Below the pieces are notes generated by a model. The model saw only the letters and a list, made by a program, of their open reading frames with translations, searched no databases and was not told where the DNA came from. A DNA stretch of 63,968 nucleotides, the filler included, from Psammoneis japonica (taxonomy: Eukaryota), in NCBI GenBank assembly GCA_008632985.1. It is 4 parts of 4 records of this genome, joined end to end, with 100 filler letters (N's around TTAATTAATTAA, not from the genome) between each part and the next. Parts side by side here need not be neighbours in the genome. Positions count along the whole stretch, not along the records: positions 18,700 to 37,237 come from QPGO01000468.1; positions 37,338 to 55,810 come from QPGO01000467.1; 2 more parts are not named here. One strand, given 5' to 3'. Position 1 is the first letter of the stretch, and the number at the start of each line of letters is the position of its first letter. The position numbers were made by a program, and so were the translations under genes. This document shows, piece by piece, positions 1 to 63,968 of this stretch.

Positions 1-312
1 AGGTTTCAACAACTGGCATCTCGTCGTGAAATGAGCGTGAGCGCTGCTGGTGCTCGTGGTGGCGGTCCGCGTGGGGTTGCGGATTTGTAAGGTTGGATAG
101 AGTAGTACGGGATATTTTCGTTTTTTTTTTTCAGTGATGCCATTCCACCCTTTCCGCCCTTACGTGGCGATGGGGTGGGCCTTCCCATTGCCTGCTACTT
201 GCTTATACTGTATTTCATGGAGCTTCATGCTCCAACTAAAAAATATTTGCCATAGGGACTTCGAATTGCATGTGATGCTAAATCTGGTAAAAACAACTAG
301 CAGTTTCACCCC

Positions 313-2510
313 TTGTGGGGGTCCAACCAACTGTGTTCCAGTAAAGCAGTTGCAGCTGAACTGTATGAAGAGCTCGCACATCTTATGGCACTTATGGGTT
401 CAGTTGACAATGGTGCACTTCTCGACGAAAATGCATGGAACGAATCCAGTCCACTCGCTTTTGAAGCAGTGGCACTGGGTAACGTCGATACTCTGACCCA
501 AATCCAGATGAAAAGAGCGCCAGATCATGCCGAATTTGAAAAAGCCCAAGTTCCAGAGATGCAAGGGCCAGTGGATGTGGACGTGTGGGAATGCATGCCA
601 CGTTCTGAAGTGCCAAAAGATCACCGGTTGTTAAATGCAATCTGGTCGTGCAAAAGAAAAAGGAAACCAAGTGGTGAGCTTTCAAAATACAAAGCAAGAA
701 CATGCATTGACGGTTCCAAACAAAACATGGAACAGACTGTTGGGACACACTCGGCCCAGTCATCACTTGGAGTGCGGTGTGACTGACATTGTGTCTGGCG
801 GCAATCACCGGTCTGAAAAGCAGACAAGTGGATTGTGTGCAAGCATTTCCTGGAAGAACCTGCACATGTGAGACTCGCAGAAGGGTGGGAAGTGAAAGAG
901 ACAAAAATGGAAACATCATGCCAGACATGGCATGCAAACTGAAAAAGAACTTGTGCGGAACAAAAACTGCTGCATGAAACTGGCTCCAGAAACTTTCAAA
1001 AGGATTGGAACAACACAGTTTCAAGAAATCAAAAATGGACCCATGTCTGTTCATCAGAAATGACTGCATCATCTGCCTGTGCACAGATGATTGTTCAGCA
1101 TTCACTCCAACAAACAACATCATGCTGCACTTGTGCAAGAACTCAAGCAAGACGAGTTTCAACTTGCCAACGAAGGTGATGCACCCACTTCCAACACTGC
1201 TGACGGTGAGATTCACATGACCCAGACAGGTCTTGTTGATTCTACGACATTGAAAGACCTTGGTCTGAGGTCCAACAGCAATGAACCATTGCAGAACAGG
1301 CCACAAACAAAGGCTGCAGTGCTCTGGCAGTGCAAACACTGCATCCTGACACTGACGGTCAGGAGCATCAAGAACCGTGGAACTGCAGGTCTGTCATCAG
1401 AAAGATGAGTTCTCTGGCACAAATGACTCCACCAGACATTGCAGTTGCAGTGATCAAAAATGGACCCATGTCTGTTCATCAGAATGACTGCATCATCTGC
1501 CTGTGCACAGATGATTGTTCAGCATTCACTCCAACAAACAACATCATCGCTGCACTTGTGCAAGAACTCAAGCAAGACGAGTTTCAACTTGCCAACGAAG
1601 GTGATGCACCCACTTCCAACACTGCTGACGGTGAGATTCACATGACCCAGACAGGTCTTGTTGATTCTACGACATTGAAAGACCTTGGTCTGAGGTCCAA
1701 CAGCAATGAACCATTGCAGAACAGGCCACAAACAAAGGCTGCAGTGCTCTGGCAGCACAAACGCTGCATCCTGACACTGACGGTCAGGAGCATCAAGAAC
1801 CGTGGAACTGCAGGTCTGTCATCAGAAAGATGAGTTCTCTGGCACAAATGACTCCACCAGACATTGCAGTTGCAGTGTTGCACATGTGTGCACAAGATTT
1901 TCTAATTGCCCAAAGGCATTGCACGAATGTGCAGTCAAGCACATTGGATGTCATCTGTTGGGGCAACTTCAACAGACGTAATTGAGCTCCAGCCAAAAGG
2001 GAAATTCTCCATGGATGCATGTGCAGATGGTGACTTCATGGGAATGTGGCACAGAAATTTTGCCCATCTCCATGAATTGCACCTGTCATGATCAGGACAC
2101 ATTGTCACATTTGCAGGCTGTCCAATCCATTGGAAGAGCAAATTACAAACCAAAACAGCTCTCTCCTCAACCAAGGCTGAGCTTGTTGCACTGTCACAGT
2201 GCCTGCAAGAGCCACTGCCAATGAGTTTTGCACTGGAAGAGTTGTCCAAAACCATGGATTTTGAACTGGCAGATTCACACATTGAGCCTGGTTCTCTGGA
2301 AACTCGCGTGCTTTCACACAAGCATCCACCATCCACAGCACATGAAAACAATGCAGGATGCATTGCACCAGCCACCTCTGATGAGCAGCACAGAGCTGGA
2401 ACCAAGCACACAAGCATCAAATGGATGCACTTTTGGGATCACATGAAATGTGGTTCTGTGAAGGCAGCAAAAGTTGACACAAACTGCAACTGGGCAGACT
2501 TGTGTGCAAA
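313..2510 (+). pseudogene. Degenerate Ty1/copia reverse transcriptase-RNase H remnant
   Basis: Frameshifted fragments carry copia motifs: AIWSCKRKRKPSGELSKYKARTCIDG, VDCVQAF, KLKKNLCGTK, DPCLF...CLCTDD (YxDD site), DACADGDF, WKSKLQT...SSTKAELVALS, HENNAGCI, TKHTSIK...NWADL. No LTR found. Confidence 0.85.
1029..1877 (+). repeat. Near-identical tandem duplication, two units of ~424 bp, inside the copia RT remnant
   Basis: ATCAAAAATGGACCCATGTCTGTTCATCAG starts at ~1029 and again at ~1453. Both units end in CCACCAGACATTGCAGTTGCAGTG. Confidence 0.9.
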
Positions 2511-3572
2511 CAGAACTTTCATTTCACTCATCCTCAAAGCACGAGGGAGAGACACACTCTGGACACTTTCCAGGAATGGTCTGGAGGCTTTGCACAGACA
2601 TTGCTCCATTGGCTTGGCTCCATTGGCAGCACTGGTTGGCAGAGCTCTCATTGATGCGAGGGAGTGTCTGGTCAGACAGAGCACAGGACAGATGGACAGA
2701 TGGGCGATTTGAGCTGGAAGGGAGAAGGACAGATGCCGCAGCCACCCATGGCCTTGAACGGACCAAGTGCCAATGCCATCGCCTCAGGGATGGATGCCTC
2801 AGCTGCAGCAGTGACCCAATCTCAGCTCCACGCGTTTGCGACAAAATCCTTCACGTCACAAAGACGTTCACCCAGTTGGGGTCCCCGGCCCACATTCAAT
2901 GTCACGTTGTGGCAGCATGGACCCTTGCCTGTCTTGCTCGTGCAGTGCACACAAAAAGGATGACCCACCACTGCCCAATTGAGTCAAACCTCTCCCCACT
3001 CAAATTGTGCACTGCGCACAAACCACAAACGCTGGCAAACACCGCGCCCAACAATCTTGATGATGCTGCAATTGACGTGTGTGTTGGATTGGACTCTTTT
3101 GCTTCTTGCAGCCAGGGAAACACTGCAAAACCAAAGACAACAACCCCCTTGTCCTTGCTGATGTTAAACTGCTCTTGGTTTCCAACCCCTTGATCACATG
3201 TCGTGCAACTTGGACTGCCCCCGCATGCCCACGCACAGCAGCATCACCTTTGACACACAGAAAAATCGGGAACGCGGCAAAGTCATTGGCCGTGGACGCA
3301 GCTCCCACTCCAAAGCCTGTCCAGTTTTTGCCCTTGCATGCCGGGTTGTCTGCCTCCAATTGCATGGTGCAGGACCGCGTGTGCCACTGTGCGCCGTGCG
3401 TGTGGGCAATCGGTGGACAGGGTCTGCGGGAAATCGCGGATTGAGGCGAAAAACGCACACAAATCTTGCAGAAATGTGACGAATGCGGGTCCGGTCTTGC
3501 TCATCTTATGGACGCCTGCCAGGCAGGCCCAAGCCATCGAAGCCAATTGCATCCACAACATCAGGCTAGAGA

Positions 3573-4923
3573 TTACAAACTGTGCCATTTAGAAAAACAG
3601 AACAATGCCTGCAAGTGATCATCATCATCTTTGAGGTTGCCCTTGCTGTCCGAATCGGAATCCATGTCATCACAGCCGCTGACGTGCTCTCCCGCCGCCG
3701 CTGCACGTCCGCACTGTGCCTCACGACTGTGCCTCGCTTCCTTCTTGGCAATTGCAGCATCTAGAGAGGACTGACCAAGAAACTTGATCCTTTCAACTGC
3801 CTCACCCTCTTCTAGTGGCTTCTCCACCGCCACCAGCTCCATCGAAAGGAGCATGTGACCTTGCGCCTGCTCCACAAGTTCTTCGTTGTCATGAACAAAC
3901 ACTTCAAGCTTCCAACCGGCCTCACTGCTTGTAGAATAAAAATCACTCTCACAGGGGAAGGGAAGGCGAATAGTGTGGGGGCGGTAGAGAACCATGCGGC
4001 GTTTGCCATTGCCAACGGTCTCTTCAACGCCTTGAGACTTGAGCAGCACCTGTCCGGCTTGCTCGATTCCGCTTTCCTTCAGGACTTGGTCTTCTGTAGA
4101 GAGCCTAGAAGTGAGAACAGATTCGCGCACACGATCCTTCTTAAACATCCAAGAAGGGATGCGCTCATTGACAATCACCTTGGTGCCGCAATCAGACACC
4201 TTCGGGTGCCAGTGTGACGTGGCGAAAGGCGGAACAAGGACATCCACGGTCACGTGCATGCACTTGTCGGACGCCGCCCACGGAGACGCTAAGAAAAAGT
4301 AGCCACACTCACAAGTCATCGCTCCCTTCTTCACAAAGGCGTCTGCCTTCTTGTTGCTCCCCACCTTCTTCTTGCTAGAAGACGAAATCGCAGCAGATGA
4401 CTTGAACTTTGACGCGAGGTCGTTGTTCACGTCTTGGGACTTCTTGGGGGTGGTCTTTGTCTTGCCCGGCATGCTGGTGCCAAATTCCTCGTCACTTGAG
4501 CATGCGCCTTCGTCTTCTGAGGATTCGTCTTCGGTTTCCTCTTCCTCGCTCGACTCCTCTTGGTCTTTCACTTCTTCCTCGGTGCGTCGCTTGGTGCCCA
4601 TGGCAAGTCGTGCAATCAAAGCAGATGCCGGCAGACGATGGCGTGAGCATGAGAATAACAAAACAAGCAAGAATGGCATTGTTGTGGTGCTTGCCTTGCT
4701 TCCGCCTGCCTGCAAGAAGTTCATCGACTTCCAACTGCTTGCACTTCTTGCGGTGCTGCTGAGCGAAAGTCTGACACTTCGGAAGGTCACTGAAGTGCTT
4801 CTCGCATGCCTTCTTGACGTGTTGCAAGTCAATGAGCTGCGGATCAATCTTGCCAGCTTTGACAAGCTCTGCAAGCCTTTTGTTGTGTTCTTTCGTCCAA
4901 CGAGCAGAGCTGCTGTTGCTCAT
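3573..4923 (-). pseudogene. Harbinger accessory protein with N-terminal Myb/SANT-like motif; probably two exons
   Basis: Exon 1 begins MSNSSSARWTKEHNKRLAELVK (W-T-x-E...L motif) at ATG 4923. Putative intron starts at 4694 (GCAAGCAC) with branch GCTCAC. Exon 2 is the acidic ORF 3573..4874. The acceptor is not canonical, so the exon boundary is uncertain. Confidence 0.6.
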
Positions 4924-5543
4924 GGCGTTCGTCGTGGCTTCCTCCTGTTGTGGGTTGTGGGGCCGTGTTGAGTGTGCCGTGTGAACAGCAAACAGCAGAG
5001 CTGCTTTGGTTTTTCTGAAACGATCAATCAACAAGACCAACACCAACGGACAAATGGCGCGATCTCCAGCATGTCTCTACAATGAACTCGTGAAAACGAC
5101 ATTTTTATCACACATTTTTGGGCCCCCAATTACACGGGCCATTTGGTTGCGTCACAGCTTTTCGACAAAAAACTTTGATGGCGCAACTTTGGCTTTGCAT
5201 GTAACCCGGATGTTACGTAGAATCACTGCTGGCAGCTACGTCACACAAAGACCCGGATGTAAAGCTTTGGTCACAGTTTTTCGCTGTACATCCGGGTTCT
5301 CTAAGCTCGTGTAGAAAGTGTGCTGAGAATCCTGCAGGATTGAAGAAACCCGGATGTGCAGCGAAATGTCTGTGGCCACAACTTTCCGTTGAGCCAAAGT
5401 TTTGTCACACTTTCTAAAAATGTGTGGTGTGTGGAAAACGCACGAGCTCGCCTAAAAAAAAATGCGTCTTTTCTGCGCAAGAGCTACAAAAACATCCAAC
5501 TGCATCACGTCATGTGCCCAGCCAAACGAGAGATCTACGCATC

Positions 5544-6699
5544 ATGGAGGTGGGCATCCCACGCATGCACCGCACAGCAGCACCACTGCGGTCCATGCTG
5601 GAAGACATCCCAGTCCCACCAATCGTTGAGATTTTGTTGTTGCGCTTCACGCTTCACGCTGAGACAACATTGTTTTGCTCCGGCCCGCCACTCGCCATGG
5701 CCGCTTTTCAACCAGATAAAAAGAGGATGCGCTGGCTTGCCCTCGGACTGCAGGACCTCATGAATTTGGGGCATGGAATGATGAACAGAGGCAACAAGAA
5801 GTTTGGCACCACAATGACCGAGGACAGGCATTTTCGTGAGTTTTTTGGTTGCGGCCCAATCGTGGCTCTCGCGCTGTGGAACCTCCTCGTCTGCCACGAC
5901 GTGCTGCCCCACAGAGCAAATGCCTGCCACATGCTGTGGGCACTTAATTTTTTGAAATCTGATGACAAGGAAACTGACCTTGCTGGCAAAGCTGGGGGAG
6001 TCGATGAAAAAACTTTCCGAATGTGGAAGTGGCCAATGACTGGGGCTGTTGCATCACTCGAGCCACACTTGGCAAGCACCCAATTGCGACAACATTTCCA
6101 CATGTTTCAAAAAATTGATTCTCACCCGCATTGTTTGTGTTGTTGTTTGTTCTGCCCAGACAATTTGGGAGAATCGCCGCACTGGTGACGTCGGAAACGA
6201 TTGTCCAGTTGCTGTGGACGGAACAGACTTTCGTGTCCCGAATCATGGCAGGAAGTTTTACTCTCATAAATTCAACAACTGCGGACTTCGTTACGAAGTG
6301 GCAGTGTGCATTTTGACCGGTCACATTGTGTGGATTAATGGGCCCTTTGCGCCCGGCGTGTACAACGACTTGGACATTTTTTGATCGGCATTGAAGACGG
6401 AACTGGACAAGGGGGAATGCGCAGAGGCTGACGATGGGCATGTGGGTGAGTCCCCCATCTGTGTCAAGTGCCCCAGCAGTTTTGCAAACCCGAAGGAGAT
6501 GGAAGAAATGCAGAGGCGTGCTCTTAATCGACAGGAGACGTGCAACGAACGCTTCAAAAATTGGACAATTCTGGAGAAAAGGTTTCGCCACAAACCGCTG
6601 TCGAAGCATGCCGATGCATTTCGGGCTGTGGCTGTCATGACACAGCTTGCGATTCAAAATGGTGAACCGCTTTTTAATGCAGATTACAAGGATCTGTAA
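5544..6699 (+). pseudogene. Harbinger-type DDE transposase, two exons, one premature stop
   Basis: Exon 1 is 5544-6071 (FREFFG, MLWALNFLK, VDEKTFRMW). An 88-bp intron spans 6072-6159. Exon 2 has VDGTDF, YSHKF..GLRYEV, EADDGH and RQETCNERFK. In-frame TGA at 6382-6384 is probably from CGA. Confidence 0.85.
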
Positions 6700-7468
6700 T
6701 TGGACAGGACAGTTTTCTTTAGAAACACTGTTTTTCTTTATTCTGGCCCTGCGAACAGACAGTGAACCAAAGTTGGTGCCATCCATGGCAAATTGGCATC
6801 CACCAGTTGAAGGTGTCAAGCCTGGCACAGCACCAATGCTCGGCGACGGCGCAGGGACTCGACGGCTTTCACGACATGCCGCAGTTTCCGATTCTGAGAA
6901 CATGATGGTGCGCAAGGCAACCTCAAAAGCAACAATGAGTATTTCTATAAAGGCCTGGGCACTGTTCTCTTTTTGTAAAACAGCACAGTTCGTAATCTCT
7001 AGGCTGAAATCGCACCGGTGCTGCTGCTAGATGCAATGTGTTATCACACTACTTCTAACATTTCTGCTATAGATTTTTTGCGTTTTTCGCCTCAATCCGC
7101 GATTTCCCGCAGACCCACACACACAACAAGCAAATCGATCACCACAACCTTGCAAGTCTCCGCCGCTGCCCTCCCACACCTTGGCTTCCTCCCCGCCCAA
7201 AGATGTACCTCTGACGTGGCATAGGGCCCTATTTATCTACATACCGTCAAATCCGTGATACGGTTCGAATACTGTACGCTGATCGCTGATCGTGCCGACC
7301 AAAGACCAAACAAACAGCGACATTCGTTTAGTGTTGTTTCCTATCCCTTGTTGGACTCATTACAATCCTCCGCTACTGCTCTAGAGAGGAGTAGCGAGCA
7401 GAGTAGTGAACACTGTCTTTGAGAGCGCTGCGGCAGCGCAGTGTGATATAGCAACAAACAGGAAGAAA

Positions 7469-9988
7469 ATGACGACTCATCGCTCCAAAACAAAGACCTC
7501 GACGAGAAAGCCACGCCCAGACGACGGCGAAGTTCAACCATCCACAAGTAGTGTCAACAAGAAGAAAAAGCCTCACTCTGGACATCGCCGTGAGCAAGAG
7601 CAACAACAACACGAACAACAAGTAGATGGATTTGCGGCTTCCAGCAGCAACCAAAACCATGGGACAAGTACTCAAACCAAAAAGGGCAAGCGACAGAAGG
7701 CGGCTAATGTGGCTTCTGTGAATAGCATCTCGTCGTCGCCAGGTGATGCGATTGATGTCAATGCCGCACGCACTGAAAGTGGCGTCGAGTCCCCACCTGC
7801 ATTTGTCTTGCCTGGTGCATTTGCCGTGAGCCCTGGAGGTCAACCTGCCGTGAGACCAGTAGGACCCGCCATTAGACACGACAGTGTCACCACTGTGACG
7901 ACCTCGGATCATCCCGTCGCTCTTCCGACTAACAGTGAAAGCCTCGGTCGTGATGGTGATGACAACGACAGCACTGTGCTAGTCCAGGCTCAACTCGCTC
8001 AAGACGATGATGAGAGAATGGCACGGCTGTATGAAGAAAACATGCGCTTTCGTCAACTTCCGGTGGCCCAAGCAGAGCAGGTTGAAGACAAGAACGTCAC
8101 TCCAGCAGAACATGACGACCAACATATGGCGGCGAAGCGTCGTCGTCGCAATCGCTTCATTCTCTTGGGGATTGCATTATTGCTGGTTGTTGCCGCCGTG
8201 GTTGTAGGAGTGGTTGTTGGAGTATCGTCCGGCAGCAGCAACAGCAGCAGCAACAACAGCAACAGCGGCGGCAGCGGTGAACCAATCGAGGTGGCAACGA
8301 ATGCCACTGCAGTTATCATGACCTTGATTGGCCCAGATCAAGATTTCAACGTATCAGACTCTGAATTATGGACCACCGCTACCAAGGATTACGTGCAAGA
8401 CTACTTTTCCAATCGTCAGCGTCGTCGATCGCTGTCGTTTCGTCGAACGCTACGAACTACCAACGTGCAAAACCTCGAAACCAACATTGAAGTGACAGGC
8501 ACAAATGTGGTTCTACTACAAGCTGACAACAACGAGACAGATGCAGCAACAGCGCTACAAGTCCTTTACAATCAAGCATTTACGTATACCGTCGAGAACG
8601 GCGATGAAAACAGCATCTCCATTGAAGATTTAGTGACCGAGCCGTTCCGAACGTCTTTGCAGAGAGAAGACTACACACAAAACTTGAAGGATGTGGCGGC
8701 AAAAAGCCAAGTAATTGGAACTTTGGTTGCCACGAGTGCCGTGACTATCATGGCTCCAAATCCATGGCAGCCCATTGGGCAAGTACTGCATGGCAGCGAT
8801 GAAAGTGACACGTTTGGCAACTTTGTCTCTTTGTCTCGCGACGGCAACATTATGGCCGTGGGTGCACCACAACGATACAATAGCGACGGCCCTGGCTTCG
8901 TTATCGTGTTTCGACTCGAACAATCCAACAATGACAAGGACGAATGGACTCGTATAGGCCAAGAGTTGGTTGGGCAGTTGAACGGTGACTGGTTCGGCGG
9001 TATCTTGTCGTTGAATGGTGACGGCACCATTTTAGCTGTTGGTGCAAATCAGGTTGATGACGAAAATGCTGTTGGATACGTTCGAGTGTTTGAATACAAT
9101 GAAGTCTTGAATCGTTGGATGCAGCTTGGTGGTGACATTGTTGGAGAAGCTTTTGGTGACCAGTTTGGGTTTTCCGTGTCTCTCTCGGGAACGGGGGACA
9201 CTGTCGCTGTTGGAGCTGTAGACGATAACACTGAAAGCGGCGATTATTCTGGATCGGTTCGTTTGTTTCGGTACAATCGCAGCACGACGTCATGGGAGCA
9301 GCTTGGACAGACGTTGATTGGACAAGCTGAATATAATTACTTTGGTGTGTCAGTTTCCTTGAGCCTAGCAGGGACTATCGTTGGAGTTGGGGCAGATGGG
9401 AATGATGAGGGAGGAAACGATGCTGGCCAAGTCATGGTTTTTGAATACGACTCTGCATCGTCAAGGTGGGTCCCACTAGGCGACCCAATCAATGGCGCAA
9501 TCGAAGGTGGTTGGTTTGGATGGTCTGTCTCTCTCGAAGACAGTGGTTTGATCTTGGCGGTAGGTGCACCACGAGATTTCGAAGAATTCGACCCCGAGAA
9601 GAAGGGCAGAGTTTCCGTGTATGCATATGACCGTCCGAAGTCGGAATGGGCACGTCGTGGCCAAACTCTCGAAACACAACAGCCTGGTGATCTGTTTGGT
9701 TATTCGGTGTCGTTGAGCGCCGATGGGAGTGTCATGGCTGTCGGAATTGTGAACCATAACAGCAACGGAGTAACAAACACCGGTCAAGTTGCAATCTTTC
9801 AATACGACAGTATTTCTATGGGATGGGTCCCGGTGGGTGACCCCCTAAATGGCGAAGCTGCACAAGATTTTTTCGGCCATTCCGTGTCCTTGTCAGCAGA
9901 CGGCACCGTAGTTGGAGTTGGCGCTTACGGACGTAATGTCAATGGCGATTCATCGGGTTCCGTCTATGTGTTTTCTCTTCATGATTAG
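7469..9988 (+). CDS. Intact host gene: type II membrane protein (~839 aa) with disordered N-terminus, one TM helix and seven FG-GAP/integrin-alpha-like beta-propeller repeats
   Basis: Uninterrupted ORF. KRRRRNR precedes the hydrophobic FILLGIALLLVVAAVVVGVVVGV. Seven repeats of W..LG..L.G....FG.SVSLS.DG...AVGA. A basic RRRSL/RRTLR site. Normal Tyr and TpA content. Confidence 0.9.
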   Translation: MTTHRSKTKTSTRKPRPDDGEVQPSTSSVNKKKKPHSGHRREQEQQQHEQQVDGFAASSSNQNHGTSTQTKKGKRQKAANVASVNSISSSPGDAIDVNAARTESGVESPPAFVLPGAFAVSPGGQPAVRPVGPAIRHDSVTTVTTSDHPVALPTNSESLGRDGDDNDSTVLVQAQLAQDDDERMARLYEENMRFRQLPVAQAEQVEDKNVTPAEHDDQHMAAKRRRRNRFILLGIALLLVVAAVVVGVVVGVSSGSSNSSSNNSNSGGSGEPIEVATNATAVIMTLIGPDQDFNVSDSELWTTATKDYVQDYFSNRQRRRSLSFRRTLRTTNVQNLETNIEVTGTNVVLLQADNNETDAATALQVLYNQAFTYTVENGDENSISIEDLVTEPFRTSLQREDYTQNLKDVAAKSQVIGTLVATSAVTIMAPNPWQPIGQVLHGSDESDTFGNFVSLSRDGNIMAVGAPQRYNSDGPGFVIVFRLEQSNNDKDEWTRIGQELVGQLNGDWFGGILSLNGDGTILAVGANQVDDENAVGYVRVFEYNEVLNRWMQLGGDIVGEAFGDQFGFSVSLSGTGDTVAVGAVDDNTESGDYSGSVRLFRYNRSTTSWEQLGQTLIGQAEYNYFGVSVSLSLAGTIVGVGADGNDEGGNDAGQVMVFEYDSASSRWVPLGDPINGAIEGGWFGWSVSLEDSGLILAVGAPRDFEEFDPEKKGRVSVYAYDRPKSEWARRGQTLETQQPGDLFGYSVSLSADGSVMAVGIVNHNSNGVTNTGQVAIFQYDSISMGWVPVGDPLNGEAAQDFFGHSVSLSADGTVVGVGAYGRNVNGDSSGSVYVFSLHD

Positions 9989-10599
9989 AGTGCCATAAGA
10001 AAGCAAATCTCGGTTGCGCTTCAGTTCTGAATCTCGAAAGGGATGTTCTATGGACTCATAAATTCGGTCATTTGTTGCTGGAGGACGTTAGGTCACCTAG
10101 AGTGCTGTCTCCCGACTCTGAGTCAACGGCCATCTTACTGCAACATGTCCATTTCTATAATGTCTAGTTACACAATTCACATGTCTTCATTCGCAGATCC
10201 CTGTGCCCGTCGCATCGTGCCTTCACCATGAAACTGTCAGCGAACTCAGAGTAGTCGAGTCACGATTCAACGTCATTATTTGATCGCTGCTCATCACGAC
10301 GACCCAGACTCATCGACACTCATTGTTCAAATCGCTTTTTGCAAATCGCAACGACCTTGCCATGCTCTCTAGAAAACAACACTTTGAACAAATACTGTTT
10401 ACCTTTGTGCGCACTTCTATTGCAACCAACCTCAGAGAGCTCTGGAGCTTGTGTGTCAAGCTCTGTGTTGTCTCTCCATTGGCCGTTCTGCCCAGTTTGT
10501 GCACTGGTGTCAAGCTCCTTGCCAAGTTCATCACCGCAGACATTTTCTCTGAAGCAAACCCAGGAAAGCAGATGATTCCACTTTTGCCCTTCCTGTCTT

Positions 10600-12370
10600 C
10601 ACACTTAAGAGACCAAGCCATGCCGAGTTCAAGCTCACTTGAGACTGGTGGCACTGTGGTGCCAGACCCCAAGAAGTTGATGGAAGGCTTGGAGATCACA
10701 CTTAAGTCCACAGAACTGAAGAGTCAGTTGTTGCCAATGGCTCCTCTTCAAGGCAAAGTCCACTGGACTTGTTGCATTTGCATTGACAGATGGCCAGAAG
10801 AAAACCAGCACACGCTGTTTTGCACCACAGCATTGTCACCCTCAGAGGCTCTGGCGCTGACTCAGTCAAGCAATCTCTCTGAGATCAACAAGAGATTTGC
10901 AAATGGGTCAAGCTTTCAGCATTGACAACTTTGAATTTTGTCTCCTGGGCCTGCGACTCCCATGGGAAAGCCACATCCAAGCAATTCAGGGGAGGACAGG
11001 CCTTCATCAACCACATCTCAGAGGGTGTGTTCAGGCTGAGCACCAACTTGACTTTTCATTTGTGGAGACCATGTGCAAGCAAAGCATGCATTTGAAAGGC
11101 ATGCTCCAGACCATGGTGTGGCTGCTCAAAAGTTTCTTGCCAACAGCAGCGTGTTCAAAGACAACTCATTTGTTCAGCATGCCCATGAACGGGCGTGAGC
11201 CACAACATGGGCTTTGTGGTGCTGGCAACACTTGTCATCAGAATGAAGTTCTTGCCAAATGAAGGATTTGACCAATCTTTGACATGAGAAGAGCAGTGCT
11301 CAATCACACACATCACTCTGTTGAAAAGGGAGAGGGGGGGAGGTTGACAGTTCATCATGGCTCACAGCTGTTTCTTTTGCTGCTGAGCACATCTGTGGTG
11401 TCACTTCCAACTCCATCAGACATTGCCAAGCAGACATTTTTGCTGGCTCCAGCCCAGCCCAGTGCCTTGCCAACATTTGAGAAATGCTCACATGTGGAGA
11501 TGTCCAGCTTGTGTTCTCAACCCAGCTCTTCCTTCAGACAAGAAGTCACCTTGGTGACGGCAGCCCCCCAATCAAGCAAAGTTCTGCAAGTCCTCAATTT
11601 TCAAACTGGAGTTGCTGTGCTGCTCAGCATCATGTGATTTTTTACAATCTTTTCACTGCTGCTTCATGGATCCACTTGGTCACTTGAAGCAACTGCATCT
11701 TGAGCAGTTGACCCACACACCACTCAAGAAGGGTCAAACAGTGCATCTGCAAGGTGAGTGGCTTGCTCCTCTAGAGCACCTTCAGAAGGCACAAAAAAAG
11801 AGGCAGCCAGCAGAGAAGTGTGCATTCATCAAAACTTCAAGCTGCAATGTTTGGCGCTGCTTGCAGAGGACCAACAACTCCAAGATGCAATGAGTTGAGT
11901 CACACCTGTGAGGGAAGACAACAATTTCCTGCCCCCCGTGCCCCCTGAAGCACCTCCTGAACCTGCAGCTCTCTCTCTGGTTGAAACACCTCCAAGTGTG
12001 CATTCAAAGGGTCTGCCAAGCAAGGGTCAACTTTGATGTGCCAAATGTGCTGAGTGGAAGAGGACCAGGCCCCATCTGGACAAGGTGTGCAGCCAGCCTG
12101 CCTTTTTGTCACTCAAGTGCTGCCTGTGGTGTTGTGGACCCTGGAGCCTGCACCATGACCAAGCAGAAGAGCAAAAGAACACTGGCACATGCTCTCTTTT
12201 CACAGTGCTGTGAAAGGTTCAGATGCTGAAGAGTGGGCCAAGGCAACAAAGACTGAGGTGAACCGAGTCACCCACCAGAACCATGGGCAGTGGTTGAATG
12301 TGCACACTCCAGAGATGAGTGCACTCCCAGGTGTGCAGGCACTCAAACTCAAGTGCCTGCCAGTTGCCAA
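10600..12370 (+). pseudogene. Heavily degenerate copia pol remnant (protease/integrase to start of RT)
   Basis: Fragments such as LVLNFQTG...HHVIFYNLFT and DAEEWAKATKTEV...LPGVQALKLKCLP resemble the copia integrase C-terminus and RT start. Many stops and frameshifts. Confidence 0.55.
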
Positions 12371-14173
12371 CCAGGGCAGAAACAATTTGACTGTCCATGT
12401 GTCTCTCCCACAAGCACCCACAGTGCACAAAGAGAATGCCAAAGAGAATGCCAAATGACTCAAGTTTGTGCACACACCCAAGAAAGTGTGTTTCCTCATC
12501 AATTGATTGGCTGCTTGTCACACCTCATCACATCTCCCTTTCTCTCCCCCCCCCCCCCCCCGAGATCTTCTTTGTCACATTTGAAATTTCTCAACACTCT
12601 TCCTTGTTTTTGTTGCTCAGGAGCTTGCCAGACGAGCTCCCCCTTTCCCATGAGCTTCTTTGTTCAGCATGGCAAAAATGGCACACAGACCATCATCAAG
12701 AGTGCACAGTGTTGAAATGATCAATGCAATTAATTTGTGAGTCAACGAGAACATTGTGACAGAAAATCCCATGGCAATGAGCGATTGTGGTGCGGACAGT
12801 GGGCGAAGGATGGGTGGCAGATGGACGGGCAGGGTGGGCACATGATGTGTGTCTGCACACACACACACACACACATGGCATGTGATGCCTCTTGTTTCTG
12901 CGGTGGAATGACGGATGCCATGATCACACATGCTGTGTGCATGATGTGTTGTGCACACTGCACAGCACTTCCAGAGCCCTGCCGGTGCAGCACATGATGA
13001 TGATGTGCTGTCTGTCACACAGTGCAGCATGTGCAGTGGCTGCACAATTAATGAACATGTCATCACTTGGCAAGCAAACACTTTTTGAATTGTCAACTGT
13101 CATCTTTCTGCCAAAAAATCTTGATTTGTAAGTTCATCAAAAAGCAGCTCTTAAATTTGATGCTGTGCATCCATTTCTAAAACAAGCACTTTTTGAAATC
13201 TGGTCATGGTCTGGTGCTTCTTCATGTTGATCAAAGGCTTTTGAAAATGACAGCACATAAATTTGATGCTGCACTCCTTTTTTCCCAATGAGCGCTTTTT
13301 GGATTTTTGAAGTCAACTGATCAACAAGACTCCTCCACTGGCCCACAAAATCAAAAGATCTGCACATTCTCACAATTTTGTTTTTTGTGTCACAGAAAGT
13401 CAGTGCTTTGTGTTTGTCATTCAACAATTGCTGTGCTGTCCTTGATCAACAAAGAGAATGAAAGTTTTTGTGATGTTCTTTGAGGGCCTGGTGACCAATG
13501 CCCCATGATGTTCTTTTCCAAATCTGCGTGTGCAGAATTCACAAGTGTGATGGCAAAGAACATGCCGCAGCTGCTCTCTGACAAATGAACTTGCTCTGCC
13601 AACTCTGACACATGCTTTTTGACCCTTTCTTGTAGACTCGAAATGGCACTGATCCTGGCATCAAGCATGAAACCGATTCCAAGAGCAATGAACCTGCTTG
13701 GAGTCAGGAGCACCAAGGTGATCAGGGAAGACTTTGCGGTCATGGCTGCTCCAACCATCAGAGCAGCCACAGACCTGAGACACCATTGGGAGGGATGAGG
13801 CCATGGAGTTTGATGGGGAGGGGGGGGAGATCCAGCACCAGCATGAAATTATCCACCAGCAAGAAGAAAGCAGAAAAAGGAACAAAATCCACCAGCAAAA
13901 AGCAAGGAAAGAAGTCGTCAACTGGAAAAGGCGGCAAGAAAGGTGGTCCAAAGAAAGGAAAAAAGGAACACAATCTTCTGGCAAAAAGCAAGGAAAGAAG
14001 TTGTCGACCAGAAAAGGTGGCAAGAAAGGTGGTCCAAAGCCACACAAGGCATGCATGGATGTCGATGTGATTTTTCTCAGTCTTGAGTTGGCTTGTTCCA
14101 CCTTCTGCAAGCAGCTGGATGTGGCTTGGAAAGAACTGATGTTTGTCAGCGACATTTGTGAAGGAGCTGCAAG

Positions 14174-15291
14174 ATGCATGAGGGAGAGATGGCAAGAAGT
14201 CATTCATCACATTTTCTTGAACGTGGTGCAGAAATTGTCCCCTCTCCCATCAACATTTCTTTGGCCAATGCTGCAACAAATGTGACCAGCATTTCATTCC
14301 GCAATCTGCCAGAAGATGTTGAGTGCACTGCTCTTGTTGCAGCAACTGTTGGCAAACTCTTCCTTTCTAACAACAACCAGGCAACTGCAGTCATTTCTCC
14401 AATTGGTCCAAAATTGAAAGATGGGGTCATTGTGAAGACCTTCAACTCTTCCTTGGTTTTTGTGCGGGAAGTCTTCAGGGTTGTTGACAACACCACCACG
14501 ATGAAGGTCAAGACTTTGAATTTGACACAAGGAATGAAACTGCCAGTGATTTCACCAAAAATGCCTCACCCAGCAGAACCACTGTCTACAATCTTGCGGT
14601 GATGGGTCTCAACATTCTTGATCTGAATGCAGAAGCAGACAACGTGATTGTTGGCACTCTCAAGGATGGCAGGCCCTTCATCACGAAAGTTGGATGTGTC
14701 AATTCTGTGGATCAGTGCATCCTTGCTGTGGACAGCTCACCAATGTTCATCTTTGAAATGCTGTGTGTTGATTCCCAAGTCGATGCATTCCATGACAATG
14801 CTCGTGAGAACCTCCGCAACTTTTGCGGACAGCTTGTCAAGGAATGTTTTGTGAAGAGCAAAGCGCTGGCAAAGGCAGAGTTGGAAAAGGAATTTCCATT
14901 CAACATTCTTGATTTAGAAGAAAGTGAGGAGGTTCCAATGACCACCCCAAATGGCACCAAACTCAGAACTCTCACCTTTGATTTCACTGCAAAATTAGCT
15001 GCACATCTCAAAGCACAAGTTGTCATTGGCTCTGGTTTTAAAGCAGAGCTTGGTGCAGGATGTAACTGCCTTTTCAGCATGGGAGCTGCAGTGCAAGTTT
15101 CATTCCCAAAGACAGAAGGCAGAGATGATTTGTGGGAAGGAAAGAAAATGAAAGTGGCCCCATTTGCACTTCCTCCTCCAGTGCCAATTCCCACATTTGT
15201 CACCAGGAGGCCATTTCTTGCCTGGACCAAGTTTTCGACAGCTCATTTTGCATTGCACATCTTGGAGAAAAAACTGTCAAGTGTAGACTAA
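14174..15291 (+). pseudogene. Unidentified protein-like ORF pair (142 aa and 230 aa), TpA-depleted
   Basis: Globular-looking amino acid composition with almost no Tyr. No motif that I recognise. Confidence 0.35.
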
Positions 15292-15727
15292 ACCTTGTTT
15301 GGCCAGTTTTGTGTGGCCATTGTGAATGGAAACAACAAAAGTGACAGCAACTCTGATCCAGCCAGACACAAGTGTGCCTCTGGGGCTTCTTGTGAGCTGA
15401 TGCACATGCAGCTGCAGTTTTACCTTGGTTTGGGCACCATGCCTGGTGCAAGAAGCAGACAAAGCAATGTCCAATCCTCTTCATGTTTGGATCAGTCTCT
15501 TGCATGGCAAAGTTGTGAGTCAACTGGCCTGCCACTCTTTGTGCTGTCACAACTTCACTTTTCTTGTGCTGACTAAAAGCATTTCACAGTTGATGAACTG
15601 CAAAAGCAAACTCTTTGATTTCAGACCTCATCTCTGTTTTTTGATTGCCTCTTGTTTCAAAGTTCGTTGAGCATTGAAAAGCCTCAAAGCAAGGGGGCTC
15701 ACTTCTTGCCTGCAAAAATGTCAGCAG

Positions 15728-16110
15728 TGTTGTTTGAATGCTTGTGCACTATGCTCGAAGAACGAGTGTAAACGAAAGTAGAATAGTGTACGAAAAGTGG
15801 AAATTATGAGATTAAATTTTGCTCTGTGATTTTGGTTTCTCCGAACGAGTTCTCAATGGCCTAAAGCTTCTGTACTGCTTCTACAGACAAAAGGCCTTTC
15901 GGAGAATATATTTGTGACAACAGATTGTCCGGATACGATTGCCATTGACACGTAAGATGTCAACATCGTCAATCGATCGTATTTGCAATTCTCGACATCC
16001 GATCAACTCTGTGTGATCGTTCTGTCCTTTGTACGCATCCACGACTGTGGTACGATTGACATATAAATAATATATAATCATATATATGTATATAACAGTC
16101 GCATACTGCA
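15728..16110 (-). repeat. Gypsy 3' LTR
   Basis: Reverse complement is homologous to 54377-54773. Starts TGCAGTA after a purine-rich tract. Ends approximate. Confidence 0.75.
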
Positions 16111-18599
16111 TTCGCCTCCCTAATTGCACATTAGAGTCATTTGTTAAGTGGATTATTCGACGGATATTGACAGTGTCAATAATGTCTCCACGTTCACTGT
16201 ATTGTGCCATTAGTAATGACTGTTGTCGTTTTGTATAGGCATGTGGGGCCGTTCCAATTTCCGAATGTCTTATGAGAGTGACATCGTTTGTTTCTCACTT
16301 TATATATGTATATATAGTATTACGTCGAGTATTCTCGTTGACGTTCTTTGTTGATATGAACACAAGGACCAATTGTCCTGCAGTGTTTTTCATGATATCG
16401 ATTGTACATAGCATTGTGCCCAGTACTTAATGTACGCTCTTAATTATGGCGTTCACTTACTTACTTCTTGTGGATTTCATGTAGTTTGGCGGGCTTACTT
16501 TATATGCCATATTGCTCTGCTGCACTACCACGTTTCATAAGTAATAATAAACGATGGTCAAAGATATTATGACCATTTCGTCTTGATAATCAATCCTGTG
16601 ATGGTTATGAATTCCATTATGGATTTTTTTTTGTACTTCAACCATCTATCAGTTGGATTTTAATCGTTATTTGGACGTTTCTTTCTGACATACCGGTGTT
16701 ATTTTGTCATTCCGAAGGCACTGGTTTCGTGCACTAAGTGGATAAATGTCCATTTTTCTTTTCTTTTTCTAGATCTTTGGCACATCTCGTGTGTCGACAT
16801 GATGTGTGTTTTAATGTCTTGCCTCGTACATTGTACAATACAACCGTACGGGTGTTGTGAGATTGTCTTTTGCCAGTGTGAAGTGGATGCGTATAATGTG
16901 TGCCAATCTGTCACTGTTTTTTCCTAAATCGTCCTTTAAAAAGGCGATTTTTTCCTTGTGACATGAGCATTTTTGATCTCGCTCGCCTCCACGAAAAGTG
17001 TTCGTATGACATGTCGCGTCCGACAATTTGGAGGAAATGTCTTTATCCCGTTTTAACGGTGGGACATTGTCGTAGGATTCAATTTTCTATGGCAAGTCGG
17101 CTGATCGCGTCTGTCGCGACGATGTTCGCCTTGCCCTCGTTGCATTCTAATTTGGGGCTGAAGTTGTCAACGTATGACTTTGTCCGTTGTGTCTTGTGAT
17201 CCGCACATGCACAAATCTGTTGGCCAAACAGCACATTTCGGAATTTTATAAGTGTTTTCACTGTGGACAGAAGTTCTTTTTTCCGTTGCAACATGTGACA
17301 TTGAATTTACGTGCATGATGACAATGTGGTTTTTGATTTGATGCGCTCCATATTTTCGGAGACTTTTCGTTCCGTACTTGTGCTTTTGCCGTTTGACCTT
17401 TGTTGAGGTGAATTTGGCTGGCATTGTGCAGGAGATCGTTGAGACTGCATGTCTCGACAACAGCAACGTATGACAACGAGATGTCGCAGTGTTCTTTACG
17501 TTTTTCTCTCAGAGCGACTCATTCAGAGCAATTTCATTCTTAAGACTTCAATCTTTCATAACAGGTCAAACTCCTTTTGATTGGACGCCTCCAAAGACTA
17601 TGACAGGAGAAGGTTCTCACGCGTCGTGGAATCGCGTCAGATTTTCCACGATGAGATCCACTGATGCTTCCCACACATTCGTCTGAGGAACTTTTCAAAA
17701 CGATTTCAACCTCTTAAGAAGAAGATTGAGTTGGTTGTGTTCATTTGGGTTAGATGCATCGCCGCAGTTGTCACTTGATTAAGATTGATGGCGTGACAAT
17801 GTGAGTCGAGGACCATTGGTTCCGTTGTCAACTCCATTCATGGCGTCATGTTTTTCAATGTGATCGGTTTTCAGCTTGAAAACATCGGCATCGAAGAGTG
17901 TATGAACATTCTTCATAAGGTAATTGCTTCTTCCCATTAGATTTCTTCATTTGCGTAGTCCAATGTGACTTGCAGGACTGGACATTAAGTCGCGTCCCAT
18001 GATCACATCATTTGAACCTGAAGAAAATTTGGTGTTTTCAACACACACTGTTTGCATGTCAGCATGCCTTAAATTTCGCATGGTGAGAACTGAATTCGGT
18101 GTTTGCTGTCAGTCGTAAAGAGCTCACCCTTGGTTTCCCAAGTTTTTGGTGGCGGATTCTTGTGTTCTCAACTTTCGCACGAATTTGCGCAAAATTGTGG
18201 TTGACGATGTTCCGTCATCGACAGGAACACGCAGATGCTTTTTTTTTTTCTCTCCTTTCCCAAGGAAGCATTCATATAAATGATGACTCCTGGACCAGTG
18301 TGAATTATTTCTGCCTTTTTTCTAGGCTTCCTAACATCCAGCAAAGCATGCAATTCGTGAACAGACCAAAATTATTCTTCGGATTCAGTCTGGATCATCC
18401 GATCAAATTGGCATTTTTCTTCACTGAGGGCATCAGAATCTGATTCTTTGCCCTTGTGCTCTTTTTCTTTGTTCAAGAACTCGCTTTGAGCATTTTTTGA
18501 ACCGCCTGATCAATCATGACGTTCATCTCTTTTTTTGCGAGCGGCATTTTCGTCATCGCGACGCGACCGCGTGCGATTGCCATTTGAACGGCGCATTTT
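15728..18599 (-). mobile_element. 3' part of a highly degenerate Ty3/gypsy element (gag end, protease, RNase H, integrase remnants, 3' LTR)
   Basis: 18480-18599 is homologous to the gag end at 55720-55800. Other remnants: DVIMGRDL (protease), ELLSTVKTLIKFRNVLFGQQI...DHK...NIVATDAISRL (RNase H), FRGGE...KEKI...DWH...KTISQH (integrase). LTR at 15728-16110. Confidence 0.8.
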
Positions 18600-18699
18600 N
18601 NNNNNNNNNNNNNNNNNNNNNNNNNNNNNNNNNNNNNNNNNNNTTAATTAATTAANNNNNNNNNNNNNNNNNNNNNNNNNNNNNNNNNNNNNNNNNNNN
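18600..18699. other. Artificial contig spacer
   Basis: 44 N + TTAATTAATTAA (stops in all six frames) + 44 N. Confidence 0.98.
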
Positions 18700-21600
18700 A
18701 TGAAGTTCCAGAACATGAGGGGGCGGAGAAGGTCCCAGACTTGGGAGCAACCCCAATGCTTGCTGAGAATGTCAGCAGGGTTGCGGGAGCCTTCAATGAA
18801 GTGGAACTCAAGGTGACCAGAGGCAATTGCCTCACGCACACGGTGGAACGACAGCACGGTGTGTCGCTTGTGCAACTTGGAGTGCGGGATGGTGGCACTG
18901 TCTACAACCGACTTGTTGTCACCGAACATGTAACTAATGTCACGGATCGGGACGCCGAGGCAGTGCAGGGTGATGCGCAGGTCGATAATCTGCTCGACAC
19001 AAGTCCTCGCGGCAACAAATTCAGACCCGTAGGTCGCAGTCTCCACGGTGGCTTGCTTCTTAGAGAACCAATCAGCCGGGAATTTGTTGAGGAAGTGGAG
19101 CATTCCCATGACAGAGCATCTGGTGAGCATGCAATGGCACAAGTTTGCATCGACGTAGTGGGTGGTAGTGACGAACTTGCCAAGGGGCGGTGGAGCGTCC
19201 TTCGGGATCATCTCTTCTGCTTCGCCGTACACGGAATGCATCCATTCACAGGCCGGAGCAGGGAGATCCGAACAGTTGGGCTCTTCCATGCGAACGCGGA
19301 GAGCACCGTGTCGCATCTTGGAGAGGCACCCACAGACGCGTTTGGCATGATCCAAGTGGCCTTGACGGGGTGCAGCTCGGAAGCTAGAGAGTGACATGAC
19401 GGCCGTGGTGATGTCAATTCGACCAAGGGACACTGCCCATTGGAGTGAACCAACAAGAGACTGGAACTGGTGAATGCCATCGGGCCCCAGCAGTTCGGAA
19501 GTGTCCAGTTCGGGGTGGTCACCCTTCTCCAGAGGTGACAGGGCGTTGGTGGCAGGTTTCTCCCCAAAAAGTCATGTGTGGCTGTCGACCATGCGTTCAA
19601 TGTACTTGTGCGGAGACAGGCACAAGGTGCCGTCAGGATCCCGGGAAAAGTCACAGCCTAGATGGAACTCAATCGGTCCTGCACCCTTGAGCTTGAACTT
19701 GCACTTTTCCGTGAGAGCATCGACGAAAGATTGAGGGTCCTTCATGGCAATGGCGAGGTCATCCACATAAACGGCAATGTGTTCGTAGTGGTCGCCGTTC
19801 CTGCACATCCAAATGTCGGGTTCGGCACGGCAGGGGAAGAAACCTTCAGCTCGTAGGCAGTCGGTGAAGCGCTCGTGCCAGCGGAGGCCGGAGCTGCGCA
19901 GTCCATGCAGGGCCTTGTGGATGACAAGAATGTGGCCTTCGAGTTTGCCAAATTTGGGTCCAGCTACAATGTACAGCTTCTCCTTGGTGGTGGCTTCAAG
20001 GCAGGCATTGCCAATGTCGGTGGCCCATGTCTCCAACTCGTTGAGTTCGGCCAGGAAAATCATCAGCCGAAGGCCACGGAGGGAGACTGCTCCGGAGCAG
20101 ACACTGTCGATGGGTACGTCCGTGAGGTGCCCATCGGCTATGAGTCGTGCCTTGTGGCGACCGTCATGTTTCACGTTGTACACTGGGTGCACTCGGATCT
20201 TCTTGTGTCCCGCAGGAGGAGTGGAAGACTCGGAGGGCCCGCAGTCATGAAAGACTTCGTATTCATCGAGTTGGTCCATCTCGAGATTAGTTGCGTCTCC
20301 CCATTTGCGGTTGCCATTGCGTTCGTCCAGTGACATGGCGTGTTTGTAGTTCCGGGGAACTTTGCATCCATGCTTGTAGCGAGGTGCAGTGCGGAAGGAG
20401 CGAAGCTTGGCTTGGTTGGCCATGCGGAACAGCTTCTTCTGGCACCTCGCGATGGTGTGGAACCACTTCCAGCCATCAGTGTCGAGAAGTCCGTTCTCTC
20501 GTGCATAGATGGCGCAGGTGACAGGGTCGTCCTTGGCGATGATGGCAAGAGGCTTGGACGTGATCTCCCCACTTTCCCATTCAAGCACAATGTTGTAGCT
20601 TGAGCCTTTCCAGGTTGGGTCATGAGGCTTCAGAGGTCCTTCGTGTGACACGATGCGTCGAAATTTCCAAACAGCAGTGTCTTCGTCTTCTTGCTCAATG
20701 TGATTCATGATGTCGTTGTGGGCCAGGACTTCCTCGTATTTGTTGTTGTTGACAGAGCAGATGAACTTAGTGAGCTCGGGGTTGCCGTTCACTTTCCATT
20801 CGTGGTCTTCGACGGCCTTGACGATGCGAGCTCTGTGGCATTGTCCGTCCTCTTGTGGCTGCATGAGGAAGGTGCGTCCGATGATGTCTTGCGGATCGAA
20901 AACTGGCATCTTGGGTGTCCTGATCTCCCCATCAGGAGAATCGACGGGGTTGTCGTCATGGCGAGATTTGATGATGGGTTCAGGTGGCTCCCCATCAGGA
21001 GGATCAAGACGCAGGTTTCGAACAGCAGGATCGGTGGTAGCGGATCGTACGTTGGACCGGCAGAGGATCTTCTGAGTCTTGTCAGAGAGAATCTTGAAGG
21101 TCATCTGGTGACCAACGTGCTCAGCAATGCCAACAAAGCGTCCACGCAACTCACGGGATTCGGACGGCCAATCGGAGTCATCGAGGTGGAAGTGCATGGG
21201 TTCCCACCAGTGAAAGCAAAGCAATGGGCTGATGTCCGGGGTGGAGCCAGTGAGAGTCTCGAGGGGCGTGCGCCACTGGAGACGTGGGGACGCTGCATGG
21301 TTGAGCATGAAGCACACGCACATGAGCGCCAGCAGCCATGTGTGGGCAGGCAAACCGAAACGATCCATGACAGTGTTCGCCATGCACTTCACGGTCTGGT
21401 GTCGACGTTCGGCAAAGTTTTGGTGTTGCTGGTGAGGCTCACTTTGCCAGCTGGAGACAAAGAGGGCTCGTAGGATCCCGAGCACCTTGTTGCTGATCTC
21501 AACTTGAGCACGGTCGCTAATGAGTTTGGATGGAGCACCACACTCACGGATCTGATCCTCGAGTGTGTTGACAAACTCTTTGTCCGTTTTGGTGCCGTAG

Positions 21601-24481
21601 ACATCAGTGACGGTAGACTCAGTGCCAACAAACAGTTGGGCGCTGGTGCAACCAGAGTCGACGGCCGGGGTGTCAGCATGAACTGTGTCAGTGGCGATGG
21701 GCTCGTTGCGGCGGTGCACATTAAGGGCGGGGTTGGGCGATTTGCAGGCCTTCTTAAGGTGTGTACCGGCGGGCATGCGGGCGTACTGCGTGGTGCAGTT
21801 GAAAGTACGACGAACCGCATCGGCAGGTTGGAAGCCAAAGCAAGGCCGAAGAGACTCGAAGGGGGGTCCTTGGGCTGCACAGTGCGCTCCGGGGGCGGAA
21901 CATCGTCGTCCTTGGGGTCAATCGCGTGCAGATGACACTCGTAGAACACGTCGTCGTTCAGAATGAGGTGGTCATCGAGGGCGGATGCGTGATCGGCAGA
22001 CAAGGAGGCGGACATGATGGTCTTGTTGACAACGACACGGTGACGGTAGTTGCCGCATTCGTCAAATAGGTTGGCAGTGGGATTGTCCTGCAGGTCAGAG
22101 ATCGCGTCGTACCACTGGTCGTCATCAGTGATAGAGTGATCGAGGATGGAAGGATCCCATGTGTCATCACCGGCAAGGATGACATGGGGCAGGGTGTCCC
22201 ATTCGGCGTCAGTGTGGGGACGCATGGCAACATAAGGCAGGCCGCCCTTGATGTCAATTGGGATGACACAGCCATCAGGGGTGGTGACACGTTGCAAGCC
22301 ATTGGGCACCTTGACAGAGCGATCGTTGACATCATGTTTGTACCATTCGAGCTGGCCGCAGGAATGAATGGTCTTGCCCTTTCCCGTGTGTGCGCACTGA
22401 TGGAGGATGGCGATGACGGGACCACGCTGTGTCTCAATGACGGCACCAGCGGTGACAATGGGGATGTCCACCAATTGATGGTCGTCAATGCCCTGAACGT
22501 CCACTTGGCGAGAGGTGCGTGCAATGACGCGAACGTCATCACCAGCAATGCCGCCGTTGGCTCCACGATCGACTAGAGCACCAGTGCATGTGGAGCGATG
22601 AGCGGAGGCAGAGTGAATGACATTGTGGTTGTCAACACGGCGGTAAGTGTGGCCGTTAAGTTCTGTGTCATCTGCAGGAGCAGGCGAGGTAGAGGGAGCA
22701 GCGGATGGCCCCGGTCGACTGGCGTTGGGGGCTTGGTTAGGAGACAACAGGCGTTGCAGATCACCGGGTGGCAGTGGCTTGCGCTTGTTGAGGTGCGCCA
22801 GAATGGGATCATCTGAAGTGGCATCCACATTTGGAGCAGGGTCACCAGAGTCAGCAGGAGTTGTGTTGGACCAGTTGACATCACCGTCACTCCCAAGTCG
22901 TTGGTCGTGAAGGTTGACCGCAACGGACTCATGGTAGTTGCTGGCTCGCGGGTGGCAGGGAGGCGGACGAGAATGCTCAAGGATGATCGCCTTGGAGGAA
23001 TGGGGCAACGAATCCCAAATCTGTTGGTGGTCGGGAGGGAGACGTTTCCATTGGTCACCGGTGAGGCTGGGACCGCGGGTGTAGGCAGCGTTAGCCTGAA
23101 GGATGTCAATGTCACTGTCGATGTCATAGAACACATCATCGGATGGTTCCTCGGAGTAGACGTCGTGTGCGCATATGGAGCGTTGGGGAGCTCGAGGTGT
23201 CGTCTTGGGTTGAAACGTGCTGTGGCATTGAGCCGCCGCGGAGAGGAGCAAGCCACAATGTTGATCGTATGTGAGGCTCTTGCCACTCTGCGTGCGATGC
23301 TGATCAGCTTGGTTCTTGACGGCGCGGAGTTCCTCGACAGGATGTACGGCATTCTCGAGCATGACGCGCTTCTGCCCTTCAGAGAAGTGGTCACTGGCCG
23401 GGATGAGTGCCTCGCACTTGCGCAACTGATCTTGCCAATGAAGGATGAACCCGTGGGTCGGACCTTTCCAAGTACCATCACCAAGACGTGCGGTGGTAAG
23501 GTACGTGAGCAAGGTGGAGGGCTCGATGGAAGCGCGGGTGGAGGCGAGCGCATGCTCGGACAAGGCGCGGTAGACGGTCTGGGCGTCAGAAGACCCCACA
23601 TTTTCGCAAATGAGAGCCCTGCCCTTGTCGGTGAGAAGGATGCGTTCGAAGACGGTGAACATGCACTTTTGCTGTTCAGCAAAGAGCAGTTTGTCTTCGG
23701 GGCTGGTCGGTTTGTACGACGAGTCTAGAATGCACTCGACGTCTTGGGCACGGGCTTGTGCCACAAGTGAGGTGTGCCAAGTGTGCCACTGCTTGTTGGA
23801 TTTGAGAGCCGTGAAAGCGGTGGGGTCACGCTTGATGCCTCGCTTGAAGTCTCGCACTGGGTCGCGTGCCTTGGTCGGGTTGGTGACATGCGGAGGTGCG
23901 AGGGGCGAGCTGCCGACGGACACAGAAGACATGCAGTCGGGGCTGAGGCGGCAGGCAAGGAACTCCTCATGCGTGAACAACGAGGAGTCATTGGCAACGT
24001 CGAGACCTTTGTGTGCTTGGACAATGTACAGACTAACTAGAGCTGCTAACATGTTCTTATAACCGCGGGGCAAAGGGATCACATTAGTGCCGTTGTCGTA
24101 CTCAAGCGAGTCGATTTGGGACGGTATGAACGTGAACAGTTCTTGGCACGAGTCGGTGCCGTCATGGGTCAAAGCTAAACGAAGAGGGCTTCCAGCACCT
24201 TGGGCAAGCACGGTTCCCAACAACGTGCTCGAAAACCATCGGTTTGTTGCTGACGAGTGAGAACCATGACAGACAAAAGCGGTGTCAGGACAAGCGATTC
24301 TTGTTGGGACGCGAAGGTAGACTTGAAACTTGGGTGAGAATAGACTTGACTTGAAATGGACTTGACTTGAAATCTTGAACTATCCTAAAAAATCAGAAGT
24401 CGCCGGGGTGTGCTATCCCGTTCGTTGTTGAGTGCTAAACTTCCTATCCGGTCCGTAGAGTTGTGCCGGCACGTCCGAACC

Positions 24482-24878
24482 GACGCGTTCCAGACGCAGG
24501 TGGGAATCCGTGTGACATTGGGCCCATGGAATTCTACGTGCGAGCTCCGTAGTAAAATTATACGGTAATTGGAATGTCAATGTTCGCCAACAGAAAATGA
24601 GGCAATTTTGCGAACGCACAAACTCGCACATGATTGAAGTACATCGATTTTTACTTAGCCAGTTACATTCTTCAGACATTGAAGAATGTAACTGGCGCAT
24701 TGTTGTTTCTATAAATGCGTCATGTAAAACGTCTGGGGCTTCGCAAAACAGCAAGTCTGGACAATTTTTTTTTAAATATCACACGTAGAAATGTACGTGC
24801 GAAACATACGACGGATGATAAAAATTATTTGTGTCACACGTCGGTACTACGAGCTCCCACCTAGGGCTGGAACGCTTC
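24482..24878. mobile_element. MITE (397 bp) inserted in the 5' UTR of copia A copy 1
   Basis: Absent at the same site in copies 2 and 3 (empty site CCGAACCCGCAG). 4-bp TSD AACC. Imperfect ~24-bp TIRs GACGCGTTCCAGACGCAGGTGGGA / GAAGCGTTCCAGCCCTAGGTGGGA. Confidence 0.9.
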
Positions 24879-25606
24879 AACCCGCAGCCAGTGGCGCTTT
24901 GGGTTGCTTACGAGCGGAGTAGCGGGTTGTAAACCCCTGCAGGTAAGCTGACTAGAGGTGGACAAGACCCCCGAACCGTTCTTATTTTATGTCGGTTGGA
25001 TTTCCCGATCAGGCTGACCAGTTGACGTAGGCGTTAGGCGCTGTGGACGAACGAACAAACGCGGGAAAACACCCTCGCCCCAACGTAGGCTGTAATCACG
25101 GCTACTTGCTCTCACAGTCATCCTCGTGGACCTAGTAGAACTGTAGAGCACCAGTAGTCCGGGGTAGATCAGGTACAATAGACTCGGCGTGCTTGTAGAG
25201 TGGTAGCAAAGCCGCAGTCCAAAGAGTGGGTTCAAGTCCTTGGCCGTGAAGATATGTACACACATATGTCTCCAGCGACGAAGATCCTTGAATATGTAGG
25301 GTTCTTGACCGTTAACCGTTGAATGGGTATATCAAGGGATGAGGATCAAGGATAGACTTGGATATGACCGTTGAATGTATGTCTTCAGCGATAAAAGGTA
25401 GTATAATCAATCCAGATATCCAGCGGTAAGGAGACTTGACGGTGACGTTAACTTCCTGCCGATGCCTGGTATTGAATGCGCGTAGACTTGCCGATGTACG
25501 TAGAATATATACGGAGGTCCACGCAGAATTGAAATAGCGTCGTCGGTAAATCAACGACGACGATGGCGGTTGCTCAATGGGTTGACAATGAGCAAGACTG
25601 TTAATC

Positions 25607-25882
25607 TGACAGAAATTGAAGGCAAATGGCAAGAATTCAAACAATAACTCCTTACTGCTGTCTAAATAGCAGATGAGTCTCCGCTCAGAGACCGTCACAG
25701 GAGCGGAAAGACGTGTGAGTTGGTATAATCGGGCTGCTGTTGTTATTCTTGTGAGCCTTGTGGCTCGAAAGCAAACTACATCACGCGCGAACGCACGGAA
25801 CTAAAGCACACAAAACTGTGTGCGGTAAACTAAACAGCGCGCGACATGTCGCGCGCACCTAAATCCTGTTCAAATCCTGTCA
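25607..25882 (-). repeat. Copia A LTR (copy 1, 5')
   Basis: TGACAG...CTGTCA termini, ~276 bp, homologous to four other LTRs in the window. Confidence 0.95.
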
Positions 25883-27769
25883 GCAATGTTGTAAAAGGGG
25901 ACACGGCAATGGGGGCATTTGGGTTTGTCAGTGTTGGACCCAAGGGAGACAACGGAGGCAGAATCCAGAGGATGAGAGGAAAGAGATGTCCCACTGGGCC
26001 GGATGGGGAAGATGATTGGGTGTTGCGGTGCAAAATGTCAATGGGGAAGGGAGAACAGATGCAGCAGTGCAGTGCCGAGACAGGCAATGCTGAACATTGG
26101 TTTTGGAGTCAAAACCACATTGTCCGCAATGAGGACAACTAAAAGACTTGGTCAGAATGGCAGAATGGAGGCAGTCAGTTGTGATGTGCCTGCTGAGACC
26201 ATGTTCGGAAAAGAAACCAGTTCGTTTGCACCAAGGACAAACAAGACCATCAGACAATGTGGCCGATGCACAGAGACAAAGGAGTGTTAAAAAGAGAATC
26301 AAACAGAACAGCATGTGCAGCAACAATCACTTGGGGATTCAGTGAGTGTAGAAATGCAGGACGAGAAAAAAGGTGCGATGGGGGAAGGCACATGGAGAGA
26401 AGGATGGAATGGGCAGAGAGAGAAAATTTAGAAGGCAAGCAGAATCTACCTTGACAAATGTGTGAGGCGATTTTGACGCAGAAAATTGATTGACACACAA
26501 TCCAGAAATTAACATGCAATTAAACAAACACACAAGGCTTGTCCAAAGGGGGGCAAACAGTCAAATTGGGGAATGGAGATGTTTGTTGTTGAATGTTTGA
26601 CAATTACAAACTTGACAAATCAGCATGATCTTGGATTAAATGGAGAACATGTCGGGATTTGTTTCAAGAAATCTTTGACGGCTGGTGCAACACCTGGATC
26701 ATTGGTGTCCCAGATGTTGGTTGTGCTGTGCCAGTAAAATTTTTTGTGGGTGCTTTCTGGCTGGATGATGTGGAGGCAGCCTTCTTGCATCTAATTTGCA
26801 GCTGGTGGCAACATGTGAGAACAGCTGCACAATGTGGGTTTTGCAGGTTTGAAAAGCTGGTGGCTCACTTGAGTGTGCTGTGTTGGTCAGATTTCCTTTT
26901 GGCTGCTTGTTGCATGATGTGGAGGCAGCTTTCATGCATCTCTTGGGTGTGACTTTCTTTGCTTTGTGCAGAGTGTCACCCATTTTGTTGTTGTGTGACA
27001 AGCATCCTCACAGCTCTTGCTGGGATCTGAAAAGGCATCACCATGTGAGTGGTCTCAGGCACAACTTCTCTAGCCTGCAAAGCCCAAGAGGGCAAGTTTT
27101 TCACCGTCACAAAAACACCTTTCTGTGGCCATCCCTGGGTTTTGACATGTGTCATCATTAGAGTTTTGCACTTGGAGAGGAACAGACCACATTTTGGGCA
27201 ACAATGTGGCTCTTGTGTGACATCATTTGTTTGATCACAAAATGACATGTGCCCCCAAGGTTTTTTTAGAAAGTCCTTTGTGCTGTGCTGTTTTTGTGTC
27301 TCATTTTCACATTGATCTCATTGACATGCTCAAGGTGGGAGTTTGGCTCCATTGCACAAATGAAACATGGCACAGACAAAAAGGGTGGGGCAGTGGGAAG
27401 CTGCTGCCAGCCAGGCTCTGCAACCTCTTCCTGAGAACTGGTGCACAACACCAGCAGCTTCGTGCACATCTCTCTGAGGCTGAGGCCCTGCAGCTGACAC
27501 ATGCACCCTTTCAACTCTGTGGTGCTGCACCTGGTTCAGGGCTTCTTTCCACTGAAATTGGGGTGGCAAGGTTTGGAGTTGGGGTTGGTTGGGAATCTTT
27601 GAAAAGCGGGGGGCTTGGCTCCAAACAGAGTTGGGGGCAAGCCACTCAGGTTCACATTTTTCTCAGAGAGAGCTTTGCCAACAAGCTCCTGCAGGGTCTG
27701 GACCAACACATCCAAACCAGGGCCACTTCCAATGGAGTCATTGCCAGGAGTGGGGAACAAGCTGTCTCA

Positions 27770-28560
27770 CACCAAAGTGAATGAGCCATGAGCTGAGGGG
27801 CTGGTTTTCACACAACTGTGTGATTTTTGTGAAGGAGGCACTGCTGAACAGTTCATGCTTGAGGACTTGTGTTTTCTCTTGGTTTTTGACAAAATCATGT
27901 TCGGGTTTGTGCACCTGGCAGTGCCCTGCCAAGTTTCAACCTGACTTCAAGAAAGGCATTTTCCTTGGCTTCCTCCCCAATGCCAGCAACAATGTCACAT
28001 GGTGCAATCTCCAGGGACATCTCAGGTCAAGATGGCTGGGATGTTGTTTTTGACAAGGAGGTGAATGACTTGAGACATTGTGAGATCCTTCCAAATGATG
28101 TTGCTCAGCTCCAGCACACCCAGAGCAGTGAGCCATTCCCATCTGGTTCCTGTCTGGAGCTGCTGAAACTTCTGCCAATCATTTTCATTTTGCTGGTGAC
28201 CCCTTTGCCAAGACCACAACCCAACATTTGGACTGGCTTTCAAGACCAGTGAGCTTTTTGGTTGTGCACGTGTTTTGGGTTGTTGCAGGGTGCAATCTCC
28301 AGGGAAATCTCAAGTCAAGATGGCTCTGGGATGCTCTTTTTGACAAGGAGGTGAACAACTTTGGACATTGTGAGATCTTTCCAAATGTTGCTCAGCTCTG
28401 GCACACCCAGAGCAGTGAGCCATTCCCAGCTGGAGCTGCTGAAACTCCTGCCAATCATTTCTGTTTTGCTGGTGACCCCTGTGCCAAGACCAAAACCCAA
28501 CATTTGGACTGGCTTTCAAGACCAGTGAGCTTCTTGGATGTGCACATGTTTTGGACATCA
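27770..28560 (+). pseudogene. Copia integrase C-terminal fragment with an internal ~290-bp tandem duplication
   Basis: CPAKFQPDFKKGIFLGFLPNASNNVTWC...VVFDKEVNDL resembles the end of the 50437-51951 integrase. The unit starting TGCAATCTCCAGGGA recurs at ~28003 and ~28291. Confidence 0.65.
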
Positions 28561-29587
28561 AGCACAACAGCTCTCTGCTTTGCAACTGCTTTCTTCTCTG
28601 AAAGCTGCTCAGAACAAGATCATCATGGCTTCTCACATTGCTTCCATGATTGATGGTGTTGATGTTTTTGCATGTGAGCTGGTCCTCTCTGAGCTTCAAT
28701 GACTCAATGACACTGACAACCCTGAGTTTGAGATCATGCTTCTACCCAAGCACTGCCAAAACTCTTGAGAGCTTCAGTGTGCTTTTGTGGAACACAATTT
28801 TTTGTGCGCTGTTGGAAAATGAGGAAGAACATGTGCCTGAGGTCACAATGGAGGGTGAAAGAGCTGCCACTGCTGTTGGACTTCTGGAGTCATCACAATG
28901 GCTCTCAACAATGCAGCAATGACACCACATGTCAACCAACATGGATCATGATGCAACAGCAGGGGCACACACTTTCAGATTTCCCACATGACTCATCAAT
29001 TGTTGTGTTGCTGCCAGTGTGGTGTGGCTTGCTCATGCACAAAAAATGAACCCTTTAGAGTGTGGCCACACCTGAAAGAGTTGCTAAAAATGACTTTGGC
29101 TCAAGCTTGATGAGCACTTTGTTGGTGCCATCTGGCTTGAAGCTGCTGATGAGAACAATCTCTAGAACAGAGAACTTTGCCAGAAAAAAAACAACTTGTG
29201 CAGTTGGCAGTGACTGAAGAACAAAAGTTGGAGGAAGGCACACCTGCATTGCATCTGCTTTCAAAGCCAGAAGATGTGATTTTTGTGGTCTGTGCAGTTG
29301 TCAGTGGTCAAATGTCCAAAATCCAAATCAATCTTGGCTCTGATGAGAATGCAGAAAAAGCCCCTGACAGAAATTGAAGGCAAATGGCAAGAATTCAAAC
29401 AATGACTCCTTGCTGCTGTCTAAACAGCAGATGAGTCTCCGCTCAGAGACCGTTGCAGGAGCCGAAAGACGTGCAAGTCAGTGCAATCGGGCTGCTGTTG
29501 TTATTCTTGTGAGCCTTGTGGCTCGAAAGCAAACTGCATCGCACGCGAACACGCGAAACTAAAGAACACAAAACTGTGCGCGGTGAG

Positions 29588-32500
29588 CTAAACAGCACAC
29601 AACATTTCGCGCGCACCCAAATCCTGTTCAAATCCTGTCACTCCCCAGTTTGCTTGAGGAGCTACAGAAACAGATTCGACTTTGGATGGAATGAAGTTCC
29701 AGAACATGAGGGGGCGGAGAAGGTCCCAGAATTGGGAGTGACCCCAATGCTTGCTGAGAATGTCAGCAGGGTTGCGGGAGCCTTCGATGAAGTGGAACTC
29801 AAGGTAACCAGAGGCAATTGCCTCACGCACACGGTGGAACGACAGTGCGGTGTGTCGCTTGTGTAACTTGGAGTGCGGGATGGTGGCACTGTCTACAACC
29901 GACTTGTTGTCACCGAACATGTAACTGATGTCACGGATCGGGATGCCAAGGTAGCGCAGGGTGATGCGCAGGTCAACAATCTGCTTGACACAAGACCTTG
30001 CGGCAACAAATTCAGACCCGTAGGTCGCAGTCTCCATGGTGGCTTGCTTCTTAGAGAACCAATCAGCCGGGAATTTGTTGAGGAAGTGGAGCATTCCCAT
30101 GACAGAGCGTCCGGTGAGCATGCAATGGTACAAGTTTGCATCAACGTAGTGGGTGGTGGTGACGAACTTGCCAAGGGGCAGTGGAGCGTCCTTCGGGATC
30201 ATCTCTTCTGCTTCCCCATACACGGAATGCATCCATTCATGGGCCGGAGCAGGGAGATTCGAACAGTCCGGCTCTTCCGTGCAAACGCGGAGAGCACCGT
30301 GTCGCATCTTGGAGAGGTGCCCACAGACGCGTTTGGCACGATCCAAGTGGCCTTGACGGGGCGCAGCTCGGAAGCTAGAGAGTGACATGACGGCCGTGGC
30401 AATGTCAATTCGACCAAGGGACACTGCCCATTGGAGTGAACCAACAAGAGACTGGAACTGGTGAATGCCATCGGGCCCCAGCAGTTCGGAAGTGTCCAGT
30501 TCGGGGTGGTCACCCTTCTCCAGAGGTGACAGGGCGTTGGTGGTGGGTTTCTCCCCAAACAGTCGTGTGTAGCTGTCGACCATGCACTCGATTTACTTGC
30601 GTGGAGACGGGCACAAGGTGCCATCAGGATCCCGGGAAAAGTCGCAGCCCAGATGGAACTCAATCGGTCCCGCACCCTTGAGCTTGAACTTGCACTTTTC
30701 CGTGAGAGTGTCGACGAAAGATTGAGGGTCCTTCATGGCAATGGCGAGGTCATCCACATAAACGGCAATGCATTCGCAGTGGTCGCCGTTCCTGTGCATC
30801 CAAATGTCGGGTTCGGCGCAGCAGGGGAAGAAACCTTCAGCTCGTAGGCAGTCGGCGAAGCGCTCATGCCAGCGGAGGCCGGAGCTGTGCAGTCCATACA
30901 GGGCCTTGTGGATAACAAGGATGTGGCCTTCGAGTTTGCCAAATTCGGGTCCGGCTACAATGTAGAGCTTCTCCTTGGTTGTGGCTTCAAGGCAGGCATT
31001 GCCAATGTCGGTGGCCCATGTCTCCAACTCGTTGAGTTCGGCCAGGAAAATCATCAGCCGAAGGCCACGGAGGGAGACTACTCCAGAGTAGACACTGTCG
31101 ATGGGTACGTCCGTGAGGTGCCCATCGGCTACGAGTCGTGCCTTGTGGCGACCGTCGTGTTTCACGTCGTGCACTGGGTGCACTCGGATCTTCTTGTGTC
31201 CCGCAGGAGGAGTGGAAGACTCGGAGGGCCCGCAGTCATGGAAGACTTCGTATTCCTCGAGTTGGTCCATCTCGAGATTAGTTGCGTCTCCCCATTTGCG
31301 GTTGCCGTTGCGTTCGTCTAGTGACATGGCGTGTTTGCAGTTCCGGGGAACTTCGCATCCGTACTTGTAGCGAGGTGCAGTGCGGAAGGAGCGAAGCTTG
31401 GCTTGGTTGGCCATGCGGAACAGCTTCTTCTGGCACCTCGCGATGGTGCGGAACCGCTTCCAGCCATCAGTGTCGAGAAGTCCGTTCTCTCGTGCATAGA
31501 TGGCGCAGGTGACAGGGTCGTCCTTGGCGATGATGGCAAGAGGCTCGGACATGATCTCCCCACTTTCCCATTCAAGCACAATGTTGTAGCTTGAGCCTTT
31601 CCAGGTTGGGTCATGAGGCTTCAGAGGTCCTTCGTGTGACACAATGCGTCAAAATTTCCAAACAGCAGTGTCTTCGTCTTCTTGCTCAATGTGATTCATG
31701 ATGTCGTTGCAGGCCAGGACTTCCTCGCATTCATCGTTGTTGACAGAGCAGACGAACTTAGTGAGCTGGGGATTGCCGTTCACTTTCCATTCGTGGTCTT
31801 CAACGGCCTTGACGATGCGAGCTCTGTGGCATTGTCCGTCCTCTTGTGGCTGCATGAGGAAGGTGCGTCCGATGATGTCTTGCGGATCAAAAACTGGCAT
31901 CTTGGGTGTCCTGATCTCCCCATCAGGTGAATCGACGGGGTTGTCGTCATGGCGAGATTTGATGATGGGTTCAGGCAGCTCCCCATCAGGAGGATCAAGA
32001 CGCAGGTTTCGAACGGCAGGATCGGTGGTAGCGGATCGTACGTTGGACCGGCAGAGGATCTTCTGAGTCTCGTCAGAGAGAATCTTGAAGGTCATCTGGT
32101 GGCCGACGTGCTCCGCAATGCCAACAAAGCGTCCACGCAACTCACGGGATTCGGACGGCCAATCGGAGTCATCGAGGTGGAAGCACACGGGTTCCCACCA
32201 GTGAAAGCGAAGCAATGGGCTGATGTCTGGGGTGGAGCCAGTGAGAGTCTCGAGGGGCATGCAACAGTGGAGAAGTGGGGACGCTGTGTGGTTGAGTGTG
32301 AAGCACACGCACATGAGCGCCAGCAGCCATGTGTGGGCAGGCGAACCGAAACAATCCATGACAGTGTTCGCCATGCGCTTCACGGTCTGGTGTCGACGTT
32401 CGGCAAAGTCTTGGTGTTGCTGGTGAGGCTCACTTTGCCAGCTGGAGACAAAGAGGGCTCGTAGGATCCCGAGCACCTTGTTGCTGATCTCAACTTGAGC

Positions 32501-35257
32501 ACGGTCGCTAATGAGTTTGGATGGAGCACCACGCTCACGGATCTGATCCTCGAGTGTGTTGACAAACTCTTTGTCCGTTTTGGTGCCGTAGACATCAGTG
32601 ACGGTAGACTCAGTGCCAACAAACAGTTGGGCGCTGGTGCAACCAGAGTCGACGGCCGGGGTGTCAGCATGAACTGTGTCAGTGGCGATGGGCTCGTTGC
32701 GGTGGTGCACATTAAGGGTGGGGTTGGGCGATTTGTGGGCCTTCCCAAGGTGTGTGCCGGCGGGCATGCGGGCACACTGCGTGGTGCAGTTGAAAGTACG
32801 ACGAACCGCATCGGCAGGTTGGAAGCCAAAGCAAGGCCAAAGAGACTCGAAGGGGGGGTCCTTGGGCTGCACAGTGCGCTCCGGGGGCGGAACATCATCG
32901 TCCTTGGGGTCAATTGTGTGTAGATGACACTCGTAGAACACGTCGTCGTTCGGAATGAGGTGGTCATCGAGGGCGGACACGTGATCGGCAGACAAGGAGG
33001 CGGACATGATGGTCTTGTTGACAACAACACGATGACGGTAGTTGCCGCATTCGTTAAATGGGTTGGCAGTGGGATCGTCCTGTAGGTCAGAGATCGCGTC
33101 GCACCACTGGCAGTCGTCAGTGACAGAGTGATCAAGGACGGAAGGATCCCATGTGTCATCACCAGTGAGGATGACATGGGGCAGGGTGTCCCATTCGGCG
33201 TCAGTGCAAGGTCGCATGGCAACATGAGGCAGGCCGCCCTTGATGTCAATTGGGATGACATGGCCATCAGGGGTGGCAATGCGTTGCAAGCCGTTGGGCA
33301 CCTTGACAGAGCGATCGTTGACATCATGTTTGTGCCATTCGAGCTGGCCGCAGGAATGAATGGTCTTGCCCTTTCCCATGCATGCGCACTGATGGAGGAT
33401 GGCGATGACGGGACCACGCTGTGTCTCAATGATGGCACCAGCGGTGACAACAGGGATGTCCACCAATTGATGGTCGTCAATGCCCTGAACGTCGACTTGG
33501 TGAGAGGTGCGTGCAATGACGCGAACGTCGTCGCCAGCAATGCCGCCGTTGGCCCCACAATCGACCAGAGCACCAGTGCATGTGGAGCGATGAGAGGAGG
33601 CAGAGCAAATGACATTGTGGTTGTCAACGCAGCAGCAAGTGCGGCCGTTAAGTTCTGTGTCATCGGAAGGAGCGGGCGAGGCAGAGGGAGCGGTGGATGG
33701 CCCCGGTCGACCAGCGTTGGGGGCTTGGTTAGGAGACAACAGGCGTTGCAGATCACCGGGTGGCAGTGGCTTGCGCTTGGTGAGGTGCGCCAGGATGGGA
33801 TTGTCTGAAGTGGCATCCACATTTGGAGCGGGGTCACCAGAGTCAGCAGGAGTCGTGTTGGACAAGTTGACATCACCGTCACTCCCAAGGCATTGGTCGT
33901 GAAGGTTGGCCGTAACGGACTCATGGCAGTTGCTAGCTCGCGGGTTGCGGGGAGGCGGATGAGAATGCTCAAGGATGATCGCCTTGGAGGAATGGGGCAA
34001 TGAATCCCAAATCTGTTGGTGGTCGGGAGGGAGACGTTTCCATTGGTCACCGGTGAGGCTGGGACCGCGGGTGCAGGCAGCGTCAGCCTGAAGGATGTCA
34101 ATGTCGCTGTTGATGTCATAGAACACATCATCGGATGGTTCCTCGGAGTAGACATCATGTGCATGTGTGGCGCGTCGGGGAGCTCGAGGTGTCGTCTTGG
34201 GTTGAAACATGCTGTGGCATTGAGCTGCCGCGGAGAGGAGCAAGCCACAATGTTGATCGTATGTGAGGCTCTTGCCACTCTGCGTGCGATGCTGATCAGC
34301 TTGGTTCTTGACCGCGCGGAGTTCCTCGACAGGATGTGTGGCATTCTCGAGCATGACGCGCTTCTGCCCTTCAGAGAAGTGATCACTGGCCGGGATGAGT
34401 GCCTCGTACTTGCGCAACTGATCTTGCCAATGAAGGATGAACCCGTGGGTCGGACCTTTCCAAGCACCATCACCAAGACGTGCGGTGGCAAGGCACGTGA
34501 GCAAGGTGGAGGACTCGACAGAAGCGCGGGTGGAGGCGAGCGCATGCTCGGACAAGGCGCGGCAGACGGTCTGGGCGTCAGAAGACCCCACATTTTCGCG
34601 AATGAGAGCCTTGCCCTTGTCGGTGAGAAGGATGCATTCAAAGATGGCGAACATGCACTTTTGCTGTTCAGCAAAGAGCAGTTTGTCTTCAGGGCTGGTC
34701 GGTTTGCACGACGAGTCTAGAATGCACTCGACGTCTTGGGCACGGGCTTGTGCCACAAGTGAGGTGTGCCAAGTGTGCCACTGCTTGTCAGATTTGAGAG
34801 CGGTGAAAGTGGTTGGGTCACGCTTGATGCCTCGCTTGAAGTCTTGCACTGGGTTGCGTGCCTTGGTCGGGTTGGTGATGTGCGGAGGTGCGAGGGGCGA
34901 GCTGCCGACGGACACAGAAGACATGCAGTCGGGGCTGAGGCGGTGGGCAAGGAACTCCTCATGCGTGAACAACGAGGAGTCATTGGCAACGTCAAGACCT
35001 TCATGTGCTTTGACAATGTACAGACTAACTAGAGCTGCTAACATGTTCTTATAACCGTGGGGCAAAGGGATCACATTGGTGCTGTTGTCGCACTCAAGCG
35101 AGTCGATTTGGGAGGGTATGAACGTGAACAGTTCTTGATGCGAGTCGGTGCCATCGTGGGTCAAAGCCAAACGAAGAGGGCTCCCAGCACCTTGGGCAAG
35201 CACGGTTCCAACAACGTGCTTGAAACCATCGGTTTGTTGCTGACGAGTGAGAACCAT
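29588..35257 (-). pseudogene. Copia A gag-pol polyprotein (~1890 codons), single frame, two premature stops
   Basis: ORFs 31649..35266, 30593..31642 and 29588..30583 are in one frame. The stop at 31649 is CGA->TGA and the stop at 30593 is TAC->TAA relative to sister copies. Confidence 0.92.
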
Positions 35258-36183
35258 GGCAGACAAAAGTGGTGTCAGGACAAGCGATTCTTGTTGGGAC
35301 GCGAAGGTAGACTTGAAACTTGGGTGAGAATGGACTTGACTTGAAACAGACTTGACTTGAAATCTTGAACTACCTTAAAATCAGAAGTCGCCGGGCTGTG
35401 CTGTCCCGTTCGTTGTTAAGTGCTAAACTTCCTATCCGGTCCGTAGAGTTGTGCCGGCACGTCCAAACCCGCAGCTGGTGGCACTTTGGGTTGCTTACGA
35501 GCAGAGTAGCGGGTTGTAAACCCCTGCAGGTGAGCTGACTAGAGGTGGACAAGACCCCCGAACCGTTCTCATTTTACATCGGTTGGATTTCCCGATCAGG
35601 CTGGCCAGTTGACGTAGGCATTAGGCACTGTGGACGAACGAACAAACGCGGGAAAAACACCCTCGCCCCAATGTAGGCTGTAATCACGGCCACTTGCTCT
35701 CACAGTCGTCCTCGTGGACCTAGTGGAACTGTAGAGCACCAGCAGTCCAGGGTAGATCAGGTACAATGGACTCGGTGTGCTTGTAGAGTGGTGGCAAAGC
35801 CGTAGTCCAAAGAGTGGGTTCAAGTCCTTGGCCGTGAAGATGTGTATATATATGTATATGTCTTCAGCGACGAAGATTCTTGAATGTGTAGGGTTCTTGA
35901 CCGTTAACCGTTGAATGGGTATATCAAGGGATGAGGATCAAGGATAGACTTGGATGTGACCGTTGAATGTATGTCTTCAGCGATAAAAGGTAGTATAATC
36001 AATCCAGATGTCCAGCGGTAAGGAGACTTGACGGTGACGTTAAATTCCTGCCGATGCCTGGTATTGAATGCGCGTAGACTTGCCGATGTACGTAGAATAT
36101 ATACGGAGGTCAACGCAGAATTGAAACAGCGTCGTCGGTAAATCAACGATGACGATGGCGGTTGCTCAATGGGTTGACAATGA

Positions 36184-36198
36184 GCAAGACTGTTAATC
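36184..36198 (-). promoter_or_regulatory. Putative primer-binding site complementary to the anticodon arm of tRNA-Asn(GUU)
   Basis: GATTAACAGTCTTGC directly abuts the 5' LTR and is identical in all three copies (also 25592-25606 and 48515-48529). Its complement GCAAGACT-GTT-AATC reads as an anticodon stem-loop. Confidence 0.65.
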
Positions 36199-37237
36199 TG
36201 ACAGAAATTGAAGGCAAATGGCAAGAATTCAAACAACAACTCCTCACTGCTGTCTAAACAGCAGATGAGTCTCCGCTCAGAGACCGTTGCAGGAGCCGAA
36301 AGACGTGTAAGTCGGCACAATTGGGCCACTGTTGTCATTCTTGTGAGCCTTGTGGCTCGAAAGCAAACTACATCGCGCGCGAACGCGCGGAACTAAAGCA
36401 CACAAAACTGTGCGCGGTAAACTAAACAGCGCGACATTTCGCGCACACCCAAATCCTGTTCAAATCCTGTCAGCCCCCACTTCTTGTTTTTGGTTTCATT
36501 TTGCAGCTTGTCTTCTCACCTTGGTTTTGAGTCTTTTCTTTTTTGCATTTCTGTGCATTGTTTGAGCATGTGGGGCAGAGACCAGCAGGAAAGAAATGTG
36601 GGGCAGAGACCAGAAGTGCTGTGTTGGTTTTCTTGAAAATGCAGTGGAGTGGCCTCATGCTCTCTTCACAATGTGACAAGCTTTTGCACCAGAAATGACA
36701 TCATGAAGAGAGCCATTGCACTCTCACCTGGATCACCCAAAGTTGCCATGGTTGTCATGCTGCAAGTGCTGAGAGGAAATGAATCTTTGGCTGAAAATCA
36801 AAAGCTGTTTGGGCCAGATTCAAGCAAAAGAGCAAAGGGGTTTGCTGCCTCAAGAAGGAAGAATCGTTGAGCAGAGGTTTGTTTCATGTGAGCTCAAAGT
36901 TTTTGGAAAAGAACCCACCAGATGCTTCTCTGACAGAGTGCACACATTTGACAAAGCCAGAGTGCACAGCAGATGATGTCACACAGCCACACACAATGAT
37001 TGGCGCGGCAACTGTGATGGTTGTGTCTGTGGCCAGTCAAGTGCCAATTGTTGGCAAAACTTGGCAAACATCAAATCATCCTTTCTGCCACTGCAGTGCA
37101 GCCCCAGTGAGGAGCATTTTGCTGCTGAAACAAAAATGTTGCTGCAGCAAGAGTTGGTCCAGCTGTTCATGGCCAGCCAACTCAACCAGGGCTTGGGCAA
37201 AAATGTGAGCTTTGTGCCAAAAAGCTGCTGCAATCTC

Positions 37238-37337
37238 NNNNNNNNNNNNNNNNNNNNNNNNNNNNNNNNNNNNNNNNNNNNTTAATTAATTAANNNNNNN
37301 NNNNNNNNNNNNNNNNNNNNNNNNNNNNNNNNNNNNN
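37238..37337. other. Artificial contig spacer
   Basis: Same 100-bp N/TTAATTAATTAA/N linker. Confidence 0.98.
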
Positions 37338-38230
37338 GAGAATGCAGGGAAGACGCCAAGCTGTGATGTCCTGGACATCCAAAGGCAGGCTGTGAATGCT
37401 GGGAGCAGTGAGTGAAAATGTGGGGAGGAAGCACTGATCCTTGAGTGGTGCCATGTCCAGGGTAACCTCTGCCAGCACATCCGCAGCTGGCAGGTTGAGT
37501 TGGAGAAGGTTGAGTTGGACCGGGTGCAAATCAACATCATTGTTGACAAGGCTGTTGACAGTGTGTTGAAGCACAAGGCACAAGATGATGCAAAGGTGGA
37601 CAAGGAACTCAATGCCTTTGAACATTTGTCCCTCTCTGAGGACTCAGATGCTGACACTGATGATGTGAAAGTGAACCGCTTCTGATGTGTTGGCCGACAT
37701 GGCAGTGATCTACACAACTTCAGTGGCTTGGACGAATGTCTCAACACTCAAGTGCAGTCTTCATGCAGCCATGTTGCAGGCCAATTGCACAAATGCTCTA
37801 AGTTGGAGCATTTGTGTCCCACACTGTTTGTCTGGCTGAACACCAGACACAGTGAAAAAGACAGACAAATGGCAAAGGCTCTTTTAGATGGTGGTGCCAG
37901 TGGCACGCTAGTGTCTTCTAAGTTTGCAAAATGTCTGAGACACAAAGAGTCAACCAAAATGACCTGGGACACTGCCGCTGGTGCATTTTCTACTTTTCTG
38001 GGATGTGGAATGGACATGACATTTCTTGAGGTGTCACCTGCAGCAGAAACCAGGCAACAATTTTTCCACACACATGACGGAGACCCAGCAGGATGGTGTG
38101 ACATGATCATTGGACATGACATGCTCAAACCTCTGCTGGGCACAGATGTTGTGTTCTCCAAACAGGCTGTCAAATGACCTGGGGTTAATGTGGATGTTCC
38201 CATGAGGAGTGTTGACTCCACCATTGAAAC
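37338..38230 (+). pseudogene. Gypsy gag C-terminus and aspartic protease fragment
   Basis: ELNAFEHLSLSEDSD*, then ALLDGGASGTL...WDTAAGAF...CDMIIGHDML. Homologous to 63228-63700. Confidence 0.8.
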
Positions 38231-38368
38231 ATGCCCTAAAGCTGCTTCACAGAATTGGCTTTTTGAGCATGCTTCCTCTGCGCTAAGATTGACAACAAGT
38301 GACTGATGCCTGCCAAGATGATGGCTGCTCGCATTGGAATGAGATCCACTGCTTGACCCCAAGCCGAA

Positions 38369-40889
38369 GTGCCAGCACCAGTGGCAGCTCCAGCGCCAGC
38401 CACGTCTGACCCACCAGAACCTCCTGAACTTCCTGCACCTCCCACAGCCACAGGCAGTGGTGAAGGTGGTGGCGGAGGTGGTGACGGAGGTGGTGGCAGT
38501 GGCGGAGATGGTGGTGGAGCAGGTGGCAATGGCAGAGCCAGAGGAGGAGCTCCTGGAGGAGGTCCACCTGCACCACCAGTGCCAGGACCCTTCAGTCTCA
38601 CTCCAGGAGGATCAAATCAAGGAGCTGCAATTGATTGCTCAACCAAGGCTGAACACTGCCATTTTAAAGGGGCAACCACAAAACTTGAAGAAGAACTTTA
38701 TGATTGCAGGCCTGACAGCTTTTGTCAGTTCATGAAGAGCCTTGAGGAAAGGGCTCAGTCCTGCGGATGGGTCAGTCCAGGTGGCATCTGCTGCATTGCA
38801 CCGGATGCAAACCCTGGAACTGCTGCGGTGAACATTCTTGAAGAACTTGGACGGATCATGCTCAAGAGGTTGATCGAACACAAATTGACCTGCACCAACA
38901 CTCAGACAAGGGCAGCTCAAGACAAAAGGATGTTGCATGAGTGCATCATGAGCTCTCTGTTGATTGATGGAAAAGCAAAGCTCAATGTCCACAAGAACAG
39001 TTGCAAGATCGGCGCCCCAGGAAATCCCATCCTTCTGTCGGGAATTTGTCTTTTCAAGATTCTTGTGCACAAATCCCACCTTGATTCCAATGCTGCTTTG
39101 ACTTGCATTCACACTGAGTTGTTGGACTTGGATGCTCACATTCAAACTGTCAGAAATGACATCATCAAATTCAACAACCACGTGCAAGTGCTGCTCGACA
39201 CCTTGAATTTGAGGGGAGAGATGACATTGGATCTCCCAATGAATTCATTCAAAGGGTGCGCGGCATGCGGCAACAAAGTGTTTGTCAGGTGCATCGCAGA
39301 CCATCAAGATGAGCACAAAGATGGCAGGAGGATTTGGGATCCAGCACAGCTGATGATTCAAGTGGCCTGCAAGCACAAGATGATGAAAGACAAAGAAATT
39401 TGGGAAGCCCCTTCTCCACAGGAGGAAAAGCCACTCGCTCTGGAGGCCCATTTTGCCAAATTGAAGAAGAAGTTTGCTGACAAAAAGGAAAGCAAAGCAT
39501 TCAGAAAACCAAGATTTGGGAGGGAGCCTAAAGAAGAAAAGGAAAACCAGTGAAAAGAAGGACGGCAAGAAGAAGAAGCTTGGAAAGCCTGCCTGGATGT
39601 TCATCAAACCAGTGGCTGATGAGTTGACCAAACCAAGGGAGTGGAATGGCATGTCTTGGCATTGGTGCAGACCTGAGACTGGAGGAAAATGTGAAGGCAT
39701 CTGTCCCACTCACAAACCATCCAAGTGCAAGGGTGCCATGCCACCCAGCAAGAAGGCTTCAGGAGGACAGAAAGAGGACCACTCCAAGAAGGTGACTGTC
39801 AGTGAAGTGGTCAAAGAGATTGATGGTGGTCACTGCTCCGAATGACAGGCATGGGCATGGTTGGGAAATGCACATTCAGTGTCTGTTGACTGGCTTCACA
39901 AATGTGACAATTGTTTGGCAAATCAGTTGTGCATTTGCCTGATTGCATTCCCTTGCTTTGTCCTGCTGATGCATTGTGAAAACAAGCCTGAGAAGACCTC
40001 AAAGTGTGTCCCAAAGAGTTCATGCTGGAACAGGACTGACAAGATCCTGGCAACCATTGTCATCATTTTGCTTGGATTTCTGAACCCATTTCAGGAGTGG
40101 CCATTTAGTCATGAAACTACCTGGAAAGAGAACAAGCTTTGAGCAAAGAACAAGAAGTGACTCTTGGAAGCCCATCAAATGGCACATGACATGTGCAAAT
40201 GTCAAGGTGACCAAGCTGATCACAACACCCTCTCTGCATTCAATGCAGTGGCTCAAACTGCCATGAATTCAGAGGGAGAGCCAATCCATGTCAATGCAGC
40301 AAAGTTTGACACAGACATGGAAGTTGTGGGTGTTGACAACCAATGCAGCACTTGCATCTCACATGACATCAACAATTTTGATGGAAAAGTGACCAAAGTC
40401 AACCAAGCAATCAAGGGATTTGGAGGCCATCGAGTGATGAATGTTTGCAGAGGAATTGTCATCTGGAAATGGTGCAACAATGATGGAACCATGCACAAAT
40501 TCAGGATCCCGAACTTGCACTGCATCCCAGAATGCAGTGTCTGCCTCCACAGCCCTCAACATTGGGCTAAAACCCAAGTCAGAGGAAAAGTGAAGCTCTT
40601 GCAAGGCTTTGGAGAAACAACTTGTGCTGAAAAATGTGTCTCATTTTGGAACAATGGAAGTCATTCCCTGGATGTCCATCTGGGAGAAACCGACAATGTC
40701 GCGACTTTCTGTTCATCTCTGGGATTTAATGAATTTAATGTCTTCTGTCAGAAATGTGACATCAATTATGATGGGACTCAGGAGGAACCAATCACGGTCA
40801 CACAGTTCACCATGACAAGTGATGATGAGGCTGATGATGATGATGTTGCAACGCCACCCCGACATCCACTTGTCAGCCTGTCTGTCGTA
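38369..40889 (+). mobile_element. Copia family B fragment: Gly/Pro-rich gag and protease, truncated by the next element
   Basis: gag with RAAQD..ML.ECI..SL, LSG.CLFKIL and a terminal W.WC...KC...H....C knuckle (frameshift ~39510). Protease-like FDTD...VGVDNQCSTCIS...IKGFGG at 40164-40889. Confidence 0.7.
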
Positions 40890-43800
40890 TGATGGACAGA
40901 CTGTGTGCCGATGATGACCAGACCATTTGGACAGATGAGCAGATCTCTCTGAGATCTGCCTCTCACTTTCTCATCTGCCAGCACTCATGCCATCACAGTC
41001 CTGGTGCTTGGGGAGTCTTTCACACCTCTGTCATCATTGACCTTCAGCACTCTGTCAGGTTGTGGCCTCATGCTGTGCCACAGACTCTGCACCAAGCTTT
41101 CTGTCTCAATTCATTTGTTTTGTGAGCCGACCAAGCAAGCCTCGTTGTCTGTTCCAACAACATTTTTTTCTTGCTTTCCCAGCATTTTTCACGATCATAA
41201 AAACACACCAGATTTCTGCGTGTGCATGACCAAAAATGCCCTCACCAAGTGAAACCATGGCATCTCCCGACCTTGCAAAGGCCACTCCAATGTCCATTGC
41301 AGAGATCTGTCATGAATTTCAAGAACATGCAACAACACCTCATTTCCACACAACTTTGAACAAGATGCACGCGGATTCAATGTTTGATCTGGACCCGTTC
41401 TTTGATGATCCAGAACATGCTCAACCGAAGAAAGATTTTGTTGACCTGTTTTGAGATCACCTCATCAACATGGTGTTCCCACTTTGCACGGTTCATCCCA
41501 TGGACATGCAGCCTGTCAAGACAATTGTGGATCAAGCTGCATTCCACATTGTAGACTCTGCCAGGCCTCGTGCGATCCGCATGACGTCCGCATCTCTCTC
41601 GTCGATCATCAAGACCAATCTCTGGAACCACGACCAAATCATGCACGTTGTCATCTCTGCACACAACATTTACTTTGACCCCAACATGACATGGAAATGC
41701 AAGGATTGGAAGGAGTTCTCTCTCATGCCCCACCCACAGAACCCACAGCCTACACCCTCATCTACGACTGGTTCAGGACCTGCAACTGTCGGTGTGAACG
41801 ACTTAATCACCGCCCTCAACAAGTTTGCGTCGAGCAATGCTCCGCCTTCCACTGCCTCTGGCAAGCCCTCTGGAACTCCTGCAACTTCCATGGCATCCAG
41901 TGGTCTCTTCAATCCTAACACCCTGCCTCCCGATGTTCGCACATGCTGCGACTGCAAAGAACATGGTGCCGTCACCCTGAAGAGCTCCCTCGTCCATTGT
42001 GACCATGGATTCCGCCGCCACATTGATGGGTCTGACCGCATCATTCTCAATGATGGCACCCCATTTATCATGAGCTCGACCCCCGACCAGAAGATGCCAT
42101 TCAGAGAACCTCCAAACTGCCATGATGATTCTCCTGCTGGGGTGTGTGCATGGTGCCAAAATTTCCAACGTCACTCATTTGACTCGGGACACTATGTGCA
42201 TCCTTCTCGGTGCTTCACCAAGGATCACGGTGGTGAGAAGGGTTTTGAGATTGGCAACGGCTGACAGAAATTGAAGGCAAATGGCAAGAATTCAAACAAT
42301 GACTCCTTGCTGCTGTCTAAATGGCAGATGATTCTCCACTCAGAGACCGTCACAGGAGCCAAAAGACGTGCAAGTCGGCACAATCGGGCTGCTGTTGTTA
42401 TTCTTGTGAGCCGTGTGGCTCGAAAGCAAACTGCATCGCGCGCACGCGCAGAACTAAAGAGCACACAAAACTGTGCGCGGTGAACTAAATAGCGCGCAAC
42501 ATTTCGCGCGCACCCAAATCCCATTCAAATCCTGTCACTCCCCAGTTTGCTTGAGGAGTCACAGAAACAGATTCGACTTCGGATGGAATGAAGTTCCAAA
42601 ACATGAGGGGACGGAGAAGGTCCCAGATTTGGGAGTAACCCCAATGCTTGCCAAGAATGTCAGCAGGGTTGCGGGAGCCTTCGATGAAGTGGAACTCAAG
42701 GCAACCAGAGGCAATTGCCTCACGCAAACGATGGAACAACAGAGGGGTGTGTTGCTTGTGTAACTTGGAGTGCGGGATGGTGGCACTGTCCACAACCGAC
42801 TTGTTGTCACCGAACATGCAACTAATGTCACGGATCGGGACGCCGAGGTAACGCAGGGCAATGCGCAGGTCGATGATCTGCTCGACACAAGTCCTTGCGG
42901 CAACAAATTCAGACCCGCAGGTCGCAGTCTCCACTGTGGCTTGCTTCTTAGAGAACCAATCAGCCGGGAATTTGTTGAGGAAGTGGAGCATTCCCATGAC
43001 AGAGCGTCCGGTGAGCATGCAATGATGCAAGTTTGCATCGACGTAGTGGGTGGCAGTGACAAACTTGCCAAGGGGCGGTGGAGCGTCCTTCGGGATCATC
43101 TCCTCTGCTTCGCCACACACGGAATGCATCCATTCATGGGCCGGTGCAGGGAGATCCGAACAGTTGGGTTCTTCCATGTGAACGAGGAGAGCGCCATGTC
43201 GCATCTTGGAGAGGTGCCCACAGACGTGTTTGGCACGATCCAAGTGACCTTGACGGGGCGCAGCTCGGAAGCCAGAGAGTGACATGACGGCCGTGGCAAT
43301 GTCAATTCGACCAAGAGACACTGCCCATTGGAGGGAACCGACAAGAGACTGGAGCTGTTGAATGCCATTGGGCTCCAGCAGTTCGGAAGTGTCCAGTTCA
43401 GGGTGGTCACCCTTTTCCAGAGGGGACAGGACGTTGGTGGTGGGTTTCTCCCCAAACAGTCGTGTGCAGCTGTCAACCATGCATTCGATGTACTTGCGTG
43501 GAGACAGACACAAGGTGCCGTCAGGATCCCGGGAGAAGTCGCAGCCTAGATGGAACTCAATCGGTCCTGTGCCCTTGAGCTTGAACTTGCACTTTTCCGT
43601 GAGAGTGTCGACGAAAGATTGAGGATCCTTCATGGCAATGGCAAGGTCATCCACACAAATGGCAACACATTCGTAGTGGTCGCCGTTCCTGCGCATCCAA
43701 ATGTCGGGTTCGGCGTGGCAGGGGAAGAAACCTTCAGCTCGCAGGCAGTCGGCGAAGCGCTCGTGCCAGCGGAGGCCGGAGTTGCGCAGTCCATACAGGG

Positions 43801-46800
43801 CCTCGTAGATGACGAGAATGTGGCCTTCGAGTTTGCCAAATTCGGGTCCAGCTACAATGTGCAGCTTCTCCTTGGTGGTGGCTTCAAGGTGGGCATTGCC
43901 AATGTCGGTGGCCCATGTCTCCAACTCGTTGAGTTCAGCCAGGAAAATCATCAGCCGAAGGCCACAAAGGGAGACCACTCCAGAGCAGACACTGTCGATG
44001 GGTGCATCCGTGAGGTGTCCATCGGCTACAACTCGTGCCTTGTGGCGGCCGTCGTGTTTCACGTCGCACACTGGGTGCACTCGGATCTTCTTGTGTCCCG
44101 CAGGAGGAGTGGAAGACTCGGAGGGCCCGCAGTCATGAAAGACTTCGCATTCATTGAGTTGGTCCATCTCAAGATTGGTTGCGTCTCCCCATTTGCGGTT
44201 GCCGTTGTGTTTGTCTGGGGACATGGCATGTTTGCAGTTCCAGGGAACTTCGCATCTGCACTTGCAGTGAGGTGCAGTGCAGAAGGAGCGAAGCTTGGCT
44301 TGGTTGGCCATGCGGAATGGCTACTTCTGGTGCCTTGCAATGGCGCGGAACTGCTTCCAGCCATCAGTGTCGAGAAGTCCATTCTCTCATGCATAGATGG
44401 TGCAGGTGACAGGGTCATCCTTGGCGATGATGGCAAGAGGCTCGGACGTGATCTCCCCACTTTCTCATTCAAGCATGATGTTGTAGCTTGAGCCTTTCCA
44501 GGTTGGGACATGAGGCTTCAGAGGTCCTTCGTGTGACACAATTCGTCGAAATTTCCAAACAGCAGTGTCTTCGTCTTCTTGCTCAATGTGATTCATGATG
44601 TCGTTGCAGGCCAGGACTTCCTCGCATTCGTCGTTGTTGACAGAGCAGATGAACTTGGTGAGCTCGGGGCTGCCATTCACTTTCCAGTCGTGATCTTCGA
44701 TGGCCTTGACGATGCAAGCTCTGTGGCGTTGTCCATCCTCTTGTGGCTGCATGAGGAAGGTGCGTCCAATGATGTCTTGTGGATCAAAAACTGGCATCTT
44801 GGGTGTCCTGATCTCCCCATCAGGTGAATCGACGGGGTTGTCGTCATGGCAAGATTTGATGATGGGTTCAGGTGGCTCCCCATCAGGAGGATCAAGATGC
44901 AGGTTTCGAACGGAAGGATCGGTGGCAGTGGATCGTACATTAGACCAGTGGAGGATCTTCTTAGTGTCATCAGAAAGAATCATAAAGGTCATCTGGTGGC
45001 CGACGTGTTCAGCAATGCCAACAAAGCGTCCACGCAACTCACGGGATTCGGACGGCCAATCGGAGTCATCGAGGTGGAAGCACACGGGTTCCCACCAGTG
45101 AATGTGAAGCAACGAGCTGATGTCCGGGGTGGAGCCAGTGAGAGTCTCGAGGGGCGTGTGCCAGTGGAGACGTGGGGATGCTGTGTGGTTGAGCATGAAG
45201 CAAACGCACATGAGCACCAGCAGCCATGTGTGGGCAGGCAAACCGAAACAGTCCATGATGGTGTTCGCCATGCGCTTCACGGTCTGGCATCGGCGTTCGG
45301 CAAAGTTTTGGTGTTGCTGGTGAGGCTTGCTTTGCCAGCTGGAGATGAAGAGGGCTCGTAGGATCCCGAGCACCGTGTTGCTGATCTCAACTTGAGCACG
45401 GTCGCTGATGAGTTTGGATGGGGCACCACGCTCACGGATCTGATCCTCGAGTGTGTTGACAAACTCTTTGTCAGTTTTGGTGCCACAGACGTCAGTGACG
45501 GTAGACTCTGTGCCAACAAACAGTTGGGCGCTGGTGCAACCAGAGTCGACGGCCGGGGTGTCCGCACAAATGGTGTCAGTGGCGACAGGCTTGTTGTGGC
45601 AGTGCACATTAAGGGCGGGGTTGGGCGATTTGCAGGCCTTCTTAAGGTGCGTGCCGGCAGGCATGCGGGCGCATTGCGTGGTGCAGTCGAAAGTGCGACG
45701 AACCGTGTCGGTGGGTTGGAAACCAAAGCAGGGCCAAAGAGACTCGCAGGGGGGGTCCTTGGGCTGCACATTGTGCTCCGGAGGCGGAACGTTGTCGTCC
45801 TTGGGATCAATCGCGTGTAGATGACACTCGTAGAACACGTCGTCATTCGGAATGAGGTGGTCATCGAGGGCAGATGCGTGATCGGCAGACAAGGAGGTGG
45901 ACATGATGGCCTTGTTGACAATGACACGGTGACGGCAGTTGCCGCACTTGTCAAATGGGTTGGCAGTGGGATCGTCCTGCAGGTCAGAGATCGCGTCGCA
46001 CCACTGGTCGTCGTCAGTGATGGAGTGATCAAGGACGGAAGGGTCCCATGTGTCATCACCGGCAAGGATGACATGTGGCAGGGTGTCCCATTTGTCGTCA
46101 GTGCAGGGCCGCATGGCAACATGAGGCAGGCCACCCTTGATGTCAATTGGGATGACATGGCCATCAGGGGTGGTGATGCGCTGCAAGCCATTGGGCGACA
46201 AGTTGACGTCACCATCACTCCCAAGTCGTTGGTTGTGAAGGTTGACCGCAATGGACTCATGCCAGTTGCCGGCTCGTGGGTTGCGGGGAGGCGGACGAGA
46301 ATGCTCAAGGATGATCGCCTTGGAGGAATTGGGCAACGAATCCCAAATCCGTTGGTGGTCGGGAGGGAGATGTTTCCATTGGTCGCCGGTGAGGCTGGGA
46401 CCGCGGGTGCAGGCAGCGTTGGCCTGAAGGATGTCAATGTCGCTGTCGATGTCATAGAACACATCATCAGATGGTTCCTCGGAGCAGACGTCGTGTGCGT
46501 GTGTGGCACAGCGGGGAGCTCAAGGTGCCGTCTTGGGTTGAAACGTGCTGTCGTGTTGAGCCGCCGTGGAGAGGAGCAAGCCACAATGTTGATCGCATGT
46601 GAGGCTCTTGCCACTCTGCGTGCTATGTTGATCAGCTTGGTTCTTGACGGCGCGGAGTTCCTGGACAGGATGTGCGGCATTCTCGAGCATGACGCGCTTC
46701 TGTCCTTCAGAGAAGTGGTCACTGGCTGGGATGAGTGCCTCGCACTTGCGCAACTGATCCTGCCAATGAAGAATGAACCCGTGGGTTGGACCTTTCCAAG

Positions 46801-49800
46801 CACCATCACCAAGGCGTGCAGTGGTGAGGTACGTGAGCAAGGTGGAGGACTCGAAAGATGCGCGGGTGGAGGCAAGTGCATGCTCGGACAAGGCGCGGCA
46901 GATGGTCTGGGCATCAGAAGACCCCACATTCTCGCGAATGAGAGCTTTGCCCTTGTCGGTGAGAAGGATGCATTCGAAGATGGCAAACATGTGCTTTTGC
47001 TGTTCAGCAAAGAGCAGTTTGTCTTCGGGGCTGGTCGGTTTGTACGACGAGTCTAGAATGCACTCGATGTCTTGGGCACGGGCTTGTGCCACAAGTGAGG
47101 TGTGCCAAGTGTGCCACTGCTTGATGGATTTGAGAGCCGTGAAAGCAGTGGGGTCACACTTGATGCCTCGCTTGAAGTCTCGCACTGGGTCGTGTGCCTT
47201 GGTCGGGTTGGTGACGTGCGGAGGTGCAAGAGGTGAGCTGCTGACGGACACAGAAGACATGTGGTCAGGACTGAGGCGGCAGGCAAGGAACTCATCATGC
47301 GTGAACAACGAGGAGTCATTGGCAACATCAAGGCCCTTGTGTGCTTTGACAATGTACAGACTAACTGGAGCTGCTAACATGTTCTTATAACCTCGGGGCA
47401 ATGGGGTCACATTAGCGCCGTTGTCGCACTCAAGAAAGTCGATTTGGGAAGGTGTGAACGTGAACAGTTCTTGGTGCGAGTCCGTGCCGTCATGGGTCAA
47501 AGCCAAACGAAGAGGGCTTCCAGCACCTTGGGCAAGCACGGTTCCAACAACGTGCTCAAAACCATCGGTTTGTTGCTGACGAGTAAGAACCATGGTAGAC
47601 AAAAGCGGTGTCAGGGCAAGCGATTCTTGTTAGGACGTGGAGGTAGACTTGAAACTTGAGTGGGAATGGGCCTGACTTGAAATAGACTTGACTTGAAATC
47701 TTGAACTATCTTAAAATCAGAAGTCGCCAGGGTGTGCTGTCCCATTCGTTGTCAAGTGCTAAACTTCCCATCCGGTCCGTAGAGTTGTGCCGGCACGTCC
47801 GAACCCGCAGCCAGCGGCGCTTTGGGTTGCTTGTGAGCGGAGCAGCGAGTTGCAAACCCCTGCAGGCAAGCTGACTGGAGGTGGACAAGACCCCCGAACC
47901 GTTCTCATTTTATGTCGGTTGGATTTCCCGATCAGGCTGGCCAGTTGACGTAGGCGTCAGGTGCTGTGGACGAACAAACAAACGCGGGAAAACACCCTCG
48001 CCCCAACGTAGGCTGTAATCACGGCTGCTTGCTCTCACAGTCGTCCTCGTGGACCTGGTGGAACTGCAGAGCACCAGCAGTCCGGGGTGGATCAGGTGCA
48101 ACAGACTCGGTGTGCTTGTAGAGTGGCAGCAAAGCCGCAGTCCAAAGAGTGGGTTCAAGTTCTTGGCCGTGAAGATGTGTGTGTGCATGTCTTCAGCAAC
48201 AAAGATCTTTGAACATGTGGGGTTCTTGACCGTTAACCATTGAATGGGCATGTCAAGGGATGAGGATCAAGGATGGACTTGGACACAACCGTTGAATGCA
48301 TGTCTTCAGCGACAAAAGGTGGTGTGATCAATCCAGATGTCCAGCGGCAAGGAGACTTGACGGTGACGTTAAATTCCTGCCGATGCCTGGCATTGAATGC
48401 GCGCAGACTTGCCGATGTACACGCAGAACATGTGCGGAGGTCCACGCAGAATTGAAGTGGCGTCGTCGGTAAATCAACGACGACGATGGCGGTTGCTCAA
48501 TGGGTTGACAATGAGCAAGACTGTTAATCTGACAGAAATTGAAGGCAAATGGCAAGAATTCAAACAATGACTCCTTGCTGCTGTCTAAACAGCAGATGAG
48601 TCTCCGCTCAGAGACCATCACAGGAGCCGAAAGATGTGCAAGTCAGCATAATCGGGCCACTGTTGTTGTTCTTGTGAGCCGTGTGGCTCGAAAGCAAACT
48701 ACATCGCGCGCATGCACACGGAACTAAAGAGCACACAAAACTGTGCGCGGCAAACTAAATAGTGCGCGACATTTCACGCGCACCTAAATCCCATTCAAAT
48801 CCTGTCAACAGCAAAGGCGATGACTCACCCCAACGAATGTATGTTCATTGTAAAGAAGCACAAAGTTCCCTTCACAAGATCCTTTCCAAGTCTGACATGT
48901 TCCCCAAGAACAGCAAGCATCATCGGATTTTTGCCTCATGCTGTGGCAATGGCTGCAAGGCTCTCAAGCAAATTGTCTGCGAGAACCATCCGGCTTTTGA
49001 TCATGAGGCTGCTGGATTGGTAGATTCCTGCCCTGTTCAAGGAAATCTGTCATTGACGGACTGTCACTTGCATTTCAAGGATTTTCTACAGCTGCGTGCT
49101 CATGTCTTTGATGCGGGCTCTACGTTGGATGACTCATGAGAGATGACTGTTTTCATCAAGAACACCAAATGCTCCAAGTTCTTGTCCCGTGCCACTGGGG
49201 ACAAAAGGAAGTCTCCTGCTGTGCTCAAGAAGCACATGGATGGACAGATTGTTGAGACTCCATCTGACTTCCTTTGTCAGTTGGACAGTCCATCTGCACA
49301 TCTCTTACAACTCGCATGACTCCTCGCAATCCACACCGTGCATGGGATCGAAACCCAGTGGATGTGCGTCGCACAACTGCCGATGTCAATTCCTTGACTG
49401 TTCCGGATGTCCCTCCCATTGCAGAGGATGCAGACGAGTCACCTGAAGCTGCTGGCACTGACAACTCCCCCGAGGATGCCTTTGACTCCCTCTGTGATGA
49501 ATTGAACGACCTTGACGTACCTTCTGCAGATGAAGACCGTCTCCTTCATCATGTCCACTCGGCTTCGGCATACAAACTCAAGGTTGCTCCCACAGAGGCC
49601 TCCAAGAAACCATGCCTTGTTTGTTCTGACGAACACTTGTTCCATGAGTGTCCTGTCTTGAACAACAACCCGCACATCAAAGGCTTCCACACACGTTTTT
49701 GTCAATTCTTGAAGGGAGAAGCGGCCATGTGTGCCTCTGAATTTCAAGGACCACAAGGTTTGTTGCTGCCTCATCAAGGACAATCTGATTCTCCGTCCAG

Positions 49801-51940
49801 CACTGGTGTCCAGTCTCCAGATTTTCAATTGGGCCGTTGCATCCGATGCAGCCCATTCTCTGCCCATGGAGACAAGACCAATGTCAGTGGGATGACTGTG
49901 AAAGAGGGACCAACCGTCTTGTCATCTGCCACTGCACTGCCTCTTTCTTCGATGACTGATGCAGACTGCACCCCCAACTCGAAGGTCTCTCCTGACACCA
50001 CCAAGTGGCCTGATGATGATCCCATTCTCCCTGACGGCACATTGGGGATTGATCCTTTTCCGGACTCTTTGGAACAGGGGAGGGAAGATTTAGAGGAATG
50101 TGATTTTGCCGAGTTTGTTGAATTGCCTGTGACAACATTGCTGTTGAGGACGGTTTTGCCGCCATGAATTCTGTCCACATTGCCCCACTTAACTCACCTC
50201 ATGATGATGACTTGGATCCACCAGATCTACTCCGCACTGTCTGCACTGTCAATGCTGTCAAGTTTGCCCCAAATGAGTGCTGTGCTCAACTTGACACTGG
50301 TGCCAACATTGCCTGCACTGGAGATCATGATCTCCTACATTGACGCCAGGCATTTGCTCCTTCCGCCCCGTGCCTGCTTGCTGTTGATCCAGCTCTTGGA
50401 CATGAAGCTGTCCCAGTCGGTTTTGGACACCTTTGCATGCCTGCGGAGAACTCCGATGGCCATGTTGAGATTCGTGCATGTTGCCACCCACAGTTCCAAT
50501 CCACCTTGGTTGATGACCAATTGCTGCTCTGCCAGAATGGTGCCCGTTGCATGGATTGCAACATTGATTGCATGCTCAAGTTCCATGATCTTGGTGCCTG
50601 CAAGTTTGTTGCACGGCATCGTTTGCACAAGAGTCAGGACAACATTGTTCATGGGATGTTGATCAATGGCAAGTGTCACACTCACCCACTTGTTCTCCCA
50701 GAATCCCATGATGAGCCAGATGCATCAATCGAGCGCCTCAAGGCAAGCGACCCCTCCTTTGCGAATGAATGTGAAGCGGTCTCGGCCTGCATGATTGAAA
50801 CACATCATGCACACCAAAATGATGCTCTCTGCATGGAAAGGAAGTTGATCCCCCGAGTGTTTCAAGATGTCCCATTTGAGCAGTGTGCCGAGAAGAATGT
50901 TCCTGTCCAATCCCTCAAGGCCGACATGGAACGTCTTTTATGGCATCAACATCTTGGGCACCCCAGTGATCACTGTCTTTACCACGCTCATGAACATGTT
51001 GATGGAGTTCCAAAGTTTGCACATGATGCATCCCCCCTTGACACTTGCCCCACTTGTGTCCGGGCTAAACAGACGAAGGAACCTGCTGGACCCAATGCCA
51101 CCTTGACTGCCACCCAACCCCACCAAGGTCTCACAGCAGACTTTTCTTTTTCTGGTCTCCGCTCCAAGAACACCAAGTGCACCAAAGACTGTGTTGGGTT
51201 GAATGGTGAGACGTGTTGGATCACCGTTTATGATCACGCAACAAAGCACCTCCATGGTGCGACTCGTGTCTCAAAGGCCACCCCTTTGAATTGGATTTGC
51301 CGTTTTCTGGAGGAGCACTTGCCAAAATGTCCTGATGAATGTGTTTTTCTGGATCAAGAAGGTGAACTGTGTGATGATCTGGCGGTTCGGCAACTCTTCA
51401 AGGATGACTTTCATTGTGTAATTCGTCCCACTGGAAAAGACGCTTCAAATCAGAGTGGCCCAGTTGAACGGAGTCATTTGACCATTGCCAATGCCATTTG
51501 GGCAATGCTTGTTGGTGCGGACTTACCCATCAAGTTTTGGCCCCATGCTTTCCATCATTTTGTTCGGATCAAGAACACCACACCATCCTGGGGGCAGACT
51601 GCTGCTCCAATTGCACTTGCCACTGGTCAGAAGGATGATTTTCGGAACTTCCGCACGTTTGGTTGTCGCGTTTGGGTGCGTGCTTCGAATCACCGTCCGG
51701 CAAAATTCCTGACTGCATCACGCAAAGAGATTTTCTTGGGACATCTTCCAGATGCCACCAAGAATGTTTTGTGGTGCGACACCGAGACATCACGTGCAAA
51801 GCCAGCCAAGCACATCTGGCATGATGAGGGGATGATTGATTTACCCCACGACTCTATTCCCCCGAATGTTGTTCATTTGCAACACACTCAGGCTGGTGAT
51901 GCCCTCCCTGCTGACACTGAAGAGACTGCCATGGATGTGA
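40890..51940 (+). mobile_element. Copia family C (5' LTR, gag, protease, integrase), split by copia A copy 3 and truncated before RT
   Basis: Putative 168-bp LTR at 40890-41057 (TGATGG...CTGTCA). gag reads GFEIGNG before 42262 and resumes KGDDSPQ after 48807. C..C...H....C knuckle near 49610. AQLDTGA protease motif near 50285. Integrase at 50437-51951 (LWHQHLGH, CPTC, DFSF, DQEGEL, QSGPVERSH, FGCRVWV). Confidence 0.8.
42262..48807 (-). mobile_element. Ty1/copia family A, copy 3 (6546 bp, ~560-bp internal deletion removing the protease)
   Basis: LTRs at 42262-42537 and 48530-48807. TSD ACGGC/ACAGC (one CpG transition). Deletion junction DVNLS|PNGLQ near 46196. RT motif reads CVDD. Confidence 0.95.
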
Positions 51941-52666
51941 ATAAATGCTGACACACTGTCACAAACACAGGCAGTTTATGTGCTGTTGGCGATTGGTCCA
52001 CTGTCACTTGTTTGGTGGCCCCAGCAGCGTAACTTCTCACAATTCTAGAACCTGTTGATGCTGTTCAACACTCTGTCTTGTCTTGCACCCAATTCTCAGC
52101 TATCATGGCAGCATTTGTTCACTTCATCAGAGCCAATGCGCTGTGATGTTCATCACCTGGAATGGGCATCGTGAACAGTGTGACAGCATCGTTGCGATCG
52201 ATCGATTTTTGCGGTGAGTGCCATGTTGGTCCCATGGTTGCTCACGCAATCGCTGAGTCCTTTGCGCATGTCAACATTTGTGCATGTGAACGATGTGCTC
52301 TTGGAGACCAGAGCTGTGATCCGTTAGACATGACATTAGTGTGCGGAATGTTTGATCACGTGGATGGAACATGTTCGCTAAGACACACAAACATTCGTGA
52401 TTAAGATGACATGATGATTTATGTGTTGAGGTCTGTTGTTTGATCACATGCATTTCATTAATCAAAATGCGTTATCAAATTGTTTGGACACCGCACATGT
52501 GGATGCAGGTCTGTTGGACATTGTTGCTTGGGAGTAAAACCGTCTGCTCGCGGGTTCGCTGAGTAGAAACCGCCAAATCGGCACGAGAACCACACATTTT
52601 TCTCACTTTCTCCACTCACACAAGTGGATGCTCACGCGTCAAAACGCGAACAACTGCTGATGCACC

Positions 52667-54376
52667 ATGGCCGCTGCTGCAGCCTTTGCCGCTTGTCTTG
52701 CGTGTTGTGGACACAATGCGCAGACGCGTGCCCACATGGCCCGTCAGGGCTTTGCTGCTGTTAAGGACTTGGGACAGGTCCCTTTGACAGAAATCACTGA
52801 CATGACTGAGGGTGTTATGAAGAGCATGGATGCTGCCACCAACCCCCAAGTCCGCTTCCCACACCTGGCAAATCACAAGCTCAAGGCACTGCGCGCATGG
52901 ATTGACTGCCGCAGGGCCCAAAATCAAGAGCCGACCGCTGCTCTCTTTGCTGGCGACGTTGTTGGAACATGGACGGCACGTCTCACGGAACTGGAGCAAT
53001 TCAAGTCTGCAGACTCAGACAATGAACAGGCCACCAAAATGGCTGTGGAGCTCAAGAACCTGTGTGGCTGGCCCACCTTCCAAGAGTTGCTGGAGACCGA
53101 ACTACGTCACCACCACAGCGCCGTCACTGGCGTGCCCCTCATCTGCCTGATCAGGGAGCATGAAGAAAGTCACCGCCGAAATGTTGGCTGCCACCTGCAC
53201 TGCCATTGACGAGGACCTCATTGCCACCACCTGACTTGCAGGAGCTCAGCACATGCAGGACAGGCAATGCCTGTGTGATCTCTTGAAGAAGTTGGTGACA
53301 GGGGGGCCCGGATGGGCTTTTGTCAAGCCTTCCAATTGCAACCGCGATGGTCGCACTGCTTTCTTTGCACTCAAGAGGCAGGCGGAAGGATCAGCTGCCG
53401 CCACTGCCCGAAAGAACTGTGCTCATGCACAGATTGCTCCCGCGAAGTACCCCGGATGGGGTCGATTTACTTTCGATCAGCACATTCAGCACCATCAAAA
53501 GGCTCACAACAACTTGTCCGAGCTTGACGAACCGGCAGCTGAGACCAAGAAGGTCTCTGACTTTCCAAAGGGTGTCTCCGACCCCAGGTTGGAGAGACGG
53601 GTTCCAGTCCTGGGTGGGACTCCATGTGACATTGGGCCCATAGAATTCTACATGCGAGCTCCGTAGTACGAGAATTTAATTAATGGACACATTTGTCTTC
53701 AACATCAAATGAACGGCCAAGTTTGTGGTGCAATTATGCCTCTTGCAACTCGACATTTTTGCAAATGCGCCTGCCCCACGCGATTCTTAAGACATCATAG
53801 TATCGCGCTGTAACAAAAAATGTCAAAAGTTGTTGGACGGATTGCTCAACAAGTGCACTGTAAAATGACACAAAATGTCAAAGAAATCACATAGAAATCT
53901 ACGTGCGCGACACACGACGTGATTCAAAAAACTGTTGATGTCACAGTTCAGTGGTGCGAGGTCCCACCTAGACCTGGAACGCATTGAGACTAGTGAGAGT
54001 GCAGTGGATGGAGACCCAATGAAGCCAGCTGATTTCGAGGCATGCCAGCAGCACATGAAGACTCTGGCAGAAAATGCCAAGAATCGCAATGCTGACACTC
54101 ACGGGATCACATCCATCCAACTCCGCAACAACCGGTGTGGCAACCCTGGCGGGAAGCACCAACCTAAAAAGGACAAGCCCAGGATCCGGGCAGGCCATCA
54201 TCCTGTTGAAGAGTGGAATGCTCTTGATGGTCCTGAGCGAGAGCAAGTTCAAAAGCTCCGCGATGCCAAGAAAGCCAAATGGAAACGCAAAGCTGCAGCT
54301 GCATCCTCGGAGGCTGAGTCGGTCGATGCCAAAACTCGCGCTGTTAAGAAAGTGGCCATTGCCGAGCCCAATCCTC
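52667..54376 (+). pseudogene. Copia-type gag (family D) interrupted by a MITE and truncated by a gypsy insertion
   Basis: GVPLICLIRE, RDGRTAFFALKRQAEG, FTFDQHI..H..AHN.L, KVSDF.KG..DPRLE|TSES. The reading continues across the MITE. Confidence 0.7.
53596..53985. mobile_element. MITE (390 bp), same family as 24482-24878
   Basis: Shares the left ~70 bp (GTGACATTGGGCCCAT.GAATTCTAC.TGCGAGCTCCGTAGTA) and the TIRs. 4-bp TSD GAGA. Removing it restores the gag frame. Confidence 0.88.
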
Positions 54377-55810
54377 TGCAACATGCATTGTCATGTGCGT
54401 CATGTGTGTGCACATCTACACATAAAATAAATTTACACTCCAATCGTACGTCAATCGTGGGTTTGTACGAAGGACTGATCAATCACACAGAGTTGATTGG
54501 ATGTCGAGAATCGCAAATGCGACTGTGGGATGATGTTGACATCTCATGTGTCAATGTCAATCGTATCTGGACAATCTGTTGTCACGATCGTATTCTCCGA
54601 AAGGCCTTTTGTCTGCAGGAGCAGTGCAAAAGGTTTAGGCTGTTGAGAACCCGTTCGGAGAAACCCAAAATGATCGTGTGGAAATAATTCTCATAATTTT
54701 CACTTTTTGAACTTCGTTCTACTTTCATTTGCACTCATTCTTCGAGCACAGTGCATTGTGCACACACACCACAGAAGGTGACAAGTTCAAGATGAAGCTT
54801 TCACCTCATGCAACCAACACCAAGACTTCGTCAAGGCAGGAGAGAATCGTGCCTCAACCGTTGGAATCGAATTCCGAGCCGAAGAGCCTCAAACCAAGTC
54901 AGTGCCTCAAGATGGAGCAGTGTTTTCATCCCGAGAAGAAGGACAGCCGCACCTGCACCATCAATGTCGAGCACTGCAAGAAGCAGGGTGTCCCAAAGTA
55001 CATCGAATTCCTCAAGAGCTACGATCAACTTCTAGTGGGCCAGAACATCAGCAAGCAAGTCGACAAGTTCCGTCTCATGCGCATGTTGCTACAAGGAGAC
55101 GCTCTACATGCTTTTGAGAATGCGGCGGCAAACATTGAAGACGAATCTACGGAAGGAAGCTTCGAGAAATGTCCACAGCACCTCACGAAGCATGTGTTTC
55201 CCAAGAACCCACTTTCGGTTCAGAAACGCTATTTGCGTCGCGATCTCAAGAAGCCCGAGTCAATGAAAGTGCACGAGATTGCTGCCTGGGTCCAGGAAGT
55301 CAACGAAGATCTCAAGTTCTGTCCACCCTTTGGAAAGGATCAGAAGATCGAGGAGGACGAGCTCAAGGACATCCTCTTCAACCTTGCACCTCGCAAGTGG
55401 CAGCATCAGTCGACCGTCCAGGGTTTCGAAATTTTGAAACACACCTGTGACGAGTTGGTTGAGTTTTTGGAGTGCCTGGAGGTCGCGGAGGACGTGTTTG
55501 ATGGCATTCATGCCAAGGCTGATCCCAGCAGCAGTGCTGGATCGAAAGCCAAGAATGGTTCCAAACGTGGTTCCAAAAATGGTCACCAACATGGCACCGA
55601 AAAATCTCAGTCCGAGAAGTGGTGCATTTCATGCGAAAAATCCACTCATGACACGGACAAGTGCTGGTCAATCAAAAGACTTGCGAAAGAACGCTGTGGG
55701 AACTGTGAACCCGATCCAAAACGGCGCCGTTCAAATGGCAATCGCACGTGGTCTCGTCGCGATAACGACAATGCCACTCGCAAAGAAGAGTTGAATGCCA
55801 TGGCGGTCCA
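54377..55810 (+). mobile_element. Ty3/gypsy 5' LTR (54377-54773) and gag (ATG 54792), cut by the contig end
   Basis: LTR homologous to 15728-16110. gag has LLQGDAL..F, VFPKN...QKRYLRR...KP and WC..C....H.T..C. Homologous to 62148-63191. Confidence 0.85.
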
Positions 55811-55910
55811 NNNNNNNNNNNNNNNNNNNNNNNNNNNNNNNNNNNNNNNNNNNNTTAATTAATTAANNNNNNNNNNNNNNNNNNNNNNNNNNNNNNNNNN
55901 NNNNNNNNNN
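55811..55910. other. Artificial contig spacer
   Basis: Same 100-bp linker. Confidence 0.98.
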
Positions 55911-55914
55911 CATT

Positions 55915-57039
55915 GTGGAGGCATGCCTGCTTCTTAAGGCGAGCTATGAAGGCACGGTCCGAAATGCAAAAAGGCAGAAAGTCGTTTCCGATTCAACGAA
56001 CACGCCGGCTGATGCGTCTGGCAACAACAATGATGGTCAAGTCCCTCGGACTCCCGGCGGAAGGCATTTTCAGCGGGGGTCGACGAACACAAAAACTCCT
56101 ACGAACTTAAAGGAGTCCTCAAAAAACAACTGCCGTTGCGCCAACTATGAGTTTGATGACAAGAAGGTCGTTGTGCAAACGGGTTTGTCCGAAGTGGGTT
56201 GGGCCATACATCGTTGTAGCAGACGTCGTTTTGTACTGAAAAGTGAGCGCTTGGACTGGAAGGAGTACGATGAGATTGGCTGGAATCCATTTGACACCGA
56301 AGTATCCGTTTTCATGAAGATAGTAGCTATGCCGTCTTGTGCCACATTGGTGAAGCCCGTCGACATTTGTATTACGGATCGAATCATTTTCTTAGAGGAA
56401 TTGGACGAGGTTGATTGGACGAGCTTGCAATCAAATCCTAGTCATGCTTTGGCAGCTTGCATGGATCTTTTACAAGCTGTTGCGACCCTTCATGAGCTCA
56501 ACATTGCTCATTGTGACATAAAAGACAGTGCTGTTATGGTGCGACGCGGTGACAAAGGAGCCGAGTGCTTCGTTCTTTGTGATTTCAACCTTGCCATTGT
56601 GAACGCTGATGAGTTTGATCCATCGCGTGTGCCGTTTGGAACCGATGGGTGGTCGTGGAAAAGTCAACGAATGGACCAAGCCCACGCAAAATGTCACGAT
56701 CTATTCAGCTTGGGTCTACTCTTGGCGTGGATGTGCTGCAGGGCTGCAATGGAAATGGTGAAAGACCATGAAAATGTGAGTTGGTATGATACTTTCACAA
56801 GCCTCATAAAGGAAGCACATGCAAACAACGACAAGATCCGCCACGCAATTCTCAATGTGGCCTTTTCTCTCTGCCGAGTTGAGCTGTCCATCAGTGACGC
56901 GATACAAAATCTCCGTTTGAAGGCCATGAATTTGAAAGATGAAGCAAAGACCGCAAAGAAAGTGGCTTCAGCCACAATGAAGGGGCGCCTTAAAGTGGTC
57001 TCCCAAAACGTGCCAAGATCACGTAATGGCCACCTTTGA
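55915..57039 (+). CDS. Protein kinase-like domain protein, probably 5'-partial
   Basis: Subdomain-like motifs FVLK, EV, LHELNIAHCDIK, LCDFNLA, GTDGW, DLFSLG. The frame is open from the contig edge. Confidence 0.7.
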   Translation: MEACLLLKASYEGTVRNAKRQKVVSDSTNTPADASGNNNDGQVPRTPGGRHFQRGSTNTKTPTNLKESSKNNCRCANYEFDDKKVVVQTGLSEVGWAIHRCSRRRFVLKSERLDWKEYDEIGWNPFDTEVSVFMKIVAMPSCATLVKPVDICITDRIIFLEELDEVDWTSLQSNPSHALAACMDLLQAVATLHELNIAHCDIKDSAVMVRRGDKGAECFVLCDFNLAIVNADEFDPSRVPFGTDGWSWKSQRMDQAHAKCHDLFSLGLLLAWMCCRAAMEMVKDHENVSWYDTFTSLIKEAHANNDKIRHAILNVAFSLCRVELSISDAIQNLRLKAMNLKDEAKTAKKVASATMKGRLKVVSQNVPRSRNGHL

Positions 57040-57550
57040 TTAAAACCATAATTTTTGAACTATTCCATGGTGTTCACGGTTCAACAAAGAAATTACATCG
57101 TCACATCAACGAAAGTATTACCACTACAGCAGGGGACCTTGGCTGCAACAAACCCATGGAAAGGTCAGAATCAGTGGCCCATGCCCCCCTCAAGCAAACT
57201 TGAGTGTGGCCCCATGTCGACCGCGGCACCAGAGATGTTGGAACTTCCAACCATGGGAAACCCTGTTGGATGCGAGGCAAACATGCTGGTGCAAACAATG
57301 CATTTTAAAAACTCTGTCACATTGGCGTGCAAATTGTTGTTGATGTGGTGCTTGTGTGTTGTTGAAACCCAAAGCCCATCTTTTGCAACTCTCATGGGTT
57401 GAGCGAGTCTGGGAGAGCTTGGGCAAATGAAGCAACCTCCAATGGAGTCAGCTCTGGTGGAAACTGGAAGGCCAGCAGCAGAACAGGCTGCATGATCTCT
57501 GCAATCTTGGGGATGTGAAAGGCACATCACTCAAGTTGCTGGTGGCATTG

Positions 57551-59273
57551 TGCAGCAGGCATCCCTGCTGCAGCTGCTGCTGATGATGCTTTCCTGTGTC
57601 TGCAGGCTGTCCGCAGTGACGCTGTTCCTGCAGAAGCATGCATTGGAAAATGCAACTCCTGGTGCAAGACCTGCAGCAGGCCACAGGAGTTCTACACACA
57701 ACAACTAAGACCAGCGCAATTGGCCATCTAGCAAGCAACTCACCTTGCATGAAGGGTTTGTGCAGAATGTGCGCAGTGCCAATCTGTGCAGAATGTGCAC
57801 AGTGTCAAGTGTGACTGATTCTGTGCAAGGACTCAAGCTCTGCATTTCTTGCTGTCATGCATGTGCATGCTCTGCAAAAACAATCTAACAACAATTTTAC
57901 AAACACAACAGAAAATCTCTGTCTCTGTGACACAAGTGCTTGTGTGCGATTCCTGCACAGGTCACAGCAACATCACTCCCGGCAAATGCAAGAATGGCCT
58001 TTGTTTAACTGGCCATGACTGTCAGCCATTCTGCAGAGAAGAGTGGAATGCAACAGAATGTCCCTTGCCTGATCTCCAAAACTGTTCAGTCAAGAGGGCA
58101 GCAGAAAGCAAAAATGCAAAAATGTCACTTGTGTGCAAGTGCTTTTCAGAACTTTTGCCACTTAACAATGGTGCTCCTAAAGATGACCCTGAAGACAACC
58201 CTGAAGACAGCCCTGAAGATGCAAAGATCAAGTCCACAGACAATCTGATTCCACGTAAATGACCCAGTTGTGAGAGTTGTGCACCAAGTGAGTTGATTTC
58301 AGTGGCAAAGAAATGAGCTGCAATGATGTCAAATGGAAAACATGGACAAGCATGCATGCCTCACGGTGCATGCAATCACAGCACTGACAATTGCCAGACA
58401 TTGAAACATCAAGTCAAGCAACTTGGGATGATGTCAGCTCAGACAAAGATTGATGCATGTGATGAAGAAGAACTCAATGTCATGGTTGAGTGGGGCAGCC
58501 ACAGAAAACACACTGAAGTGCATGGCACATGATGATGCCAAGGCAGACAGAGAACTTGATGCCTTCAAAAACATGCACCTCTCTGAAGACTCAGATGATG
58601 GCGCCAATGATGTGGCAGCAAAGCATTTCAAAAAACAGCCAACATGTGTGGCAGGACCTGTGCAACTTTTGCAGCTTGGACAATTTGACAAATGTCTGAA
58701 TGCTTGAAAGTGCAGCATTCACTTGTTCATGCTCCAGAGGCCATGCATGGCAAAATGTCCACTGAGTTAATGTCAAAATGATGACAATGACTCCCTTTGT
58801 GTGTGAGAAGGAGAGCTGTGCTGGCAGACACAACAAAAAATGTCCCTTGCCAGCAGCAGGACCCTTCTTTCACTTGTGCGCCCTTGTCATGGGGGCAAGT
58901 GCAGCAGGCATCCCTGCCACAGCTGCCAGCTGATGCCACTTTCCTGCATCTGCAGGCTGTCTTCAGTGGTGCTGATCCCAAAGAAATGTGTGTTAGAAAA
59001 TGCAACTTTCCCAGCACAAGACCTGTGACAGGCTGCAGGAGATCCATGCAGCTGAGACCAGCACAACTGGCCATCACGCAAGTGACTCACCTTGCATGAT
59101 GGGTCTGCACAGAATGCACACAGTGCTGAGTGTGACTGATTCCATGCAAGGACTCAAGCTCCACATGTCTTGCTGTTGTGCACGCACATGCTCTGTGTAA
59201 AATGATCTCACAATTTTACAAAAAGAAAATCTCTGTCTCTGTGATGTGAGCACTTGTGTGCAATTCCTGCATG
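57551..59273 (+). mobile_element. Short internally deleted gypsy element: two ~400-bp LTRs around ~0.94 kb with a gag remnant
   Basis: Direct repeats 57551-57959 and 58900-~59273 both start TGCAGCAGGCATCCCTGC. PPT-like CATGGGGGCAAG precedes the second. Interior CMPHGACNHSTDNC...ELDAFKNMHLSEDSD. No convincing TSD. Confidence 0.7.
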
Positions 59274-59756
59274 GGTTGATTGGGACCATCCTTGGCATGA
59301 ATGATGTGCCCATGGCCTTTGCAGTTTGGTGGATGACCCTGCTTGTTGCCTTGTGGTTTGAACTCCAAGTGCCCCATGCATGCACTGGGCGCTGAAAAAG
59401 AAGATGTGTTGCGACTTTGTCATTGTGAAAATTGTGAGCTAGTTTAGAGTAGAGAAAATGGGATCGTGCGAATGGGGAATCTTGCCAAATCCCCATTCGT
59501 TCGCATTTGGATCGCATCAAATTGATCGTGCATTCGCATTGTGGATCGTGCGAATCAAGCCATCACGCGCCATGCACGAGTGATGTCATCGTGTGGAATC
59601 ACGCTGCCATTGTGGGCCAGACGACGGGCCAGTGTGCTTCACACGGATGCTCTCTTAGCATCCTTCTGGAATTGCCTGAGACCTGGAGCCACGCCCTCCT
59701 GTGGTCGTGCTTCCCAGGTGCGTGTCAACAATGCCACGTTGCCACGTGCAAGAGGC

Positions 59757-62077
59757 TCATGCACGGTCTCGCCGTGTTGTCCAGCAGCGAGGCATGCTGC
59801 ACACTCCCCCATGATCAGGGCCGTTAAGTGACAGGATGTCTTGCTGGTGACAGGGTGCAATCTGCCGTAGATTGTGCGCATCTGTCAGCGCTCTGTTCTG
59901 GACACGCAACGTGCCGTTGTCATGTGCACGGACAACTCTGGCGGGTCCTGCATGGCTGTCAGAACCGCATTTAGAGGATTGTTCCTGTTTGACAAGTGCC
60001 AATTGCCCCACGGCACATTGATGCTCCTTGCGTTTCTGATTTTCAAGCTTGTTGTTTAAGTGGACAAGCTTCTGCTTTCTGGTTTCTATGTGCTTCCACT
60101 TGGCACGATGGGCAATGGACAAAACCGCATCGCGTCCGAAGACCAATTGCATGGGACTTGCACGCGTGGTCGCATGTGCCGCAGCTCTAACAGCGAAGGC
60201 TGCTGCGGAGAGGATGCCACTCCATGGGTCATCTTCATCCAGTTCCACACCCTGCACTGAAAAGGAACGCACCATGTTGCCAAGTGTCTGGTGCACACGT
60301 TCCACTGTGGCATTCGCCTGTGGATTCCGTTTGCTCATGGGTTTCTTCAAAATCCCACAGTCATTTTTAATCATCTGGCTAAATTCTGCCATAAATTCTG
60401 TCCCACGGTCATAAACCACCTGGGTTGGCCACGGATGTCTGCACAGCCACGTTTGTTCCACGACGTTTGCTGCGTCGTCTGCGCATTTTGTAGACACTTC
60501 TTCAATCTCGAACCACCCGGTTGCTGGGTCAATCATTGTGACTGCCCACAATTGCAAAGTGTCCTTTCCGCGTCTTTGAATTTTATGTGGCCCTGTCACA
60601 TCCATGCATGGAGTCTCCCATGGAATTGTCTCTGCGACCTTTTCTGGCAGCTTCCCATGATGCTGCATTCGGTGTTTTGTCTTCTGGCATCGATCGCACT
60701 TGGCGCACGTAGAATGCACCGTAGACATCATGCCAGGCCAACAGAAGTGCTGGGCAACAGACATTTCCGTGCGTGTCTCACCTGGATGACACAGTGTCTC
60801 GTGGTGCCATTCAGTTAGCGGAACCTGCAATGACTGTGGCACTGCGATTTTGTCCTTATGACAGACCAACTGTCGTGATGACCCTCCCCCACGATGCGCG
60901 CGAATGGAGCAGTCGGACGAGTCCTTGGCTCGTGAGAGTGGGCACTTGTCCTTTTGTTGTGCTTTTTGAATGCACTTGAAGCTGGCAGGCAGAGACATCT
61001 CATCTTGCGCGTCTGCATTAAAAGCTTCATGCAAAGGACGACTCAATGGAGTGTCTTTTGCATCCGGATTGGCCTCGGAAGGCAAACTGGGTGCCAGTCG
61101 AAGGTGACCAAGAGCGTCAGCGACTGGGTTGTGGGTGCCCTTAACATGGCGTAATTCGGGACCATGTTCTTCGCATGTCAACCGCCAGCGCACAACGCGC
61201 TCGGCATTGAATGCTTTGTGTGTAAGATTTTTATGATCAGCACGTGCAATTGTGCGATGACCAAGGAGAGTCGTTCGAAATTCTTTCGTCTCCACAATGG
61301 CGAGCAATTCTCTCTCCGTTGTTGCACAATTTAATTGCGCACCATTGAGCTTTCTGCTGTAAAAGGCGACAGGTTTGTCATTTTGGGATGTGACTGCTCC
61401 CAATTGACATTTAGAGGCATCGGTGTGCACCTCAAAGGGTTTATTAAAATCAGGATGTGACAACAAAACATCATCCGACATCACCCGTTTAACGGTTTCG
61501 AACGCCTCATCTTCAACGGACGTCCACTCCCACTTGACAGTCTCGCTTACGAGTCGTGTTAGCGGAGCCAAGACTTCAGAACGTCTAATCCACGTGTCAC
61601 GGCAGCAGTTCACCATGCCAACAAATGAGCGCAGGTCGCATTCATTGGTTGGGGTCGCGATTCGCTTGATGGCGTCGACTTTATCAGGTGTTGGTCGCAT
61701 TCCGTCTCTGTTGACCAGACAACCCAAGCACTCTAATTGGGTTTGACAGAAGTGAGATTTAGTTGTGTTAACTTTCAGTCCTGCTTTCTGGACCCTCAAT
61801 AAAACTTCTTCAAGTTTGTTGAGGTGATCTTCACAGGTGCCTTTCGTCACGACGAGAAGGTCATCTAAGCACGTTCGAACGAACGACAGATCGCATGCTG
61901 CGCACGTGGCATTGGTTTGAGATGCCTGCTTGTCAGCAGCATTGTCAAATGACGTCAGAGCATCGCCCTGTAGTGGGTCACGCACAAGGGCAAATTTCGC
62001 TGGCCCAGTCGTGATGTTTTGTCCTTCGTGCACGCGATCCACGTTGCGTAGAAAGATTGGGAGTGTCCCGCATGTTG
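59757..62077 (-). mobile_element. Deleted gypsy copy: gag N-terminal fragment fused to RT end-RNase H-integrase, then PPT and start of 3' LTR
   Basis: RTCLDDLLV, HTDASK, ERELLAIVE, HPG...C..C, IDPATGW, YDRGTEF, NPQANATVERVH. PPT GGGGGAGTG at 59802-59810. LTR begins at 59801, far end not defined. Confidence 0.88.
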
Positions 62078-62147
62078 TGCAAGGTAACGAAATCTACAGA
62101 AACGAAACTACGAAATGTTGGCAGGACCGACAAATCTTAAAACGACC

Positions 62148-63697
62148 ATGAAGAAGCGGATTGAGCCGCCGATTCCGTTCGCACGGCCAGAGAAGAAAGA
62201 GCTGCAGCAAGGCGAGCACCAGACGTTCAAGCCATGTAACAACCCCGCTGATCCAGATAGTCCAACGCACGAGATGGGCATTCCGCACCTTTCTACGGCT
62301 ACATGCGAGACACTCCTAATCTTTCCATGCAACGTGGATCGCGTGCACGAAGGACAAAACATCACGACTGGGCCAGCGAAATTTGCCCTCATGCGTGACC
62401 TGCCACAGGGCGATGCTCTGACGTCATTTGATGATGCCGCTGACAAGCAGGCATCTCAAACCAACGCCACGTGCGCAGCATGCGTCACGAAGCTAAAGGA
62501 AAGTGTCTTCCCACATGGGGCGGTGCCATTGCAGAAGCGTCATCTGAGGCGCTTCATGCGCAAGCCTGCAGAGGTTTCCACTCGTGACTGCGTCGCGAGG
62601 GCTGTTGAAATTAACGGCCACATCTCTCAGTTTCCACCCATGACGGAGGATGGAGAAGCACCGGCACCATTGCCTGATGACGAACCATGCGACATGTTCG
62701 AGTGCGGTGTGCCAAACGCATGGCAGAAGTTCATGACGCTACAGAATTTTGACCCGTTGGCGCATGCCATCACCGAATTTGCACAGTTCTGCGAGCGCAT
62801 CGAGCAGGTCGAGCTTGCCGAAGGTAACCTGGACCAACATGCTAAGGTTCCACGCAAGCGGGGACGTAGAATGGACAATCCTGAGTCGTTGATCACGACC
62901 CAACGGAACACCCAGAAGTCGTGCATGCTGCACGGGACCAACTGTGGACATCATACGGAGGATTGCCGTCAGCTCAAGCACCACGTGAAACGTGTCAAGA
63001 CTGGACATTCCAATGATGGAGGCAGCAAACCCAACACAAAACCTCGGAATGAGGAAGATGTTGATGCTCTCATTGGATCGAAGGTCAAGGAGTTCTTTGC
63101 CAACGCTCAGAAAAAGCGCAAGGCATGCGAGGAGGAGCTCAGTCACTTCCGCGACCTCAACTTGAGTGATTCCGAAGATTCGGACACCTGAGAAGGGGGC
63201 CGACATGATGCAGGCAGTTTCAATGCATTGGATGAATGCACAAATGAACAACTGAATTACCATCGTACACGTGTTGTGGGCCAATCCCGCAAACGAGTTA
63301 AAAAGACTCATCTTGCTCCAATCTTGTTCACAGCTGTGAATGCCAAACATGGCAAGGGCAAGACTCAAACCATTGAGGCACTGCTGGACAGTGGCGCCAG
63401 CAGCACTCTACTCGACAGTCGATGCTGCAAACATCTGCGAAGCCATTCAATGGCTGAGACAAACTGGGCTACGGCAGCAGGCTCGTTCAGTGCATCTAAC
63501 GACTGTGCCATTAAATTTCGGTCACCAGAATTGTCCGAAACTGCAGAACTCAAACATGCCGTCCACGCACACAATGGAAAGTTGGGCAAGTGCGGTGTGA
63601 TTGTTGGACGTGACATTCTGGAGACACAAGGCATTGACATTGTCTTCTCTAAACAGATGACAGAGTGGCCATCAGTCAATGGAGAAGTGCCAATGAT
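62148..63697 (+). pseudogene. Gypsy gag (62148-63191) and protease (63228-~63697)
   Basis: QGDALTSF, VFP...QKRHLRR..RKP, CMLHG..CGHHTEDC, then ALLDSGASST...VIVGRDIL. Confidence 0.85.
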
Positions 63698-63968
63698 GCA
63701 CGCAGAATGCACCGTAGACCTCATGCCAGGCCAACAGAAGTGCTGGGCAACAGATGTTTCCGCACGTGTCTCACCTGGATGACACAGTGTCTCGTGGCAC
63801 CATTCAGCTAGCGGAACCTGCAATGACTGTGGTGCTGCGATTTTGTCCTCATGACAGATCAACTGTCGTGATGACCCTCCCCCACGATGCGCGCGAGTGG
63901 AGCAGTCGGACGAGTCCTCAGCTCGTGAGAGCAGGCGCTTGTCCTTTTGTCGTCCCATGCATGAAGCT
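63698..63968 (-). repeat. Second, inverted gypsy integrase fragment
   Basis: Close copy of ~60705-60975, joined to the plus-strand protease. Confidence 0.85.

Follow-up and report, generated by a model that had tools for sequence, protein, structure and literature searches.

In ascomycete fungi, RIP is a premeiotic, homology-dependent process whose C-to-T changes at CpA increase TpA and introduce stop codons. APOBEC3 converts C to U on cDNA, leaving strand-biased G>A or C>T changes in a TC or CC context, and ADAR converts A to I on double-stranded RNA, also accepts an A before its target, and is strand-biased after reverse transcription. The closest described system is the TpA to TpG/CpA hypermutation reported by Mettrop et al. 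(bioRxiv 10.64898/2026.01.13.699255) in integrated NCLDV and virophage DNA of Bigelowiella natans. According to the preprint, two viral inserts had gained 231 mutations, of which 230 were A>G or T>C, all of them at TpA; the main target was a single-copy 186-kb viral insert in mutation-accumulation lines; the viral insert had a TpA value of 0.45, with a 5% TpA cut-off of 0.43; and TpA-poor coding sequences were enriched in reverse-transcriptase and DDE domains. The same signature had been called undescribed in the preliminary description of the DNA analyzed here, a statement that this 2026 preprint makes outdated.

The window, a stretch of 63,968 nucleotides from Psammoneis japonica (GCA_008632985.1), contained three copies of a copia element (c1, c2, and c3), a gypsy element, further relics, and one host gene:

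501-3500, no strand: relic domain with 0-3 TpA per 500 bp, including a 425-bp tandem duplication (1028-1452 and 1453-1877, 98.8% identical)
7385-9985, plus strand: host gene encoding an FG-GAP repeat membrane protein, 867 codons, spared
10501-15500, no strand: relic domain with 0-5 TpA per 500 bp (O/E 0-0.14) and CpG O/E 0.03-0.32
16001-17000, no strand: normal spacer with TpA O/E 0.69-1.09 and CpG O/E 1.07-1.18, on the same contig as depleted relics
18700-25882, minus strand: copia copy c1, 5' LTR at 25606-25882, 3' end lost at the contig start
25883-29363, no strand: unclassified relic between c1 and c2 (TpA O/E 0.08, CpG O/E 0.11, CA 1.82, TG 1.69)
29364-36474, minus strand: copia copy c2, complete, LTRs at 29364-29640 and 36198-36474
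37238-37337, no strand: contig linker of 44 N, TTAATTAATTAA and 44 N, identical to the linkers at 18600-18699 and 55811-55910
37338-42260, no strand: relic DNA in which 37686-38174 shows a weak trace of an aspartyl protease; TpA O/E about 0.05-0.21 and CpG O/E 0.2-0.4 in the three 2-kb windows spanning it
42261-48807, minus strand: copia copy c3, LTRs at 42261-42537 and 48529-48807
50344-51948, plus strand: second copia-type relic (gag-pre-integrase and SH3 domains), TpA O/E 0.09
59760-62093, minus strand: gypsy pol ORF (RT, RNase H, integrase), with CLDD replacing YLDD

The interval originally singled out spans the linker at 37238-37337, c1 and c2 sharing one contig and c3 lying on another. 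The LTRs of the copia copies were 277 bp long; a segment of 397 bp (24482-24878) was present in c1 only and absent from c2 and c3, and c3 carried an internal deletion of 561 bp. The polyprotein frame of c2 (35374-29591) was interrupted by only two stops, its product containing 1.35% Tyr, 3.3% Cys, and 5.1% His. The least mutated copy was c1 (TpA O/E 0.45, TA retained at 138 of 170 informative sites), followed by c2 (0.33, 109 of 170) and c3, the most mutated (0.20, 60 of 170).

Differences among the three copies fell nearly all at CpG and TpA. The strings quoted in the preliminary description were found to start at 25386 in c1 and 48307 in c3, and at all six positions where they differ c1 carried TA and c3 carried TG or CA, with c2 matching c1 at five of the six. 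Among 1538 aligned YR dinucleotide columns, TA was present in all three copies in just 36, in two copies in 65, and in one copy in 69, while TA, CA, and TG occurred together in 29 and CA faced TG without TA in 54. Where both neighbors were invariant, T>C had hit the 125 TpA sites 4 times in c1, 8 times in c2, and 45 times in c3, compared to 16, 15, and 40 such changes at the 2118 T sites of every other context taken together (Fisher test, p = 0.02, 2e-5, and 4e-37); individual non-TpA T contexts ranged from 0.2 to 2.1%. The strictly polarized rate in c1 and c2 was modest (3-6% of TpA sites), the bulk of the signal residing in c3 and in changes common to all three copies. Counts of A>G and T>C were about equal in each copy (38/35, 28/34, and 75/73 in c1, c2, and c3), in agreement with the strand symmetry claimed earlier. 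The turning of TpA into TpG or CpA is therefore a confirmed observation.

The direction of change was read against outgroup proteins. Across 41 columns with at least 80% Tyr among 70 homologues, c1 had 15 Tyr, 10 Cys, and 10 His; c2 had 16, 12, and 6; and c3 had 9, 20, and 5. Where copies differed nonsynonymously between TA and CA/TG, the residue encoded by the TA state was that of most homologues in 24 of 25 cases, among them all seven testable sites with TA in c1 only; another 17 such differences were synonymous and 8 uninformative. TA, rather than CA or TG, is thus ancestral, and the direction TA to TG/CA held. In gypsy, 17 conserved Tyr columns now read nine Cys, six His, one Phe, and one Tyr (15 of 17 being Cys or His), and the ORF contained 0.26% Tyr, 4.2% Cys, and 4.6% His; the copia-type relic at 50344-51948 contained 0.4%, 5.2%, and 7.3%. 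The claim that Tyr became Cys or His in unrelated families stood for copia (YVDD in c1 and c2, CVDD in c3) and for gypsy (CLDD) but was not confirmed for Harbinger: the ADDGH motif, at 6427, belongs to an ORF below the 110-aa scanning threshold, and the scan of 106 ORFs beyond the three copia copies gave no Harbinger-type domain.

As proposed earlier, the changes were confined, within the window, to transposon and relic domains. TpA O/E was at or below 0.43 in 56 of 63 1-kb windows, and the relic domain at 10501-15500 had sharp borders at about 10.5 kb with the intact host gene on its left and at 15.5-16 kb with the spacer on its right, these two (one gene and one 1-kb spacer) being the unaffected controls within the window. 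The FG-GAP gene showed a TpA O/E of 0.47 and a CpG O/E of 1.02, its product contained 2.3% Tyr, 0.1% Cys, and 1.5% His, and, on inspection of the protein by eye, five of seven repeats had Tyr as the aromatic residue of their motif.

The pattern is probably the work of a DNA-level TpA mutator acting on integrated transposable elements and sparing host DNA. Such a mutator would be specific for the palindromic TpA, where A:T would become G:C to give TpG or CpA according to the strand hit, and its target would be integrated transposable-element DNA, with neighboring host DNA left alone. In these elements, TpA would be removed as fast as, or faster than, CpG is lost by methyl-CpG decay. Adenine deamination in 5'-TA-3' by an ADAT2/TadA-like polynucleotide deaminase working on DNA, the resulting inosine being read as G, has in our estimate close to an even chance of being the chemistry, a smaller share going to a thymine oxidized or otherwise modified so as to pair with G and the rest to something not yet considered. 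For the choice of domains, heterochromatin or small-RNA guidance is favored over homology sensing. Target dinucleotide, direction, symmetry between strands, action after integration, and restriction to domains are read from the data themselves; the chemistry and the choice of domains are inferred. Within TpA, TAT and TAC were affected above TAG and TAA, and A or G was preferred before the T; we know of no deaminase that the preference for TAT and TAC fits. Oxidized thymines mispair with G, and it is conceivable, if unlikely, that the target is instead the thymine, a TET/JBP-type or other enzyme oxidizing or modifying the T of TpA in silenced DNA to a 5hmU/5fU-type product that would pair with G at replication and yield T>C on either strand. 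TpA being self-complementary, a hit on T and a hit on the opposite-strand A look the same in sequence, and the preference for A or G before T is equally compatible with thymine modification and deamination; however, the T in TTA was the least affected (4 of 72 copy-sites), and the authors of the preprint (10.64898/2026.01.13.699255) favor a deaminase.

Within single elements, the two LTRs, identical at integration, differed at TpA. The c2 pair had 18 differences, comprising 4 TA versus CA/TG, 4 CA/TG swaps, 7 at CpG, and 3 others, and the c3 pair also had 18, comprising 4, 3, 10, and 1. Together with the strand symmetry, these differences indicate that the process acts on integrated DNA, so that the DNA-level action suggested in the preliminary description holds after integration. 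They also speak against ADAR-like or fungal TAD-like A-to-I hyper-editing of transcripts that reverse transcription then fixed, a reading we consider very unlikely: the affected elements are retrotransposons, and a U before the edited A is, according to the preprint (10.64898/2026.01.13.699255), typical of RNA editing enzymes, yet coding-strand A>G equaled T>C, AA>AG was not raised, the most depleted sequences were unclassified relics, and the targets in B. natans were, in the same preprint, DNA virus inserts. As with APOBEC3 and ADAR, where editing is host-driven, one transition class riddles retroelements; unlike in those systems, neither one's context or strand bias is present here.

The copia family was very abundant, with 12753 contig pieces matched to c2. 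The contigs of sequencing run X1 differed from c2 by 101 A>G, 93 T>C, 53 G>A, and 36 C>T, any other class counting at most 9. The matched contigs were 135-244 nt long with depths of 35-166, from which they look like short-read unitigs. At many sites with TA in c2, the family's summed depth was about 100% CA or TG, which implies that mutated copies kept multiplying and hence that part of the pattern was inherited rather than independent. Abundance, together with contigs of about 18.5 kb joined by linkers, letters private to c2 that had no supporting family contig at many places, and runs that all share one sample, which probably also gave the assembly, could also suggest that the sequencer or polisher misread a modified base at TpA, or that the repeat was mis-assembled. 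Such an artefact is nevertheless hardly probable, as the same TA/TG/CA variation occurred among the family contigs themselves, misreading would give neither copy-specific Tyr to Cys/His changes nor a spared host gene on the same contig, and indels between copies were few.

Among substitutions, CpG>TpG was the most frequent, hitting 34, 41, and 83 of 610 sites in c1 to c3, conserved Arg in copia had given way to Cys, His, Trp, or Gln, and TpA and CpG O/E co-varied over the 63 1-kb windows (Spearman 0.75). All three would be expected of ordinary methylated-repeat decay, in which 5mC deamination turns CpG into TpG/CpA and low TpA is the usual under-representation, and this decay accounts for the CpG component. 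As a full explanation it is refuted, and we give it extremely little weight: 5mC deamination is incapable of removing TpA, the polarized differences ran from TA to CA/TG in 24 of 25, and in old relics TpA O/E fell to 0-0.1, some 500-bp windows having zero TpA. Gypsy had lost 15 of 17 Tyr and yet kept 25 of 27 conserved Arg, its CpG O/E still being 0.88. Among 72 related copia loci from metagenomes, used as a baseline (TpA O/E 0.27-0.96), many had CpG O/E below 0.3 yet normal TpA, and those with CpG O/E of 0.03-0.25 kept TpA O/E of 0.5-0.7. The domains and the end products, TpG and CpA, are the same in both cases, but CpG deamination is a separate process that leaves TpA untouched. The link to CpG methylation proposed earlier thus stands at the domain scale only (the Spearman correlation); gypsy runs against it, and TpA changes were not linked to CpG at the base-pair scale.

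Error-prone Pol eta-like repair synthesis (WA>WG), a candidate of the preliminary description, and GC-biased gene conversion among repeats would each yield A:T>G:C, but both are exceedingly improbable here. AA>AG (equivalent to TpT>CpT) stayed at background (565 sites; 2 changed in c1, 1 in c2, and 10 in c3), so Pol eta does not fit, and T>C at TpC and TpG was likewise at background level, so there is no general AT>GC drive. Fungal-type RIP or other non-CpG cytosine deamination (CpA>TpA), with the TA-rich copies as the mutated ones, can be given virtually no credence, for although the unpolarized differences between c1 and c3 look exactly RIP-like and c1 has 22 apparent CpA>TpA singletons among 815 sites, the outgroup tests refute it, conserved His (26 of 26), Gln (20 of 21), Trp (23 of 25), and Cys (4 of 4) being kept in copia c1 and c2 with no gain of stops, His (7 of 7), Trp (13 of 14), and Gln (13 of 14) in gypsy, the TA found in c1 only being ancestral, and TpA O/E being 0.05-0.45 and not raised. 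The earlier exclusion of RIP and 5mC deamination was therefore sound. Transposon copies are, as in RIP, mutated by dinucleotide-specific transitions on both strands, leaving a skewed, inactivated repeat fraction, but the chemistry and direction are opposite, with TpA destroyed, GC raised, and stops erased.

The TpA mutator would create no stop codons and would erase TAA and TAG, so that many reading frames of dead elements would stay open even as conserved Tyr gives way to Cys or His. As far as the preprint describes B. natans, the likeness extends to exclusive A>G/T>C at TpA on both strands, to foreign DNA hit beside normal host DNA, and to a long-term trace of low TpA with high CpA and TpG. 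In contrast, the process was caught live there and is read here from a fossil record in LTR retrotransposons and relics; the footprint is far stronger here, most 1-kb windows lying at or below the B. natans cut-off and TpA O/E reaching 0; and TpA loss co-occurs here with CpG decay, which is not treated in the Results or Discussion of the preprint. A process of the kind that the preprint reports in B. natans, TpA hypermutation, has probably been at work here too, in the retrotransposons of a different organism, where most TA of the dead transposons has become TG or CA and the neighboring host gene is untouched.

Three linker blocks of the six-frame-stop type (18600-18699, 37238-37337 and 55811-55910), each made of 44 N, TTAATTAATTAA and a further 44 N, separate the contigs, so that the window strings together four or more contigs, each near 18.5 kb and seemingly ordered by length, and neighbourhood across the linkers is not real. 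The features were organized as follows:

1-18599; 18700-37237; 37338-55810; 55911 to end: contigs
7385-9985: gene encoding an FG-GAP repeat membrane protein, 867 codons, the one clearly intact host gene
18700-25882, minus strand: copia copy c1, truncated by the contig start
29364-36474, minus strand: copia copy c2
42261-48807, minus strand: copia copy c3, on the contig after that of c1 and c2
50344-51948: second copia relic
55912-57036, plus strand: ORF with a Pkinase domain (E 1.4e-9)
59760-62093, minus strand: gypsy pol ORF

The remaining DNA consisted of unrecognisable relics. Copies c1 to c3 belong to a Ty1/copia LTR retrotransposon, with LTRs of 277 bp and TG..CA ends, a purine run adjoining the 3' LTR, a reverse transcriptase of the RVT_2 type by profile match (E 7e-26), and 40-53% identity to full-length homologues, which measure about 1850-1900 aa. 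The integrase gave no Pfam match; DDE-like motifs were nonetheless readable in the polyprotein. Copy c1 carries 397 bp of 5' region (24482-24878) absent from c2 and c3, and c3 is without 561 bp of coding DNA found in c1 (22308-22868) and c2 (33300-33860). No Harbinger domain (DDE_Tnp_4 or other) was found in the 106 ORFs of at least 110 aa scanned outside c1 to c3, and the string ADDGH at 6427 lies within a short frame without domain support.

A preliminary description had proposed that TpA in repeats is converted to TpG or CpA, quoting strings from c1 and c3; both strings were present, and all six of their differences are TA versus TG or CA. A census of YR dinucleotides over 1538 columns of the three-way alignment returned 477 invariant TG, 356 CA, 242 CG and 36 TA columns. 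TA was present in two copies in 65 columns and in a single copy in 69, TA, CA and TG occurred together in 29, and CA was opposed to TG without any TA remaining in 54. Transitions were counted per context where both neighbours were invariant.

Transitions per context in copia copies c1, c2 and c3 (TpA>CpA folded over both strands)
TpA>CpA: 125 sites; c1 4, c2 8, c3 45
CpG>TpG: 610 sites; c1 34, c2 41, c3 83
TpC>CpC: 725 sites; c1 2, c2 5, c3 13
TpT>CpT (= AA>AG): 565 sites; c1 2, c2 1, c3 10
TpG>CpG: 828 sites; c1 12, c2 9, c3 17

Across all other T contexts, T>C changes numbered 16, 15 and 40 of 2118 in c1, c2 and c3, and transversions 30, 14 and 34 of 4966 sites. The rate at TpA exceeded that of the other T contexts in each copy (Fisher p = 0.02, 2e-5 and 4e-37). 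Plus-strand A>G and T>C changes were alike (38/35 in c1, 28/34 in c2, 75/73 in c3), in line with the strand symmetry described earlier.

Without polarity, the differences between copies look exactly like the products of fungal RIP, which in proteins would replace His by Tyr and convert Gln and Trp codons to stops. The copia outgroup was drawn from 196 hits at 40-53% identity, 120 of them listed and 86 near full length, and the first 70 were aligned to the c2 polyprotein.

Fate of residues conserved in at least 80% of copia homologues
Tyr, 41 columns: c1 Y15 C10 H10; c2 Y16 C12 H6; c3 Y9 C20 H5
His, 26 columns: c1 26 kept; c2 26 kept; c3 23 kept, 3 gaps
Cys, 4 columns: all 4 kept in c1, c2 and c3
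Gln, 21 columns: c1 20 kept; c2 20 kept; c3 17 kept, 3 gaps
Trp, 25 columns: c1 23 kept; c2 23 kept; c3 22 kept, 1 stop

The CpG-decay component shows in conserved Arg residues, whose replacements are Cys, His, Trp or Gln. In codons with a single residue-altering difference between TA and CA/TG, the TA state encoded the homologue majority residue in 24 of 25 cases (a further 17 were synonymous and 8 uninformative), and the CG state did so in 55 of 57 (74 synonymous, 25 uninformative). TA found in c1 only was ancestral at 7 of 7 testable sites, so that the singletons seemingly in the RIP direction are parallel losses in c2 and c3; where c1 kept TA and both other copies lost it, the products differed 17 times and were the same 26 times. 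The 29 three-state columns require two changes from TA and four from CG. TA is the ancestral state, since three independent tests agree, namely the polarised codons, the Tyr columns of the outgroup and the three-state sites; the outgroup thus upheld the direction TA to TG/CA of the preliminary description and returned TA, rather than CA or TG, as ancestral. Parallel RIP behind the majority rule was also considered and was ruled out by the column numbers and the outgroup polarity. The motif YVDD was read in c1 and c2, CVDD in c3 and CLDD in the gypsy ORF, the last two as previously noted.

The gypsy ORF, a pol frame unrelated to the copia family, was aligned with 60 homologues, the first to reach 950 aa or more among 120 listed of 333 hits. 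At 17 columns with Tyr in at least 80% of sequences it carries Cys 9 times, His 6 times, and Phe and Tyr once each, and the other conserved residues were largely kept (His 7/7, Trp 13/14, Gln 13/14, Arg 25/27). Its CpG O/E (observed/expected ratio) was 0.88 and its TpA O/E 0.28. With the conserved Tyr almost gone at this CpG value, TpA loss can go almost to its end with little CpG decay, and the gypsy copy shows that the two processes are separable. At the base-pair level, no link was found between TpA loss and CpG, kept and lost TpA being alike in distance to the nearest CpG and in CpG density within 50 columns (p 0.25-0.68).

Both LTRs of one element come from one template and are identical at integration. 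The LTR pair of c2 differed at 18 places (4 TA<>CA/TG, 4 CA<>TG swaps, 7 CpG, 2 other transitions and 1 transversion), as did that of c3 (4 TA<>CA/TG, 3 CA<>TG swaps, 10 CpG, no other transition and 1 transversion). These TpA differences bear out the action at DNA level that had been claimed, place it after integration and, together with the strand symmetry, exclude that the changes stem mainly from RNA-genome editing. CA<>TG swaps were present in other repeat pairs of the window too, with 22 per 363 aligned bases between 57540-57957 and 58890-59271. A tandem duplication of 425 bp (1028-1452/1453-1877), 98.8% identical, lies inside a domain with hardly any TpA; its two units differ by a single CA<>TG swap and a single CpG change, 2 places in all, so the duplication is younger than the decay.

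At the 170 sites where any of the copies still has TA, it was kept at 138 in c1, 109 in c2 and 60 in c3; at the 480 equivalent CG sites, CG was kept at 403, 386 and 349. By minus-log survival, TpA decayed about 1.2 (c1), 2 (c2) and 3.3 (c3) times as fast as CpG, ratios that are biased because sites lost from all three copies escape view. The loss was patchy (runs tests returned z = -2.5 in c1 and in c3). In the bin holding the 5' UTR and LTR, TA remained at 44, 34 and 9 of 47 sites in c1, c2 and c3; the coding part was TA-poor in all three, and the 5' UTR/LTR of c1 (24001-26000) kept a TpA O/E of 0.72-0.86, in contrast to 19000-24000. The base before the T influenced its change, which occurred at 8 of 36 copy-sites after A (22%), 30 of 147 after G (20%), 15 of 120 after C (12.5%) and 4 of 72 after T (5.6%); read on the opposite strand, this preference means that TAT and TAC are targeted above TAG and TAA. 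The TpA surviving in the transposon part fit this preference, with depletion strongest for ATAT, ATAC, ATAG and ATAA and weakest for CTAC, CTAA and TTAA.

Variation across the family was followed in read-derived contigs, which come from three runs of one sample and are not independent of the assembly. From run X1, 12753 pieces were placed on c2; their depths sum to between 5e4 and 1e5, which marks the copia family as very abundant. Differences from c2 carried by a quarter of the depth or more fell into 101 A>G, 93 T>C, 53 G>A and 36 C>T places, with at most 9 in each other class. Site-level readings covered 40 of 347 variable places. Several sites with TA in c2 read CA or TG at 54-100% in the family, and at 31102/3 and 34251/2, where c1 to c3 have TG, the family is about evenly TG/CA. 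The contig depths support real variation of the same TA/TG/CA kind across the family, within one sample; contigs drop rare variants, so letters private to c2 stay without confirmation. Together, the Tyr losses shared among copies, the TpA retained in the 5' region of c1 and the family depth at sites with TA in c1 and c2 point to continued multiplication, helped in trans, of copies whose coding part was dead.

Dinucleotide ratios over the copies and the relics between them
c1: TpA O/E 0.45, CpG O/E 0.93
c2: TpA O/E 0.33, CpG O/E 0.86
c3: TpA O/E 0.20, CpG O/E 0.79
Relic between c1 and c2: TpA O/E 0.08, CpG O/E 0.11
Relic between c2 and c3: TpA O/E 0.08, CpG O/E 0.26

CA and TG O/E were 1.6-1.8 in both relics. 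The depletion on the first contig was domain-like with sharp borders, with 0-5 TpA per 500 bp at 10501-15500 and 0-3 at 501-3500, and TpA O/E was 0.36-0.75 across the host gene and 0.69-1.09 at 16001-17000. The host FG-GAP protein contains 2.3% Tyr, 0.1% Cys and 1.5% His and, in our own reading of the protein, retains Tyr in 5 of 7 copies of its repeat motif; its Tyr was judged by composition and internal repeats, as homologues match in 2-22 repeated stretches. All transposon-like ORFs ranged over 0-2.5% Tyr, 2.3-5.7% Cys and 2.6-7.3% His. In these two control stretches, the host gene and the 16-17 kb spacer, host DNA adjoining depleted relics is at baseline and the process is confined to mobile DNA; equal depletion in genes and spacer was not what these stretches displayed. 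With the 5% values of a preprint on Bigelowiella natans as cut-offs (bioRxiv 10.64898/2026.01.13.699255), 56 of 63 1-kb windows had a TpA O/E of at most 0.43, and 30 of the 63 also had CA+TG of at least 1.52. Over the 1-kb windows, the Spearman coefficient of TpA O/E was 0.75 with CpG O/E and -0.77 with CA+TG.

The ORF with the Pkinase domain (55912-57036) shows the mutated type of composition, with 1.6% Tyr, 5.1% Cys, 5.1% His and a TpA O/E of 0.37; it may represent, within a targeted domain, a pseudogene or captured gene. The window contains 89 stop-to-stop frames of 150 aa or more, many of them overlapping on both strands, such as 21389-24379(-) with 22573-23724(-) and 31649-35374(-) with 32380-34716(-). 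The polyprotein frame of c2 has 2 stops per 1928 codons despite the loss of many conserved Tyr. Because TAA and TAG are erased and stops are never made, dead elements stay open in several frames on both strands.

Relatives were sought at the metagenome loci of related copia polyproteins (the best 80 of 234 relatives, 72 distinct). TpA O/E in these 72 loci was 0.27-0.96, about half of them at 0.6-0.8, and none was below 0.27. The signature at the level seen in the window was found in 0 of the 72; the lowest locus, L032 (TpA O/E 0.27), had only a mild Tyr deficit. Many loci had a CpG O/E of 0.03-0.3 yet a TpA O/E of 0.5-0.7, so CpG-methylation decay alone leaves TpA in place in this element lineage. 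Five loci (L059, L045, L023, L019 and L020), with CpG O/E 0.03-0.23 and normal TpA O/E of 0.49-0.67, represent clean methylation decay without the TpA process. Among 135 proteins (120 listed copia homologues and 15 cluster members), one carried the signature: P0118, a copia polyprotein of a different family (959 aa, 45% identity) on another public contig (10675 bp). It has 0.73% Tyr and 3.0% Cys; of 16 conserved Tyr columns in the alignment, 9 are Cys and 2 His. At the 6 positions shared with c2, only 3 replacements are the same, so the mutations are independent.

The preliminary description had called the process undescribed. A full-text literature search for the signature returned one relevant paper, the B. 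natans preprint of Mettrop et al., whose supplementary tables may list more families, and which already reports the same process (bioRxiv 10.64898/2026.01.13.699255). According to that preprint, 231 of 302 new single-nucleotide mutations in mutation-accumulation lines fell in two viral inserts, a single-copy 186-kb giant virus and a 25-kb virophage; of those 231, 230 were transitions of the A>G or T>C type, without exception at TpA, and they arose in some lines only, at a rate roughly 1000-fold that of the baseline (bioRxiv 10.64898/2026.01.13.699255). It further reports that TpA-poor predicted genes are enriched in reverse-transcriptase and DDE domains, counts 124 clusters of at least three depleted 1-kb windows per 95 Mb, with one 4.4-kb scaffold singled out, and proposes, as yet unproven, an ADAT2-like DNA adenosine deaminase (bioRxiv 10.64898/2026.01.13.699255). 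The features described there are matched here: A>G/T>C changes confined to TpA, equal strands, restriction to mobile DNA, and low TpA with high CpA+TpG. In contrast to the few depleted clusters reported for B. natans, the four contigs of the window are depleted nearly throughout, and the copia family reaches very high abundance. The host protein falls nearest to a eukaryotic atlas cluster in which Bacillariophyta is the commonest phylum, at a score of 0.82 that counts as a lead only. The process, known from one preprint, has in the window a new and far stronger instance, and the host organism is probably different from B. natans. The earlier interpretation was right in substance; it is no longer new, and it was over-specific about repeats.

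The target of the process is TpA, where either member of the pair undergoes a transition, on both DNA strands, in chosen domains and separably from CpG decay. Adenine deamination at TpA would rank first as its chemistry, on the precedent argued in the preprint, and we favour it tentatively, at slightly less than an even chance. As TpA is its own complement, sequence alone cannot separate it from a modified thymine pairing with G, the option that ranks second and that we consider unlikely. The other explanations considered here are excluded or disfavoured. Pol eta mutagenesis (WA>WG), a candidate of the preliminary description, is expected to produce A>G at AA as well as at TA; against TpA changes at 4, 8 and 45 of 125 sites, AA>AG stayed at background (2, 1 and 10 of 565). 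ADAR-type RNA hyper-editing fixed by retrotransposition should yield A>G on the sense strand only, be present at integration and accept A before the target, against which stand the symmetric strands, the TpA differences between LTRs of one element and, again, the background level of AA>AG. General GC-biased conversion is disfavoured because the other T contexts are at background. Decay of 5mC acts on the wrong dinucleotide and, as had been argued, is unable to explain TpA loss, since low-CpG relatives keep their TpA. Fungal RIP, in which duplication triggers C>T (G>A) changes, mostly CpA>TpA, that raise TpA and create stops, is excluded, as also stated previously, being in the wrong direction by the outgroup tests, with conserved His kept in 26/26, Gln in 20/21 and Trp in 23/25 columns, TpA O/E at 0.05-0.45 and c1-only TA ancestral in 7/7.

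For annotation, gene finders will call the frames of dead elements as Cys/His-rich, Tyr-poor proteins, and any assembly can be screened by TpA O/E below 0.3, CA+TG above 1.5 and replacement of Tyr by Cys or His at conserved sites. Targeted A:T>G:C editing of genomic DNA has so far been described, in the literature found, in one preprint and one organism. We regard it as possible, at close to balanced chances, that a non-chlorarachniophyte lineage, probably a diatom or other marine stramenopile, runs the same TpA A:T>G:C editing on retrotransposons, at a rate at least that of methyl-CpG decay and independently of CpG loss. Were retrotransposons to provide a second case, one much more heavily marked, the process would extend beyond viral inserts and beyond a single alga. 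If this is true, the abundant, half-mutated copia family would be a ready substrate for the enzyme hunt, and targeted DNA editing would be a widespread, possibly ancient eukaryotic genome defence that extends beyond one alga.

Follow-up and report, generated by a model that had tools for sequence, protein, structure and literature searches.

The locus analysed here, from Psammoneis japonica, raises the question of how the two LTRs of a single retrotransposon insertion (copy 2) came to read the same two sites in opposite ways. At these focal sites the left LTR reads TG/TG and the right LTR CA/CA, and the LTR of a neighbouring insertion (copy 1) reads TA/TA. The strings quoted in a first-pass annotation are present in the sequence, and both LTRs of a third insertion (copy 3) read TG/TG. 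Which dinucleotide was ancestral, and did the changes arise before or after integration?

Three copies of a copia-type element

The window, i.e., the whole stretch of 63,968 nucleotides that was analysed, consists of four contigs joined (Table 1), with copies 1 and 2 on one contig and copy 3 on another. All three copies belong to a Ty1/copia LTR retrotransposon, with TG...CA LTRs, a 5-bp target-site duplication and an RVT_2 domain in one polyprotein. The LTR, 276 bp long with the ends TGACAG...CTGTCA, reaches exactly the limits of copy 2 (29365-36472) and gives five matches in the window vs 0 expected (100 shuffles). In copy 2, Pfam places RVT_2 on the minus strand (7.1e-26), and a purine-rich tract (the reverse complement of 29641-29648) adjoins the LTR on that strand. 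Integrase and gag gave no Pfam match at E <= 0.001 in its 1241-aa ORF, possibly owing to erosion. There are 721 homologs with PF07727, and all named relatives of the element come from diatoms. The element family is very abundant, with roughly a thousand copies.

Table 1. Position and strand of the elements, LTRs, duplications and spacers of the window.
Feature	Position	Strand	Remarks
Copy 1, truncated by contig start, without left LTR	18700..25882	-	Youngest and least eroded copy
Copy 1 LTR	25607-25882	-	Focal TA at 25645-25646 and 25653-25654
Unique flank separating copies 1 and 2	26840..29364	.	Nearly without TpA and CpG
Copy 2, Ty1/copia-type LTR retrotransposon, complete with both LTRs	29365..36472	-	Self-BLAST, LTR alignment, RVT_2 match
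Copy 2 left LTR (3' LTR in element orientation)	29365..29640	-	Focal TG at 29403-29404 and 29411-29412; 4 TpA left
Copy 2 right LTR (5' LTR in element orientation)	36199..36472	-	Focal CA at 36237-36238 and 36245-36246; 6 TpA left
Copy 2 target-site duplication GCCCC, perfect, 5 bp	left 29360..29364, right 36473-36477	.	Read off sequence
Copy 2 polyprotein frame, 1928 codons	29591..35374	-	Two in-frame stops
Copy 2 frame stop 1	31649-31651	-	TGA; CGA in the other copies
Copy 2 frame stop 2	30593-30595	-	TAA; TAC in the other copies
Copy 3, oldest and most eroded, on a different contig from copies 1 and 2	42262..48807	-	LTRs 42262-42537, 48530-48807
Copy 3 target-site duplication	ACGGC 42257-42261, ACAGC 48808-48812	.	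One CpG>CpA difference
Gypsy-type pol ORF, separate contig	59760..62093	-	Pfam RT_RNaseH_2, Integrase_H2C2, rve, RVT_1
Contig-join spacers N44-TTAATTAATTAA-N44	18600..18699, 37238-37337, 55811-55910	.	Window of four contigs joined

Ancestral state of the TpA sites

Polarity was set by 60 outgroup proteins, a position being taken as a Tyr position when at least 70% of the outgroups carry Tyr. It is thereby fixed for nonsynonymous sites only, within the stretch of the polyprotein covered by 20 or more aligned outgroup sequences; at the remaining sites TA or CG was assumed to be ancestral, an assumption that forces the CpA and TpG rate rows near zero. The 33 conserved-Tyr positions, i.e., 99 copy-cells that are not independent owing to the shared ancestry among copies, contain 37 Y, 35 C, 14 H, 8 F, 3 W, one stop and one L, and mixtures of TAC, TGC and CAC are often found at single codons. 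Change rates per residue were counted where at least one copy retains the conserved residue. By this count, 20 of 57 Tyr cells and 25 of 141 Arg cells have changed (the Arg cells 24 times to W, C, H or Q and once to L), and no change was found among conserved His (0/66), Gln (0/42) or Cys (0/15) cells. Conserved Trp has changed in two of 54 cells, neither of which creates TA or CG, so that reverse changes gaining TA or CG at conserved His, Gln, Cys and Trp amount to 0/177 cells (conserved-residue contrast, Fisher 1.6e-13). Since conserved Tyr goes to Cys or His and these reverse changes are absent, TpA decays to TpG/CpA. For the two focal sites, the rates measured here give rough odds of ~2200:1 that the ancestor was TpA and not CpG, in agreement with the first-pass annotation, which had taken TpA as ancestral and TG and CA as derived. 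It had also singled out the copy 1 LTR as the least mutated, and this LTR does retain 12 TpA vs 4-7 in the other four.

The same alternation of TG, CA and TA at one site could be produced by CpG decay followed by CpA>TpA. In that case CpG decay alone, or a RIP-like process, would have started from a CpG ancestor, with TG and CA as single C>T hits and TpA as the doubly hit end product. CpG decay does occur in these copies: all 14 polarised C>T changes are in NCG and 23 of the 31 polarised G>A changes in CGN, and among the eight in-frame stops over the three copies (five in copy 3, two in copy 2), six are explained by C>T/G>A changes and four are CGA>TGA. However, codons that the outgroups fix as Tyr (TAY) read TGY or CAY in the copies, no RIP-kind change of CpA/TpG to TpA was found in the 177 conserved His, Gln, Cys and Trp cells, and only 4/31 G>A changes are in TpG context. 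In addition, TpA falls with age, from 137 in copy 1 to 109 in copy 2 and 63 in copy 3, and the odds at the focal sites are against a CpG ancestor. This alternative is therefore very improbable. CpG decay as the whole explanation had been our initial reading, and it was refuted by the TAY to TGY/CAY changes and the lack of reverse ones.

Spectrum, strands and timing of the changes

The three copies differ by 596 transitions vs 72 transversions, the transitions being concentrated in CG/TG/CA/TA columns, and TG<->CA exchanges make up 155 of the 188 adjacent double transitions. Per copy, T>C at TpA has a transition rate of 0.198 and C>T at CpG one of 0.099, against 0.007-0.013 in the other testable contexts, i.e., TpA decays about twice as fast as CpG, with little effect of the flanking bases. 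Outside the hot sites, copies 1, 2 and 3 have changed by 0.41%, 0.74% and 2.27%, and the corresponding TpA losses, out of 164 sites, are 18%, 35% and 65% (135 sites retained in copy 1 and 58 in copy 3). In this age series of three points, a TpA site is, by arithmetic, lost ~50x as fast as other sites of these copies change.

T>C at TpA could also result from a thymine lesion. 5-Formyluracil mispairs with G, and a TET/JBP-type dioxygenase that oxidises T at TpA to 5-hydroxymethyluracil or 5-formyluracil would yield this change. In C. cohnii, 5hmU is described as preferentially replacing T in TA and TC and as marking silenced transposons (PMC11572971). T>C at TpC, which should then rise together with TpA, is nevertheless not raised in our copies (0.0085 vs 0.0095 at TpT), and base-resolution mapping in Breviolum minutum is reported to have revealed no sequence motif (PMC11071213). 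The precedent is, moreover, from dinoflagellates, and the element has its only named relatives in diatoms. A thymine lesion is thus an unlikely origin of the changes.

Both products, TpG and CpA, are formed depending on the strand hit, with TG:CA ratios of 14:15, 25:33 and 44:62 for the TpA events of copies 1, 2 and 3. There is a sense-strand excess, seen in Tyr>Cys vs Tyr>His (35 vs 14, P = 0.004) and, less sharply, in all TpA events (110 vs 83, P = 0.06), which would not be expected of a DNA process acting equally on both strands. The processive, strand-coordinated tracts suggested by the first-pass annotation were not supported, because runs tests over whole elements revealed no clustering of TpA events (P 0.22, 0.40 and 0.85) or CpG events (P 0.9998, 0.23 and 0.72). 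When TpA and CpG were scored jointly by + strand position, only copy 2 gave P ~0.01; copy 1 was over-dispersed. A residue of the tract idea survives, post hoc, only in the LTRs, where all seven TG/CA double differences have TG on the left and CA on the right (P = 0.016). The changes were not deposited as long same-strand tracts.

The LTR pairs carry the evidence on timing. In copy 2 the two LTRs differ at 10/26 TpA-class, 7/38 CpG-class, 2/6 TG/CA-only and 4/204 other bases (TpA-class vs other, Fisher 4e-8); in copy 3 the counts are 8/26, 7/38, 2/6 and 12/206, the last one being inflated by a misaligned indel block. Sites in the LTRs group by element in eight cases, by position in five and crosswise in two. 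Since the LTRs of one insertion differ mainly at TpA- and CpG-class bases, the changes arose in chromosomal DNA and on both strands, provided that both LTRs start out identical, as is the rule, and with diverged copies, not de novo mutations, as the evidence. The TpA process thus appears to act on integrated DNA. Differences between LTRs could also be due to ectopic gene conversion, given the roughly one thousand copies of the family. The first-pass annotation had stated beforehand that its view of post-integration changes would fall if the differences were not enriched at TpA or were confined to sense-strand A>G; they are enriched at TpA and not so confined. The prediction that dating by LTR divergence overestimates age was likewise borne out, the copy 2 LTRs differing at 23/274 bases (8.4%) overall vs 4/204 (2.0%) outside the hot dinucleotides, and LTR-divergence ages in such genomes are inflated ~fourfold.

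The sense-strand excess of A>G (35 vs 14; 110 vs 83) would be more easily understood if the copies arrived already mutated, after editing at UpA of the element RNA by an ADAR/ADAT-like enzyme or of the single-stranded cDNA by a deaminase. In the element orientation the 5' LTR carries the sense-strand TG of the 7/7 pattern and the 3' LTR the CA, which editing of plus- and minus-strand cDNA could yield according to the textbook scheme of reverse transcription. ADARs are also described as preferring a U preceding the edited A (Mettrop et al., bioRxiv 10.64898/2026.01.13.699255, 2026). But differences between the LTRs of a single insertion cannot stem from RNA editing, unique DNA flanking the elements is the most depleted of all, TpA loss scales with the copy age given by other sites, and both strands are hit throughout the elements. 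In Bigelowiella natans, furthermore, the same changes are reported to arise de novo in resident single-copy DNA (10.64898/2026.01.13.699255). Editing before integration is accordingly improbable, and the proposal of the first-pass annotation, post-integration changes in DNA that hit either strand, with ADAR-type RNA editing or RT error argued against as the main cause, agrees with both the differing LTR pairs and the still more depleted flanks.

Eroded surroundings and relation to known systems

The DNA around the elements is more depleted than the elements themselves, with TpA o/e of 0.00-0.27; the flank at 27001-28500 keeps 3 TpA and 5 CpG, and several 1.5-kb bins contain only 3-6 TpA. CpG o/e in old DNA is 0.05-0.3, and TG/CA reach 1.5-1.9x expectation in the eroded surroundings. 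Neither the greater erosion of the flanks nor the parallel CpG decay in the same DNA had been noticed in the first-pass annotation. The gypsy-type pol has retained none of six conserved Tyr (3 C, 2 H, 1 F) and 14/15 conserved Arg, and other repeat pairs carry TG/CA double differences too. As flanks, an unrelated gypsy-type pol and other repeat pairs are affected, the process is not limited to the copia-type family. Over the four contigs of the window, an FG-GAP ORF is the one that is clearly uneroded (Tyr 2.3%, Cys 0.1%; TpA o/e of the region 0.42-0.47), which could be due to selection alone. Elsewhere, many related copia elements show CpG loss alone, e.g., L036 (CG 0.05/TA 0.70) and L050 (CG 0.06/TA 0.65).

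If modified palindromic sites were systematically misread, or miscalled in the consensus, as TG or CA by local read strand, this would mimic both the opposite resolution of one site and short same-strand runs. Logan contigs of a public run, built on exact 31-mers, equal the unique flanks with 0 differences over 1407, 297, 888 and 702 letters at a depth of ~35, although this run may be the assembly's own source and hence not independent of systematic read error. Noisy reads would not reproduce the depleted flanks exactly at such depth, the copies also have transversions, stops and large indels, as old insertions typically do, and the protein P0058, from another data set, has the same Tyr>Cys/His erosion. 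An artefact is thus hardly credible. At site 21764/21765 (TA in the reference), the family-wide summed depth gives C at the first base in 9879/22265 and G at the second in 2695/22265.

To our knowledge, only one earlier report, a 2026 preprint, describes hypermutation of resident DNA directed at TpA, and we know of no enzyme that performs it. In the B. natans mutation-accumulation lines described there, 231/302 nuclear point mutations fell in two integrated viral regions, where every mutation but one was A>G/T>C and every such change was at TpA (Mettrop et al., 2026). That work proposes a DNA-acting deaminase of the ADAT2/TadA kind, cites ADAT2-like enzymes that deaminate both A and C in DNA in amphioxus and, in part, in trypanosome, and reports that reverse-transcriptase domains are enriched in TpA-poor CDS (10.64898/2026.01.13.699255). 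By base change and context our copies show the hypermutation of B. natans, almost only A>G/T>C at TpA, with CpG transitions in addition. As described for that organism, chromosome-resident DNA has TpA converted to TpG or CpA by strand, with long-term TpA depletion and CpA+TpG enrichment. In the preprint's account, however, the process was seen directly in two viral insertions and in some lines only, whereas here it is deduced from diverged copies, and it affects two or more families of LTR retrotransposons as well as unannotated flanks. CpG decays alongside in our window; the main text of the preprint never mentions CpG, LTR or retrotransposon.

In animals, APOBEC3 and ADAR edit cDNA or RNA prior to integration, and their one-strand signatures are common to both LTRs. 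Our changes resemble such editing as a deaminase-type hypermutation of retroelements with a nearest-neighbour preference, but they set the two LTRs of an insertion apart, occur on both strands and extend into non-element DNA; an LTR-shared signature with one strand per event was not found in LTR pairs, elements or flanks. Methylated transposons in plants, vertebrates and many protists lose CpG through deamination of 5-methylcytosine. A CpG-decay signature of this kind appears to be present (C>T/G>A at CpG on either strand, depletion, TpG/CpA excess), but 5-methylcytosine deamination leaves TpA untouched and explains only part of the pattern. Fungal RIP shares with our window DNA-level, dinucleotide-specific transitions that degrade repeated or foreign DNA and inflate LTR divergence. 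It is described as C:G>T:A changes, mainly at CpA in most fungi (PMC2621366), and would in this way create TpA, whereas here TpA is destroyed by A:T>G:C changes.

What is established here is the polarity of the changes, their dinucleotide specificity, their occurrence on both strands and after integration, and their scaling with age. With good probability, integrated DNA undergoes a dinucleotide-specific hypermutation of TpA to TpG/CpA beside CpG decay, the probable route being a deaminase of the ADAT2/TadA kind. Young retrotransposon copies would arrive with near-normal TpA and CpG and erode with age towards the surrounding silent DNA, TpA being lost by A>G on one or the other strand of chromosomal DNA while ordinary CpG>TpG/CpA decay runs alongside. 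The LTRs of copy 2 would have been identical and TpA-bearing at integration, one being later hit on one strand (TG) and the other on the opposite strand (CA). The chemistry may be conversion of adenine to hypoxanthine at TpA, as proposed for B. natans, and 5-methylcytosine deamination at CpG, and the target may be silenced or foreign DNA, not the whole genome.

The window extends TpA-directed hypermutation to LTR retrotransposons, with the LTR pairs as internal proof of changes in chromosomal DNA, and displays the end state, DNA almost without TpA and CpG. As TAA and TAG stops disappear, old repeats come to be full of long false ORFs in either strand, and eroded elements evade domain searches, RVT_2 being the only Pfam match of the 16 ORFs tested in copy 2. 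It is conceivable, though rather doubtful, that TpA and CpG, the two self-complementary pyrimidine-purine dinucleotides, are both stripped from foreign DNA by one silencing-coupled system, and this in a lineage outside the chlorarachniophytes, as the diatom relatives of the element would imply; a candidate would be a single ADAT2-like deaminase acting on A and C in DNA. If so, TpA-directed genome editing would be a defence widespread among protists, with a footprint legible in any assembly.

The retrotransposon copies and their layout

The window is composed of four separate contigs (two of them of ~18.5 kb) joined by spacers, and thus, features lying on opposite sides of a spacer are not genomic neighbours. 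It contains three minus-strand insertions of one LTR retrotransposon, copies 1, 2 and 3, whose LTRs measure 274-278 bp and have the form TGACAG...CTGTCA. Copy 2 is bordered by a perfect target-site duplication of 5 bp (GCCCC), and copy 3 by ACGGC/ACAGC, the sole difference being a CpG>CpA change. The minus strand is the coding strand, and a frame of 1928 codons (35374..29591), with two stops, contains an RVT_2 domain together with what we take to be the protease, YVDD and C-terminal ADILSK-type motifs. Of 7365 candidates, 721 are homologous to the polyprotein at E <= 0.001; within the best 120, the small number that carry names come from Fistulifera solaris and Nitzschia sp., both diatoms, and from two metagenome bins labelled as bacteria. 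Judging from these similarities, the element is of the Ty1/copia type, a kind found in diatoms.

Copy 1 holds a segment of ~401 bp (24482-24880) that is absent from copies 2 and 3 and lies where TpA is most frequent in the window (observed/expected ratio, o/e, 0.84 over 24001-25500). In contigs assembled from sequencing runs, other family members have TA-rich loose ends at 24554. Copy 3 presents an internal deletion of 561 bp (alignment columns 3936-4497).

Coordinates of the features in the window
Feature	Position	Strand	Remarks
Tandem duplication, ~425 bp	1028-1452 / 1453-1877		98.8% identity
FG-GAP repeat ORF, 867 aa	7385-9985	+	uneroded
Spacer N44-TTAATTAATTAA-N44	18600-18699		
Copy 1	18700-25882	-	truncated by the contig start; one LTR kept
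Copy 2	29365-36472	-	same coordinates as in the first-pass annotation
Copy 2 LTRs	29365-29640 / 36199-36472	-	left (3' LTR of the element) / right
Spacer N44-TTAATTAATTAA-N44	37238-37337		
Copy 3	42262-48807	-	on the contig after that of copies 1 and 2
Copy 3 LTRs	42262-42537 / 48530-48807	-	
Spacer N44-TTAATTAATTAA-N44	55811-55910		

Ancestral state of the variable dinucleotides

The first-pass annotation had singled out two LTR dinucleotides, here the focal sites, as TpA sites that changed to TG in one LTR of copy 2 and to CA in the other. All the strings that it quoted were found: TA/TA in the LTR of copy 1, TG/TG in the left LTR of copy 2 and CA/CA in its right LTR. In copy 3, both LTRs read TG/TG. 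The opposite polarity would be CpG decay alone, or a RIP-like process, in which CG is the ancestor, C>T can strike either strand and TA is the doubly changed state. The three copies share 6212 alignment columns, 673 of them variable, with 596 transitions vs 72 transversions; TG<->CA exchanges make up 155 of the 188 adjacent double transitions, and 36 TpA vs 241 CpG dinucleotides are left invariant. These counts are compatible with both directions of change. Polarisation by majority rule yielded 348 C>T/G>A vs 248 T>C/A>G changes, a result that is unreliable where sites have changed in parallel.

The in-frame stops provide a one-way polarity test, because A>G and T>C cannot make a stop. Among the eight stops there are four CGA>TGA, one CAA>TAA and one TGG>TGA, indicating that C>T changes took place after the last functional state of the element. 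The decisive test used as outgroup the first 60 of 120 listed homologs (50-65% identical), against which 128 single-nucleotide nonsynonymous differences were compared; a direction was assigned to 73 of them, with 55 left ambiguous. All 14 polarised C>T changes occur in NCG and 23 of the 31 G>A changes in CGN, while Tyr>Cys accounts for 10 of 16 A>G changes and Tyr>His for two of three T>C changes; the remaining nine are transversions. Tyr is present in 70% or more of the outgroup proteins at 33 positions, and the corresponding 99 copy-cells contain Y (37), C (35), H (14), F (8), W (3), a stop (1) and L (1), and one and the same Tyr codon may show TAC, TGC and CAC across the three copies. Conserved His, Gln and Cys residues did not change in any cell (0/66, 0/42 and 0/15, respectively), and neither of the two changes at conserved Trp went toward TA or CG. 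The erosion of Tyr beside stable His, Gln and Cys indicates that TpA is the ancestor and decays to TpG or CpA, the same two products that CpG gives. Thus, the outgroup test upholds the polarity assumed in the annotation and rejects both CpG decay alone and the RIP-like process. For each focal site, a rough calculation with the rates measured in the copies makes a TpA ancestor ~2200 times likelier than a CpG one.

Change after integration, specificity and strand

The two LTRs of copy 2 differ at 23 of 274 aligned bases, distributed as 10/26 in the TpA class, 7/38 in CpG, 2/6 in TG/CA-only and 4/204 in the others (Fisher, TpA vs other, 4e-8). The corresponding figures for copy 3 are 8/26, 7/38, 2/6 and 12/206, the last one being raised by a misaligned indel block. 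Differences within LTR pairs are therefore enriched in the TpA class, and every copy has both TG and CA products rather than sense-strand A>G alone. These differences within single elements bear out the proposal that the changes arose in DNA after integration. When all LTRs are compared, eight sites group them by element, five by position and two crosswise, as expected from ordinary retrotransposition plus parallel changes at hot sites; this distribution does not support the inheritance of left/right differences from a source copy. Ectopic conversion among copies could be another origin of the LTR differences.

Counting the sites where the ancestral dinucleotide is still present in at least one copy, the losses in copies 1, 2 and 3 amount to 29, 58 and 106 of 164 TpA and to 71, 88 and 127 of 469 CpG. 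With the strands pooled, TpA undergoes T>C at a rate of 0.198 per copy and CpG undergoes C>T at 0.099, against transition rates of 0.007-0.013 at CpC, CpT, TpC and TpT; the CpA and TpG rates are near zero by construction of the ancestral-state rule and are not to be used. The TpA rate ranges only from 0.15 to 0.25 depending on the flanking bases, with TAC first, followed by TAT and then by TAG and TAA, which are about equal. Taking as a clock the change outside the hot dinucleotides (the CG/TG/CA/TA family), which reaches 0.41%, 0.74% and 2.27% in copies 1, 2 and 3, TpA loss tracks it with a roughly constant ratio of ~46-58, and CpG loss does so less well.

The annotation had also suggested that neighbouring sites change in processive, same-strand tracts, and this is the part of its interpretation that did not hold at the scale of the element; its observation was confirmed and the rest of its reading was largely right. 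When the succession of TG and CA outcomes was submitted to runs tests, no clustering emerged in copies 1-3, either for TpA events (P 0.22, 0.40 and 0.85) or for CpG events (P 0.9998, 0.23 and 0.72). When both kinds of event were scored by the + strand position that was hit, copy 2 alone gave a P of ~0.01, and copy 1 was over-dispersed. The spatial clustering of mutated TpA sites gave P values of 0.047, 0.47 and 0.016. At most, the mutated sites show a weak regional unevenness, and no tracts.

In the paired LTRs, all seven TG/CA double differences have TG on the left and CA on the right (P = 0.016, post hoc), and a hand classification of the TpA events gives TG:CA ratios of 10:3 in left LTRs vs 1:8 in right ones (Fisher 0.0075, post hoc), a pattern that may reflect a strand bias linked to LTR position. 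A>G is moreover in excess on the sense strand, with 35 Tyr>Cys vs 14 Tyr>His and 110 vs 83 for all TpA events.

Erosion beyond the copies and its counterparts

In the flanks, i.e., the DNA of the window outside the copies, the o/e ratios are 0.00-0.27 for TpA, 0.07-0.70 for CpG and 1.46-1.92 for TG/CA, and in the interiors of copies 1, 2 and 3 they are 0.44, 0.34 and 0.19 for TpA and 0.92, 0.85 and 0.78 for CpG. Only 3-6 TpA remain per 1500 bases in 10501-15000, 27001-28500 and 39001-40500, among others. The depletions of TpA and CpG are correlated (Spearman 0.76 over 43 bins, and 0.87 over the 26 bins outside the copies). Older transposon remnants are abundant in the flanks, where four of 24 ORFs matched Pfam families: an FG-GAP_2 protein, a gypsy-type pol, another copia-type fragment and a kinase-like ORF. 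Compared with 40 homologs picked by coverage among 150 listed, the gypsy-type pol of the last contig keeps none of six conserved Tyr columns (3 C, 2 H, 1 F), with 14/15 Arg and 6/6 His kept. Its composition (Tyr 0.3%, Cys 4.2%, His 4.6%) can be set beside that of the FG-GAP ORF (Tyr 2.3%, Cys 0.1%). A repeat pair at 60705/63698 has 16 of its 20 substitutions in the CG/TG/CA/TA family, including six TG/CA double differences. The tandem duplication has three substitutions, two of them forming a TG/CA double difference and the third a CA/CG difference.

Of 8000 candidates scored against the FG-GAP ORF, 11 are homologs at E <= 0.001 (27-36% identical), a similarity that points to a possible bacterial origin of the gene. 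Several of these homologs carry PF18962, presumably a secretion-sorting domain typical of bacteria; the named ones are bacterial, one of them a Facilibium protein.

Long open frames are unusually frequent across the window, on both strands and overlapping, e.g., 31649-35374 (-), 32380-34716 (-) and 19572-21917 (-). This excess and the coding appearance of old repeats are likely due to the loss of TpA, which strips TAA and TAG stops. Thirteen such ORFs of copy 2 scanned against Pfam at E <= 0.01 matched no family.

The stretch is contained in four sequencing runs from one sample and one study, which may be the assembly's own source; no RNA data set is listed as containing it. Run contigs identical to the unique flanks have a depth of ~35, and the summed depth over the element reaches 28,853-106,295 per bin, showing that the retrotransposon family is very abundant, although summed depth does not equal copy number. 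A share of at least 10% of the depth disagrees with the reference at 768 places, where transitions predominate (200 A>G, 194 T>C, 124 G>A and 90 C>T; each transversion class <=27); 40 of these places are listed individually, and the focal sites fall outside those 40. At the reference TA at 21764/21765, the first base reads C in 9879 of 22265 and the second G in 2695 of 22265 (summed depth). A contig of run X1 (depth 70) links 29273 to 36745 with two other letters between, skipping 7471 bases that include the whole of copy 2; it could represent the insertion-free form of the locus, although its shorter side has just 25 letters.

P0058, a copia relative that is one of the outgroup proteins and comes from a different data set (JGI source), has Y in three, C in eight, H in seven and F in three of 22 conserved-Tyr columns, and keeps 29 of 33 conserved Arg, with none changed to C, W, H or Q. 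On this protein evidence, P0058 displays TpA erosion without CpG erosion outside the window. Among the best 80 of 263 confirmed metagenome relatives, deep TpA depletion was absent from every locus (TpA o/e 0.46-0.99), and the contig of P0058 was not recognised among these 80. In many loci (L036, L050, L018, L049, L052 and others), CpG o/e lies at 0.05-0.25 and TpA o/e at 0.56-0.70, so that CpG decay alone is common in this copia lineage. It follows from the CpG-only loss in many relatives, together with P0058, that the decays of TpA and CpG are separable, and that the deep loss of TpA is peculiar to this genome and a small number of others.

In our literature search, TpA-directed DNA mutation was described only in a preprint on the chlorarachniophyte Bigelowiella natans (Mettrop et al., bioRxiv 10.64898/2026.01.13.699255). 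According to that preprint, 231 of 302 nuclear point mutations in mutation-accumulation lines fell in two integrated viral regions, at ~6e-7 mutations per site per generation; all except one were A>G or T>C, those all at TpA, and they arose in some lines only. In that genome, TpA-poor CDS are enriched in reverse-transcriptase and DDE domains, and an ADAT2-like DNA adenine deaminase is put forward by the authors as the enzyme (bioRxiv 10.64898/2026.01.13.699255). The specificity and the footprint found in P. japonica match those of B. natans, which places the process in the same kind. A thymine-modification route to TpA loss is also possible: in C. cohnii, 5hmU favours TA and TC (PMC11572971), but TpC is not hypermutable in the copies. 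Fungal RIP is the opposite of the TpA erosion observed here, since RIP, we infer, creates TpA, whereas here TpA is destroyed.

The TpA-eroding process is thus real, rare and described once before, very recently. CpG, LTRs, retrotransposons and processivity do not appear in the main text of the B. natans preprint (bioRxiv 10.64898/2026.01.13.699255). To that system the present analysis adds CpG decay in the same DNA, a series of copies of increasing age and a negative finding on tracts, as well as LTR retrotransposons as targets and, through their LTR pairs, evidence for action on chromosomal DNA.
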